From: Antedon mediterranea
Lineage: Eukaryota; Animalia; Echinodermata
Direction of reading: 5' to 3'
DNA: 64,000 bases
Assembly: GCF_964355755.1 (NCBI RefSeq)
Contig: NC_092673.1
Span: forward strand, 16,030,948-16,094,947
Part shown: piece after piece, positions 1 to 64,000 of the stretch
How the letters are laid out: the number at the start of each line of letters is the position of its first letter
Position numbering within the stretch: position 1 is the first letter of the stretch
Program-made: the position numbers and the translations under genes
The notes under the pieces: generated by a model
Seen by the model: only the letters and a program-made list of their open reading frames with translations
The model's database searches: none
Told to the model about the DNA's origin: nothing

Positions 1-2924
1 ATCAAATTATTAACAAGATGACGTCATCAAATTGACATATAAAAATAACAATTTTAGAAGATAATTATCTAAATAATTACATTAAAACAAATTTGAAGAA
101 TTTTGGGAACGTAAAAGTGAGATGCGCTCTCGTTTAAACGCAATGAACTTTTACGCAAGAGATGAAAATATGACTTTTTGAATTCAACTGGCCATATGAT
201 GACGTCACAACATCTTATTGACAAAATATTCACATCAATTCGTATCTACAATCCAATAGCTTCCAGAAAACGTTTTAATAATGATTATCACTTTTTAATC
301 TGACGAGCTATAACAGATTGAAATTTACTGTAAAGATGAAAATAAGTGACCCATGTTATTTACGTTTTTAGACATGATGACGTCATAAAAATTAAAATAT
401 TTTTAATTCATGCGAAAGATAGTTGATTGACGTAGACAATATTACAATTGCGGGGGGAAATGGAATACGTTTAAGCGAGATGCGCTTTGTTGAATGTGAT
501 GAGCAATAACGAAAGAGTAAAAAATCCTATATTTTATATTCGGGTGGCCATACGATGACGTCACAATATCCGGTTAGCCATATCAATGCCTGATTCAAGA
601 AATAAAACTCATCTACTTCCAGAATATGTAATTTAAAAAAAGTTCACCATGTAGTTTAGAATTTATGACTGTTTAAAAAAAGGTCTAATTTTGACAAATT
701 TTTTAACTTTTTCATAAAAAACGCGTGCAAATTATCCAATTCTACGTGCTCGTATGACGTGATTTTAAGTCGAAATTGTTTGAAAGTTGGTAAAATTACT
801 AGAGAAGGCTGAAAAAACAAAAATCAAGCAAAAAAAAGACGTTTTTGCGCTACGTGCGCACGCGCGCGTAAAAATATTGCGCACGCGTGGGAATTTTTGA
901 AATGCACAAAATGACATGAAACGCGTAGAAAGTTGATTAGAAATTAATTTTGCGCATTTTGAAATTTTGAACGCGCGTGCGCGCGTAACTTTATGTAAAA
1001 CATGCCATTTTTAATCCATAGAAAGTTTGCCCTTGATATAACTTAAATTTTCACCAAGTGTTATTACAAAGTTACTTTTATTTTTTATCCTATGATCAAA
1101 CATTGAAATTCATAAAATCGCGCGTAAGTCACGTTGCGCAACTCTGACGTCATTCAAAATATGGAGGTGCACAACTTCAGGTAAATTTCTATATGATGAC
1201 CAAGTTATACAATCTTATGTTGACAAGGATGAGAGATATGCATGCAACAAAATTCCGGGAAAGAAAGAAGAATAAAGAAGATGAAAAAAAAAAAAAAGAT
1301 ATTTACAATAACAAGGGTTATCCGCAACTTCAAAAGTTGCGGATAACCAACTAGATTTGAACTCGTCACTTTGACGAGTTCGGGTTATCCGCGCAAAGGC
1401 AACATGCACATACTTTAAACTATATGAACTTCGACAAATATTATGCCATCCTATGACATGAATTAAACATGTTTACAGTGCTGAATTGTACCTATTATGT
1501 AGCATACAGCATGTTATAGAATACACTGTTATATGTTATATACAGTGTAGTATAGACGAAATTACGAGACCATCTTTTAAATCCAATTAATAACACGATG
1601 ATGTCATCAAATTGACATATAAAGATAACTATTTTAGAAGATAATTATCTAAATAATAACATTAATACAAATTTGAAGAATTTTGGGCACGTAAAAGTGA
1701 CATGCGCTCTCGTTTAAACGCAATGAACTTTTACGCAAAGGATGAAAATACGACTTTTTTTATTCAACTGGCCATATGATGACGTCACAACATCTGGTTG
1801 GCAAAATATTTACATGAATTCGTATCTACAATTCAATGACTTCCAGAAAACGTTTAAATCATGATTATCACTTTTTATTCTGACGAGATATAACAGATTA
1901 AAATTTACTGTAAAGATGAAAATAAGTGACCCAAGTTGTTTACATTTTTAGACATGATGACGTCATAAAAATTAAAATATTTTAACTCCTGCGAAAGATA
2001 GTTGATTGACGTAGACAATATTGAAATCTCGGGGGAAATGGAATACGTATAAGCGAGATGCACTCTGTTGAATGTGATGAGCAATAACGAAAGAGACAAA
2101 AATCTTATATTTTATATTCGAGTGGCCATACGATGACGTCACAATGTCCGGTTAGCCATATCGATGCATGATTTGATATCAACAACTCATCTACTTCCAG
2201 AATCTGAAATTTTCAAAATTTTTACCACGGAGTTTAGAATCTATGACTTTTTAAAAAAAGGCATAATTTTCACGAATTTTTGAACTTTTTCATCAAAAAC
2301 GCGCGCAAATTGTTCAATTCTACGTGCTCGTATGACGTGATTTTAAGTCGAAATTGATTGAAAATTGGTAAATTTACTATAAAAGGCTGAAAAAACAAAA
2401 ATCAAGCAAAAATAGATGTTTTTTGCGCTACGTGCGCACGCACGCGTAAAAAAATGCGCACCCGTAGGAATTTTTGAAACGCTCAAAATGACATGAAACG
2501 CGTAGAAAGTTGATTAGAAGTTGATTTTTCGGTTTTAAAAATTTTAAACGCGCGTGCGCGCGTAACTTTCTGTGAAACATGCCATTTTTAATCCATAGAA
2601 AGTTTGCCCTTGATCTAACTTAAATTTTCACCAAGTGTTATTACAAAGTGACTTTTATTTTTTATCCTATGATCAATCATTGAAATTCATAAAATCGCGC
2701 GTAAGTCACGTTGCGCAACTCTGACGTCATTCAAAATATGGAGGTGCACAACTTCAGGTAAATGTCTATATGATGACCAAGTTATACAATCTTATGTTGA
2801 CAAGGATGAGAGATATGCATGCAACAAAATTCCGGGAAAGAAAGAAGAATAAAGAAGATGAAAAAAAAAAAGATTTTTACAATAACAAGGGTTATCCGCA
2901 ACTTCAAAAGTTGCGGATAACCAA
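1..2924. mobile_element. Two head-to-tail copies (period about 1577 bp) of a non-autonomous element with a terminal hairpin, probably Helitron/Helentron-type
   Basis: 1-1348 matches about 1580-2922. Each copy ends GGTTATCCGCAACTT-caa-AAGTTGCGGATAACC. Copy 2 starts AACTAGATTTG at about 1349 and carries gggttatccgc near its start. Confidence 0.7.
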
Positions 2925-4468
2925 TGATTTCATACAGTTACAAGGAGTTATCCGCTACTAAGCGGATAACTAATAACTTTTTATTTTTCTGTGTCATATA
3001 CTGTAGAAGCAATAACCAAATAGCAAACACATAATGTAAAATTTAAAGATTTTATGGTAACTAATTGCTAATTATTTGCAAAATACTACACCAGTATAAG
3101 GTCTAGTACACTACGTAACAAGACACGGCGTATCTTCTACGATGTTACGCTGTAACCTGCCTAGTGGAAAATGTTTTGCAATTTTGCTCATTAATTTGTT
3201 AAATATTAATCAATTATAGACATATCTGTTCATTGGGTATACATTATGAAGCTGCTATGAGATAAACAACATTCCTACCACATTAAAACAAATATCAACT
3301 ATATAGTATCAACAAACTACCAACGTAACCGTGTCTCATTGTGTATACGACACTCAGTTTTTGACTATGATGTTGACGTTAGAGTACGAAGATAGTTTTG
3401 GCGTTTAATTTTCTTGTATTTTTCATTATAACCCACTATTTTCTAAATTCTAAAAACTAACAAAATAAAAATACACAAAACTTACATGCAATGAAGCGCG
3501 TATAAGTTATTTACAACGTAACAGTTGAAACAACGTAACAGAGGGACACGAAAAGTCTCTACCGCTGTAACTCGAAATTAGCGCGGATCCTTTAGTTCGC
3601 CTGCTTCTTGAATCACGTGACCTTCAACTTCAGAAATAGCTCTCGCGGCGTTCACCACCGATGGTCTATGAATAACTACGTAACGAATATACGAGACACG
3701 AAATGTTCTAAAAAAATAGTTTTTCGTCTGTAACTGACTAAATAAAATCGCCATTTTGTAGAACATTGTGTAAGGTAAATTTCAGTGATCTGTTGTAGTG
3801 AATGTAATTCGATTTTCGTCATTATAGTGGTACTTCTTGTGTCTGTTCACTAATAAAGATCGTACTAACAACGTAACAAAGTGAGACACGAAATGTTACG
3901 TTGTGATGCTGGACGTCGCGGACCGTTGTGTGGAAAACAAAAAATCGTGGGAAATTGTAAATAGCTTATATTTAACGTTGCTTTGTACTCTATTGTGATG
4001 ATAAATAAATACAAAATAACTATTGCTGTAGTATATTTTTTAAACTCTGATATGTCAGTGTATTTAAATGTCACACATATTTTAATAAAATGAGCTAGAC
4101 ACCACGATATATTTTTTTTTTAAATCGTTTTTTTTTGCAATTTTTTTTTTCCAACATGTAATAGTATTAACCCATATTATTGTTCTATCATATGATAAAA
4201 TCATTTTTTAAATAACTATTACCAATTTAGAGTAAACAGCAAACTAACTATCACCAATACTAAAATACCCACTGGCCCCTTAATTTATGGAAACACCCAT
4301 GACTACCGCTGCGAGGATCGTAAATCGTATATATCCTCGAGTACGATGATATTGACTGAGTAATTTTCGCGTAATTATCGTGTCCCTGTCATTAAACATA
4401 TAAAACCCAGCAAATTCTCGAGTACGATGATATTGACTGTAATTTTCGTGTGGCAACACTCGCGTCAT

Positions 4469-4545
4469 CTACTGGGTCTTGAACTCGCGAGGAAATTGTC
4501 ATTCCATCGCAAGACAACGCCTCATGTACTGCGCCACGGAACTTG
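4469..4545 (-). other. Degenerate tRNA-like (pol III A/B box) sequence, probably repeat-derived
   Basis: The minus strand reads TCCGTGGCGCAGTAC...GCGAGTTCAAGACCCAG. No clean cloverleaf. Confidence 0.3.
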
Positions 4546-4912
4546 CTTGGAGAAATTAATCAACTAAACTATTTAAACTATGCATACATAGCGCCTTCAT
4601 TTGTTATTAGTCCTCCCTAGACGTGATGAAAGACCGTTTGTGATTGGTCAGGGGTTTCGTTAGTAGCCGGCAACCGGCGCATTCGACCGTCTACTTTGAC
4701 ATTTTCGCCGGCTACTTTCTGTCTACTTAGGCCTACACGGCCTAGCCTAGGCTAGCTCCCGGCGCGAGTACTTTTATTAATCAAGAACAATACGTACGTG
4801 TTTGTTGTATTTATTACGTTCTCGCGACGACACGATGATGTTGGATTAAAATAGGATTGTAATTAAATATTTAATCAATTATTTTACCATGTAAAGGGAC
4901 CTAAAACTCCCT

Positions 4913-4913
4913 G

Positions 4914-4950
<37 letters not shown>

Positions 4951-4977
4951 ATCAATCATCAATCATCAATCATCAAT
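4913..4977 (+). repeat. Compound microsatellite (CTTT)n followed by ATCA/ATCAATC repeats
   Basis: Read directly from the sequence. Confidence 0.85.
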
Positions 4978-6185
4978 CCCCAGGATTCACATCAAGCGTC
5001 ACGCTTCCGTCCCCCCGATTTTTGGTAATTGACACCCTAGATGGCCGGAAATTCATGCTGAATGACACCTCTAGTTTGGTCGGAAACGACACTTATAGTG
5101 CACTACCTACTTTTACGCGATAAGAAAACAATTTTTCGTTCATTACGAATGTCAGGGGGAAGTCCCCAATGACAAAAAATAGGCCTACTCGTCAGTAGGA
5201 CAACTCTAATTGGCCGGAAACGACACTTAATAGCGCTAGCAAACAGTAAAACGATCGTAGTGTGAGTTTTTATATTATTTTAACAGAATATTTAATTTAA
5301 CTTTACAGAATTGTGCTTTGTTTTATGACAATTACAGGAATAGCAATACTTTGTTTGGAAATGTTGGTTCGTGGCAACCCAGTTGCATCCATTGAAGTGT
5401 TTCTCAACTATTTTATTTTTACAGCAAAAATTGCAATACAATAAAATTACAGATTTTAATTCGAAATTCAGAGGCTTAAAAGGTAATCTTGGTGAACACT
5501 ACAAGGGTGATCACTATCTTTTGCTCAAATTCTGCCTAAGTTATCACTTACCTTTCAGGCTTTTCATTTAATAGCACATAAATTGTTCAATAAACTTGTG
5601 TTAAAATGTTAATATCAAACGTACTAATGTCTGTTGTTGGAGAGTACAAAGGTCACAGAAGTTAGGCTGCTGAATATCTTGTAGTACTAAGTATATATAT
5701 ATAGGCATATTTTGAACTTTAAAGGTCACTTCTTTTTAAAATTGAAAAAATGGATTGACACAGTTATTGCGCATCAGTTTTTTGCACGCAGTATTTTATT
5801 TATGCATTATGAAAAATGGAAAAAGTGGCTACCCTAAATCTGATTAAAATTGCCTCAAATGACGCTAGAACGCGTTGCTTCCAGGGGCTTCGCCATCTGG
5901 ACCCCCACCGGGGGCCCTTGGCGGCCCCTCCCTGACACCCAGTTTAGAGAGAGATTAACCAAATTATTAACCAAATAACTGATACGTTTTTCTGATACTC
6001 ACAATTGCCTAGAGGGATGTTTTTGCCGTTTTTTTAGGGTGTAAAGTATAGCGGCCAAACTGAATGGCAGCCATTTGTTGTGTATTAATTAAAGAAAAGT
6101 CATAATTGCCGTTTGGGAAAATGAATCCACAAAACAATGTTTCCAGTTGTTGATCTTTCAATCAATTATTATGAACAAAATAATA

Positions 6186-6478
6186 ATCTTCATTCAGTAA
6201 CGCCAGCATACAAGTCATCTTCATTCAGTAACACCAGCATACAGGTCGTCTTCATTCAGTAACGCCAGCATACAGGTCATCTTCATGTAGTAACACCAGC
6301 ATACAGGTCGTCTTCATTCAGTAACGCCAGCACACAGGTCATCTTCATTCAGTAAAACCAGCATACAGGAGTCATCTGCATGCAGTAACACCAGCATACA
6401 TCTCATCTTCATTCAGTAACACCAGCATTTATACAGGTCATCTTCATTCAGTAATATGCAGACATACAGGAGTCATCT
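6186..6478 (+). repeat. Minisatellite of about 29 bp (TCATCTTCATTCAGTAACACCAGCATACAGG), continuing at 7814-7857 after an insertion
   Basis: About 10 units. A single copy occurs at about 56974-57003, upstream of gene 2. Confidence 0.9.
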
Positions 6479-7813
6479 CAGGGCTCGAAATTTACTTTTT
6501 TTTCGACTAGCAAACTTTGCTAGTTGTAAAAAAATTAACTAGCAAAATCAGCAGCATAACTAGCAATCACAATTTTTTTCGGTAAAATAGTTAAATTCTA
6601 CACAAATCTGAATTTATTTAGGTGTAGACCTAGGCCTAGCTTTTAGGTGTAGGCCTAGCTAGCTAGGCAAAGCTGTAGTAGTAGTAGTACTCTTTTTAGC
6701 CAAATTAAAAAAAGATCAAGACATGCTTTCATGCTAGCCAAATCATGGTCGTTTCGGCCTATGGACGATTCGTCCCACTTTTTTTAGGTTGAAACATCAA
6801 ACTTTTAAAATTTGAAGCGGAACAAAATTGACTAGGCCTATGTATAAAATATTATTGCCGATGAAAAAACTGAGTTTTATATTGTTTATATCCAGACGTA
6901 ATTAAAACATTAAATTTAATTGCCACCGAGCGAAATTGGTAGGCCCTAAACTAATCCGTCCAAGCTACGCCCGCCGTCTCTCGCGCTCCACTCGTACGTC
7001 TCTATCCAGGAAATTCCCTATCGCACGAGAGAGGCATGATGTTGGAATAATAGTGGGCTGATCAATAGTTTGAAAACAGCTTACGGCATTTCTTAAGTGA
7101 ATTTTTATTCAACGTATTCTTCTTTGATGAATCCTTTGCCCATTGCAGTGTATATCCATGGAGTATACTCCATGGTATATCAGTAATTAAAGTTGTGATG
7201 CGAAAGTGTGTGTAATTTAATTCCACAGGTAAACAATAGGCATAAGCAAATCCATCGCACAAACAACAGGTACCTCGTGGTGTGCCGAGGAGACGTTCTT
7301 CTCGAGCGCGAGATCATAAACAAAATTGGAAGAGTCCATTAAGTGGGGGGTGTTTACTATTTACGAATCTATTAAATACGCGCTTTGACCACTGTGTAGG
7401 CAAAATATTTATTTCGTTAAATCCCTAAATTGATAATCGCGTATTCTGTAATCACGTGACTGATGATGTAATCCTTAGCGACGTACTAAATGCACATGCT
7501 TTTGTGTTGGGGGAAAAGCTTGCTGTTTATAATGCACATCGTTAACAACTATGCTACCACATGATTCACGGTGCTATTCGCGTTTCCTTGACGTAAATTG
7601 GCGGCGTGTAAATGAAACAATTGTTTTCACCAAATTGGTTCCTATTAGCCGTTGTCGACATAGCGATTGGCGGCTAGCGTGGCTAAGCTAAAAAGTACGT
7701 ATTTTTTCAAAATTCACACTAGCAAACATTTGCTAGTTTTGAAATTTTCAACTAGCAATTATCAAGAATCTACTAGCAAAATGCTAGTTTGCTAGCGTGA
7801 ATTTCGAGCCCTG
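6479..7813. mobile_element. Non-autonomous TIR element, hAT-like (CAGGGCTCGAAATT...AATTTCGAGCCCTG)
   Basis: TIRs are clear and CATCT flanks both sides. A truncated second copy lies at about 21420-22430. Confidence 0.85.
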
Positions 7814-7912
7814 CATCTTCATGCAGTAACACCAGCATACAGGTCATCTTTCATTCATTTAATGCAAAGGTTTCTGTCTGATGGAATTATGTTTTACATT
7901 TCATATTTTCAG

Positions 7913-8483
7913 AAGAGAATGTGTAGGCTTACTTTTACACTAGAAGCTGTCGGCATTAATAATTGTTAAATGAAGACACTGTATTTTTGCAATGGAAAGG
8001 TACGTTTTTAACAATTATTTCAAACAAAAATAACCAGCTCCAATATGTGTTGATATTATTGAAATATGTAACTATTAAAAACAAATTAAAATGTTTGAAT
8101 AGTTATATTGACATACATATATATAACATACTTTATAATCAGAATTTATAGTTCAAACAAAAAGAAAACACTTTGATTTTAAGATATTCTTTTGAGAAAA
8201 ATACTTCAAACTTTCTTAAAAGATTATAAAATCCAAAATTATTTCTTTCTTTCTTTAAAAATTATGAAATCATAAATATTACAATTAAAGCGCTTATTCT
8301 CATTAAATATAATAATAATAATATTTCCATCAATCATCATTCTCATTAAATACACGGGTATAAATGGATTATTTCTTACATTTTAACAGGAAACATTTGG
8401 TAGAAGCTTTGTCAAGGAATGATTTGAAAACAATTAAACAAATCTGTAAGACGCAACCAGATCTTCTGAAATCTATCAATGAG
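7913..8483 (+). CDS. Gene 1 start exon (7913-7999, ATG 7992) and N-cap exon (8390-8483): MERKHLVEALSRNDLKTIKQICKTQPDLLKSINE
   Basis: Canonical splice sites with a phase-2 join (AG+G). Both exons are conserved in the paralogue at 58189-58631. Confidence 0.8.
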
Positions 8484-11400
8484 GTATAAAAACAGATATA
8501 TTTTTATAATATTATCAAAGAAGAAATTCTTTTCATTAAAGTTTAAAATTATAGAGGATGTAATTTTATTTAATAGTTTAAAGCTTTTTTACTTAATGAA
8601 TTACAATTCTTTTGCATTATCACACTGATGATGGAGGTATAACCTGCATATACTGATTAACCACATTAGGCTAAAAATAATAATATAAATACACACTGAT
8701 GATGGAGGTATAACCTGCATGTACTGATTAACCACATTAGGCTAAAAATAATAATATAAATACACACTGATGATGGAGGTATAACCTGCATGTACTGATT
8801 AACAACATTAGGCTAAAAATAATAATATAAATACACACTGATGATAGGGGTATAACCTGCATGCACTGATTAACAACATTAGGCTAAAAATAATAATATA
8901 AATACACACTGATGATGGAGGTATAACCTGCATGTACTGATTAACCACATTAGGCTAAAAATAATAATATAAATACACACTGATGATGGAGGTATAACCT
9001 GTATGTACTGATTAACCACATTAGGCTAAAAATAATAATATAAATACACACTGATGAAGGAGGTATAACCTGCATGAACTGATTAACCACATTAGGCTAA
9101 AAATAATTTGCTAGTGTAATAGGCTAACATTCTATAGATATGCTGTGGTAAACCATTCTATTTTGTTCTACTCATTTATTAATAATGATAATTATGATTA
9201 TTTACCACAATATTTAGCAGCAATTGTTGTTGTTTGTATTGACAAAAAACAAACAATTTCACATAATGTCTGTTGTCAGTATTTATAAACTTTATTATGA
9301 TTCCTTTCCAGGATGGTAACACTCCATTACATTCATATCTGGAGAGAGGATACCCTACCTTAGCAATAGTGACTTGTCTCATTCAGCATGGGGCACCAGC
9401 AACATTGCAAAATAAGGTAATGTACAGGGATTTGCTAGTGTAATAGGCTAACATTATATAGATATGCTGTGGTAAACCATTCTATTTTGTTCTACTCATT
9501 TATTAATAATGATAATTATGATTATTTACCACAATATTTAGTAGCAATTGTTGTTGTTTGTATTGACAAAAAACAAACAATTTCACATAATGTCTGTTGT
9601 CAGTATTTATAAACTTTATTATGATTCCTTTCCAGGATGGTGACACTCTATTACATATATATCTGTGGGGTAGATATACTGCACCTAACTTAGAAATAGT
9701 GACGTGTCTCATTCAGCATGGGGTACCAGTAGCATTGCAAAATAAGGTAATGTACAGGGATTTGCTAGTGTAATAGGCTAACATTCTATAGATATGCTGT
9801 GGTAAACCATTCTATTTTGTTCTACTCATTTATTAATAATGATAATTATGATTATTTACCACAATATTTAGCAGTAATTGTTGTTGTTTGTATTGACAAA
9901 AAACAAACAATTTCACATAATGTCTGTTGTCAGTATTTATAAACTTTATTATGATTCCTTTCCAGGATGGTGACACTCTATTACATATATATCTGTGGGG
10001 TAGATATACTGCACCTACCTTAGAAATAGTGACTTGTCTCATTCAGCATGGGGTACCAGTAGCATTGCAAAATAAGGTAATGTACAGGGATTTGCTAGTG
10101 TAATAGGCTAACATTCTATAGATATGCTGTGGTAAACCATTCTATTTTGTTCTACTCATTTATTAATAATGATAATTATGATTATTTACCACAATATTTA
10201 GCAGTAATTGTTGTTGTTTGTATTGACAAAAAACAAACAATTTCACATAATGTCTGTTGTCAGTATTTATAAACTTCATTATGATTCCTTTCCAGTATGG
10301 TTACACTCCATTACATACATATCTGGAGAATGGATATACACCTACCTTAGAAATAGTGACGTGTCTCATTCAGCATGGGGTACCAGTAGCATTGCAAAAT
10401 AAGGTAATGTACAGGGATTTGCTAGTGTAATAGGCTAACATTCTATAGATAAGCTGTGGTAAACCATTCTATTTTGTTCTACTCATTTATTAATAATGAT
10501 AATTATGATTATTTACCACAATATTTAGCAGCAATTGTTGTTGTTTGTATTGACAAAAAACAAACAATTTCACATAATGTCTGTTGTCAGTATTTATAAA
10601 CTTTATTGTGATTCCTTTCCAGAATGGTAACACTCCATTACATTCATATCTGAAGAGAGGATACCCTACCTTAGCAATAGTGACTTGTCTCATTCAGCAT
10701 GGGGCACCAGCAACATTGCAAAATAAGGTAATGTACAGGGATTTGCTAGTGTAATAGGCTAACATTATATAGATATGCTGTGGTAAATCATTCTATTTTG
10801 TTCTACTCATTTATTAATAATGATAATTATGATTATTTACCACAATATTTAGCAGTAATTGTTGTTGTTTGTATTGACAAAAAACAAACAATTTCACATA
10901 ATGTCTGTTGTCAGTATTTATAAACTTTATTATGATTCCTTTCCAGGATGGTGACACTCCATTACATATACATCTGAAATATGAATATCCTTACTTAGAA
11001 ATAGTGAAGTGTCTCATTCAGCATGGGTCACCAGTAGCATTGCAAAATAAGGTAATGTACAGGGATTTGCTAGTGTAATAAGCTAAAATTCTTTAGATCT
11101 ACTGAAATAAACTATTCAGTGAGAGAAAAAAGTAAGCCCATTAACAAAAATCAAATTTTATTAAAACAAACCAAATTAAAATAATAACTAAACAGTTATA
11201 TATGATTTATGATAACTGATTTAAAGTATACAGTTATCCATCACATAACATTAATGTTTTTTCTTAATGAACAAAAACAATCTACTTGTAATTTTTTATA
11301 TTCAGGTGAATCAGTATAATTTTGTTTAAATACTTTTTACCATAAAATAAATATATATTGCTCAATATGTAGCTGTAAAGATAATAACAATTGAAAATGG

Positions 11401-14400
11401 TCTAATTAATTATAAATATGAAATAAAATGTATGTTGACAAATAATAAAATAGCAAACAAAAATGTTTGTGTTATTGTTAACAAAATTAATAGAATCTGA
11501 TTGTAATAAAAAAAGAATTAGTTAGTGGTAATAACCTGCTCCTTACCTTACAAAAAAATACTTCTGTCAGTATATCCAGCTAATTACAGTTTGAATATGG
11601 CCTTAAAGAGATCCTTTTCCAGCATTTTTTTTTGCAAACATTTTGCCACAAATGGAAGAGAAATGTAAATAATGTTTAGTTTATAGTGGTTTCCAAAATC
11701 TAAAAATGTTTGAGCAATGCAATTGGAAAAAGAAATTTAACATGAAATTATTCTTTTCAAACAGTGCCGTATCTTATCTTATGACTTTTTGGAAAAAATG
11801 ATTCTATAAAGTTGCCAGTTAAAATGTGATATACTAGTAAGTGCCCACAGATGGTTCTCGAATACATGAACTTTGGTAAATAACTGAAATTGTCTAAGTC
11901 GCACTGTACACAAAGCAAATGAATACAGATATGTTGGAATTTATGTAGTCAAATATAATTGTCATGCGGAGAATTACCTTAATTTTGTTTATTACATGGT
12001 ATTGTTCACCAAATTCCTGTCTTGGTACATTTTATTATGGGATGGTATCAGACTTCATGATATGATTTTCATTAAGGCAAATGGTTTAAACTAAATGTGT
12101 TATCGTTAATATCTAACTTAGCTTAATTATGATATTGGTTTCATTGTGTTAAAAATCAGTACTGAAAGTATTTACCAACTTTCTCAGATTTTAATGATTA
12201 CTTACATTAAGTAATAGGCTAACAATCACTAGATCTGATCCATGGTAATATATTATATTTTGTTTTCATTTATCAATAATGATAATTAATATTTTATCAC
12301 ATTATTTAGCAGTAATTGTTGTTGTTTGTATTTACAAAAAAAAAACCCAATTTCACATAATGTCTGTTGTCAGTATTTATAAACTTCATTATGATTCCTT
12401 TCCAGGATGGTAACCCTCTATTACATGACTATCTGGGGAATGAATATACACCTACCTTAGAAATAGTGACGTGTCTCATTTAGCATGGGACACCTAGTAT
12501 CCCCATTTTACACTTTCTCTGGGAAAAAATTAGAAACAAGTGTTTCTCAACTGATTTGTGTCATATGGGGTCTATATATCCACCAAAAAAAAGTTCCAGC
12601 TCATCTGGCCTAGGGAAAGCCGCCATTTTGGATTTTCAAAATGGCCGCCATAAAATACAGGTTTTTGCTCATATCTCCTCTTCTACATCATGCATGGAAA
12701 TGATTTTGGTGGCAAAGTGTATGTTTTGAGGGTCAAGGAATCTAAATACAGCATTTTGAAGTTCACTCAATGACCGCCATCTTGTTTTTTCAAAATGGCC
12801 GCCTTAAAATACAGATTTGTGCTTATCTCAGCTTCTACATCATGTATAGACATGGGAAAATGGAGGTTTTGACGGTCAAGGAATCCAAATACAGCATTAA
12901 TTTGAATTTCACCCAATGGCCGCCATTTTGAAAATCAAAATGGCTGCTATAAAATTTACAGATTTTTCCTCATATCTCAGCTTCTATATCATATGAACGT
13001 AATTTTGGTAGAAAAATATATGTTTTGAAGGTCAAGGAATTCAAATATAGTATTTTAAAGTTCACCTAATGCCCGCCATTTTGTTTTTCAAAATGGCTGC
13101 CATAAAATTTACAGATTTGTCCTCGTACCTCAGCTTCTACATCGTGCATGGAAATGATTTTGTTGGCAATGTTTATGTTTTGAGGGTCAAGAAATCTAAA
13201 TACAGCTTTTTGAAGTTCACTCAATGACAACCATTTTGATTGTAAAAATGGCCACCATAAGCTACAGGTTTTTGCTAATTTATGAGCTACTATGATTATG
13301 ATTTTGCTAAGCCTATGTTTTGAAGGTTACAGAATAAAAACAAAATTCAGCTTTTGAAATACAGTTGGAAAGTGATGACGCGAATAAGTCAATATGTTGG
13401 TGATAATATATGGGAACCACAATGATTATGACCCCAGGAGATACTGTACACAAGAAGATATCAGCGATGTACTGTAACTATATCATTCGCGTGAAGAACC
13501 TAAAAATAAAATATTCTAAAAAAGTTTGTTAGACGACATTTTAAGATATTTTCCAAATCCTAAAGAGAAACATGGCCAACTTTAGTTAAGCATATTCCAA
13601 TCAGATACATTATAGATAAAGCAAGTAAAGCAATTTAAAGCAACATATCTTATGTGACTGAATGGATGGTTACCTAATACACTGGGGACTAACACTACTT
13701 CACCATAACTGGTCTGGATAATGCGATAACTGGACAAATCGACGATAGTTTATGCCGATCATTCTTTTTTATCCAATTAACATGTCAACAGTTTATACAA
13801 TGGTACAGCCACTCTGAAAACGTATATCTAGCTGCTCATCTACCAGTCATAATAATCAGACACGGAGGAGTTTATCTTTTCAGGAGCTTTCTTGGTTATA
13901 TTGGACATACTGGTGGGTTGAGGTTTTGAAGTTGTGCATAACCTACTTTAAAGAGAGCTGTATATTCTAAAGCTCTTAGAGGATGCAGCTATGTATCATA
14001 TAATGATGACACGAGATGAGGATGTACCATTTTGTCTCCAGATATAGACACAGTATAGGACAATTGACTATGATGGCCAATATGCCTGAACGACAAATTT
14101 CCATATACATACAATACAAGATGTTCCAAAAGAATGGATATCATGCAACGTGTTATAATGGTGAAGAATCAGTTTTCAGACATGAGCACAATAGAGAAAA
14201 CCTTATGTATCTTGAAATTTGTCTTTCAGCATTTCCAGATATAGCCTTTCACTTTTGGCATTTTGGCCATGACCAGCTGCTGCAAATATAAAAGCATACT
14301 GTAGATGCTATATCTGAACCTGGAGCTCCCAATTGCACAATCACGCCTAAAAAGTTATACCATCTAATGATACAGCCACACCTTAAATGTTCTTGATATC

Positions 14401-17400
14401 TTTTTGACTTTCAGAGAAAGCTCTTAAGAATCTTTCGAGTTTGACGACAAATGGCAGTTTTCTTTCTCTAACTATTTGCATTACTTTACGTCACATTGGT
14501 TGATCGAAGGTTATTAGGATGGCAGATAAGCAGCTAGATATAAACATAAATGCAGACCATTTAGGGTGACTAGTGTTAATCTCCCAGTGTATTACCATGT
14601 ATTCATAAGATATTACTTGCTTTATCCATAAGTTGTACTTTTAACTGCAAGATGGCCATGCTTCTCTTTATATTTGGAAAATATCTTTACATGTCTATGT
14701 AACTTCTTTAGAATATCTTGTTTATTAGTTTCTTCTCGCGAATGATAGTTACAGTACACTCTCTGGTATCTTCTTGTATACCTCTTTGGTCGTAATCAGT
14801 ATGGAACTCGATCTTGTGATTAACTCACGACGTTGAGATTGTGATAGCAATAGATCTCGGAGACTAGACAAAGGGGATTGTACATAAATGTTGTTATTAT
14901 TATATGTTGTGCCAGTTTGATTGGGAATTTTAAAACTATTACTGTATTTAACAAACTGTATGCAAAAAAAAGCAACATCTAAAGCCAGTGGAGCAGTAGC
15001 CTTCAACTATAAAGTTTGGTCCTAAACTTAGTTATCAAAATCATGTCTTCATTATGTATATGAGCTACGAAATTAGCAAAACCTGTATTTTATGGCGGCC
15101 ATTTTGAAAAACAAAATGGTGGCCCGGTTTTTAAATGAACTTTAAAAAAATGCTGTATTTGAAATCCTTGACCCTCAAAATATATACATTGCCACCAAAA
15201 TCACTTCCATACATTATGTGGAAGCTGAGATAAGAGCAAAAATCTATATTTTTATGCTGGCCATTTTGAAAAACAAAATGGCGGCCATTGAATGAATTAC
15301 GAAAATGCTGTTTTTCGATTTCTTGACACTCACAACTACACTTTGTCACTAAAATCACGTTCATACACGATGTAGAAGTTGAGATGAGTACAAATCTGTA
15401 TTTTATGGCGGCCATTTTGAAAAACAAGATGGCGGACATTCAGTAAACTTCAAAATGCTGTATTTGGATTTATTGACTCTCAAAACATATACTTTGCCAC
15501 CAAAATCATATCCATACATGATGTGGAAGCTGATATATGAGCAAAAATATGTATTTTATGGCGGCCATTTAAAAAATCCAAAATGGCGGCTTTCCCCAGG
15601 CCTGATGAGCTGGAACTTTTTTTTGGTGGATATATAGAACCTATATAACTCAAATCAGTTGAGAAACACTTGTTTCTAATTTTTTCCCAGATTGGCCCTT
15701 TTTAGACTTAAAATAGGGATACTAACCAGTAGCATTGCAAAATAAGGTAATGTACAGGGATTTGCTAGTGTAATAAGCTAACATTATATAGATCTGCTGA
15801 AGTAAACCATTTAATGAGAGAAAAAAGTAAGCACATTAACAAAAATCAAATTTGATTAAAACAAACCAAATAAAAAAATAACTAAATAGTTATATATGAT
15901 TTATGATCTGATTTAAAGTGTACAGTTACCTATCATATAACATAAATCTTTAATTTTCTTAATGAACAAAAAAATCTATTTTTTTAATATATTCAGTTAT
16001 TAATTAACAATTATTGACAACGGTCTAATTAATTGTAAATATGAAATAAAATGCGACAACTACTAAACAACTAAAAATGTTTATGTTAAAAAAATTAATA
16101 GAATCTGATTTTAATAAAAAACGATTATTAATTAATAATGTGCTCCTTCCCTTATCTTACAAAAAAAATGCTTCTGTCAGTCTATCCAGCTAATTATGAA
16201 AATGGCCTTAAAGAAATCCTTTTCCAACCTAGGATCTTTTTGTGCAAACATTTTGCCACAAAAGGAAGAGAAATGTAAACAATGTTTTGTTAGTTTTCAA
16301 AAACTAAATTGTTTGAGTAATGCAATTTAAAAAAGAAAAGTAATATGAAATTAGTCTTTTCAAACTGAATGCTTTTAAGAAAAGTTCCGTCTCTTATCTT
16401 ATGACTTTTTTGAAAAAATTAATTCTCGCTAAAATATAATATACTAGTAAGTGCTCACAGATGCTTCTTGAATACAAGAACTTTGGTAAATAACTGAAAA
16501 TTGCACTGTACACATAGCACTACAGATATGATGGAATTTATGTAGTCAAATATAATTGTCATCCTGAGAATTACCTTAATTTTGTTTATTGCATGGTATT
16601 GTTCACCAAATTCCTGTCTTGGTACATTTGATGATGGGATGGTATCAGGCTTCATGATATGATATGATTTTCATCGGGGCAAATGGTTTAAATTAAATTT
16701 GTTATCGTTAATATCTAACTTAACTTAATTATGATATTGGTTTCATTGGGTGTTAAAAATCAGTACTGAAAGTATTTACCAACTTTCTCTACCATTGAGT
16801 ATAAATTCTAGAAGTTGCACTTAATTTACTGAAATTTCCCTTTACCTAAATTTATATGTAAATTCATTTAACTGCTTATTGGCCTCATACATTACGCTTA
16901 ACATCTAAACATTTGTTTGTACAATTTTATAAAATATGTATTAAATTATTAATGTTCAAATTTTGTGATTGATATTGTACAGTAAGTAGATTTTAATGAC
17001 ACTATACTACATTTGATCCATGGTAAGATATTATATTTTGTTTTCATTTATCAATAGTCGACATTTATGATTATTTACCACATTATTTAGCAGTAATTTT
17101 TTCTATGGTTTGGGTTGACAAAAAAAACCCAATTTCACATAATGTTTGTTGTCAGTATTATACACCAGCAACATTGCAAAGAAGGTAATGTACAGGGATT
17201 ATACAGGGATATTTCATTTGTTTCTGGATAGTATCCAAATATTATTAGCTTTGAAAGTTTATAGTAAAACTATTTGTTGTTTTATATTATGGCTCAAACA
17301 TTTTAACACATCTACCTACTGTTCCAAAGTAAACTTTTATTCAATTTATCTCTCTCTCTCTCAATGTTGAAGGCGGTAGACTATAAACGGCAGCGCTTAA

Positions 17401-20400
17401 GTTTCGGTTTGGATACAGGAGTTATAGGTGGCGCACTGTACAAGTTGATGTCATTTATTAGCAAATAGTAATTTCTATTCACGTCCTAATTTACAACCAA
17501 TGTTAAAAAATAGTAAATCTACGTGTTATCACATGATGCTCTTTCATCCAATCTCTAGATGGTAAATGTTTGAGCCATGACATAATACTGTATGTATGTG
17601 ATGCGTAATTAAAGTGTGTTATATTGTATATCAATAATTTCTCAAAACTACTAATAACTAAACCCATTTTTTTAATAGGATGGAAATACACTTGTCTCAG
17701 TTTTAGAAAGTAACGGGTGGATAGAGGAGCAAAGTAAAACTGAAATTTTAAACTTCTTAGAAGGTAAGTGAAGTTTTAATTATTGAAATTTTAGGATCAA
17801 CTAGTTTTCATTACAAACGATAAAGATTTGATTTCTCATCAAGTGAAGAAGAATGTCCAGATAAAGAAAATTAACATTTATGATATATCATTCACAGGTT
17901 TATTATAGATTAAATAATTCAGTAAGATAGTAGTATACATGGAAGTTGTGATATGTTGCAAGATGTAAATTATTTTGCTATAAATACGATAAAAATAACA
18001 CAAAAACGCAAACTTTAAAATTCCTTGTAAATAAAAATATTAAATAAATCATTTTTCAAATCAAATCAATCTCTTTATTCAATACATCAAAACAGTACAC
18101 ATAACAAAAATAAAGAGATTTTAATGATGATGATGATGATGATTTTAAGATGAAAGGGACCTTCAATAAACCTCAAGGGGCTTTTGATAGGAGGCTTCAC
18201 TTTAAACTAGTTACAATAATCGGACGGGGGACATGCATTGTTAAGGAATATTTGAACTTTATTAATTGCACATAAATGTAAAATGTAGATTTTTTTTTTT
18301 TAAATCTAATCTATTTTATATATAATGCTATGTACAATTGATATTCACATTCAAGGCAAACAATTTACGATAGGAGAAGATAAATATTGAATATAAAAAT
18401 CTAATTTTCTTGTTAAATCCCAGTTTTTGTTTCCACAATGGATGAATTTCCTTCACACATTTTAAATAATAATTCGTCTTCTTCGAGGAGCTGAATCACC
18501 GGATTTTCAGCGTGCCGTGCGTACCAGGTTACTACCGTAAATGATGGCGCTTAATTTAAAGTTCTTAGTAGATATAGCTCTATTATCTATTAGCCTTATA
18601 AGTTATCCCCTTAATAGATATAGCTCTATTACCTATTAAGCACCTACTAATAAGTAGATTTTAGGTAGATTTTAGATAGTTCCTAATAGGTTTTACCTCA
18701 TTAGCATAATTCAAAACCCCCACTAATAGTGTTAGATAGATTTTTCACTATTTTCAATCTGTGAGTAACACAGTTGTATGCATCTATCTATTGTCTACTT
18801 ACAATAGCTATACAATGGGCTACCAGCAACCTATTAATATACATAAACAAACTGATAATAGCCAGTAACTTTTAATAAGCTATCTATTTTATACAATAGA
18901 TAGATATGGACTACCAGATAGCTATTAGAAATCTATGAGTATCATATCTATCTACTTATTATAGCTATACAAGATAATAATAGCCAGTAACTGTTAATAA
19001 GCTATCTATTTTATACAATAGATAGATATGGACTACCAGATAGCTATTAGAAATCTATGAGTATCATATCTATCTATCTACTGTCTACTTATTATAGCTA
19101 TACAAGACTACCAATGACCTATCAATAGACTATAAAGAAACTGATAATAGCCAGTTAAATATTAATCAACTATCTATTTTATAGCTGGGAAGTAGTCGTT
19201 CCATCGTTGACTCATTCAGTTAAAATCCTTAGTAGTCGAGATAAAAAGGTCTACTAAAAAACTACTGAAAATAGAGCTATTTCTACTTAAGTCTACTTAA
19301 ATTCTACTAATTTTTTTACTATGGGTAAAACCAATAGACAAATTCAAACTCCTCCTTCCCACATTTGCATTCGAGGAAAACAATTTACGATAGGAGGAGA
19401 TAAATATTGAATATAAAAATAAAACATTTTCTTGTTAATCCCATTTTTTGTTTCCACAATGAATGAATTTTCTTCACACATTTTTAAGCCAGCTTAAGAA
19501 TACTAATTTTCTGTATGTAAAATTAAGCATCATACATGTGTTATTCTAAACACCAAGTCCCACAAAGCATAACCAAGATCTACCAAGTGTATAAAGAACA
19601 GTGCCTTTATTTAATTGGTTACTGGTCATAAAACAGAATATAAATAAAAACATTTAAAAAGTTCAAGGCATCTATATATAAATTATGGTTAATTCTGACA
19701 TAGGCGAGCACAATGCAAAAACTTCGGTACAAATCTCCGCCTTGGATACCTACCTTATCTATCCGAGATGTACCGTGAAACGTAGATTTGATAACATTAG
19801 TGTGCACGCCGACGCTATTGTTCCATATTTATATCTTAGGAAGATATTATAAAGAGTTTTTTAACAACATTTATGATTTCAACATTAGATTTTCCTCTCA
19901 ATTTCAATTCTTCCCGGTCAAAGTAATTTCCGGGTTTAAGATAAGTTCACCTTACAACAACCTTCAAATATTTTCTCTCTTTTAAACACAAGGGAGCAGT
20001 TAAAATAATAGATTTGACCCTAAAGGTGACTGGAAACAGGCACTTTCCATCAATCAATACAGTGTCCCTTTGGAAGACGAAAAAAAAATCAGATAGTAGG
20101 AGTGCAGCTTAAGTTGGCCATTAGTCATAGCCATTTCAGTTTTTTGTTTATTTTAAAACATACCACGCGCGTGTGTGAAGGTACAGTAGTTAAATTATAC
20201 TGCAAATTAATAAAGATCAAATTAAATATACGTCATAAAGATTGAATCAGAATATATTGTGGGGAATAGTATTATAAAATTACATAGGGAGATTTGATGA
20301 TAAGACATTTTTCGAGTGAAATCCCGATAGCTGAGTTTTATTGAGGAAGCTTGCAGGAATAACTGTAGGCTATCTTCCTGTGTCCCGTTAGGACCGAGAT

Positions 20401-23400
20401 GTCTGCTTGCAAGCCGAAATGTCTTCTTTCTTGGGCCCACTCTGTTACGGCAGTTTCAAAAGATGATTAAATTAAATAATGTATTAATAATTATTAGGAT
20501 GGTATTCATTTGAATAAATGCCTCTCCAATAAAACAACACAATTTGAAAAATAACATTTGTTATTCTTTTTTACCACTTTTCATATCTACTGTATTAGAG
20601 GATTTCATTTGATTATAAATGTTACCATATTAGTCCAGATCCCTATGTATTTTCGTGTGCAGATCATGGGGAAAGTGTAAACATTGTGTTTTATGAATAT
20701 TTGAATCATGCTGGTTATAAAAACCCATGTTGTCAAATTTCTAAAATTCATCTTTGACCTCTGACCTCAATTTGAATGTTTTGACCCATTGAAAACAAAA
20801 TGGTCAAATCTTTGCAACGCTTAGAATAGATGAAATAATTTTAGTTTATATTCGTTCTAATGGAAAAGTTTGTCCAAAAATGGCTGGAAGTATGATTTGT
20901 GGCATATTTGACCTTTGACCTACATATCATATAACTCCGTAACTAATAGTTGGACAAACTTTAAATAGGGCTCAAATTAATCTGAAGGTATATGTTTCTA
21001 TTCAGTCTAATAAGAACTTTTTCAAGAAAATGACCCGAAATATTTTTATTGACCTTTGACCTGTACTGGTAGTACACATTTCTGTAATCTCAAAAACTAT
21101 TGGCCGTAAAATGGTTGTTTTTGTGAAATGGTTCAAAAAATTCACATTTATATGTTGTATAATAACAACATTTTATAGAAATGTAAAATAATTCTATTTA
21201 TGATCACTAACTTTGTAATTTATTAACATCACTAGCATTTGTTATAATATTAAAATGTGTTATATTTGCTGATTTTAAGCACTTCACATGAATTTATCAG
21301 AATTAGGCCAAATAAAAAAATATACTTGTTAAGCGTCACACCCTCATAAATTTTCAGGGGCGGGGGGACGGTTTTTTTTTTTTTTTTTTTTACTTTTTAT
21401 AGAGGTATATTTTTGCGCGGTGGACGTTTTGGCCCACTTTTTTTAGGACGAAACGTCAAACTTTTAAAATGCGAAACAGAACAAAATTGACTATGTATGA
21501 AATATTATTGCTTATGACAAAATTGAGTTTTGTATTGTTTATATCCAGACGTAATTAAAACATTAAATTTAATTGCCACCAAGCGAAATTGTAGGCCCTA
21601 GGCTAACTAATCCGTCCAAGCTGCTACCCCCACCTCACTCATCGGCCATCCGCCGTCTCTCGCTCGACTCATCTATCCAGGAAATTCCCTATCGCGAGAA
21701 GCATGATTTGGTCTCAATAATACTAAATAGTGGGCTGATTTATAGTTTGAAAACAGCTTACGGCATTTCTTAAGTGAATTTTTGTTCAAAGTATTCATTC
21801 TTCTTTGATGAATCCTTTGCCAATTGCTGTGTAAACCAGTATTTAAAGTTGTGATGCAAAAAGTGTATGTAATTATTCCACAGGTAAACCAGGCATAAGG
21901 AAACCCATCGCCCAACAGGACCTCGTGGTGTGCCGATCTCGAGCGCGAGATCATCGTAAACAAAATTGGTAGAGTCCATTATGTATGGGGTGTTTCCTAT
22001 TTACGAACCTATAAAAAAACGCGCTTCGACCACTGTGTAGGCAAAATATTTATTTCGTTAAATCCCTAAATTGATAATCGCGTATTCTGTAATCACGTGA
22101 CTGATGATGTAATTCTCAGTGACCTACTAAATGCACATGATTTAATGTGTTGGGGAAAAAGCTTGCTGTTTACCACATTACATGATTCACGGTGCTATTC
22201 GCGTTTCCTTGACGTAAATCGGCGGCGTGTAAATGAAACAATTGTTTTCACCAAATTGCCGTTGTTGACATAGAGCGATCGGCGGCTAGCGTTGTCTAAG
22301 CTAAAAAGTACGTATTTTTCAAAAATTACATTAGCCTAACAAACATTTGCTAGTTTTGAAATTTTCAAATAGCAATTATGAAGAATCTACTAGCAAAATG
22401 CTAGTTTGCTAGCGTGAATTTCGAGCCCTACTCTGGAGCTGGGCCGGGCCGCTGAACTTTCCGTTGTATATCGGTAAAAAAAAAATAAAAATAAAAAGAG
22501 AGGCGGCTGGATAATCAGGAGCGGGCGGTGACGCTTAACAAGTATGTTTTTTTATTTGGCCTTATGTGTAATTTAATATAAAGTTTATTTTTTTTTTATA
22601 TAAAGAAAATTTAATTATCTATCAAATAAGACTATTTTCAAATTATTATGACTAAAACTTAAAGCCCCATTCCCTACGTTTTTTAGATCTAATTTAAGAT
22701 CACAAACTATATTTAATGTAAAAATAATACTATATGGTCCTATTGCGATAACTTTTTTCGTCTTTAAACGGTTAAAAATGTGAAAAATAAATCGATTTTA
22801 ATAATTATAGCGGCCCGCTATAAATCCCAAAATGCATTGCGCGCGGATTGATATTGTTGTTTTTCACCTGTAATTCGCCCACTTTTCGATCGATCGTGAA
22901 GCCAAAACAAATGGAAGACTCCTAACTTTTCAGCGAAAATACCGGGTTTCCCCCAATTTGTATCAACGGAGTCTGGCAAAAATAGAAAGATAATTAATGC
23001 AGCAACTATACAGGCTAGGTATATAGCTAGCGTACGATGTTCGTACGTTACCGATGTTTACCAGCTAGGCCTACAAAACTAAGCCTAGCTAGGCTAGGCC
23101 TGAGACCGTCCACGAGAGGTCGATCGCCGCGAGCTACTTAGGTAGTGCATTGTTTCTCACTTTTTATCATAATTTACCATAAAACGTACATTTAAGACAA
23201 GGAAAGACATGGTTTAATGTTTTTAAAGTGATATATATGTATTATTTTCCAAAAAACGTCCAAAATTGCAGGGAAGGGGTCTTTAATTAGATACAGGCAA
23301 AAAGTGTATTTTTACTTGTGTGAACAGCGCCCTCAATCTTCATTTTTTTCCCAAAAATACCACATACCATACATGAGTTAAGGGATTCACTTTCACCTAC

Positions 23401-26400
23401 TTAAGGAAAACACTTAATTTAAGGGTAAAACTTAAGGGTAAAAACAATCATAAATATTCATGAGTTGTCCCATTGTCCAATCACAGAGGATTTAATTCCC
23501 CTATGGTCCAATCACTTTCCTCTCTAAAACTAATTTGCATATTTAAAAAAAGATTAAGGGGTTGGGGGGACGGGGAGGATGAAGAGAAAAATGTATAGAC
23601 AATGGTAGTCAAAACAAAAACAAATGAATATTAAACCTAGACTAATGTGTATGAGGATCAAGAAAAATAGGTCTAGCCTAGATGCTACTAACAAACCAAC
23701 ATTCTGTGTAGGCCTAAACCTGTCTGTATTGAGGCATATGCATCCTAGGCTGGTTACTGGGCAGACCAACAGGGGGCCTAGCGTCTCTACCTAGCCTACT
23801 AGAATGGGGCTAATTTCTATTACAACGAAATGGGAAGCCATCTTCCACAAAAATAATGGCAGTCAAAACAAACAAATAAATCAATATATAGGCATAGACT
23901 AATTTGTATGGGTGGGGATCAGCAGAAAAAGGTCTAGATGCTACTCAAACCAAACATGAATCCTAGGCCGGTTAGTGGGCAGACCAACAGGGGGCCTAGC
24001 ATCTCTACCTAGCCTAGACTGGGGCCATCTACAAGTAGGCATAGTACTCGCACATACAGAATCGTCAGCACAACCAAGGTACTGAATAGTTAAGGGAACT
24101 TTTAAGGGACCACCTCTGAGGTCCCTTAAAAGTTAAGGGGAAAATAGACCAAGTTAAGGGTTTCCCTTAACCTTAAACCCTTTGTGAATACCACTTAAGT
24201 GAAACCCTTAATAATAATATTTTCTTGATTTAAGGGAAATCCTTAGGATTTAAGGGAAATATCTCACTTAAGTGTGATTGGTGAATACGGCCACTGGACT
24301 ATATTATTAAAACTAAAAAATTTAACATCCCTCGAATAAGCACCTCCCTCAAATGACCTCCGCCTCCCCAAAGGGCCCTACCAAACAATAAAAACTATAC
24401 TTTAAAATGTTATTAATCATCTAAAACACTGTGAAACAAAGTAGTTTAGTTTTACGAATGTCAAGCATTTTCAATAATGGTAACCGACAGAAAACGTATA
24501 AGGAGAACATTATCATTCCGAGAACCATCGTCTACACTTCCTAGAGGGGGAGCGAGCGAAGCGAGCTCACCCTCTAGTATTAAAAACTTACGATAGGTGG
24601 TCAATAATTCCTACTGCCAAATTCTGAATCATACCAGTTATTCATTTCAGGATTACTTTATTTTCACTTTACACAGTGAAACCATCCTAATCAACCGTAT
24701 GGTGCTAGAAATGATTTAGATTCAGGATCTCTGTCAAAAATCGTTGCATAACGCCTATATGTTTGGATGAGTTTGAGTTCACACAATTTTTAGGACATAA
24801 TTAATAACTGTAGTTGTTAACTGTATACATTTTAGTTTAAAAAAATACATTATTATTATAGTATATCCAGAATGAATGAGGTTTACCATTTTCATGTATA
24901 GTCGATTGCTTGTACACAGTCACCCACAAGCTTTTATATAACCTTATACCATTGAAAAAGTTTAAAGATACCATATGACAATTCAAGAGTTTTGCCAAGC
25001 TGTGACTTTTAATATAGTGTTTTTTTATGAAAATATGTAATATGTAATATTTTTGTTTGGGTATTTTTTTAGATTTACCAAGTACTGTTGATGAGCAATT
25101 TCAAACACAATTTCAGAAACCGACAAGTGACGAACAGAAAACAAAACTTCTTAAGCCAGAGAGTGGTGAGTTTAAGAATCATAAGAGCTGCTGTATGTTG
25201 TATGATTGTATCTATATATAATTTAACACAATTGTGATTAAAATGGGATTTCAGTAAGGAGAGAATTAGACGCTAATGTTATTTAAAAAAAGCATTATTT
25301 CTGAGCGGTACTGTAAAAAGGCGAAAAGTGTGCAACTAATAACAAATGGAGAGATTTTATTTATCATAAATAAAACAAACAGTTGATTGTTTCCATCCAA
25401 AATACTGTAATAATGGAATGGAGCTAGTTTGCAGATTTATGTGGCATGCTTGATTGATGATTTTTTTTTTTTTTTACTTTATTTACTCCAGATGTTTTAA
25501 AAATCTATTAAAATCTTGATTCAATTTTCAGATATTCCATGTGATATTGCTGCTCGTGAATTAGAGTATCAGGAAGCTTACAAGGAAGCTTTGAAAGGAG
25601 GATCTGTCGCAGTCAATCTTGGAATGCTTAAGGTGATTGGACAGGAAGGAGTGGGTAAAACATGCCTCATAAATGCCTGTCTTGGAAAGATGTAAGTAGT
25701 TGGACAGTAAAATTGACATTACAAAATACATGTAGGTACTGCCTAATTATAACAATAATAGATAATAGAATTAAATTTTAACATTGTTTTGTAATTTTAA
25801 ATGAAAGATCATTTTAATTGTTGACTAAATAACTGATTTAAAATGTGTATTTTATAAATAAAGACTATTGAAATAGTAACTACTGGTATCTATAATTAAA
25901 AAGAGAAAATTGAATTTTACAGCACTAAAAATGAATGACATTCATTGTTGGTTTCAAATTATTATATTATTATTATATGTATCTCAGATTTGAGGAAGAA
26001 CATAAAGTTACAGATGGCATAGCAGTGATAAGGACTGTAAGCACAACATGGAAAGAGGCTAAAGCTGATAGTGGTAAACATGAATACAAATTAGCATATT
26101 ACTCTTCCCATCATCATAGTCAATGTAACAATATTTATCTTTGATCTCATTATCATAGACACAAACAGGCCCACAATGAAACTGAGATGTTGAATAGAAT
26201 TCAATAAATGCATACAACTGTAGTATGATGTCAACAGTCATATTTTCACATACATACAGCAATTGTTACTCCATGATCCCTTAACACACAAGCTATTGTT
26301 TGTTGATGTACTGTAATTTTACATTAATTAATCAATCAGTTAAAATATTGTCACCTATCAATGTATCTGCTGTAATAATATGTGCAAATGTCTTTTTTCT

Positions 26401-29400
26401 CTACAGGTAATCCTTTAAAACAGTATACAAAAATGGTCACTGACAAATTGAGAGAAAAGAAAACTGTAAACGTATGTCAATACTAGCGTAATAAAAACAT
26501 AATATAAATAAAGTATCACCTACAGGACTATTTCAAACCAGTCACTTAGGCTTTCTTTCTAAATGAATCAATGAGGCATTATGAGCAGCTATTTCATTTT
26601 TTTTGCTTCAATCCTTTTAAAATTTACTAAAAAAATTTATTTGGTTTTGCTTTTGAGAGTAAACAATATTAGTTTTCTCTTATATTAAATTGTAAACAAT
26701 ACTGTATTTAACTTTGAATAAACATTTATTTCATTTTTATATCCATATATTGTTTTTGTTTTATGTGTCAGATTGACATGAAACCACCTGTAGATGATGA
26801 TGATAATAATGACAACAATGATGGTGGTATTGTTGTTGACTACAATAACGATGACAACAATGATGGTATGTAAACATTTATTTCTTTTTAATATCCATTT
26901 ATTTTATGTGTAGATTGACATGAAACCACCTACAGATGATGATGGTATTGTTGTTGATGACAACAATGATGATTACAAAACTGATGACAACAATGATTAC
27001 AACAATGATGGTATGTAACTTTCCCTTAAATTCTAATTATTATTACATTTTTGTAGTAAAAGCACTAATAAATAAGTTGCAATCATCAGCTTGCAATTTC
27101 TGTCATATTAAACATCTATTGTCCCCAAAAAACATGAAAAATAAAGATTATTAAAATCAGACTTTGAATAGATTATTTTGTAGTTAATCACTTCTGTAGA
27201 AAAAAAAGGAAACAACTAAGGTTTTCACTTATAAAATAACAAAATAAATGGTTAAATTTTACCAAATACCCATTGACTGGCAGTCAATTTGACTTTTTTT
27301 TTTCAATCCAATTTTTAGTCGCGTGGAAGCGACTCTATAGTTCACTATGTCGGTTGGTCGGTCTGTCTGTCTGTCTGTCTGTCTGTCGGTCTGTCTGTCG
27401 GTCTGTCTGTCTGTCTGTCGGTCCGGTATCACTATGCGTTTTATCGCTTTATGACCTTATCTTGATATCAGTTTAATCTAGCTAAATCAATTTTTCACAG
27501 AATATTCCTTATGGCCAGGAATCGATGTGGTTATGATTTCACGGTGCGCAATAAAAAATTACGCGGTCTACGCACGATTTAACGAAATCACGTTTGTAAT
27601 CATATCTTAACAACCATGAATCACAATTAAATAAAATTTGGTACTCATAAATTTCAGGGCATAAATCATCATATGGCAATACAATTACGTGCGTAGCGCA
27701 TGTAACGCATGCGTACGCGCGCCTAAAATTTTCAAAATTTATTTTCGATGAAATAAGAGTACGTTTCAGGCAATTTTAAGCGTTTACAAAATTGCCATGA
27801 GTGCGCAGATTTTTGCGCGCGCACTGCGCGTTAAATGTTATTGCGCACTCTTTTTGCCCGATTTCTGTTTTCTTGACTTACTTTTCAACTCGAAATTACG
27901 TTATACGAGCACGTCAAAAGTGACAGGCTACGCACGTGTAAATTAAAAAAATATAAATGTTTTTAAACATTTCAACATTTTTAAACATGTTCAGTAATTT
28001 CGGTCAGTATAGTTCACTATGTCGGTCGGTCCGTCTGTCTGTCGGTCGGTCTGTCTGTCTGTCGGTCTGTTTGTCTGTCGGTCCGGTATCACTATGCATT
28101 GTAGCACGCGACTTAATGGCTGTTGGCCTTGTTTTTATAGTGGATAACTATTAGGTGACATTAAAATGGCATATTAAAAAAAAAAATTGTAACCATTATT
28201 TTTTCAGGAGGACGATACATCTTTAAATTCATAGTTATATAAAGTTAGATTTTCCAATTTAATGTAACTAAAGAAGTATAAAATTATGTTATCAGATTCA
28301 TAACTTAGAGGCAACCTATCTGTGTAACAATTATGGTGACCGTAATTTGGAGAAAACAAAGCGTCCTACTCCTAGACATAGTCTACAGACGCTGTACACG
28401 CAGGCTTGGTGGGCATGTTTCCTAGTTAGGAAAGTTAAAAAAACACCTAATTAAAAACTTAGAAGAGGCTTACAAAGATGCTTATTTTTTTTATGAATCT
28501 AGAAGAATCAAAGTGAATTCACAGTCCTGGTGACCGTCCCGGGGCGAAAGCTCATTATGATGATAATGAAGACAACTATACTCATAGCAACTTTTTAACT
28601 GAGTCACTGAATACTATGTTGACTTAAAATGTTAAAATAATGATGCTTGTTACGCCGTTTGTGGAATGACCAAAACACTTGTTTTCGCTACAGGTACTGA
28701 TACAGCTACTCAAGCTATTCCATTTGATACAGATCAACAATTAGATAAAGATGTAATCAAGGAAGTTAAGGAAAATAAGGAGACTTTGAAAGAAACATTC
28801 AACATCTGGGACCATGGGGGACAATTAATCTACCATGGTCTACATCGGGTAAGTAGGTTTCTGTATAGACTAACATGATTGTATGGCCATTCAGTAATTG
28901 CAAACCTCTTTCCATGGTACTTCATAGTAATATATAATATTTTAATATTAGATTCTTGTCATTTCATTGGAGGATTGTGGGTCACATGATATTCAATAGA
29001 CATACTATTAAACTTTTAAGTCAGATTACATATTCTTATGTTACACAGTGAGCAACCGAAACATGGGATGCAAGAATAGACTGCGTGTTAAAAAATCAAT
29101 CTGTATTGTCACGTCTATAATTGTTCTACTCAGCGTCCATTCCTGTCTTCTTGAATAGTTTAGGCCTTGGCCTTGGCCTAGCCTCTTGTTAAAAGTATAA
29201 CACACCTACTATAATTGTTTGCCTTCTGCCTTCTTGAATAGTTTAGGCCTTGGCCTAGCCTCTTGTTGATGTTTATGTATAATACATCTACTTTTAACAA
29301 GAGGCTAGGCCATTGAAAAGGCAGAACTCTAATTTTAGAGAGGGAGTAAAACAATTGGCAACATACAGCACACACTACTGGTTAATGAAACGTGATCAGT

Positions 29401-32400
29401 CAACAACAGCCTCTTGAAGAGTGTGTGGTTAAATGTTCACTGTGAAAATATGCGCAAAACAAAGTTGCAGTACTGGCACACATACCTGTATAATGACATT
29501 GCACTCTTGATGACATCATTAGGGGAGTAATAGAACATTTATTTATATCATGTGACCCATAATCCTCCAATCAAATAAAAATAATCTACTTTGGGGTGTT
29601 ATAATATACAAATAATGAATGTTTATGAGTGCAATGTATTGAAAAATAATTTCATGTGATAACAGTAGAACATTTCATCTTTCACTAATGAATTTTTTGT
29701 TTCATTGCATGAATATAAAATATTCATTATTTGTATATTATCCATGACTAATGTTAATATTAAACATTTTCAGTAAGTTTTCGCCACATTAATTATCAAA
29801 GAATTTGTATATGAAAGTCTTTATTATATATCAAGGTCCACATACAATTTAAAATAATATTTGTTATGTTGTCAGAAGGCCTTAAAGAATATTAATTAGT
29901 CAATATCTGAATATTTTTGCAGATGTTCATAACACTACAAGCACTATACATTGTTGTGTTTGATCTCAGTAAACCATTGGATGATCTTGCTACTTTCATT
30001 GATTCAACTGAAGTAAGTGTTTCTAGATGCAATAAGGCATTGAGATTGAACAAATCTTCTAATTTATAAGAACATGCATTTTATGCATTAAAAACAGTTC
30101 CAAATAAGATGTAGTAATGAATGCTTTCAAAAACTAACCATTTCAAGTTTCACTGTGATTAAGTGTTTTCATAATTTTTTTTATACAGGAAACATCTAGA
30201 CATCATTGGACCAATCTCCAGTTCATATTATCTTACATCCTGTCAGTTTATTCTCATAGTCGTATTGTGGAAGAAGATGAAGAGAATGAAGTTGACAAAC
30301 CAACTATCCTTATTGTGGGTACACATAAGGGTAAGCTTGGTAAGACTGAAAAACAGCAAAATGATGAGGTTAATACTTCTTTTGTTTCTATATTATTATA
30401 AATAGCCACAACCAAAGATACATTGCAGTTGTAAATGTTTTTAAATATGTATTACTTAAAATAAATTACAAAATTGACACATTCTTATTATGATATAGGT
30501 GTAAACTGTTATTAAAATTATTTACAAACAGGCAGAAAAGGCGTTTAAAATTATTCAAGATGTGCTTAAAACAAAACCATATGGAAATCATGTCTACCAC
30601 AAATATTTTGCCATTGAAAACAGCCAACCAACAACAGATAAGAGCTTTAGTGATCTCAAACAAGTTATTGATGAACTTATGAAAGCTTTAGAAAAGCCTT
30701 TTCCTTTAAAGTGGATGCGTTTTCGATGTGATCTACATGATCTAAGAGGAAAAAAACACCCCTCTTTTTCTTTGTGTCCTTTAGAAGAGGTAAATGTTAT
30801 TTGTTTTGTTTTTGTTCTTTTTTTTCAGAAAAGAACATTTTGGGAAATATTAAGTCGCAATATATCTATCAAGTATCTAAAAAAAAAAAATTTATGTTTC
30901 CAAATATAAGTACCCTTTAATTAAAAAATGTCTATAGATAATTAGATTACTATATCCAAAACCATATTTTCATCTCAGATATTTGCTGCCATTGTTTTAT
31001 TTATAAATTGTGTGTTTGAAAATAATAAGGTAATTAGCCATTGAAATTCAATATTTAAAACTATTTTTTCATGTATTACCCACATGTTACAAAAACTGAA
31101 TATTATTTCATTTTTTTTTTATTCTGAATAATACTAATTATTATTTCTTTTAGATCAAAATTCTGAAAAGTAAGAATGGTATTGTTGAAAAAGAAAAATA
31201 CAAATCAGTCCTGCTTAACTTCCTGTACGATCTTGGTGAAATTGTTTACATGCCTGACAACAAATTACTAAGGAATAAAGTCGTGCTAGATCCGTTGAGG
31301 CTGGTTGAAATTGTCACCAAATTTGTAACTGTGGTTCCCCCAAAATATCCCGTAAGTAGACTCATGTAATGTCTTGAATTGTAAAAACGTGTTGCCGTAG
31401 TATAATTACTCCTGTTCTGTGTAATTTATTATTCCTTATAGCAAAGAGTTTGCCTTTAGTAATATTTGATAGAGATGCTTAACATTTTCTATAGATAAAA
31501 AAAAGTCATTTGTAATTTATTGTAATTTTTTTACAAGTTTTAATTATTTCACTTTTAATATTCTGCTTTCAATCTATTATAATTGAAGCACTATAAAAGT
31601 GAATAGCAAACTAACTTGGAGTAATTTCACAGTTTAACCCTTTCACTGCGTGTATTACCGGGTATAAACATGTCGTTGATCTCCATATAACCATCATTAC
31701 CGAGTACACTATATTTTTGATAAACTTAAATATATTTGCAATGTTTTAAAACTATTTTCCTGCACTACATGCAACCTCTATATTTTTTAATATCGTCGTA
31801 TCGTACCATTTTCTTACTCCAAACGGTAGACCAACCTTTTACCCACCTCAAAAATATTTACAAAATTATCTCATTTAGTAGGTTTTTGCAATTTATTAAA
31901 AATCACCTGTCTCTCAATGTTATGCACAGTGAAAGGGTTAAACCACGATACTGTATTATACCAACACATGGTTCATCCATATTCTAAATGCTTACTGTAT
32001 CTATTGCCGTCATCCTCACAACTGTTATAAACACAAAATACGATGCATAATTGATAGTTGGTGTTTTTTTTAGTCCGCTAAATTTAGAAGATCTTTTGAT
32101 AAGCTTGACAAAGGCATACTGGAAGAAGACTTGTTGCGAAAATTATGGAAAGATAGTAAAGTTGATGACGAAAAGAATTTTGAGTTCCTTGTAGCACTGA
32201 TGATTCAATTCGGTTTTATATGTGAGAGAAAGACAACCAGTAGCCAAGATGTGGCAAGTACATCTATAGTAGGTTATGTTTCTTTAATCTTTCATTTGAT
32301 GCATGTAAGATTTGGAATAAAAAGTATTATTCTAATAGTTTGGATTTAAATGTTGAGACAAAGTTTGAATAAACTTTCTAGTGAAAATGGCTAAATGATA

Positions 32401-35400
32401 GAGTATCTTTAGTTTGTTTAAAGTAATCTAAATGGCATCGTTACGAATTAACAATTTCAGAAATCAGTTGGAAAACGATCCTTTTTTGTACCACTGCGAC
32501 TTGCTATCAAGACAAGTCAAGTGAGACAAGTACCTGATGATTCACAATCTATCAGCAGACCTATCTATTACGACTTTGAGGGATATCTGCCAGACGTATT
32601 GTTTCCATATTTAATTATTGAATTCCTTAACAAATTTCAAAAGGAAGGAGTTAACCCAATACTCGCATGTAATTATGCAGAACTTTACCTCGACGAAAAT
32701 CATCATGTGACTTTGTCTATTGACAAATTTATTACTAAGAATGATGAGCGAAAGTTCTTGTTAAAGGTAATATATAATCTCAAATGTTCAATAAATATCA
32801 CTAAATTATGAAAGTTAAATATTGTTGCTTAGTCTTTCCCTGATCTGTCATGTCAGAATCTACTTTAAATGCATATAAAACTAAAACTAAATTCTGATAA
32901 CAAAACATTACATCTATTTTTACTTTCTAGATGGCTATTAAAAGAACAGATTCTTTTGATGAAACGAGTAAAGAGGAGCCTTCAGCTGAAGCATGTAAAT
33001 TGGTATGTATCTATACCAGTTACGTTCTCTATCTATTTGGAGGTAGTTTATGAAAATACACATAGAAAGTTTTCTCCTCAATTTTTTGTCAGGTTTGCTT
33101 GATGTCTGAAAATTTCTGCATATACTGATTTTAAAAACCAATTACATATTACTTTCCAACATTGCATTGTATAGTATAATAATGAATGTTTATGAGATGG
33201 ATGGTAAGAATATTTTATGAGTTGAAAGATTGACTGCACTATTTTTAACAAAGCAGAGCCGAAAATAGAGCAGTCAATGAATAACATATTCTCTCCATTC
33301 AAAGAATACAAAACATTCATTATTTATTTTATAACACACCTATTTTTTATTAAATTTATCCATCGTAAATCAGTGACGAATGTTAGGCCCGGGAAGCTAG
33401 GTCATTTAAAAAGGCGGTGATCCAACTTTGGACACGGAGTAGAACCGTAAACAGCGTAAACAAATTACATCCATGTTCTCTTTTATTTTTGTAATTGAAT
33501 TGTAAGTAATTTTAATATGTATCTGCCTATTAAAAGATTTATTCCCAATCAAGTTTTCAGATTTACACCATAAATCTAAAAACATTGCCTGCCTCACATT
33601 ACATAAAATGTCTAACTTTGTAAGCTACTGCACCATTGATGTGTTAAATTCAATTAAATTCAAATCAACATTAAATTTATATCTTTAGGTTTTGTCAACA
33701 GTTGAGAAGTCATTCGAGCAATCTAAAGATGGTGGTAGAAGAGGGATTCCATTCAAGAGATGCATTCCTTGTCGGTGTAGTGATCAATTAGACAAAAAGC
33801 ATTTTCAAATTCTTAAAGATTTCCAATGCAGGAAGTTTACGTGCACAGAAACTGGCAAGTCTGTTACGATGGATGTCACATGTTACAAGCGGCTGTTTGG
33901 AGGTAAGAGTCATTAAATTTATTTATTTTTATTAAGTACATTTTCATTAATACACTACTTTCTTCATGAAGGACTCTCACTCATCCCTAGAGCACAGGAA
34001 ACTGAAAAACAAAAGGCTATTTCTGTTCTATAAACAATTTGTGACCTATTTCTGCAAAAAAGTGACATGTTTAAATAATTATAGAATAGAGAAAGAGGAT
34101 ACTGTACCTTATTTGAAAATAGACATATTTGATAATACTCTTCCAGTAGTAGTACAACAATCATTATTGATAATCTATACATTGTTACAACATGCTGCTA
34201 TTAGCTGTGATATCTTCATTCCTCTTACCAGTAGTAGTACTATCAAAATCATTATTGATAATCTATACATTGTTACAACATGCTGCTATTAGCTGTGATA
34301 TCTTCATTCCTCTTACCAGTAGTAGTACTATCAGAATCATTATTGATAATCTATACATTGTTACAACATGCTGCTATTAGCTGTGATATCTTCATTCTTC
34401 TTACCAGTAGTAGTACTATCAAAATCATTATTGATAATCTATACATTGTTACAACATGCTGCTATTAGCTGTGATATCTTCATTCCTCTTACCAGTAGTA
34501 GTACTATCAGAATCATTATTGATAATCTATACATTGTTACAACATGCTGATATTAGCTGTGATATCTTCATTCCTCTTTCCAGTAGTAGTACTATCAGAA
34601 TCATTATTGATAATCTATACATTGTTACAACATGCTGCTATTAGCGGTGATATCTTCATTCCTCTTCCAGTAATAGTACTATCAGAATCATTATTGATAA
34701 TCTATACATTGTTACAACATGCTGCTATTAGCTGTGATATCTTCACTCCTCTTACCAGTAGTAGTACTATCAGAATCATTATTGATAATCTATACATTGT
34801 TACAACATGCTGCTATTAGCTGTGATATCTTCACTCCTCTTACCAGTAGTAGTACTATCAAAATCATTATTGATAATCTATACATTGTTACAACATGCTG
34901 CTATTAGCTGTGATATCTTCATTCCTCTTACCAGTAGTAGTACTATCAGAATCATTATTGATAATCTATACATTGTTACAACATGCTACTATTAGCTGTG
35001 ATATCTTCATTCCTCTTACCAGTAGTAGTACTATCAGAATCATTATTGATAATCTATACATTGTTACAACATGCTGATATTAGCTGTGATATCTTCATTC
35101 CTCTTACCACTAGTAGTACTATCAGAATCATTATTGATAATCTATACATTGTTACAACATGCTGCTATTAGCTGTGATATCTTCATTCCTCTTAGTCTTA
35201 CCAGTAGTAGTACTATCAGAATCATTATTGATAATCTATACATTGTTACAACATGCTGCTATTAGCTGTGATATATTCATTCCTCTTACAAGTAGTAGTA
35301 CTATCAGAATCATTATTGATAATCTATACATTGTTACAACATGCTGCTATTAGCTGTGATATATTCATTCCTCTTACAAGTAGTAGTACTATCAGAATCA

Positions 35401-38400
35401 TTATTGATAATCTATACATTGTTACAACATGCTGCTATTAGCTGTGATCTTCATTCTTCTTACCAGTAGTAGTACTATCAGAATCATTATTGATAATCTA
35501 TACATTGTTACAGCATGGTGCTATTAGCTGTCATATCTTCAGTTCTCTTACCAGTAGTAGTTCTAGTAGAATCACATGATGTAATCACACCCCACTAAAA
35601 AAAAGTACAAATGATCAATGTTATTATAGGATAATATCCTGTTGAAGTCTAAAATTATATTTGAAAACCAGAACTTCTAAGTCTGTACTCTACACTCTTT
35701 AATATAATTGAGACAATCCCCAAATCATTTCCTTTTGTTATGTTCTGTAGCAATAATGTCACTCGGCAGTGACAATACCTGCTAAATGTGGTGTTCACAA
35801 AAGTAAATTGTTGCCTATATAACAACAGTTACACTTGTGATAACATGCTCTGTCATAGCTTGCATCCTAGCATATAGTATTGAATGAATTATTGTTTTAT
35901 CATTATTTCATTTGTTACAGCTGATGATGTTGGGACATCTGGTTCAAATCAAGGTATGTTAAATTTACTATAAATAATATTTGGATAATACTATTACTCT
36001 ACTAATTTCCTTAAGAAGAACTCCCTCTCACCATTTTTAGAGAGAATCATTATTTTAAACTTTTTTGTGTGTACTTATATATTGATGGTATCATACTCAT
36101 TTTTCCATTCCAGAAATCTCAGAGAATGAATTCCTGCAACTGTTAACTGATACAGCAGCATGGTTTGATGGACTTGGATATCTCAAAATATTGAAAGTTT
36201 TATACAAAGACCATCTTTCAAAATCGAATGTAGAGGTGGAAAGAGCTAGAAGTGTTTGGGATCTGCTACAGGATTTAAGAGCCTCAGGAAGTTTGGGTCC
36301 ATCAAACCTTACTATTCTATATGACACAATAACAGTAACCAAACAATTTGGCTTCCAGTCAAACGTTGAGAATCAACCTCCAGAAAATATTAAGGATCAT
36401 GTAGTATCAATGTTGACACCTTTCAGACAGAAGGTTTATCAACTGGGAGTAAAACTTACGAAGGATGAAGTATCAACACTTGCCAGGTTATTTAACAATA
36501 TATTGGTAAAGACATATCAAGACAGCTGGAGTATGATTATGGATTTTGAACATAGAGGGATCATTGATAAGGATTTCACAAAGTTGGTTGAGTTTCTTAA
36601 AGTTTTAGAACAAAATGGAATGACAAAAGCTAGGAAGATTTTCATTGATGGTTGGTTGGTTTATTTGTTTTTAGTTCATCATCATGGTTCATTGTTAAAA
36701 CATATAGTACATACTGTAGTGCACTACAATCAAGTAAAAGTACTGTAACAAATTAAACATTTTAGGATTCAAATTATTATGATGTCCCTGTTTGTCTGTC
36801 TGCTGTTATGGTTGATTAAGGATATCAACCAACATTCGGTTAAATGGCAATTAGGCTGAATTGAATGACAAGTTAGTAAAATAACAATAATATGCTCAAT
36901 GAGTCCAATGGAAAATGAGCTGAACTGAAACGTATGTGTGTATTCCATGCTATTATCCCTATCAATCAGATTGACCCAAACCTTTGGAACATAATAATAA
37001 TCTGCATTTTAAATTTGTGAATGCCTCTCAATTCCTACAAAGCCCAGCATACCATTTGAGGGTCAAAAGACCGACTCTGGGGCTGATTCAGATCTTTACT
37101 ATTGCAAGAGGATCATTAAGTTGTATAAGAAAGCCACAGGTTGACAGCGTACCCATCACCACCTCCATGCCAATTAATGCACCCGGACACTTCATAAACT
37201 TGAGTTTAGATTATGTGACTTCTGCCTATCCCATTAATAACTTACTGAAACTAGAGAATGCAAAACTCCACCTACAATATAATTTTCCTACACATTAAAA
37301 TCTCTCCCTGAGAAAAGTGGTTTTGTTTTTTCAGCAAGGTAATTTGGCCTAATTGCACTGCATAACAAATTAATGTGAATTTTCCATGGTTGAAATCCTG
37401 CCTCAAATTGGGCTGAAGAAGGGAGTCTTTTTTAATCATTTCTTTTTTTTTAAATCATTTGACCCTGCCTGTTCAAAATTGAATTACATTATGATGGATA
37501 ATTTTGGCCAAATTTCAGTTTAAAAGTGTGGCCTGGCAGGATATATAAAGAAAACATTTATAGTAGGTTGTGACCTTGACCTTTCACGGAAGCATCCACC
37601 TACGCAGAATGAAAAAAAAAAAACAAGAAGTCAACAAGTAGTCTACATAATTAGATTTATTCTAAATAAGTCTTAAGTATATATGTCTTCTGGTATAGGT
37701 ATGTCTTCTGGTGCAGGTATGTCTTCTGGTGCAGGCGCGTCTTCTGGTGCAGGTGTGTCTTCTGGTGCAGGTGTGTCTTCTGGTGCAGGTGTGTCTTCTG
37801 GTGCAGGTGTGTCTTCTGGTGCAGGTGTGTCTTCTGGTGCAGGTGTGTCTTCAGGTGCAGGTGTGTCTTCTGGTGCAGGTGTGTCTTCTGGTGCAGGTGT
37901 GTCTTCTGGTGCAGGTGTGTCTTCTGGTGCAGGTGTGTCTTCTGGTGCAGGCGCGTCTTCTGGTGCAGGTGTGTCTTCTGGTGCAGGTGTGTCTTCTGGT
38001 GCAGGTGTGTCTTCTGGTGCAGGTGTGTCTTCTGGTGCAGGTGTGTCTTCTGGTGCAGGTGTGTCTTCAGGTGCAGGTCTTTCGTCTGACACAGGTGAAT
38101 GTCAAGGTAACTATCAAGGCACTAGAGCAACACTCTACAGCAAAAAAATATATTATTGTTGATATTTAGCCAGGAGTTTTTGTATACAATATTAAAATAG
38201 ACTAGAAATCTTTATTACCATTCTATGCTAAGTGATTGTAGTTGTTTATCTAGGGTGTAATCTAAATTGATTAAAATCTATATTTATCAGGCAACCTTAA
38301 AATAAATAAATAAATAAAGTTTTTCTTTGACTTTCTCCAAATCTATTCCATTCATTTCTTTTTCAGGTAGACATTATACATTAATCCTGTTTGTTGCTTA

Positions 38401-39509
38401 TTGTTCACACAATATCAGCTTAGATAATTAAACTTTCCAAAATGTTATCACAAATGTTCGTTTAAAGTTTATATGAATGTTTCTATGTAATAGTCAGCAG
38501 TTATCGTATAGCATATACTTAAAGACGTATTGTCCCCCAAAAACATGAAAAATGAAGATTAATTAAATCAGACTTTGAATAGGTTATTATGTAGTTTTAA
38601 AAAAGTAAATCACTTCCGAAGAAAAAAAACGGGAAAAAATAATGTTTTCACTTATAAAATAACATGATAAATGGTTAAATTCAACCAAAAATCCATTGGC
38701 TGGCAGCCAATTTGACCATTTTTTGCTTTAACTTCCAGTTTTTTCAGGTAAATAATTTTGTTTTCGATCCAATTTTTGGTCAAAGTCAATAACTATTAGT
38801 GACATTAAAATGGCATATTCAACAACAAAAATTTAAAAAAAATATTTTCAGGGGGACAATACATCTTTAAATCAACAAACATCCAAACTATTTATTTTTT
38901 ATTTAATCAAATTTATTTAATTTTAACATAATATTAAATGTTTTAGGTTTAACTGTGTTCATACTTTATTAAGGGTTAGGGTGTTTAATTGTTTAATTAT
39001 TTCTCACCATATCTATTACTTAATGAGCTTACTTTGTTGTTATTTCAGGTATGCATCATGGCGGGTAAGTATTTTCCACATATGTACTGTTATTTGATCA
39101 AATTAATTTTGTTAATAAATTGGCACTTTGTGTGTGTGATTTACAGAATACATTAAACTTTTATTTTCATTTCATTTATTTTGCCATATAGAATGTATAA
39201 AAAAACAATTAAAAGAAAACAAAATCAATAAAAAAGAAAAAGGTTACTCTCTGCCTCCCCACAAAGGCCGACAGGATTACCAAAAGCATAAGTAAACACT
39301 GTCTAGTGGCTCTTGTCAAGGTCAATACAGGGCTGGTGCTAATCAACTAAAGCATGTTTTCTAGTCTACGTTATTCAATTTCAACACGAAAGCAATCAAA
39401 TTGAAAGAAACAACAATTTTAATGTTAATACTTTATTAGAATTTTAATTATTTAATTGTACCTTGTTATTTCTAGTCAAAAGGAAAAGAGACGTTGCAAG
39501 TTGTTATAA
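7992..39509 (+). CDS. Gene 1: ankyrin repeat-Roc-COR-tandem DED-CaaX (Roco family) protein, multi-exon, up to about 1337 aa
   Basis: Manual GT-AG splicing gives a phase-consistent frame: 7992-7999, 8390-8483, 9312-9416, 9636-9746, 9966-10076, 10296-10403, 10623-10727, 10947-11051, 17679-17763, 25073-25165, 25532-25691, 25988-26073, 26407-26471, 26772-26865 (or 26914-27010), 28694-28848, 29923-30012, 30189-30368, 30532-30789, 31154-31351, 32074-32268, 32461-32766, 32931-33002, 33689-33902, 35921-35953, 36114-36650, 37699-38094 (extent uncertain), 39049-39064, 39476-39509. The sum is 4014 nt, divisible by 3. Motifs: TPLH ankyrins, GQEGVGKT, TDGI, WDHGGQ, VGTHK, and COR LNFLYDLGEIVY/VVLDP. Confidence 0.88.
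8621..9106 (+). repeat. 71-bp tandem repeat, about 7 copies
   Basis: Unit cacactgatgatggaggtataacctgcatgtactgattaaccacattaggctaaaaataataatataaata. It directly abuts the ankyrin array. Confidence 0.95.
9312..9416 (+). CDS. Ankyrin cassette exon 1: DGNTPLHSYLERGYPTLAIVTCLIQHGAPATLQNK
   Basis: ttccag|...AATAAG|gtaatg, 105 nt, phase 0-0, matches the ankyrin consensus G-x-TPLH...IV..L...GA. Confidence 0.9.
9636..9746 (+). CDS. Ankyrin cassette exon 2: DGDTLLHIYLWGRYTAPNLEIVTCLIQHGVPVALQNK
   Basis: 111 nt, phase 0-0, same splice sites. Confidence 0.88.
9966..10076 (+). CDS. Ankyrin cassette exon 3: DGDTLLHIYLWGRYTAPTLEIVTCLIQHGVPVALQNK
   Basis: 111 nt, phase 0-0, same splice sites. Confidence 0.88.
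10296..10403 (+). CDS. Ankyrin cassette exon 4: YGYTPLHTYLENGYTPTLEIVTCLIQHGVPVALQNK
   Basis: 108 nt, phase 0-0, same splice sites. Confidence 0.88.
10623..10727 (+). CDS. Ankyrin cassette exon 5: NGNTPLHSYLKRGYPTLAIVTCLIQHGAPATLQNK
   Basis: 105 nt, phase 0-0, same splice sites. Confidence 0.88.
10947..11051 (+). CDS. Ankyrin cassette exon 6: DGDTPLHIHLKYEYPYLEIVKCLIQHGSPVALQNK
   Basis: 105 nt, phase 0-0, same splice sites. Confidence 0.88.
12406..15746 (+). pseudogene. Ankyrin pseudo-exon 7 (12406-12494 plus 15725-15746), with an in-frame stop and split by a transposon
   Basis: Reads DGNPLLHDYLGNEYTPTLEIVTCLI* with CAG>TAG at 12481-12483. The exon end ACCAGTAGCATTGCAAAATAAG|gtaatg resumes at 15725. 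Confidence 0.9.
12495..15724. mobile_element. Non-autonomous long-TIR DNA transposon, Academ-like (TAG...CTA ends, 3-bp TSD ACC)
   Basis: Ends are TAGTATCCC and GGGATACTA. Inverted arms of about 700-800 bp are built from subrepeats of about 120 bp (aaaatggccgccat). A further inverted segment pairs about 13440-13700 with 14560-14780. ACC is duplicated at both flanks. No intact transposase is seen; the superfamily call is from recalled end/TSD rules. Confidence 0.75.
17163..17184 (+). pseudogene. Remnant of ankyrin cassette 8 (acceptor and 5' part deleted)
   Basis: The intron motif gttgtcagtatta is joined almost directly to caccagcaacattgcaaagaag|gtaatgtacagggatt. Confidence 0.8.
17679..17763 (+). 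CDS. Ankyrin C-cap exon: DGNTLVSVLESNGWIEEQSKTEILNFLE
   Basis: aatag|...G|gtaagt, 85 nt, phase 0-1. An equivalent 85-nt exon lies at 60836-60920. Confidence 0.82.
21306..22561. mobile_element. TIR element with TTA TSD (Zator/Harbinger-like) containing a truncated copy of the 6479-7813 element
   Basis: tta-GGCCAAATAAAAAAATATACTTGTTAAGCGTCAC ... GTGACGCTTAACAAGTATGTTTTTTTATTTGGCC-tta. Confidence 0.8.
22663..23282. mobile_element. MITE with TTAA TSD and AG...CT ends (Kolobok-like)
   Basis: ttaa-AGCCCCATTCCCT ... AGGGAAGGGGTCT-ttaa. Confidence 0.7.
25532..30789 (+). CDS. Roc GTPase domain exons of gene 1
   Basis: G1 GQEGVGKT (25532-25691), G2 TDGI (25988-26073), G3 IWDHGGQ (28694-28848), ALYIVVFDLSKPLD (29923-30012), G4 ILIVGTHKG (30189-30368), G5-like FAIENS (30532-30789). 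Confidence 0.92.
26914..27010 (+). CDS. Duplicated alternative acidic exon IDMKPPTDDDGIVVDDNNDDYKTDDNNDYNND (paralogous to 26772-26865)
   Basis: Intact tag| and |gtatgt sites, phase 0-1 like its twin, and only 48 nt downstream of it. Confidence 0.75.
27312..28135 (+). mobile_element. DINE/HINE-like (Helentron-associated) non-autonomous element, nested in a TTAA MITE (about 27112-28222)
   Basis: TTTTTAGTCGCGTG ... (GTCT/GTCG)n blocks ... CACGCGAC ... GGCTGTTGGCC hairpin, then TTGTTTTT. The flanks match the 38523-38866 MITE. Confidence 0.75.
31154..33902 (+). CDS. COR domain exons of gene 1
   Basis: LLNFLYDLGEIVYMPDNKLLRNKVVLDPLRLVEIVTKFV; GILEEDLLRKLW; LMIQFGFIC; FFVPLRL; YYDFEGYLPDVLFPYLI; Cys/His-rich end (CIPCRC..H..C..C). 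Confidence 0.88.
31638..31937. mobile_element. piggyBac-type MITE (300 bp)
   Basis: ttaa-CCCTTTCACTG ... CAGTGAAAGGG-ttaa. Confidence 0.85.
34140..35562 (+). repeat. 88-bp intronic tandem repeat, about 16 copies
   Basis: Unit accagtagtagtactatcagaatcattattgataatctatacattgttacaacatgctgctattagctgtgatatcttcattcctctt. Confidence 0.95.
36114..36650 (+). CDS. Single exon encoding tandem death-effector-domain-like (death fold) units
   Basis: 537 nt, phase 1-1. Two helical units of about 85 aa: LKVLYKDHL...VWDLLQDLRASGSLGPSNLTILYD and FRQKVYQLGVKLTKDEVSTLARLF...MIMDFEHRGII, resembling the DED pattern FRxxLxxIxxxLxxxE...LF. Confidence 0.72.
37683..38094 (+). repeat. 18-bp tandem repeat GTGTGTCTTCTGGTGCAG (about 22 units), probable coding linker (GVSSGA)n
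   Basis: Near-perfect array. The frame is compatible with the phase-1 flanking exons and ends LSSDT G|gtgaat at 38094. Confidence 0.85.
38523..38866. mobile_element. MITE with TTAA TSD (Kolobok-like); relatives at about 27112-28222 and, inverted, about 57652-57968
   Basis: ttaa-AGACGTATTGTCCCC ... GGGGACAATACATCT-ttaa. Confidence 0.82.
39049..39509 (+). CDS. Terminal micro-exons (39049-39064, 39476-39509) encoding GMHHGGQKEKRRCKLL*
   Basis: Junctions tttcag|GTATGCATCATGGCGG|gtaagt and tctag|TCAAAAGG...TTATAAG|gtatag. Phases 1 and 2 fit, and the product ends in basic residues plus a CaaX box. Confidence 0.72.
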
Positions 39510-39660
39510 GGTATAGTATTTAACTTTAAATTTGAATTTGTTTCTAAAGTCATGCATTTTTTTTTGCATTGTTTTTCTATTCAAAGACTAATGTAATTTC
39601 AAAATATAAGAAATCATTTGTCTTTTTTCCTTTTACAAAACCTATAAATGCTTTTTGTTG

Positions 39661-42600
39661 TAGTCATTTGCAGTATTTTAAAACAACTTAGACAAAATAG
39701 AAATCACTCAAGAATATTAGTCATTTACAGTATTTTAAAACAACTTAGACAAAATAGAAAGCACTCAAGAATATTAGTCATTTACAGTATTTTAAAACAA
39801 CTTAGACAAAATAGAAAGCAATCAAGAATATTAGTCATTTGCAGTATTTTAAAACAACTTAGACAAAATAGAAAGCACTCAAGAATATTAGTCATTTACA
39901 GTATTTTAAAACAACTTAGACAAAATAGAAAGCACTCAAGAATATTAGTCATTTGTAGTATTTTAAAACAACTTAGACAAAATAGAAAGCAATCAAGAAT
40001 ATTAGTCATTTGCAGTATTTTAAAACAACTTAGACAAAATAGAAAGCACTCAAGAATATTAGTCATTTGCAGTATTTTAAAACAACTTAGACAAAATAGA
40101 AATCACTCAAGAATATTAGTCATTTGCAGTATTTTAAAACAACTTAGACAAAATAGAAAGCACTCAAGAATATTAGTCATTTGCAGTATTTTAAAACAAC
40201 TTAGACAAAATAGAAAGCACTCAAGAATATTAGTCATTTGTAGTATTTTAAAACAACTTAGACAAAATAGAAAGCAATCAAGAATATTAGTCATTTGCAG
40301 TATTTTAAAACAACTTAGACAAAATAGAAAGCACTCAAGAATATTAGTCATTTACAGTATTTTAAAACAACTTAGACAAAATAGAAAGCAATCAAGAATA
40401 TTAGTCATTTGCAGTATTTTAAAACAACTTAGACAAAATAGAAAGCACTCAAGAATATTAGTCATTTGCAGTATTTTAAAACAACTTAGACAAAATAGAA
40501 AGCACTCAAGAATATTAGTCATTTGCAGTATTTTAAAACAACTTAGACAAAATAGAAAGCACTCAAGAATATTAGTCATTTGCAGTATTTTAAAACAACT
40601 TAGACAAAATAGAAAGCACTCAAGAATATTAGTCATTTGCAGTATTTTAAAACAACTTAGACAAAATAGAAATCACTCAAGAATATTAGTCATTTGCAGT
40701 ATTTTAAAACAGCTTAGACAAAATAGAAAGCAATCAAGAATATTAGTCATTTGCAGTATTTTAAAACAACTTAGACAAAATAGAAAGCACTCAAGAATAT
40801 TAGTCATTTGCAGTATTTTAAAACAACTTAGACAAAATAGAAATCACTCAAGAATATTAGTCATTTGCAGTATTTTAAAACAACTTAGACAAAATAGAAA
40901 GCACTCAAGAATATTAGTCATTTGCAGTATTTTAAAACAACTTAGACAAAATAGAAAGCAATCAAGAATATTAGTCATTTGCAGTATTTTAAAACAACTT
41001 AGACAAAATAGAAAGCACTCAAGAATATTAGTCATTTGCAGTATTTTAAAACAACTTAGACAAAATAGAAAGCACTCAAGAATATTAGTCATTTGCAGTA
41101 TTTTAAAACAACTTAGACAAAATAGAAATCACTCAAGAATATTAGTCATTTGTAGTATTTTAAAACAACTTAGACAAAATAGAAAGCAATCAAGAATATT
41201 AGTCATTTGCAGTATTTTAAAACAACTTAGACAAAATAGAAATCACTCAAGAATATTAGTCATTTACAGTATTTTAAAACAACTTAGACAAAATAGAAAG
41301 CACTCAAGAATATTAGTCATTTGCAGTATTTTAAAACAACTTAGACAAAATAGAAAGCACTCAAGAATATTAGTCATTTGCAGTATTTTAAAACAACTTA
41401 GACAAAATAGAAAGCACTCAAGAATATTAGTCATTTGTAGTATTTTAAAACAACTTAGACAAAATAGAAAGCAATCAAGAATATTAGTCATTTGCAGTAT
41501 TTTAAAACAACTTAGACAAAATAGAAAGCACTCAAGAATATTAGTCATTTACAGTATTTTAAAACAACTTAGACAAAATAGAAATCACTCAAGAATATTA
41601 GTCATTTGCAGTATTTTAAAACAACTTAGACAAAATAGAAAGCACTCAAGAATATTAGTCATTTGCAGTATTTTAAAACAACTTAGACAAAATAGAAAGC
41701 ACTCAAGAATATTAGTCATTTGCAGTATTTTAAAACAACTTAGACAAAATAGAAAGCACTCAAGAATATTAGTCATTTGCAGTATTTTAAAACAACTTAG
41801 ACAAAATAGAAAGCAATCAAGAATATTAGTCATTTGCAGTATTTTAAAACAACTTAGACAAAATAGAAAGCACTCAAGAATATTAGTCATTTGCAGTATT
41901 TTAAAACAACTTAGACAAAATAGAAAGCAATCAAGAATATTAGTCATTTGCAGTATTTTAAAACAACTTAGACAAAATAGAAAGCACTCAAGAATATTAG
42001 TCATTTGCAGTATTTTAAAACAACTTTAAATGAAAGCACTCAAGAATATTAGTCATTTGCAGTATTTTAAAACAACTTTAAATGAAAGCAATCAAGAATA
42101 TTAGTCATTTGCAGTATTTTAAAACAACTTAGACAAAATAGAAAGCACTCAAGAATATTAGTCATTTACAGTATTTTAAAACAACTTAGACAAAATAGAA
42201 AGCAATCAAGAATATTAGTCATTTGCAGTATTTTAAAACAACTTAGACAAAATAGAAAGCAATCAAGAATATTAGTCATTTGCAGTATTTTAAAACAACT
42301 TAGACAAAATAGAAAGCACTCAAGAATATTAGTCATTTGCAGTATTTTAAAACAACTTAGACAAAATAGAAATCACTCAAGAATATTAGTCATTTGCAGT
42401 ATTTTAAAACAACTTAGACAAAATAGAAAGCACTCAAGAATATTAGTCATTTGCAGTATTTTAAAACAACTTAGACAAAATAGAAAGCAATCAAGAATAT
42501 TAGTCATTTGCAGTATTTTAAAACAACTTAGACAAAATAGAAAGCACTCAAGAATATTAGTCATTTACAGTATTTTAAAACAACTTAGACAAAATAGAAA

Positions 42601-43835
42601 GCACTCAAGAATAATTATTAGTCATTTGCAGTATTTTAAAACAACTTAGACAAAATAGAAAGCAATCAAGAATATTAGTCATTTGCAGTATTTTAAAACA
42701 ACTTAGACAAAATAGAAAGCACTCAAGAATAATTATTAGTCATTTGCAGTATTTTAAAACAACTTAGACAAAATAGAAAGTACTCAAGAATATTAGTCAT
42801 TTGCAGTATTTTAAAACAACTTAGACAAAATAGAAAGCACTCAAGAATATTAGTCATTTGCAGTATTTTAAAACAACTTAGACAAAATAGAAAGCAATCA
42901 AGAATATTAGTCATTTGCAGTATTTTAAAACAACTTAGACAAAATAGAAAGCACTCAAGAATATTAGTCATTTACAGTATTTTAAAACAACTTAGACAAA
43001 ATAGAAAGCACTCAAGAATAATTATTAGTCATTTGCAGTATTTTAAAACAACTTAGACAAAATAGAAAGCAATCAAGAATATTAGTCATTTGCAGTATTT
43101 TAAAACAACTTAGACAAAATAGAAAGCACTCAAGAATAATTATTAGTCATTTGCAGTATTTTAAAACAACTTAGACAAAATAGAAAGCACTCAAGAATAT
43201 TAGTCATTTGCAGTATTTTAAAACAACTTAGACAAAATAGAAAGCACTCAAGAATATTAGTCATTTGCAGTATTTTAAAACAACTTAGACAAAATAGAAA
43301 TCACTCAAGAATATTAGTCATTTGCAGTATTTTAAAACAACTTAGACAAAATAGAAAGCACTCAAGAATATTAGTCATTTGCAGTATTTTAAAACAACTT
43401 AGACAAAATAGAAAGCACTCAAGAATATTAGTCATTTGCAGTATTTTAAAACAACTTAGACAAAATAGAAAGCACTCAAGAATATTAGTCATTTGCAGTA
43501 TTTTAAAACAACTTAGACAAAATAGAAAGCACTCAAGAATATTAGTCATTTGCAGTATTTTAAAACAACTTAGACAAAATAGAAAGCACTCAAGAATAAT
43601 TATTAGTCATTTGCAGTATTTTAAAACAACTTAGACAAAATAGAAAGCAATCAAGAATATTAGTCATTTGCAGTATTTTAAAACAACTTAGACAAAATAG
43701 AAAGCACTCAAGAATAATTATTAGTCATTTGCAGTATTTTAAAACAACTTAGACAAAATAGAAAGCAATCAAGAATATTAGTCATTTGCAGTATTTTAAA
43801 ACAACTTAGACAAAATAGAAAGCAATCAAGAATAT
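39661..43835 (+). repeat. 57-bp satellite, about 73 copies, in the intron following the stop-codon exon
   Basis: Unit tagtcatttgcagtattttaaaacaacttagacaaaatagaaagcactcaagaatat. It lies between the donor at 39511 and a candidate acceptor at 43876. Confidence 0.97.
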
Positions 43836-44436
43836 TTTTTTAAAGATAGAATGTATGAAACATTTTTCTCTTTTAGATTACTGGTTGGTAGTTCCTATAT
43901 ATATGATGGATTAACTGCTGTTGGTGGCTGCAGTATCTGGTGTGTACATAAGAAAGTGACCAAGTCTCTTACTCAGTCAAAAAATGCAACAGATGACAGA
44001 AAAACAGTACACTCTTCACCAATCTAACAGTAGATTTCATACATTTTAAAGGCATTGTATGGATAATATCGAAGATAGATGTGAAATGATAAAGATGTGA
44101 AAGCCTATGGAAGTTTTGACACAATGACAAATGACTAAAGATCCAGGGAGTTATTGCCATCTAAGTCAAATTCACAATCCGCTACAATCCAGTCAGCTTT
44201 CTTAAAACAGAACTTTACAAATTTCAGTTTTTTACCGTTCCAAATTCTATTATTGATTTTATAAAAAGAATAAAAAAAGAAAATTAGACTTTTTAGTTTG
44301 CCTCAAGGAAATTGTGTAATTGACCAAAAAAGGACCAAAGAAAAAAGAAATCATTAAATGAAATAAAGTAGGTAATGCAATGCCAGTATTATGTATGTAA
44401 ATAATATATCATGTTTGTTTAGCTTGACATGTCGTA

Positions 44437-45541
44437 ATAGACAGTTGTCAACATATTGAAGCTGTAACTCAGTTGTCAATTGTGTACTCAATGCTGTAGC
44501 AGACAGTTGTCAACATATTGAAGCTGTAACTCAGTTGTCAATTGTGTACTCAATGCTGTAGTAAACAGTTGTCAACATATTGAAGCTGTAACTCAGTTGT
44601 CAATTGTGTACTCAATGCTGTAGTAGACAGTTGTCAACATATTGAAGCTGTAACTCAGTTGTCAATTGTGTACTCAATGCTGTACTAAACAGTTGTCAAC
44701 ATATTGAAGCTGTAACTCAGTTGTCAATTGTGTACTCAATGCTGTAGTAGACAGTTGTCAACATATTGAAGCTGTAACTCAGTTGTCAATTGTGTACTCA
44801 ATGCTGTAGTAGACAGTTGTCAACATATTGAAGCTGTAACTCAGTTGTCAATTGTGTACTCAATGCTGTAGTAGACAGTTGTCAACATATTGAAGCTGTA
44901 ACTCAGTTGTCAATTGTGTACTCAATGCCGTAGTAGACAGTTGTCAACAAATTGAAGCTGTAACTCAGTTGTCAATCGTGTACTCAATGCTGTAGTAGAC
45001 AGTTGTCAACATATTGAAGCTGTAACTCAGTTGTCAATTGTGTATTCAATGCTGTAGTAGACATTTGTCATCATATTGAAGCTGTAACTCAGTTGTCAAT
45101 TGTGTACTCAATGCTGTAGTAGACAGTTGTCAACATATTGAAGCTGTAACTCAGTTGTCAATTGTGTACTCAATGCTGTAGTAGACAGTTGCCATCATAT
45201 TGAAGCTGTAACTCAGTTGTCAATTGTCTACTCAATGCTGTAGTAGACAGTTGTCAACATATTGAAGCTGTAACTCAGTTGTCAATTGTGTACTCAATGC
45301 TGTAGTAGACAGTTGTCATCATATTGAAGCTGTAACTCAGTTGTCAATTGTGTACTCAATGCTGTAGTAGACAGTTGTCATCATATTGAAGCTGTAACTC
45401 AGTTGTCAATTGTGTACTCAATGCTGTAGTAGAGTTGTCAACATATTAAAGCTGTAACTCAGTTGTCAATTGTCTACTCAATGCCGTAGTAGACAGTTGT
45501 CAACATATTGAAGCTGTAACTCAGTTGTCAATTGTCTACTC
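44437..45541 (+). repeat. 62-bp tandem repeat, about 18 copies
   Basis: Unit agacagttgtcaacatattgaagctgtaactcagttgtcaattgtgtactcaatgctgtagt. Confidence 0.95.
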
Positions 45542-46054
45542 ATTTATTTGTCATTTTATATTGAAAACCAATTGCTCTTACTATTTGAAAGTGGACAGAC
45601 AGACATGCTTACTCTTTTTATATGATTACAGTTTAGATATCTGAAGTTACATAATTAGCATACACCTTTTGATTAGTAGAAAGTTAGATAATTAGCATAC
45701 ACATTTTGATTGGTAGGATAAGGGAACAAAAAGTGGGGTTTTTTCAAATATTGATACAATTAGAGATGCCCCTACAATCTCAATTTTGTTCAAAGTGTAT
45801 ATTGCAGCTATAAACATTTTAAAGTAAAGTAATAATTTGATAAATGAAAAAAAAATTCAAATTAATAAGGGGACGCGACGGGGTATGGGGGAAGCAATTA
45901 GGTGTTTGATATAATGATACTGATGATAATAATGTTGCTATTTGTTTGTATTAATAACTACAGTAGTAATTGTATTTTAAATCAAGATATCATATAATAA
46001 TTAGACCCATGACAATCTAGGTGCATTGTAACCAAGACAACAACATTTTCCACT

Positions 46055-46720
46055 CAACACAGTTTGTTGTGGATAAATCCAAAAGCTGTAGGAATCACTG
46101 TATTTATAGTACAGGGATTTTAACAACACAATTTGTTGTGGATAAATCTAAAACCTGTAGAAATCACTGTATTTATAGTACAGGGATTTTAACAACAAAA
46201 TTTGTTGTGGATAAATCCAAAAGCTGTAGGAATCCCTGTATTTATAGTACAGGGATTTTAACAACACAATTTGTTGTGGATAAATCTAAAAGCTGTAGGA
46301 ATCACTGTATTTATAGTACAGGGATTTTAACAACACAATTTGTTGTGGATAAATCTAAAAGCTGTAGGAATCCCTGTATTTATAGTACAGGGATTTTAAC
46401 AACACAATTTGTTGTGGATAAATCCAAAAGCTGTAGGAATCCCTGTATTTATAGTACAGGGATTTTGACAACACAATTTGTTGTGGATAAATCTAAAAGC
46501 TGTAGGAATCACTGTATTTATAGTACAGCGATTTTAACAACACAATTTGTTGTGGATAAATCTGAAAGCTGTAGGAATCACTGTATTTATAGTACAGGGA
46601 TTTTAACAACACAATTTGTTGTGGATAAATCTAAAAGCTGTAGGAATCACTGTATTTATAGTACAGGGATTTTAACAACACAATTTGTTGTGGATAAATC
46701 TAAAAGCTGTACAGGGATTT
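46055..46720 (+). repeat. 69-bp tandem repeat, about 9.5 copies
   Basis: Unit caacacaatttgttgtggataaatctaaaagctgtaggaatcactgtatttatagtacagggattttaa. Confidence 0.95.
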
Positions 46721-47457
46721 TTACGAAAAATGACCAAATTGATAATGATAACTGTTAATGATGTGCAATTGTCAGTCTGTGTTAACTGTCACCCTTTTTA
46801 GTTCATATTTTGCGATATCAATGTTGTCATTCTTCATGCTGCATTTTGGTTAAAGTTTGGCCTACTGTAATTAATAGGCCTACAATAAATATAATAAGTC
46901 AATTCACATTAATATTTTGTTCTTTCTTTTCTAAGTTTGTAAAATTACAAAAAACAAAACATGACAAACATATATGTGTTTGTTCTGTTTTTTTGTTGTA
47001 ATTTTGAACAAATTTACATTACTTATAAATAACTAACATGTGCATATTATGCAAGTACAGAACGATGTTTAAATATGATGAATTGAATAAATTGTAAATT
47101 TTTTTGTACAGAACTGAATTATATTTTTTATATGAATGAATTTTCTAATACCTATTTGTTAAAAATGAAATGTTCTATATTTTGATATTTTTCACTTTTA
47201 ATTCAATTTTGTAAATTAAAACTCAATTAAGTATTTATGCTGCTGTGTTTTAATGTTTATATTCATATTTTTTAAATAAATACTAATGAATGAAAAGCTT
47301 TTTGTTTGTTTGTAAGGATTGTGTGTTTGTTTGGAAGGGGGAGATTTTAACATCGAGGATATCATTATACTGTATCAAAATGTACGTGCTTTGCTATTCA
47401 TCGTATATTATACAAAATATCCATTCCACCAATCCAGAGAGTAATAAAGTTCTTCGA

Positions 47458-48308
47458 TATAACCAAAGAATATATATCACAAGAATGAGTAATCCGCGAT
47501 TTTCCCTGTAACAGTAATATTGTCCATGTGGTAGGGCGCCGCCATAAGTGTGGATATATCTGGGATGTATACAACTTTTTGTAACGGTTTCACTAATCAA
47601 AGGCTGGACCACCGGTAGTATTTTCATGATAAAAAATGTTATCAACTACATGCCAACATCATGTTAAATACTATTTGGATATTTAATTGTTCGTTTTATG
47701 CAATTTATTTAGTAAAAACTGCCGTATAAACAGTTTGCTTTATCAACCGGGCGCTACGATAGCATGACCGGGCGTGTTGCTGTTTACGCGTTTTCACGAA
47801 GGATAGTTTAATACTATTCCTATATTTAACTTGTTTCTGGTAAAACAAATAAATGTTAATGACATTTAACATTTTGTCCTATTAATAACATGTATTTTAT
47901 ACTAATTTATATCATAAAAACAATACTTAATTTACCGGGCGTAGAGTAGTACACGGCAATGGTAAAGAATAGGCCGTGCTGAGTAACGATTCGTTGATTT
48001 TGGTGTTGCTGTGTTAGGCCTTTTTTGTGAACTAACTTAGCATGTTAGTAAATAATTATCTGTAAAAGTGAATGTACACTAGTTTGTTAATAAATATGTA
48101 TTATAAAATAGTTTACAATTGCAAAAACTATTATCATAATTAATTCTATTTAATGTGACATGTATAATATCTATTAAATCAAGTCTTATTTAGTATGTAT
48201 ACATCCGCCCTTATGAGGGCGGGCATCACTCACTGGAGCTCTCTGTTACAAATTTCTCATGCAAAAATCGCGGAATACTCATTCTTGTGATATATATTCT
48301 TTGATATA
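47458..48308. mobile_element. MITE with TIRs of about 45 bp
   Basis: caaagaatatatatcacaagaatgagtaatccgcgattt pairs with aaatcgcggaatactcattcttgtgatatatattctttg. Confidence 0.75.
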
Positions 48309-48836
48309 ACACAGCGATAATGTTACGTAGACAAATGGTGGTTGCGCCCTCTATAAAAAATAAAAGTTTATTCACCCACCACCAACAAACCACTCACAAC
48401 ATGTCGAAGAATGTCAAACACAAGAAGTAAGTTTTTGTTTCATTATTATCATATACGGTATACGGTATATTATCCTAGGCCTACCTACTTAGTACTATAT
48501 TATATCAGCCTAGATAGGCCTATAGGCTAGGCTAGTTCTAAGTAGCTGGGGCAGGCCCTAAGCCCTACCTCTAGCTATCAAAGGCTTTTTTAGTGGGCCT
48601 AGAGGCCTAGGCCTAGGGCCTAGGTGTTTTCCGATCGTGGTATACACTGTCTAATGGATGTCCTCATGAAAAATACCTGTACACAATAATACGAGGATAC
48701 TTCGCATTTTCCTATCTCCTCCTACGATAATTGTTTTTAATAGCTGAAAACCGGTTGAACAGCTCGAGTAGAGTATCATAATGTTGAAGACAGGCCGATT
48801 TTCTTAAAAAAATACTATTTTGATAGATTTAATATA

Positions 48837-49630
48837 CGCCGTGGTTAGGATTCCGGCACCGGAACTCAACTGCCCAGCGTTAGGGAATCCGACACGCTAT
48901 TGCGCATGCCCAGAGCTAGGTAATCGGGGCGACTCTATACTTCTTATCAAAGAACTTAGTTCTCTTTGTTCTTATCAACAGCGATGGATCATTTCATAGC
49001 TGCGCCACACGGCGAACTAGCCTAGCCTAGATGCCTACTAATATGGGATCCACTAATCTAGGCTAGGGCTACCAGTTAGACGTGGCCAGTGGTCCTATAG
49101 TATTTATTTTGTAATTAAAAAGTCGTTGCTTCATTCATATATAAACTTCATATCATTATGAATTATATAATTACATGACTAGTTTTATGATTTTTCATAA
49201 CGCATTATATATAGTTACTCTCTACATAACAACATGCAATCACAAGTTGATTTGTTGACGGCAGCCACCGCGTAAATGTGAAAAAAACTGTTCGGGAAGT
49301 CAGGGTCGCAACGCTAAAAACAGCATTACGATTCTTAGATAGATACTGATACTTATTAATACCATTATAATTATTTTAACGCGTGGCGTAGTCGTATTTT
49401 AATTATTAATTCATGTATGGCATAGGCCAAGTTTCATCCATCGCTCTCTCGCTCGCGCAACGACTATCTAGGCTACAGTAAATCCCTATAACACTCCGAC
49501 TCTCCGTGGTGTGGCACACTATTAGTGCAAGCTATAATTCATTTCCCAGAGCTCTGGGCATGCGCAATAGCGTGTCGGATTCCCTAACGGTGAGCAGTTG
49601 AGTTCCGGTGCCGGAATCCTAACCACGGCG
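48837..49630. mobile_element. MITE with TIRs of about 80 bp and a perfect 9-bp TSD TTTAATATA (Mutator-like or similar)
   Basis: CGCCGTGGTTAGGATTCCGGCACCGGAACTCAACTGC... is mirrored at about 49550-49630. TSD copies are at 48828-48836 and 49631-49639. Confidence 0.88.
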
Positions 49631-52277
49631 TTTAATATACGTTTATACAAATGTATTGATTTGCGATGAATGGAACATTCCAAATTATTTGGTTTAACCA
49701 TGCTTGCATACCTCCATGATTTAACACAAGTAGGTCAATTTATGGGCCCTTTGAGAATAAACATAAATAGTATTGTAAAGCTATACAATACTGTAAATAG
49801 GTATTAACCACTTTTGATAGCCATTTGAATCGCAAATTTCTTATTGTGTGGGTTGGTAGGCCTACTGTTTATTATATATAAACAAATATACTAATAAACT
49901 TTATTACTGTGAGTGTGGGTAGCCCCTACTTTTAGATTATAAACACATAATAATATAATACTTTATTACTGACAGTTGCTTCTCAACGTTTGTATTAATT
50001 AATAATTACAAAAAAATATAAACGTCGTGGTGGTGTATCGTTACATGTACTTTACTATTTCAATCGACTATGACAGTGACAATTTTAACAGTTATTAAAT
50101 CGGAAATGTTTTACTCTATTTAGTGTTATGTTATTTATAGGCCTATTAAAAAAAAACCCAACCCTCAATAATGTTAGATACAAAATACAAATTGGGTTTG
50201 TTTAATGAGTCCAAATGAAACATTTGGACTCAGTTTGTGAGAAGTTTCTCTTTTGGAAGTAATTCGCACGGTGCTAATTTTGGTTAAATACATAAATACA
50301 TAAATAGCCTAAATGTTTTATAGTCATGCGGTACGTAGGCCTACATTTTGAAATCGCCAGTTTTTTTACGCTGAAATTACTATGTATTCGAGAACCATAT
50401 GTGGGCACGACCTAGATGGTACGCTCGCTTCGCTCGCGCACCATCTAGTTAATAATAATTATTAATAAATTAATAGAAAACTAGAGAGGGCGCTTTTCGA
50501 CAAGGAAATGAATGTTTTTTCATGTGTGTTATTTTTCCGCTCGAGTTTATTCAATTTACTGTAATATACACTGTTACATACTATTTTATTGGGAAGATGC
50601 CCCCACACTTCATCTCCTGAACTAACATAGTACAGTATAAGTCAAATTAATTGTTTTACATTTTTTTTATTGAAATCAATCTGCCTCAAAAAATATTATA
50701 ATAGTACAATAACAGAAAGGTAGATAGGTATTTTTATAATTGTTCAATTTAAAAATGTAAACAGAAAAAAAACTGAATAAATGTTTATACATACATTATA
50801 AATGAAATAAAATAACTACTATTTTAGTAATGCATACACAAGTACAGAATATCAGAAATCAATGAATTATGTTTCTAAATATGGCATTATTAGGCTAATT
50901 CCATATACCCAAAAATGATACCACAGGAACACAATGCTATAACATAGGAAAACGGCCTCATATTACAGTGGTTAATTCATTATCAATAATGCATTGTGTT
51001 CCATATACCCAAAATGATACCCCAGGAACACAATACTTTAACGAGGAAAACGGCCTCATTGCTTATTGAAGTGGTTTATTTATCATATAATGCACTGTGT
51101 TCCATATACCCAAAATGACACCCCAGGAACACAATACTATAATTTTGCTATGGTTACTTAATTTTACTTAATCTTTATTAATACAAATATATTGATTTCC
51201 AAAGTGGTTCACAAAAGTTCTACAAAACTAAATGAAAATGATACACATTAATAAAACGCAAATTCAAGAAATGTTTCTACACTTCATACAAAAGAAAAAT
51301 CATGGAAGTGAATTGGATTAACACATCTACTTTGCAGAAAATGTAAACAAATAATACTGTAACTGAATTGATAAGCACTGATCCCTTTAAACTTTACTAA
51401 TAAAACACTATCAATTACGAAGGGAAAAAAACATGTTTCCACTACTTGATACAGAGAGTAGAGAATGCTCGATTGTCAAATGACGCTCTCCCTCAATATC
51501 CAATCACATCTTCCTTTAAAACTCCCTAAGTTGTTAATAATCAATGTCCATGAGCATGTTCATGTCTTCATTTTGATGGTCCGAATATAGCTCCCCATGG
51601 GCCATGTTCCATGTTTTTGTTTCTATGGAACGTCAAAAGAGCAAAAATTATATAGGGGGCTGAAAACTCTGTGGAGTCCATCTACAGTGTGGATGGAACA
51701 ATGTAAAATTAAAATTGTAATGATAATAGTATAATCATGCAAGTACGAAGAAATAAATAAATACTGGCAAATAAATTTTAATTTAAAAATCATGATAAGT
51801 TTTTTTGTTTCGTTTTCTTTCTGTTTTTATACTTGTACTATTATTGTTGCTCTTTTGGCGCTCCATAGAAACAAAAACATTGAGCATGGGGAGCTCGAGG
51901 AGTTACATTGTCATTACAGTATACAAAGAAACACATCTGTAAAATCATCAATTTAAAGGATTTATTTATTTGTTATTATGTGTTTCTCCTTCTGAAAGTA
52001 CTTATAAGTCCTAATTTTAAAGTGTGGTGTTCAGGATAAAGTTAGTCAACAAATTTGGAGTCAAAATACAAGAAAGGCAGGTGCGTAAGAAAAACATCCT
52101 CTGAAGCAACACAATGGAGTTAATATATACCAACAAACAACCCGTCAAGTTTGTTTGTTGTAAAGAAAAATATACATTTACTCAACGGGCGAAAATAATG
52201 TGAGTTTATCTATGTTTTGCGGTAGTATTAAATTATATTTATGGTAATAAATGAAACCTACTGTGTTTAAAATTATG

Positions 52278-52915
52278 GGATCAGGTGCCGTTTTCGGCCA
52301 CCTCGACTTGTGATATTTAGTTTAATTGTTTTGTAGTTTAACATGTTTTAATTCCGATTGTATTTTAGTATTTAGGATCGATGTTTTAATTCCGATTGTA
52401 CTGTAGTTGTTTTTAATATGTTTTGATTCCGATTGTACTGTAGTTGTTTTTAATATGTTTTGATTCCGATTGTACTGTAGTTGTTTTTAATATGTTTTGA
52501 TTCCGATTGTACTGTAGTATTTAAGATTTTCTAATTTCGAATCGTATTGTACTAAAATTTATTGTGTTTAAATCCAGATAGGCATAACATAGTATTTAAT
52601 ATGTTTTAATTTTGATTATACTGTAGTGTTTAGTTTAGTTTTTATATATAGTAAGTAAGTTACCTACTTATATAGTTAATATTGTTACAAAATCTTGGCA
52701 TTCCGTAACACAGTACCTAATAATAACATGCCTTATAAAAAGTACATGCTTGCTAGTTTTTGATGTTCTGTATTGTAGGTTACATAACAGAACAATTGTA
52801 TTGTCTTCCCATTCAATAGACACCATTCTCTACATAAAACATAATACACCACACCCCTATCATAATAATGGTATAGTCCATACAAGTCGAGGTGGCCGAA
52901 AACGGCACCTGATCC
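52278..52915. mobile_element. Mutator-like MITE with 34-bp TIRs, an imperfect 9-bp TSD and internal repeats of about 36 bp
   Basis: GGATCAGGTGCCGTTTTCGGCCACCTCGACTTGT and its reverse complement. Flanks are aaaattatg and aaaatgatg. Confidence 0.85.
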
Positions 52916-55900
52916 AAAATGATGTATGGATAAACAAGTATTGTTTTTAAGCTGTAGTATATCTTAGTATTTGTAATCTTAGGTGTTGGGTCTTAGCTTT
53001 CGTGATCTTAGGTCTTAGGGGGTCTGAGCTTTCGTGGTCTGAGCTTTCGTGACACCCCTAGCCTAGGCCCTCAATTGGGCGAAAACATGCAGCCTGTCCA
53101 CCAGGCTTTGAACAAGATAGGCTAGTTTGTCTAGCCTAGGCCTAATACCGTCAAATGGTCATGATTAGAATGTCAAATGTTGACAAAATTTACGTTACTA
53201 TTTATTTAGTATTCTTTCAAATAAATACAACTTGTAATGCAAACTTATGAACCAGAAAAAAAATGTTGTATTTTGTTTGTAATTAGTTTCTGATTTCCTA
53301 CATATTTAAATAACTGTACAGGAAGTAACATATAGAACATTACATTATTGTTTCAGGTGCTGAAGGGTTAAGGGGGTGATTTATTATTTATTATTTTATT
53401 AGCTGCCTTCAATATCCAATCTATGTATATGTCATCTACTATAGTGTAATTAATTGTATAAACAGCCCCTTTAATTTAATGATATATTCAGCTTTCATCA
53501 TCTATGCCATTTTCATCTATTCTATTTTCATCATCTATTCATCATTGATAGAAATTTCATTGACGCAATTTTCATCATAACCAATAACTTGCGTAAGCGA
53601 CGTTTCATAGATTCTGGTTTCACCAAAATATGTTCCGCTTGATGTTAATGAAAGTTTTCAGTTATGACATCGAAGAGAGCTTAGTTGTACAATCTTCATG
53701 GTAAATTCAAGCTAATTTACTAATGATGTTTATACTATGTATGCTGGTTTTGCATAAAATTGCATATAATCAAGCTGCATCACTTTAATCGTCCCTAGAT
53801 AATTATACTAATTTATCAAACTAAATGATATTAAAGCTTGTTAATATTTTATTTTATATACTGTACCATAGTAAAAATTATTTTCACAGCATAGGTTTAT
53901 AGTATTACTGTATGTTGACCAGGTTTATATAAGATGTTCTATCCACAAATTTTAGAGAATGGCAGGCACTAAATCGACAGAAAAAAAAGTAACATTGATA
54001 AAAAATAAAGATTCTTGACAATCACAACAGGTTCAATGCAGATCACTTAACCTTAAAGAAAGGCAAGACTGATTGAGGAAGTAATGTAATTCACAAAATA
54101 AAGAAATAGGGTGTTGGCCCTTGGTATAACAATAAGCATCTTATAATAGGCAGCTTCTATGATCGGACTGTGCAATTTTGAATGTAATGTTATTTTATCA
54201 TGTATGTTTCTTTAGATTCAGTGTGTAAATGTGAGTTGTAATAGTATAGTTATTTATTTCATTTTATAATACTGTCATTTTACTTGTTGTAATTGTACAA
54301 TGATCGTTTAGTATCAAACAGTATTTATACAAATAATTAATGTTTTATATTCTAATGGTACAAACAATCGCATCTAGTGTTAATATGTCAACAAATGACC
54401 AAACAATCCTAGGCCTATGCTATGCTAAAGCACCTATAGGCCTAGCTAGTAATAGCAATTGGCCTAGCAAGGTAGAAAAGCAGCAATTCTATTACGAAAT
54501 TTCGACAGGCAACTGAAACTTATCTACTAATTCTAAAAACTAACTAAAGGATTGACTAATTCTGGTTTTTTTCCCCAAGATTTCATGTCTTGTAGAGATT
54601 CAATTCAATTCAAATAAACATTTATTTCTTTCATTCATATTTGAGTAAAAACATTATAATTTCTGATATTTTATAAATAAATATTTTTTTTTTTAGAGAT
54701 ATAATACAGTAAATCATAATGTATAAAAAAAAAAGATGATTCAGTTATATACAAAATGAAAGAGGCAAAAAAACCCAAGAAAGTATCGATCAATTGGAAA
54801 CAAAAATCCAATTGAAACTTGTATGTTGGGAAGCCATGTAAGAAGATTATACTTAAATATATAAATGTAAACATATAACTACACATACACATCATTGTTG
54901 TCATCATTATTGTAGTCAACAACAATACCATCATTCAATTCAATTTAAAGATTAAGAGATTAATTAAATTAAAATCATAAAAACAATCTAAAGCTATAAA
55001 TTGAATTGCTTTTTTTGTCTAATTTAATACATGTATCTCAAACCATAGAGATATTTCTATAATCTATGCTCAAACCTGCCAACTTTTTCAGTGGCCAATG
55101 CATGAGACATTAAATTAAATTGTATATAGCGCCCTCTATGTTATAATAACTTGAAAAACGCCCTGAGCTGTATGTTAAATTTTTCGCCGAATTGAGTTTG
55201 GCTTTCCTGTACTACTATCAATTCCAGTTGATAAAGTAAGTGTTAATAATAACTAAATATGAATATCAATCAATATGTTATTACAAAATAGAAAAAAAAA
55301 TCATTAGAAGAATGTTGTAAACATTTAAAAATAAATCACTTTGGGAATTGACAATTTAATGATTATCATTGTCAAATTGACCTTATAATATATTTTCACA
55401 TTTAATTTTTCCTTTTCTCTTCATGTCAAGCAATTTCTGTTATTTTCTTTATTACGTCTGTCTAATGAGTGAGTTCTCTCCTTTCAATTAGTTTAGTATG
55501 TCAACTTCAGATATTTGGGTAGTCTACAGGTAGGTTCTAAAATATGTTTTGACATAATGTTAGTAAAAAGATAAATATATTGCCACATAAGGCGTTTCAT
55601 ACATATAATGCTAATTGATCGATCATCGGAAAAAAACGCAGTAGTTTCCAAACAAAAATTGAAACGCTATCCGGTGGACTAACATAAAAAAGAGAATATA
55701 AACTACAGACTTGGGGCAAGTCGTCTAATATTTGGGCAACTAATCTTTGTTATGGATGATTTTACCAATGTACAGAAACAATTTTATTGCATTAAGTATT
55801 TTTTCCTATAGTTTAAAATGTATGTACAGTATAGTGATTCATTTGTTCATGTTTGAAAAATGAAAGAGTTGGTGTCAGTTTATTTCAAAATGGTAGCTAA

Positions 55901-57492
55901 ATCAATGTCGATGACCTATTAAATATAGTACACCCTTCCTCCCCTGAAATTGACGATTAACAAGTATATACTTATTTAAACTTTACAATCAGTTGTGTTA
56001 ATAATTAATGCATTTTATGTTAAAGGCCAAAACCCGAATGGCGAAAGCTGATTTGTTTTGGTCTTTTTTGTCATAATTGTTAAAGTTTTTATATTATATT
56101 ATGAGAGTGACAAATAAAGTATTTACACAAATATATATATTTTGGCCTTATGTGTACAATATAAATGTTAAAAAAAGATATTCAAAGTTTACTTTCAAGT
56201 CGCTAGCATTACAAAGAATCTACAATTTCTTTTTAAAGAATTGTAGCCAATTTTAAAAAAATGTCCTAATTAGGATAGTTTTTGCAGTTTAAAAATGTAA
56301 TGTTGTTTACTACACCAACATGAAGGAAATAAAAAAGATTACATTATTTATTTCCTCCATGATATCATAGTGTGCCTTGCTATTGTGTGTACATTCTTTT
56401 ATTGACTTAACTTTGACTGGACAATATCCAGATGCCAATTGTGTAGTAAAATGGCATCATATGCTCTAGTTAACATGTTCTTTACAAAAGGTTGTTCTTT
56501 GTTAATATGAAGTATATAGAAACTACTTACTGTATAATAATAAAAGGTTGTTCTTTGTTAATATGAAGTATATAGAAACTACTTATAATAATAATATAAG
56601 TTGACAACTTATATTTTCTGTTATTTTTTAGTATGCAAGACTGACTCTCAAAGTCATGTGATACACAGAACGCTGTAAACTAGGTGTTGGCACTTAGCAT
56701 AACAATAAACACCTTTGACGATGGACCAGGGAATGGAGGAATATTCAGACATGAACCTACAAGGGTAAGTTATGGTTACCAATACCACCAACTCTTTATG
56801 AATTTATTGTTAGTGACTGTGTGTGTTTTTATTTCATTACAGTAATTTGACGTTTTAAGCTCTTTGTCATTTGAAGGTTACAAATAAACAGTACAGTTAA
56901 ACAACACAAGACACATAAATTTTGCTTGATCTAATCCAGCAGAAGTATGTAGTGTGAGAACAAATTACAATTTTCATCTTCATTCAGTAACACCAGCATA
57001 CAGATGCAAGTTAATTGTCGTAGCCTTTAATGTTTCTGTCTGATGGGATTATATTTTATACATGCTGTATGTATGAAACACACACAGTGATGTTGAAATA
57101 TAAAATGTTTCTGCTGGAATAGCTTTCATTATGTATACATTTTCACCAGTTTTATGTTCAACAGTCTGATGATACTGAAGTTTCCATTCCATTTGTATAT
57201 CCAGTAAACAATTGATTATTATCAGTATTGCCTTTGTACCACACAGTTACTGTGACACAAACAATTGGTATTTTTTGCATTGCTAATGTTTTGAATACAA
57301 CACACATATTAGGAATTAATGATGATTCGCACTAGTTTCTTTTATTTCCTGAAAATTATTTGTAAAGCTCTGTCTACACCACCATATATGGAAATGATGA
57401 GGTCATATAACTACCCTATTTGAGAACATAACAATTTCTTTGTCAAGTTTGATATTGTAGACAGAGCTGTGGGTTGTCTAACAAAAGCTATG

Positions 57493-57613
57493 CATTTAAT
57501 AACCTCAGGCTACAGAGTTGGAGATATGAACATTTAATAACCTCAGGCTACAGAGTTGGAGATATGAACATTTAATAACCTCAGGCTACAGAGTTGGAGA
57601 TATGAACATTTAA
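57493..57613 (+). repeat. 38-bp tandem repeat, 3 copies
   Basis: Unit catttaataacctcaggctacagagttggagatatgaa. Confidence 0.9.
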
Positions 57614-58267
57614 AATCAGACAAGATAGTATCAGACAATTTGATAGCTATAAAGATGTATTATTCCCCATATAAAAATAATAATTCATTTTTTTTTGTTG
57701 AATGCCATTTTAATGTCCCATAATAGGTATCCACTTTGACCAAAAGTTTAATTGAAAACATTTTTTTACCTGAAAAAATGGTAATTTAAAGCAAAAATTA
57801 ATCAATTTGGCTGCCAGCCAATGGTTTTTGTGTAAAGTGAAAACGTTATTTCTTTTCGTTTTTTTGTGTACAGAAGTGATTAACTTTATTAAAACTACAA
57901 AATAACCAGCTATTAAAAGTCTGATTTAATTAATCTTCATTTTTTCATGTTTTTGGGTGACAATCTTTAAAGTTATATTTTAACAAAATGACATTGTTGT
58001 GAGTATCAGTAGCTGTATCTCAATGTACAAATATAATAAGCAAAAGCTAAATCCAAACGACAAAGTAAAACAGCCAGCATCAGAAACATCTATATTATGG
58101 TATATTTATAAACTTCAATAGGAATTTATAGAGATACAGATAGTTTACATACCAGGAAATATTAAATGTTTACCTTTTATATTTTCAGAAGAGAATGTGT
58201 AGGCTTACTTTTATACTAGAAGCTATCGGCATTAATAAATGTTAAATGAAGACACTGTATTTTGAAA

Positions 58268-61200
58268 ATGGAAAGGTAGGTTTCTTTAATTTTATTATTT
58301 CAAATCAAAAAGATTAACCTTCAATTAATTTATAGTTTAAATGAAAAAGATAACAATTTAAGATATTATTTGTAGAAAAATTACTTTTCAAATGTTCTTA
58401 AAAGATTACGAAATCATAAATATTACAATTAAAGGGCCCATTTTCATCGAATTTAATGATGATATTATTTCCATTAATCGTCATTTTCATAAACTAACGT
58501 AACACTTCATTATAATCTTTTATAATCATTTTAACAGGAACAAATTAGAAGAAGCTTTGCATAGGAATGATTTGCAAACAATTAAACACATTTGTAGAAC
58601 ACAGCCAGATCTTGTGACATCTATCAATGAGGTATTAACAATATATATATATTTTCATAATATTAACAAAAAGAAATTCTTTTCATTGAAATTTAAAATT
58701 TAAAATTTTTTACTACATTATTTAGCTGTAATTTTTGCTGCTATTTATATTGACAGAAAACCAATTTCACATAATGTCTGTTGTCAGTATTTATAAACTT
58801 TATTATTTTAATTCCTTTCCAGGATGGGGACACTCCATTACATGAATATCTAAGAACAGTAAATCCTACCTTAGATATAGTGACTTGTCTTATACAGAAT
58901 GACACATCTGCAGCAACATTGCAAAATAAGGTAATCCACAGGTATTTGCTAGTGTAGTTACGGCAACCATTCTCTGCAGTAAACCATTCTATTTGTTTAT
59001 CAATAATGACAAATAGGATTTTTTACTACATTATTTAGCTGTAATTTTTGCTGTTGTCAGTATTTATAAACTTTATTATTATGATTCCTTTCCAGGACGG
59101 GGACACTCCATTACATGAATATCTGAGTAAAGTAAATCCTACCTTAGATATAGTGACTTGTCTTGTACAGAATGACACATCTGCAGCAACATTGAAAAAT
59201 AAGGTAATCTACATGCTAGTGTAGTAGGCAACCATTCTCTGCAGTAAACCATTTTATTTGTTTATCAATAATGACAAATAGGATTTTATACTACATTATT
59301 TAGCTGTAATTATTGCTGTTGTTTATATTTACAGATAAACAATTTCACATGATATCTATTATCAATATTTATAAACTTCATGATTTTGATTCCTTTCCAG
59401 GATGTATATTGGAAATTGACTATACTATAGTTATGTGCTTAAACCATTTGAAACAAACTAATTTGCTCAGAAAGCCAATTCCCTCCAGCCAAAAGTAATC
59501 TTTGCTCCCCTTTTGATTTATTTCTGGTTCCACTCCTGGGTACCCTGATTTCAGTTCCATTTTGAATTTGTCATCAAAAAGAGCAATTATATATAATGTT
59601 TATTTCTGGTTCCACTCCTGGGTACCCTGATTTCAGTTCCATTTTGAATTTGACATCAAAAAGAGCAATTATATATAATGTTTATTTCTGGTTCCACTCC
59701 TGGGTACCCTGATTTCAGTTCCATTTTGAATTTGTCATCAAAAAGAGCAATTATATATAATGTTTATTTCTGGTTCCACTCCTGGGTACCCTGATTTCAG
59801 TTCCATTTTGAATTTGTCATCAAAAAGAACAATTATATATAATGTTTATTTCTGGTTCCACTCCTGGGTACCCTGATTTCAGTTCCATTTTGAATTTGTC
59901 ATCAAAAAGAGCAATTATATATAATGTTTATTTCTGGTTCTACTCTGGGTACCCTGATTTCAATTCCATTTTGAATTTGTCATCAAAAAGAGCAATTATA
60001 TATAATGTTTATTTCTGGTTCTGCTCCTGGGTACCCTGATTTCAGTTCCATTTTGAATTTGTCATCAAAAAGAGCAATTTTATATAATGTTTATTTCTGG
60101 TTCCACTCCTGGGTACCCTGATTTCAGTTCCATTTTGAATTTGTCATCAAAAAGAGCAATTATATATAATGTTTATTTCTGGTTCTGCTCCTGGGTACCC
60201 TGATTTCAGTTCCATTTTGAATTTGTCATCAAAAAGAGCAATTATATATAATGTTTATTTCTGGTTCCACTCTGGGTACCCTGATTTCAGTTCAATTTTG
60301 AATTTGTCATCAAAAAGAGCAATTATATATAATGTTTATTTCTGGTTCTGCTCCTGGGTACCCTGATTTCAGTTCCATTTTGAATGTGTCATCAAAAAGA
60401 GCAATTATATATAATGCAAACTATAGATTGATTATTAATTACTTTTATCTTGTTACAAAATGTGTTCATTAGCATCATACTCTTGTGTAGTAGGCTAACA
60501 TTCTATATAATCTTTAAAAAAGATGGGGGTTTGCTCATATAGCCTTTCACCTTGACCGTTTGACCATTCACCAAATTTTCAAAATGTGTATACCAAGCAA
60601 AAAATGATTGTTTGACCACCCTAAACCAATTTCTGAAGTCAAATTCTCTGGAACTCAAAGTGCATACAAAAGTTGATCTAGCTTCTACAGCATATTTAAT
60701 TATGACCATTTTATATCTGTTTTCTTTTTATTAGAACAACCTAATAGCACACATGATGTGTATAAATTAACCAATCAAATCAGATACACTTAGGTGTGTT
60801 ATAATACTGTATATGTAAATGTATGTATTTTATAGGATGGGAATACATCTGTGAATGTTTTAGAAAGTAACATGCAGATGGTTTACCAGGAAAGAAACAA
60901 GATTTTAAAGCTCTTTGACAGTAAGTGAAGTTTTCTATTAAAGTTTTTATTAATAAACTAAAGGTCTGCCAGTTTTTAATTTTGTTCTAAAATGGGAGTG
61001 ATTAAGTTAAAGGGGGATTCTGGGTTTAAAATTGCTTTTAAATATCGTTTATTTATTAAATAAAAAATATTATAACAATATAGACATTTCAGAATGAAGA
61101 AGTAATAACGAGAAATTAAAAAAATTAAATTTCATATACATTTTAGGGTAAATTCATGGAAAGTCTGTTTTTTAGCAGCTTAGGGAAGCTCATTAATATT

Positions 61201-63672
61201 CATGAGATATTCACAAAATCACGTCACCAGTGGATTCCAAACTCGCGACGTCATGTACGTTGTGTTTGTCAACTAATTTACATCTCTCTCCCCTGTCAAA
61301 CGACGACCACCATTGTGATCATTGTGAAATACATTTTTTGTAGATTTTCTAAGCTAGGCCTAAAGTGTAATAATAACAGTAGTAGCATACATTTAATGAA
61401 ATACAAAATTTAGTACAGATACGGAGTCATAAATTATACTATTTTTATACCTCTATAGTACAGATCGTATTATCGGCTTCACGTACAATACTACTCTAGG
61501 CCTAGCCTAATAATAATATGGGCGAGAGCCATTCTGACTAGGGATTCCATGCCACGATGGCTACGTTAAAACAATGGGGCCCATGGGCCTAGCTAGCCTA
61601 CTACTAGACGATTGGCCCATAAATAACAAAACCCATCCTATCAACCAAACTCCTAAACAATCTAAACCTAAAACATTCTACAAAATCGGCTGTAAATATT
61701 GAAGCAAAACAAGGTCCGATCGCCGTCCACACGTATGGTGTCCCGATCGTCTAAGTAGGCCTAAAATAAATAGGTTTAGTTTACTCTCCAAAAAAGCGGA
61801 TACTCATGCATCAAGCAAGTAGACCAGGTAGTAGGAAGGAGACCAGCCGATCCGGCCCAGTTAAAAATTGAGCTAGCTAGTGTAGTAGACCCTATGCGAA
61901 TTGATACTACCAGGCCTTTTACTATAGGCTGCACTACACAAATATTCAAACTCTCTCATTCGAGCTATATTATCTATACCATTCCGGTAGGTCGAGTCGA
62001 CCTTCAATCAAATACTGTACATCGTTCATGTTGTGATTATAGACGGGGTATACTCGACCCGACCAGTTTGGTATTGTTGTATCTGCTTATCACGTGACGA
62101 TGCCAGGCATGGGCAGCAGAGAGAGCACGTGTATCGTCGTCTCGCTCGATCCTCAGCAGGAATGTACAGTATACGTTACGCTTCATTGATTTTGATTTTT
62201 CCCTAAGTCGGTGCGAAAATCGGCAAACGTAAAGTGCAAACATATCTAATTTTTCACTGTTTTGATGAATTTTCATAAAAAATTGACTTTATAAATGGGA
62301 AGACCGACTAAAATTACATCAGATAAGTATAATTTTACAAAATTAATTGATATGGTTTATGATAACGAGTCGTCGGAAGATGGACCATTTCACGAATTTC
62401 CTATTTTGTAACCACAGTGTGATTTTGCCGTAGCTGCACTTGTAATCTGGCCTGATTTCACAGCCTTCGTTCTGCTTCACTGGGCGCTTATATAAATTGA
62501 AACTTTTACCGTTCAAGAGACAAACAAATATATTTTACATTTTTTACTATTCATTTTAAACCCGGAACCCCCCTTTAAGACAGTGGAACCGTAATCCAGT
62601 CATAATATCAACAAAGGTTCAAGATTCACCTGCTCCATGTTTCTGGTAGAACGAGTCTTCTTGGATAAGGACTATAAACTGTAATTTCAGTTTACATAAA
62701 TGCTTGTGTGCACTTTGAAGAACCTAGTACATACATTTATAAGGATGAGTAGGGGTTACCTCAGTTTACTTGTTCACACACAGCCACTGTCTTAGAATTG
62801 GCAACAATGACTTGACATGACCCTAAGGGGAAAAGAACTATTATGAAAGATTTATATTTATTTTTACTTTATAATTTTATATTAGAATTGTTAATCCCTG
62901 CCGAAATATATGCCAAAGGTGCAGATGCAATTAAGATATATAAAGATGAGCTAGAAAATGGTGAAATTACAGTTGTAAATGCAAGGTGTATGTTCCTTGG
63001 AAAAGAAGGTGCAGGCAAGACTAGTTGTGTAAAGCGCATGCTTGGAGAAAGGTAACAAGTAAAATAGATGTGTGTATATGTAGGAACTCATATTTTTTTT
63101 TAAACTAAAAAAAAAACCAAAGAACCTGTGTTTATATCAAGCCCCAACTTTGGGTATTGTTGACTTGCTTTGTCCTATTGTAAACTAAAGTCTATTGTGT
63201 CTTAGTTCACACACCGCTGGTTTATAATCTTGTGATGACCAATCACCTCAGACTATGCTACTTTATATTCCACTTATCTTTACTTATACCTAGCATTCTT
63301 CAGAAGATGGTTGTAGCAAACATCCAAACGTCAAGACATAATTTATTTCCTTTTGGAAACACATGGTGTACCACAAACTTAACTTTACTAGACACCAAGA
63401 CAATTTATTCTCTGCTCAAAAATTGCAAATAAATGTTTTTGGAATTTTTGGAAATTTAGAAACCAAAATATAAAAAAGTAATCTGATTGTGATTTTTTAA
63501 ATTTAATTTTTATGATTAAAGATGTATAAATATGAAGTTTCAACTTTACTAATACATTGTAATATTAGATTCAATTCCAGAGAACCATCTACGGATGGTA
63601 TAGTTACTGCAACAGTGTTCCAAGTAACTAAGGAGGATTCTAGCAACTGGAAAAAGATAAAAGATATAGATG
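58268..63672 (+). CDS. Gene 2 (5' part, truncated by the window): ankyrin-Roc Roco paralogue
   Basis: Exons 58268-58275, 58538-58631 (N-cap), 58823-58930 (DGDTPLHEYLRTVNPTLDIVTCLIQNDTSAATLQNK), 59096-59203 (DGDTPLHEYLSKVNPTLDIVTCLVQNDTSAATLKNK), 60836-60920 (C-cap), 62886-63051 (GKEGAGKT), 63569-63672 (STDGI). All phases are consistent. Confidence 0.88.
59517..60416 (+). repeat. 82-bp tandem repeat, about 11 copies
   Basis: Unit tttatttctggttccactcctgggtaccctgatttcagttccattttgaatttgtcatcaaaaagagcaattatatataatg. Confidence 0.95.
61011..62573. mobile_element. Non-autonomous TIR element with TTAA TSD (Kolobok-like)
   Basis: ttaa-AGGGGGATTCTGGGTTTAAAA ... TTTTAAACCCGGAACCCCCT-ttaa. Confidence 0.82.
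62580..62830 (+). mobile_element. Possible degraded SINE
   Basis: A B-box-like ggttcaaga is followed by ggataaggactataaac...gcactttgaagaacc, which resembles invertebrate SINE cores from memory. Not verified. Confidence 0.35.
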
Positions 63673-64000
63673 GTGAGAGTCAAAGAAATTCTAGAAGAAA
63701 ATAGTTTATTAATTTTCATATATGATATGTTTAATCATCTGATGAAGACATTTTTTGAAGATTTGTGTTTGTTTTGTATGCTTTTACTGGCAATTAAGAA
63801 TAAGTAGGCCTTATAAAATAAATTATTTCATCACAATAGTTGCACCAAAAATAACTAGTCATGCTAGCTGCATGTTAACATCCTTTTCTTACATTTGTTA
63901 TAAAGATTGTACTAGAATTTTGCACTCTGTTATGTCAACGTTCCAAAACCTAAATTACATATCAAAACTTATCAATATCCATTTAAAACTTTTGTATTTT

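Follow-up and report, generated by a model that had tools for sequence, protein, structure and literature searches.

The gene at 7992–39509 on the forward strand of the window (the whole stretch of 64,000 nucleotides of Antedon mediterranea DNA that was analysed) is read, at moderate confidence, as a kinase-less Roco that likely serves as an innate-immune sensor, switch and adaptor, a function predicted from its parts. Since hypervariable ankyrin exons are joined to a Roc-COR module and to a tandem death effector domain (DED) pair common to NLRs, the gene is likely a fast-evolving immune sensor.

Rebuilding the 28 exons from the coordinates 7992–39509 gave a 4014-nt frame of 1337 amino acids plus one stop, exactly the length that an earlier sequence-only reading had reported, and 27 of 27 introns are GT-AG. 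The predicted order is six ankyrin repeats, Roc, COR and tandem DED, and paralogue P0006 begins at the same Met. The features, all on the + strand, are as follows.

7913–7999, +: start-codon exon (ATG at 7992), from the sequence; a copy 92% identical precedes gene 2
8390–8483, +: exon 2, capping the ankyrin module N-terminally; 72% to gene 2 / P0006
9312–11051, +: six phase-0 ankyrin exons, one repeat each (9312–9416, 9636–9746, 9966–10076, 10296–10403, 10623–10727, 10947–11051), from profile matches and the rebuilt frame
12406–15745, +: inactivated seventh ankyrin exon with a stop in codon 26; 3′ end at 15725–15745
17145–17200, +: second dead ankyrin unit, internally deleted with the donor end retained (blastn 17163–17200)
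17679–17763, +: exon 9, closing the ankyrin module as its C-terminal cap; P0006, P0025 and P0103 have homologous caps
25073–25165, +: exon 10, linker from ankyrin cap to Roc; directly after the cap in paralogue P0103
25532–30789, +: Roc domain, exons 11–18, from Pfam matches and motifs (G1 in 25532–25691, then an acidic insert; G3 in 28694–28848; G4, Asp to Gly, in 30189–30368)
26914–27010, +: exon 14 duplicate, by sequence comparison
30532–33902, +: COR domain, exons 18–23; Pfam COR-A on exons, 91–96% to four paralogues
36114–36650, +: tandem DED, single phase-1 exon, from Pfam match and structure model
37699–38094, +: 18-bp repeat exon, Ser/Gly/Ala-rich linker with uncertain boundaries; weak match to the P0011 linker
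39049–39064, +: 16-nt exon, phase 1 to 2; acceptor 10.2, donor 9.2
39476–39510, +: candidate CaaX exon, basic residues, CKLL and stop; weak acceptor
43877–44027, +: competing last exon in phase 2, matching P0011 at 58% over 45 aa; AATAAA at 44269 and 44362
58268–63672, +: neighbouring gene 2, truncated by the window edge; contains two ankyrin exons, a cap and the beginning of a type A Roc

The earlier model omits the exon 14 duplicate (26914–27010) and the two dead ankyrin units. The duplicate as a whole is frame-incompatible with 26772–26865, but could be spliced in from an inner acceptor at 26936. At 28503 a further exon candidate was dropped for lack of a donor.

The ankyrin repeat domain was borne out by the three exons scanned, all above the Pfam Ank cut-off (24–25 bits against 21.1). 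The exons of the array are spaced by five introns of 219 nt each, and change amounts to 28/105 nt in the exons versus 7/205 nt in the introns (Fisher p 3.5e-9), i.e., exon variability is about eight times that of the adjoining introns. Amino-acid-changing steps are concentrated in the first 16 of the 35 repeat columns (19/25, p 0.002), and the same variable columns hold 6–9 different residues each across 21 Antedon repeats. These columns would lie on the concave binding face, and the variable repeats may bind a ligand. The dN/dS over the six exons is 2.07 and not significant (p 0.12). Because synonymous sites of the ankyrin exons, too, have changed more than the introns (4/26 vs 7/205, p 0.024), intron homogenisation accounts for part of the exon–intron contrast. 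Some 3.2 kb of inserted sequence, bearing inverted arms, splits the dead seventh exon.

In the Roc domain, the G1 (GxxxxGKT) and G3 (DxxG) motifs are intact. Single-exon Pfam matches were weak (Roc E 0.0019, COR-A 2e-6), but paralogue P0008, 94% identical over aa 475–999, passes both cut-offs, and the family profile against the PDB gave bacterial Roco and LRRK2 as best matches, in support of the Roc-COR module proposed before. COR comes directly after Roc, which qualifies the gene as a Roco. The absence of a kinase also held, since kinase-bearing proteins used as queries (E 1e-3) matched only the Roc exons in the 64-kb window. The G4 aspartate is the residue of guanine recognition. It is replaced by Gly in this gene and by Gly or Ala in all 16 Antedon type-B Rocs examined; type A Rocs and three Anneissia proteins retain Asp. 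Its loss means that guanine specificity may be relaxed; the position is variable among wider homologues too (Asp in 10/29 motif matches), so it is not strict in this Roco clade. The Roc-COR module would switch in a nucleotide-dependent manner.

The C-terminal region, previously read as a death fold, models as a tandem DED of the caspase-8/cFLIP type. The 178-aa exon scored 39.2 bits with Pfam DED (cut-off 35.9) in two stretches. Folded from a single sequence it reached a pLDDT of 49, and an alignment-based model was used instead (pLDDT 93.2, pTM 0.88), with two packed six-helix DEDs. Fold searching with this model placed caspase-8/cFLIP on top (TM 0.65–0.75), and the structural alignment to this type gave Z 17.0 and rmsd 2.6 over 165 aligned residues, while phmmer of the exon against the PDB returned no match. 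Searched against 1049 candidates, the exon matched five proteins only, at 43–78% identity (three NACHT proteins, one DED-only protein and one Roco), with no close caspase partner among them. In the DED tree, the pair falls in a 6-row clade (100/98) with the NLR DEDs of P0001 and P0003, and NACHT proteins match the window at the DED exon only. Partners of the pair can be predicted from fold and homology, and the output would be cell death or NF-kB-type signalling, the former suggested by the modelled fold alone.

The gene is one of an expanded, clustered set of crinoid Rocos, for which public protein models give 13 on one chromosome. Within the window a second gene starts at 58268 and matches RefSeq XP_071947615.1 at 97–100% identity over six coding exons. 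The tandem cluster is thus confirmed, and a multi-copy family is found rather than a single-copy housekeeping orthologue. In the Roc-COR tree the gene groups (SH-aLRT 100) with P0008, P0009, P0014 and P0015. These four paralogues are 91–96% identical in Roc-COR and carry other DED lineages, with pairs only 20–38% identical to that of the gene or not alignable. The Roc-COR and DED trees are therefore discordant, and the family exchanges parts.

That the gene encodes a genuine Roco scaffold for non-immune work (trafficking, development or regeneration), or that the family's shuffling simply follows neutrally from a tandem cluster prone to recombination, is unlikely but survives best among the alternatives. 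It fits the intronic tandem repeats that abound across the region (34 rows in the repeat listing) and the non-significant ankyrin dN/dS. Among the domains found on related invertebrate Roc-CORs, Death, CARD, caspase, TIR, HEPN, GT4 and NACHT favour the immune reading, and KIX, TAZ, FN3 and CAP-Gly are non-immune; relatives fused to OGFOD2-like and kinase domains occur as well. Algal ROCOs, as far as described in PMC11378527, also react to non-immune stresses. Neutral homogenisation, however, should not restrict change to one half of the repeat, in the same columns at other loci, and the DED pair is common to NLRs.

The ankyrin and Roc parts had been assigned to one gene across a 7.3-kb intron. 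A paralogous gene model supports this: XP_071948802.1 aligns at 75% over model aa 181–545, spanning the intron, and paralogue P0103 has the same ankyrin-to-Roc join. In addition, XP_071964198.1 and XP_071943867.1 have the order ankyrin, Roc, COR and tandem DED, all homologue architectures being automated gene models. The donor of exon 9, the best-scoring in the gene, opens the phase-1 intron, within which no exon candidate with strong sites was found. Comparing the N-termini of six paralogues with 11052–25072 yielded nothing convincing (best E 0.015). Splicing into one transcript is probable. The read sets X1, X2 and X5 cover all 30 bins, introns included, and none of the 15 read joints listed matches a model intron (624 further joints exist); for these two reasons the sets were treated as DNA.

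A locus of recent chimeric origin, or a copy in decay, with the ankyrin part transcribed separately from Roc-COR or the gene silent, is improbable. The gene's own product is missing among the homologues returned from public protein models, though the neighbouring gene 2 is annotated; two ankyrin units are dead, one exon is duplicated and a tail exon has lost its hydrophobic core. A stand-alone ankyrin model, P0037, lies in RefSeq on the same chromosome, and the three annotated linker-start paralogues (P0007, P0008 and P0009) have no ankyrins. All 28 exons are nevertheless free of stops and frameshifts, and the cap exon with its best donor is in the correct phase; the lack of strong exon candidates in the intron and the identical join of P0103 likewise tell against two separate units. 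The remaining alternative, an immune regulator of opposite sign in which a cFLIP-like tandem DED caps or sequesters NLR or caspase-8 DED assemblies with the altered Roc as scaffold, draws on the fit of cFLIP and viral FLIPs, nearly as good as caspase-8 (Z 12.9–14.6), on a v-FLIP-like second match in the structure-atlas search, on the lack of a catalytic effector and on the lost G4 aspartate, and is doubtful given that a decoy needs no hypervariable repeat domain and that the DED type is that at the NLR effector end.

For the sensor–switch–effector logic on a Roco GTPase, the DED fold, the NLR-common pair, the clustered multi-copy family and the hypervariable ankyrin exons all give indirect support. 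On the allorecognition role suggested before, evidence turned up on neither side. In the preferred reading as an immune sensor, recognition of a foreign or damage ligand by the variable ankyrin repeats would shift the dimer state of Roc-COR, leading the tandem DED to nucleate a DED assembly common to the animal's NLRs and caspase-8-type proteins. Diversity would likely arise from unequal crossing-over in near-identical introns, which would add, drop and swap entire repeat exons (phase 0) and entire effector exons (phase 1).

The gene differs from NLRs in having no NACHT, with a Ras-like GTPase in its place, and in its reversed order, since NLRs have an N-terminal death-fold effector and C-terminal repeats; its product is not an NLR. 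DAPK1 has the order kinase, ANK, Roc, COR and death domain. The ankyrin, Roc, COR and death-fold order is shared with it, but no kinase was found here, a tandem DED replaces the one death domain, and the gene is multi-copy and fast-evolving. Invertebrate DED-NACHT-LRR NLRs (PMC2575513; Antedon XP_071948965.1) share the same tandem DED type, 64–71% identical in the present comparison, and the logic of repeat, NTPase and death fold.

A role as variable immune receptors, functionally unproven, has been put forward for brown-algal LRR-ROCOs (Zambounis et al., PMC3341825; Teng et al., PMC11378527), and for Ectocarpus ROCOs the same genomic signature is the basis of that proposal (PMC3341825). As described in the accessible portions of those papers, they too have a kinase-less Roc-COR after a repeat domain with one phase-0 exon per repeat, are clustered and have some inactivated repeat exons. 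The Antedon gene differs in being animal and in its ankyrin, not LRR, repeats (the likeness is one of working principle only), in a C-terminal tandem DED swapped among paralogues and common to NLRs, and in positive selection on the repeats that is not significant over the six exons. By analogy, it is best read as an animal parallel of these exon-shuffling Rocos. Trichoplax has at least 17 ROCO genes with Roc-COR flanked by repeats and CARD/death domains (Civiero et al., PMC4104024); these have TPR/LRR and CARD/DD, and the main text of that paper contains neither the term DED nor ankyrin, and its accessible portions describe no repeat-per-exon array. In the AP-GTPase (Roc)-COR counter-invader proteins, as partly seen in Kaur et al. 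(PMC8195603), the GTPases are switches parallel to STAND NTPases; fast-evolving N-terminal repeats, a GTPase-COR switch and a variable C-terminal effector are shared, but those proteins are prokaryotic with LRRs. The suggestion of an undescribed concept is not supported, since repeat–Roc-COR–death-fold immune candidates have already been published from Trichoplax, brown algae and bacteria. A literature search confined largely to open-access main texts found this crinoid Roco family nowhere described.

If the immune reading is true, a deuterostome receptor family diversifies ankyrin repeats via exon shuffling, a mechanism so far proposed for brown-algal LRR-Rocos. Roco and NLR genes would trade one effector exon, which would be direct genomic support for Roc-COR and STAND as interchangeable immune switches. 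What the Roc-COR cycle controls in LRRK2 and DAPK1 could also be studied conveniently in such a simple kinase-less Roco, whose death fold would provide a read-out. Comparable candidates in other lineages likewise have a predicted function only. A bolder version, speculative and as a whole unlikely, would give feather stars a second, GTPase-based class of intracellular immune receptor beside NLRs, with ankyrin surfaces varied one exon at a time, much as in a natural DARPin library, tandem-DED exons traded between Roco and NLR genes and feeding one death-fold circuit, strict guanine specificity dropped, and a prenylation signal replacing a lost transmembrane anchor.

The CaaX anchor claimed for the C-terminus did not hold up well. 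The motif exists only if the exon at 39476 is used, and its acceptor scores 4.3 versus 11.6 for the in-phase rival 43877–44027. The rival is homologous to the transmembrane tail exon of the paralogues with the hydrophobic core deleted (KD19 hydrophobicity 0.97 vs 2.7–3.4 in five paralogues). None of the 13 same-chromosome Roco models has a canonical CaaX end, and the five tails checked are transmembrane-like. Since a donor lies 1 nt past its stop, the 39476 exon may be a cassette or internal exon. The CaaX tail is therefore doubtful, and the family-homologous exon 43877–44027 appears to fit better as last exon. A tail ending in that exon, with no strong anchor remaining, is plausible; a CaaX isoform is rather unlikely, and some other tail more so.

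CaaX-like ends occurred by chance in 3/879 acceptor-to-stop frames of the window (a scan whose threshold lies above the 39476 acceptor), so the motif is uncommon but not exceptional. Among DNA contigs over 38880–39640, one 95-nt X5 contig departs from the candidate exon by 7 differences plus a 12-nt insertion. Inspected manually with an incomplete difference list, it weakly hints that frame and stop are kept with the cysteine off the −4 position, and it may be allele or paralogue sequence. Another frame of the exon matched the P0002 tail over 9 residues without significance (E 2.9), and none of the plausible exons would bring that frame back.

The invertebrate Neuralized-Roc-COR-Death-TIR proteins, as far as they are covered in the available parts of PMC5094078 and PMC9334734, have a related Roc-COR. 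They differ in their other domains, and their tail is not homologous to the candidate CaaX exon. Nine members among the homologues end in Cys-x-aliphatic-Leu, so a prenylated Roco has a parallel, in a type that is conserved from centipede to amphioxus.

The predicted Roco gene lies in DNA that is AT-rich, rich in introns and animal in character. Rebuilt from coordinates alone, its 28 exons (7992-39509) give 4014 nt with a single, terminal stop and GT-AG borders at 27/27 introns, reproducing exactly the 1337-aa product of the sequence-only reading. The gene is real and likely intact, its splicing being predicted; at a near-copy of exon 14 (26914-27010) the frame must skip the copy or enter via an inner acceptor. 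Features of the window are:

5422-5553, upstream of the gene: leftover of another DED-type exon, matching homologue proteins P0004, P0042 and P0053 at 45-58%
6762-7812 (upstream of the gene) and 21421-22429 (in the 7.3-kb intron): CpG-rich dispersed repeat present twice (copies 81% identical) and probably representing a DNA transposon
12500-15724: insertion of ~3.2 kb splitting a seventh ankyrin exon, with inverted arms of 150-bp repeats, 81% identical; looks like a foldback-type element
36114-36650: exon of the predicted tandem DED
39476-39509: candidate last exon with the CaaX end
39661-43836: 57-bp minisatellite, 73 copies, with a 793-codon frame free of stops, most likely non-coding; separates the two candidate last exons
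43877-44027: rival last exon
54883-54934, minus strand: inverted 52-nt fragment of exon 14 and its donor, 94% identical; recalls reversed stray exons in Ectocarpus ROCO loci
56628-56675: matches the final 16 residues of the paralogue model P0012 at 94% identity; gene 2 probably uses it as a 5' untranslated exon, whose paralogue would have been joined onto P0012
58268 onward, plus strand: neighbouring Roco gene (gene 2), running off the window
59401: third ankyrin-type acceptor of gene 2 followed by unrelated sequence, a further dead unit

All three repeat exons scanned, out of six, exceeded the Pfam Ank cut-off. Roc and COR-A matches were weak on single exons, and both exceed the cut-offs in P0008, a paralogue sharing 94% identity with the product across aa 475-999; PDB matches of the family profile included bacterial Roco proteins and LRRK2. 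The Roc domain keeps GTPase motifs G1 and G3 intact. The G4 aspartate, which determines guanine specificity, is replaced in 16/16 Antedon Rocs of type B, the kind found in this gene, and retained in type A as well as in three Anneissia proteins; this position is also variable among wider relatives. Structure prediction for exon 36114-36650 from an 11-row alignment gave pLDDT 93.2, with TM 0.65-0.75 to the caspase-8 and cFLIP tandem DEDs. Structural comparison gave Z 17.0, with rmsd 2.6 across 165 residues, versus Z ≤ 11 for single death folds, and in this model the two death-fold units proposed earlier form a tandem DED. No kinase, caspase or NACHT was matched within the 64-kb window, in agreement with the claimed lack of a kinase.

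The ankyrin and Roc parts, assigned to one gene by the sequence-only reading, are separated by a 7.3-kb intron. The cap exon has the highest donor score of the whole gene, and its phase-1 end fits the phase-1 start of the exon that follows; no exon with strong splice sites was found in the intron between cap and linker. XP_071948802.1, the RefSeq model of a paralogue from this chromosome, shows the identical succession of ankyrins, cap, linker and Roc, with 75% identity to model aa 181-545. The order ankyrin-Roc-COR-tandem DED recurs in XP_071964198.1 and XP_071943867.1, on other chromosomes, and in an Anneissia model. Against the join, three close paralogues lack ankyrins in their annotation and P0037 is an ankyrin module annotated alone; the gene's own product was absent from the matches in homologue searches. 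A single predicted transcript is the probable arrangement.

The Roc-COR homologue search gave 26 matches (16 A. mediterranea, 5 Anneissia, 5 others). Thirteen of the 16, all public protein models, sit on one 36.2-Mb sequence. Four paralogues show 91-96% identity to the gene's Roc-COR, while their DED pairs are 38%, 21% and 20% identical to its own, one being unalignable. The closest DED pair (78%) belongs to P0002, with just 71% Roc-COR identity, followed by NACHT-LRR proteins (64-71%) and a DED-only protein (69%). Trees, with rows picked by hand among the homologues nearest to the window and all automated gene models, agree with these identities: in a quick tree of 23 rows, the gene's Roc-COR clade, with SH-aLRT 100, covers three DED lineages, and a 34-row tree unites its DED pair with NLR DEDs at support 100/98. 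Effector DED exons appear to have been swapped among Rocos and with NLRs, whichever the direction; the pair is a single phase-1/phase-1 exon, so swaps would be easy, a mechanism we infer. P0004 (XP_071947213.1), on the same chromosome, has one tandem DED at either end and a middle region that we take to resemble the TRADD-N domains described in PMC8195603, making it a candidate adaptor joining two DED lineages.

The six phase-0 ankyrin exons (105-111 nt), interleaved with 219-nt introns, form a tandem array 94% identical, followed by two dead units; repeat number per locus is six here, two in gene 2 and eight in XP_071964198.1. Minimum changes were 28 in 105 nt of exon versus 7 in 205 nt of intron (p 3.5e-9). 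Across the six exons, 25 non-synonymous steps on 78.9 sites compare with 4 synonymous on 26.1 (ratio 2.07, p 0.12), and 19/25 non-synonymous steps fall within the first 16 of 35 repeat columns (p 0.002). Columns after the TPLH motif hold 6-9 different residues (21 repeats, six Antedon proteins) and presumably face the usual ankyrin binding groove. Synonymous sites of the exons, too, have changed more than the introns (p 0.024), so intron-homogenising recombination accounts for part of the exon/intron contrast.

The CaaX reading depends on exon 39476-39509, with an acceptor score of 4.3 (leave-one-out, 21 model acceptors, range 0.5-14.3), a donor after the stop and no AATAAA in the 190 nt downstream. 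Exon 43877-44027, beyond the span first proposed, has equal phase, an acceptor of 11.6, AATAAA downstream and a product 58% identical to the tail of paralogue P0011 over 45 aa. Its hydrophobic core is gone (KD19, a hydrophobicity figure, 0.97), compared with 2.7-3.4 in the transmembrane-like tails of 5/5 paralogues checked. Cys at -4 occurs in 12/183 homologue proteins, nine from a distant Neuralized-Roc-COR-Death-TIR group, and in 1/13 same-chromosome models, with a non-canonical acidic residue; the CaaX anchor is therefore not a family trait, and a cassette isoform carrying it is less likely than not. The nine (P0080, P0093, P0099, P0104, P0107, P0114, P0130, P0133, P0179) are a conserved invertebrate protein of amphioxus, nemertean, sea star, centipede, octopus and mussel, ending in CxxC-x-aliphatic-Leu, a likely prenylation signal of which no mention was found in the accessible parts of PMC5094078 and PMC9334734.

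A Roc-COR profile search retrieved 11,433 representatives at E 0.001. In the best 150 (146 new proteins scanned), partner domains were Death, DED, CARD, caspase, TIR, HEPN, GT4 and NACHT, besides KIX/TAZ, FN3 and kinases. Ankyrin and tandem DED met on one Roco in at least four proteins, all crinoid, with crinoid-built and hence crinoid-biased profiles; amphioxus, among the matches listed, has ankyrin-Roc-COR and DED-Death-Roc-COR on separate proteins. In the portions available, published work proposes the ROCOs of brown algae as immune receptors: each LRR occupies its own exon, inactivated exons occur, and positive selection is reported (PMC3341825, PMC11378527). Trichoplax has at least 17 ROCOs, in which repeats are combined with CARD or death domains (PMC4104024). 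Also described are bacterial repeat-GTPase-COR-effector systems (PMC8195603), anemone and Aplysia genes that join Roc-COR to TIR (PMC5094078, PMC9334734), an annelid Roc-caspase (PMC11463336) and amphioxus DED-NACHT (PMC2575513); the available part of PMC6321704 does not mention Roco. A literature search of article texts found no account of this crinoid family. Judging by the accessible parts of PMC3341825, PMC11378527, PMC4104024 and PMC8195603, the receptor concept is already known and the suggested novelty narrows to details, namely the array of ankyrin exons, an exchange of effectors with NLRs and the change in the G4 motif. The product is not an NLR by membership; the NLR-like label survives in that it plausibly works like one.

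Six coding exons of gene 2 match RefSeq XP_071947615.1 (P0006, Antedon mediterranea) with 97-100% identity. This model has tandem Roc-COR modules, type A then type B, plus a transmembrane tail, and is either a genuine double Roco or two genes fused. The match of 56628-56675 to the P0012 end suggests that models of this family may be misannotated at their C-termini.

Follow-up and report, generated by a model that had tools for sequence, protein, structure and literature searches.

Six ankyrin exons with near-identical introns at the likely front end of a Roco gene in the feather star Antedon mediterranea

How does a row of neighboring exons come to differ so much more from one to the next than the introns that separate them? 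The question is raised by a locus of the crinoid Antedon mediterranea, contained in the window analyzed here (the whole stretch of DNA, 64,000 nucleotides of contig NC_092673.1). An earlier note on this DNA had described a hypervariable array of ankyrin exons with homogenized introns and had proposed that it is a natural DARPin-like library.

Anatomy of the exon array

Tandem Repeats Finder placed a tandem unit of 324 to 330 bp, in 6.1 copies, at 9106-11098. When the units are cut at TTCCAG on the acceptor side and GTAATG on the donor side, six stop-free ankyrin (ANK) exons appear on the forward strand, at 9312..9416, 9636..9746, 9966..10076, 10296..10403, 10623..10727, and 10947..11051 (exons 1 to 6; 105, 111, 111, 108, 105, and 105 nt), all of them in phase 0-0 and every one a multiple of 3 in length. 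Between them, within 9417..10946 of the same strand, lie five GT-AG introns of exactly 219 nt each, starting at 9417, 9747, 10077, 10404, and 10728. Re-derived in this way from the splice signals, the anatomy is the one that the earlier note had given, and all the peptide variants that it listed for the six exons were found. Its range for the array, 9107..11095, was right for the six units but left out a dead seventh exon (from 12406) and the remnant of an eighth (ca. 17163). Upstream of exon 1 there is a partial sixth copy of the intron, 206 nt long, adjoining a 71-bp minisatellite (6.9 copies, 8621..9107, unstranded) that has taken the place of the 5' portion of the intron preceding this exon.

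The exons of the array are ankyrin repeats, i.e., 33-residue helix-loop-helix units with the TPLH motif. The Pfam cut-off for Ank (PF00023) was passed by three of the four exons scanned, with the fourth at 19.6 versus 21.1 bits, which upholds the identification made from the letters alone. Contigs from four public sequencing runs overlie the bins of the array, and all four runs, one of them presumed to be RNA, also cover the introns and a transposon described below (7850-26600). No match to the predicted splice junctions was present among the 15 contig joints listed; these contigs are DNA-like and uninformative on expression.

Divergence of introns and exons

Variable sites amount to 7 of the 206 intron bases common to all six units, versus 21 of the 99 gap-free sites of the exons (Fisher test, P = 1.6e-6). 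The earlier note had put forward a comparison of intron, synonymous, and nonsynonymous divergence as a check; the mean pairwise distances are 0.014, 0.040 (pS), and 0.136 (pN), respectively, with the exons far more diverged. As a control, the unit-to-unit distance (p) of six noncoding tandem arrays in the window is 0.023 to 0.041, versus the 0.014 of the array introns. The introns are as alike as the local satellites; their likeness is thus ordinary for this genome, and the anomaly, and the signal, is the excess of change in the exons. The control satellites come from dense minisatellites (units of 57, 62, 69, 82, and 88 bp) found at 34138-46711 and 59517-60416, in and around both this gene and its tandem neighbor. 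Purifying selection on the intron everywhere is ruled out by that neighbor, whose introns are merely 85 to 89% like the array intron, indicating that the intron has been homogenized within the array and not conserved everywhere.

The minimum number of changes per codon is 24 nonsynonymous and 2 synonymous, over 74.7 and 24.3 sites (binomial P = 0.029), counted in 33 gap-free codons and leaving aside the 2 to 4 indel-bearing loop codons of each exon. Synonymous and intron rates did not differ significantly (P = 0.24). A GY codon model with a single omega and no site model (IQ-TREE) gave an omega of 3.5, a value for which the six related sequences supply just 2 synonymous changes and which recombination can bias. 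The lnL was -271.40, versus -274.14 at omega = 1 (2 delta lnL of ca. 5.5, P of ca. 0.02), and the profile is flat upward, with a lower bound of ca. 1.2. The excess of amino acid changes in the exons that had been pointed out earlier is borne out by these counts.

Variable positions and the ligand-binding face

The concave-face classes were taken independently from Table 1 of PMC8415598 and comprise 8 of the 33 positions of the repeat. They hold 14 of the 24 nonsynonymous changes, at positions 1, 3, 8, 11, and 12, and the remaining 10 are distributed as 4 convex, 4 basal, and 2 core. Permutation of positions gave P = 0.005 for the concave enrichment (0.021 without the core positions), in agreement with the clustering on the ligand-binding face that had been claimed. 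No variation is seen among the six exons at concave positions 2, 32, and 33, and the exon indels sit in the inter-helix loop. Six repeats from three RefSeq paralogues, independent of the array counts, vary most at positions 1, 8, 11, and 12 and in the loop, with a mean entropy of 0.93 at concave positions versus 0.19 to 0.28 elsewhere and a second half that is almost fixed. For P0009, the paralogue closest at the N terminus, the AlphaFold model (pLDDT 86) matches DARPins with a TM of ca. 0.79, a fold match that belongs to this paralogue and not to the window's own spliced array. The likeness to a DARPin library holds only in part, given that of the six positions randomized in ANK-N5C (PMC4308713) four vary in the array whereas two are fixed, and that the 10 changes mentioned above are off the concave face.

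The gene downstream of the array

The six-unit array is likely the front end of a GTPase and death effector domain (DED) gene of the Roco type. A model of 25 exons and 1,190 codons without a stop, with GT-AG at all junctions, gives the order ankyrin-ROC-COR-2xDED, and all its parts are on the forward strand. The predicted end of the first coding exon (7992..7999; ATG, M-E-R) was placed by frame and GT donor, and the N terminus is the same as that of the RefSeq paralogue P0009 (MERKHLVEAL). The array is flanked by an N-terminal capping-repeat exon that ends in phase 0 (8390..8483), the homologous segment of which is helical in the P0009 model, and by a C-terminal one that starts in phase 0 (17679..17763; 79% to residues 76-103 of P0010). 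They are followed by exons for a linker and the ROC GTPase (25073..30368), with G1 GQEGVGKT and G3 WDHGG, and by others for the end of ROC and COR (30532..33902), supported by Pfam COR-A on two exons (E 2e-6 and 0.006) and by tblastn with P0002 and P0013. A further exon codes for two DEDs (36114..36650; Pfam DED, E 9e-10, in two stretches). Single-exon Pfam matches (Roc, E 0.002; COR-A, E 2e-6) are under the whole-protein cut-offs; the gene model is 70% identical to P0002 and 90% to P0072, both of which pass the Roc and COR cut-offs. No RefSeq protein identical to the gene was returned, the best being P0072, at 90% over 723 aa.

By its predicted domains, this is a Roco protein in which COR directly follows ROC. 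The core is ROC-COR, and neither a NACHT nor an NB-ARC domain is present in the gene. An N-terminal Ser/Thr kinase domain is likewise absent, the model starting with the N-cap exon, as do P0009 and P0013. Neither a signal peptide nor a hydrophobic stretch (19 residues, above 1.56) is present in the model. Between its DED pair and that of P0001, a DED-NACHT (NLR-type) protein encoded on the same contig, identity is 70%. The earlier interpretation of the array had missed the gene itself, a predicted Roco GTPase with DEDs, whose identity makes the immune reading concrete.

In the predicted ROC, the G1 and G3 motifs are accompanied by THKG as G4 (ROC exon 30189-30368), likewise found in P0002. The usual G4 motif carries an Asp, which is absent from THKG. 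The ROC domains of P0006 and P0014 have THMD/THVD, versus THKG in the class of this gene, a class whose nucleotide specificity may differ. The ROC insert contains two duplicated Asp/Asn-rich exons (26772-26865 and 26914-27010), both from phase 0 to 1, which are likely mutually exclusive: one alone fits the frame, and a model using both was discarded for its frameshift. Modeling of the exons 3' of the DED exon is ambiguous. An 18-bp repeat at 37699-38107 reads (SSGAGV)n on the forward strand, in frame after the DED exon, and may be a coding exon of low complexity, comparable to the repetitive linkers found in P0006, P0007, and P0014. At 43877-44027, there is a candidate last exon homologous to the hydrophobic tail of P0075, with most of the hydrophobic stretch gone. 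Of the two ROC domains of P0013, the second is the closer match to the first ROC exon (68%, versus 34% for the other), and the caps and ANK exons resemble the N terminus of P0013; hence, the predicted gene looks like a domain chimera.

Paralogues and a tandem neighbor

Homologue searches returned proteins of Antedon mediterranea and Anneissia japonica as top matches, and the comparisons with paralogues used RefSeq proteins. There were 17 ROC-COR matches, 13 from Antedon on one 36.19-Mb contig, 2 from Antedon elsewhere, and 2 from Anneissia, and related ankyrin repeats appeared in 9 Antedon proteins on 5 contigs. By these matches, the predicted gene belongs to a lineage-specific cluster. A second, tandem ankyrin-Roco gene on the forward strand (58536..63671) has two ANK exons with homologous introns, runs off the window, and matches P0013 (XP_071947615.1) across six exons. 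At 59204-59420, this neighbor has a third intron copy with its acceptor, beyond which come sequence that is not ankyrin and a satellite of 82 bp, i.e., a dead third unit. The RefSeq models of the cluster (P0013, P0071-P0081, P0009, P0011, and P0012) often split the ankyrin part from the ROC-COR, and P0013 has two ROC-COR modules in tandem. Cluster proteins have near-identical cores and differing C-terminal modules (DED-like or a hydrophobic tail). Another Antedon protein, P0007, has at least 11 related ankyrin repeats, with inter-helix loops that vary up to ca. 16 residues, and no Roc/COR match.

Dead units and history of the array

Downstream of the array, ANK exon 7 (12406..15746, forward strand, in two parts, 12406-12494 and 15725-15746) retains its acceptor intact and carries an in-frame TAG, and it is split by the insertion of a DNA-transposon-like element of 3,230 bp (12495..15724, unstranded) that has inverted arms (277 nt) and has duplicated 3 bp of its target. 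The element has TAG...CTA ends and 153-bp subterminal repeats, and near copies of it (ca. 99%) are present in one public sequencing run. Presumably, it is related in appearance to Academ DNA transposons. Exon 8 is a remnant of 22 nt (17163..17184, forward strand) that has kept its donor and lost the acceptor and most of the exon by deletion. With an intact acceptor and a stop in exon 7, the gene is intact only if this exon is skipped, and a full predicted protein must come from splicing of exon 6 to the cap exon, bypassing both exon 7 and the exon 8 remnant.

The short intron of the array (219 nt) aligns with the two ends of the 1354-nt intron that follows exon 6 (11052-12405), over its first 53 and last ca. 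165 nt; this long intron is itself 82 to 88% like the intron after exon 7. Probably, the short unit arose from an older and longer one through a deletion, and amplification came afterward. Among the exons of the array, the pairs 1/5 and 2/3 are near-identical, with 2 nt of difference in each, and the other pairs differ at 9 to 17 of 99 nt. Exons 1 and 5 are not adjacent, and exon 4 looks mosaic: its head is closest to exons 1/5, and its tail differs by 1 nt from exons 2/3. Incompatible pairs of informative sites are 22 of 91, whereas a PHI-like permutation for recombination on 14 informative sites was not significant (P of 0.62 to 0.67). The gene conversion or unequal crossover invoked earlier is thus favored by the pattern of the exons and the incompatible pairs and not by the permutation. 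Exchange between units by one of these routes is suggested, and recent duplication combined with strong selection and recurrent mutation may also produce the pattern.

A putative germ line diversified sensor

Our preferred reading, held with moderate confidence, is that the array provides the ankyrin exons of a predicted Antedon Roco intracellular immune sensor, the surface of which would be diversified by duplication and exchange of units in the germ line under positive selection. The immune function is one that we infer from the company of domains. A deletion would have turned an intron of ca. 1.35 kb into one of 219 nt, and the resulting unit of ca. 325 bp would then have multiplied, with unequal crossover or conversion keeping the copies alike, as in the satellites of the window. 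Gains, losses, and swaps of units would then preserve frame and fold, since every exon corresponds to a single complete repeat and is in phase 0-0. Selection would keep or fix those exon variants that alter the ligand groove, at positions 1, 3, 8, 11, and 12 and in the inter-helix loop. By analogy with the known properties of Roco and DED domains, the groove may bind a foreign protein and the ligand may switch the ROC-COR dimer, after which the DEDs would cluster and recruit a death or inflammatory pathway of the FADD/caspase-8 type.

Could the array also work as a combinatorial generator of receptors within one animal? The exons of a feather-star family of cytosolic ankyrin-Roco-DED proteins would then be mixed in each individual by exon skipping or by somatic exchange or rearrangement via the near-identical introns, with paralogous exons as a reservoir and cell-specific arrays as the outcome. 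Any subset of exons stays in frame, the six have a common acceptor and donor context, exon 7 must already be skipped for a working gene, the frame makes the two duplicated exons of the ROC region mutually exclusive, and alternative LRR contents are described for an Ectocarpus ROCO (PMC11378527). However, the one-repeat-per-exon layout needs no skipping, splice contexts so nearly identical offer hardly any scope for regulated choice, and the window contains no recombination signals or reverse-strand spare exons (all blastn matches are on the plus strand). One repeat per in-phase exon is, besides, a common and old layout of ankyrin genes. On balance, mixing within one animal seems unlikely.

The array might instead be a copy in decay, the product of recent tandem amplification within a gene already poisoned by exon 7, in which the differences would come from older paralogues or from relaxed selection. 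There is damage enough around it: the stop and transposon of exon 7, the deleted exon 8, the broken third unit of the neighbor, and a hydrophobic tail reduced in comparison with P0075. Several RefSeq paralogue models (P0009, P0011, and P0012) are fragments, and the lower bound of omega is only ca. 1.2. A gene in decay would nonetheless hardly be expected to keep six exons without stops, indels that are all multiples of 3, an intact scaffold, and a 25-exon frame without a stop, nor to have changes ca. 10 times denser in the exons than in the adjoining introns and concentrated on the concave face. We regard decay as quite improbable.

We give a still slimmer chance to a non-immune arms race driven by the same evolutionary engine, be it conspecific self/non-self recognition, gamete recognition, or conflict with selfish elements. 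In oyster bindin, tandem domains show positive selection together with intron recombination and alternative splicing (PMC5712786), and homogenized repeats of fungi act in allorecognition (PMC4986451). Against this, the predicted protein has no signal peptide, which fits a cytosolic ligand better than a surface one, its DED pair is common to NACHT proteins of Antedon, and a large lineage-specific cluster fits the birth-and-death families of immunity. That the array is an artefact of assembly is very improbable: although the window is rich in tandem arrays and no contig examined spans this one, the six units all differ from one another and their indels keep the frame, independent RefSeq protein models contain related repeats, and contigs of the four public runs fall on the array bins.

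Comparison with known systems

DAPK1 is laid out as ankyrin, ROC-COR, and death fold, in that order. The predicted Antedon gene has the same order of parts as DAPK1 and the invertebrate ANK-Roc-COR-death proteins (Mytilus P0065, by Pfam), but it differs from DAPK1 in having no kinase domain and DEDs in place of the death domain and in belonging to a hypervariable, lineage-specific, multicopy family.

The closest parallel in design is in brown algae, where ROCO genes have one LRR per exon, inactivated spare exons, gene clusters, and selection on the concave face (PMC3341825, PMC11378527). The LRR-ROCO genes of Ectocarpus and Saccharina, which have been proposed as immune receptors, have in common with the gene predicted here an N-terminal repeat array before ROC-COR, one in-phase repeat per exon, inactivated repeat exons in introns (exon 7 and the exon 8 remnant in Antedon), and clusters with many broken members. 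They also have concave-face positive selection, for which the Antedon figures are an omega of 3.5 and enrichment P values of 0.005 to 0.02, from a small sample. In contrast, the repeats are LRR there and ankyrin here, in an animal (an echinoderm) and with a C-terminal DED pair, no reverse-strand exons were found here, and the introns here form a tandem unit of ca. 99% identity. The one-repeat-per-exon LRR-ROCO arrays of Ectocarpus cited in the earlier note are confirmed, whereas the "conserved introns" attributed to them were not found stated in the available text of PMC3341825 and PMC11378527.

Fungal NLRs with ANK/TPR/WD repeats of high internal conservation (identity above 85% over 100 aa), such as Podospora HET-E and Pa_3_8560, have near-identical ankyrin repeats, repeat-number polymorphism among individuals, concerted evolution, coupling to a death effector, and positive selection on the concave face, at the inner helix and hairpin, and such conserved repeats are described as just 0.8% of metazoan ANK/TPR/WD repeats (PMC4986451). 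They differ by their NACHT/NB-ARC switch, versus the ROC-COR GTPase predicted here, where the repeats are separate exons with homogenized introns. Oyster sperm bindin is an animal example of tandem binding domains diversified through intron recombination, changes in repeat number, and positive selection on the binding site, but it is a secreted gamete recognition lectin whose recombining intron is highly variable, while the Antedon protein is predicted to be cytosolic and its introns are homogeneous (PMC5712786). DARPins and ANK-N5C have a fixed scaffold with capping repeats, variable residues in the hairpin and helix 1, and the fold matched by P0009; they are engineered, and the Antedon repeats depart from them in the two fixed positions and in a loop length of 4 to 9 residues across the family (PMC4308713). 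By the domain test, the predicted gene is a ROCO and not an NLR or a DAPK1, and it would function as the algal system does, from other parts. A mainly open-access search of titles, the starts of abstracts, and the available text of PMC8195603 and PMC9334734 found no ankyrin-Roco exon array described in an animal, and no paper on Antedon ankyrins was found in the literature search.

Implications

The locus suggests that crinoids, which of all echinoderm classes have been studied least, possess a rapidly evolving and apparently undescribed family of candidate receptors for intracellular immunity. A design known from brown algae and fungi, i.e., a shuffled repeat array, an NTPase switch, and a death effector, would have arisen in an animal from other parts, which in Antedon are ankyrin exons, ROC-COR, and DEDs common to NACHT proteins. 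With its scaffold fixed, the array shows at which ankyrin positions, and in which loop lengths, natural selection has introduced variation. Since the work on Ectocarpus, the question has been whether exon arrays diversify in the germ line only or also within the individual, and a compact array of 2 kb with six distinguishable exons makes it directly testable. If mixing within the animal were true, an invertebrate deuterostome would possess, in this array, the natural counterpart of a DARPin library, used to detect non-self inside the cell.
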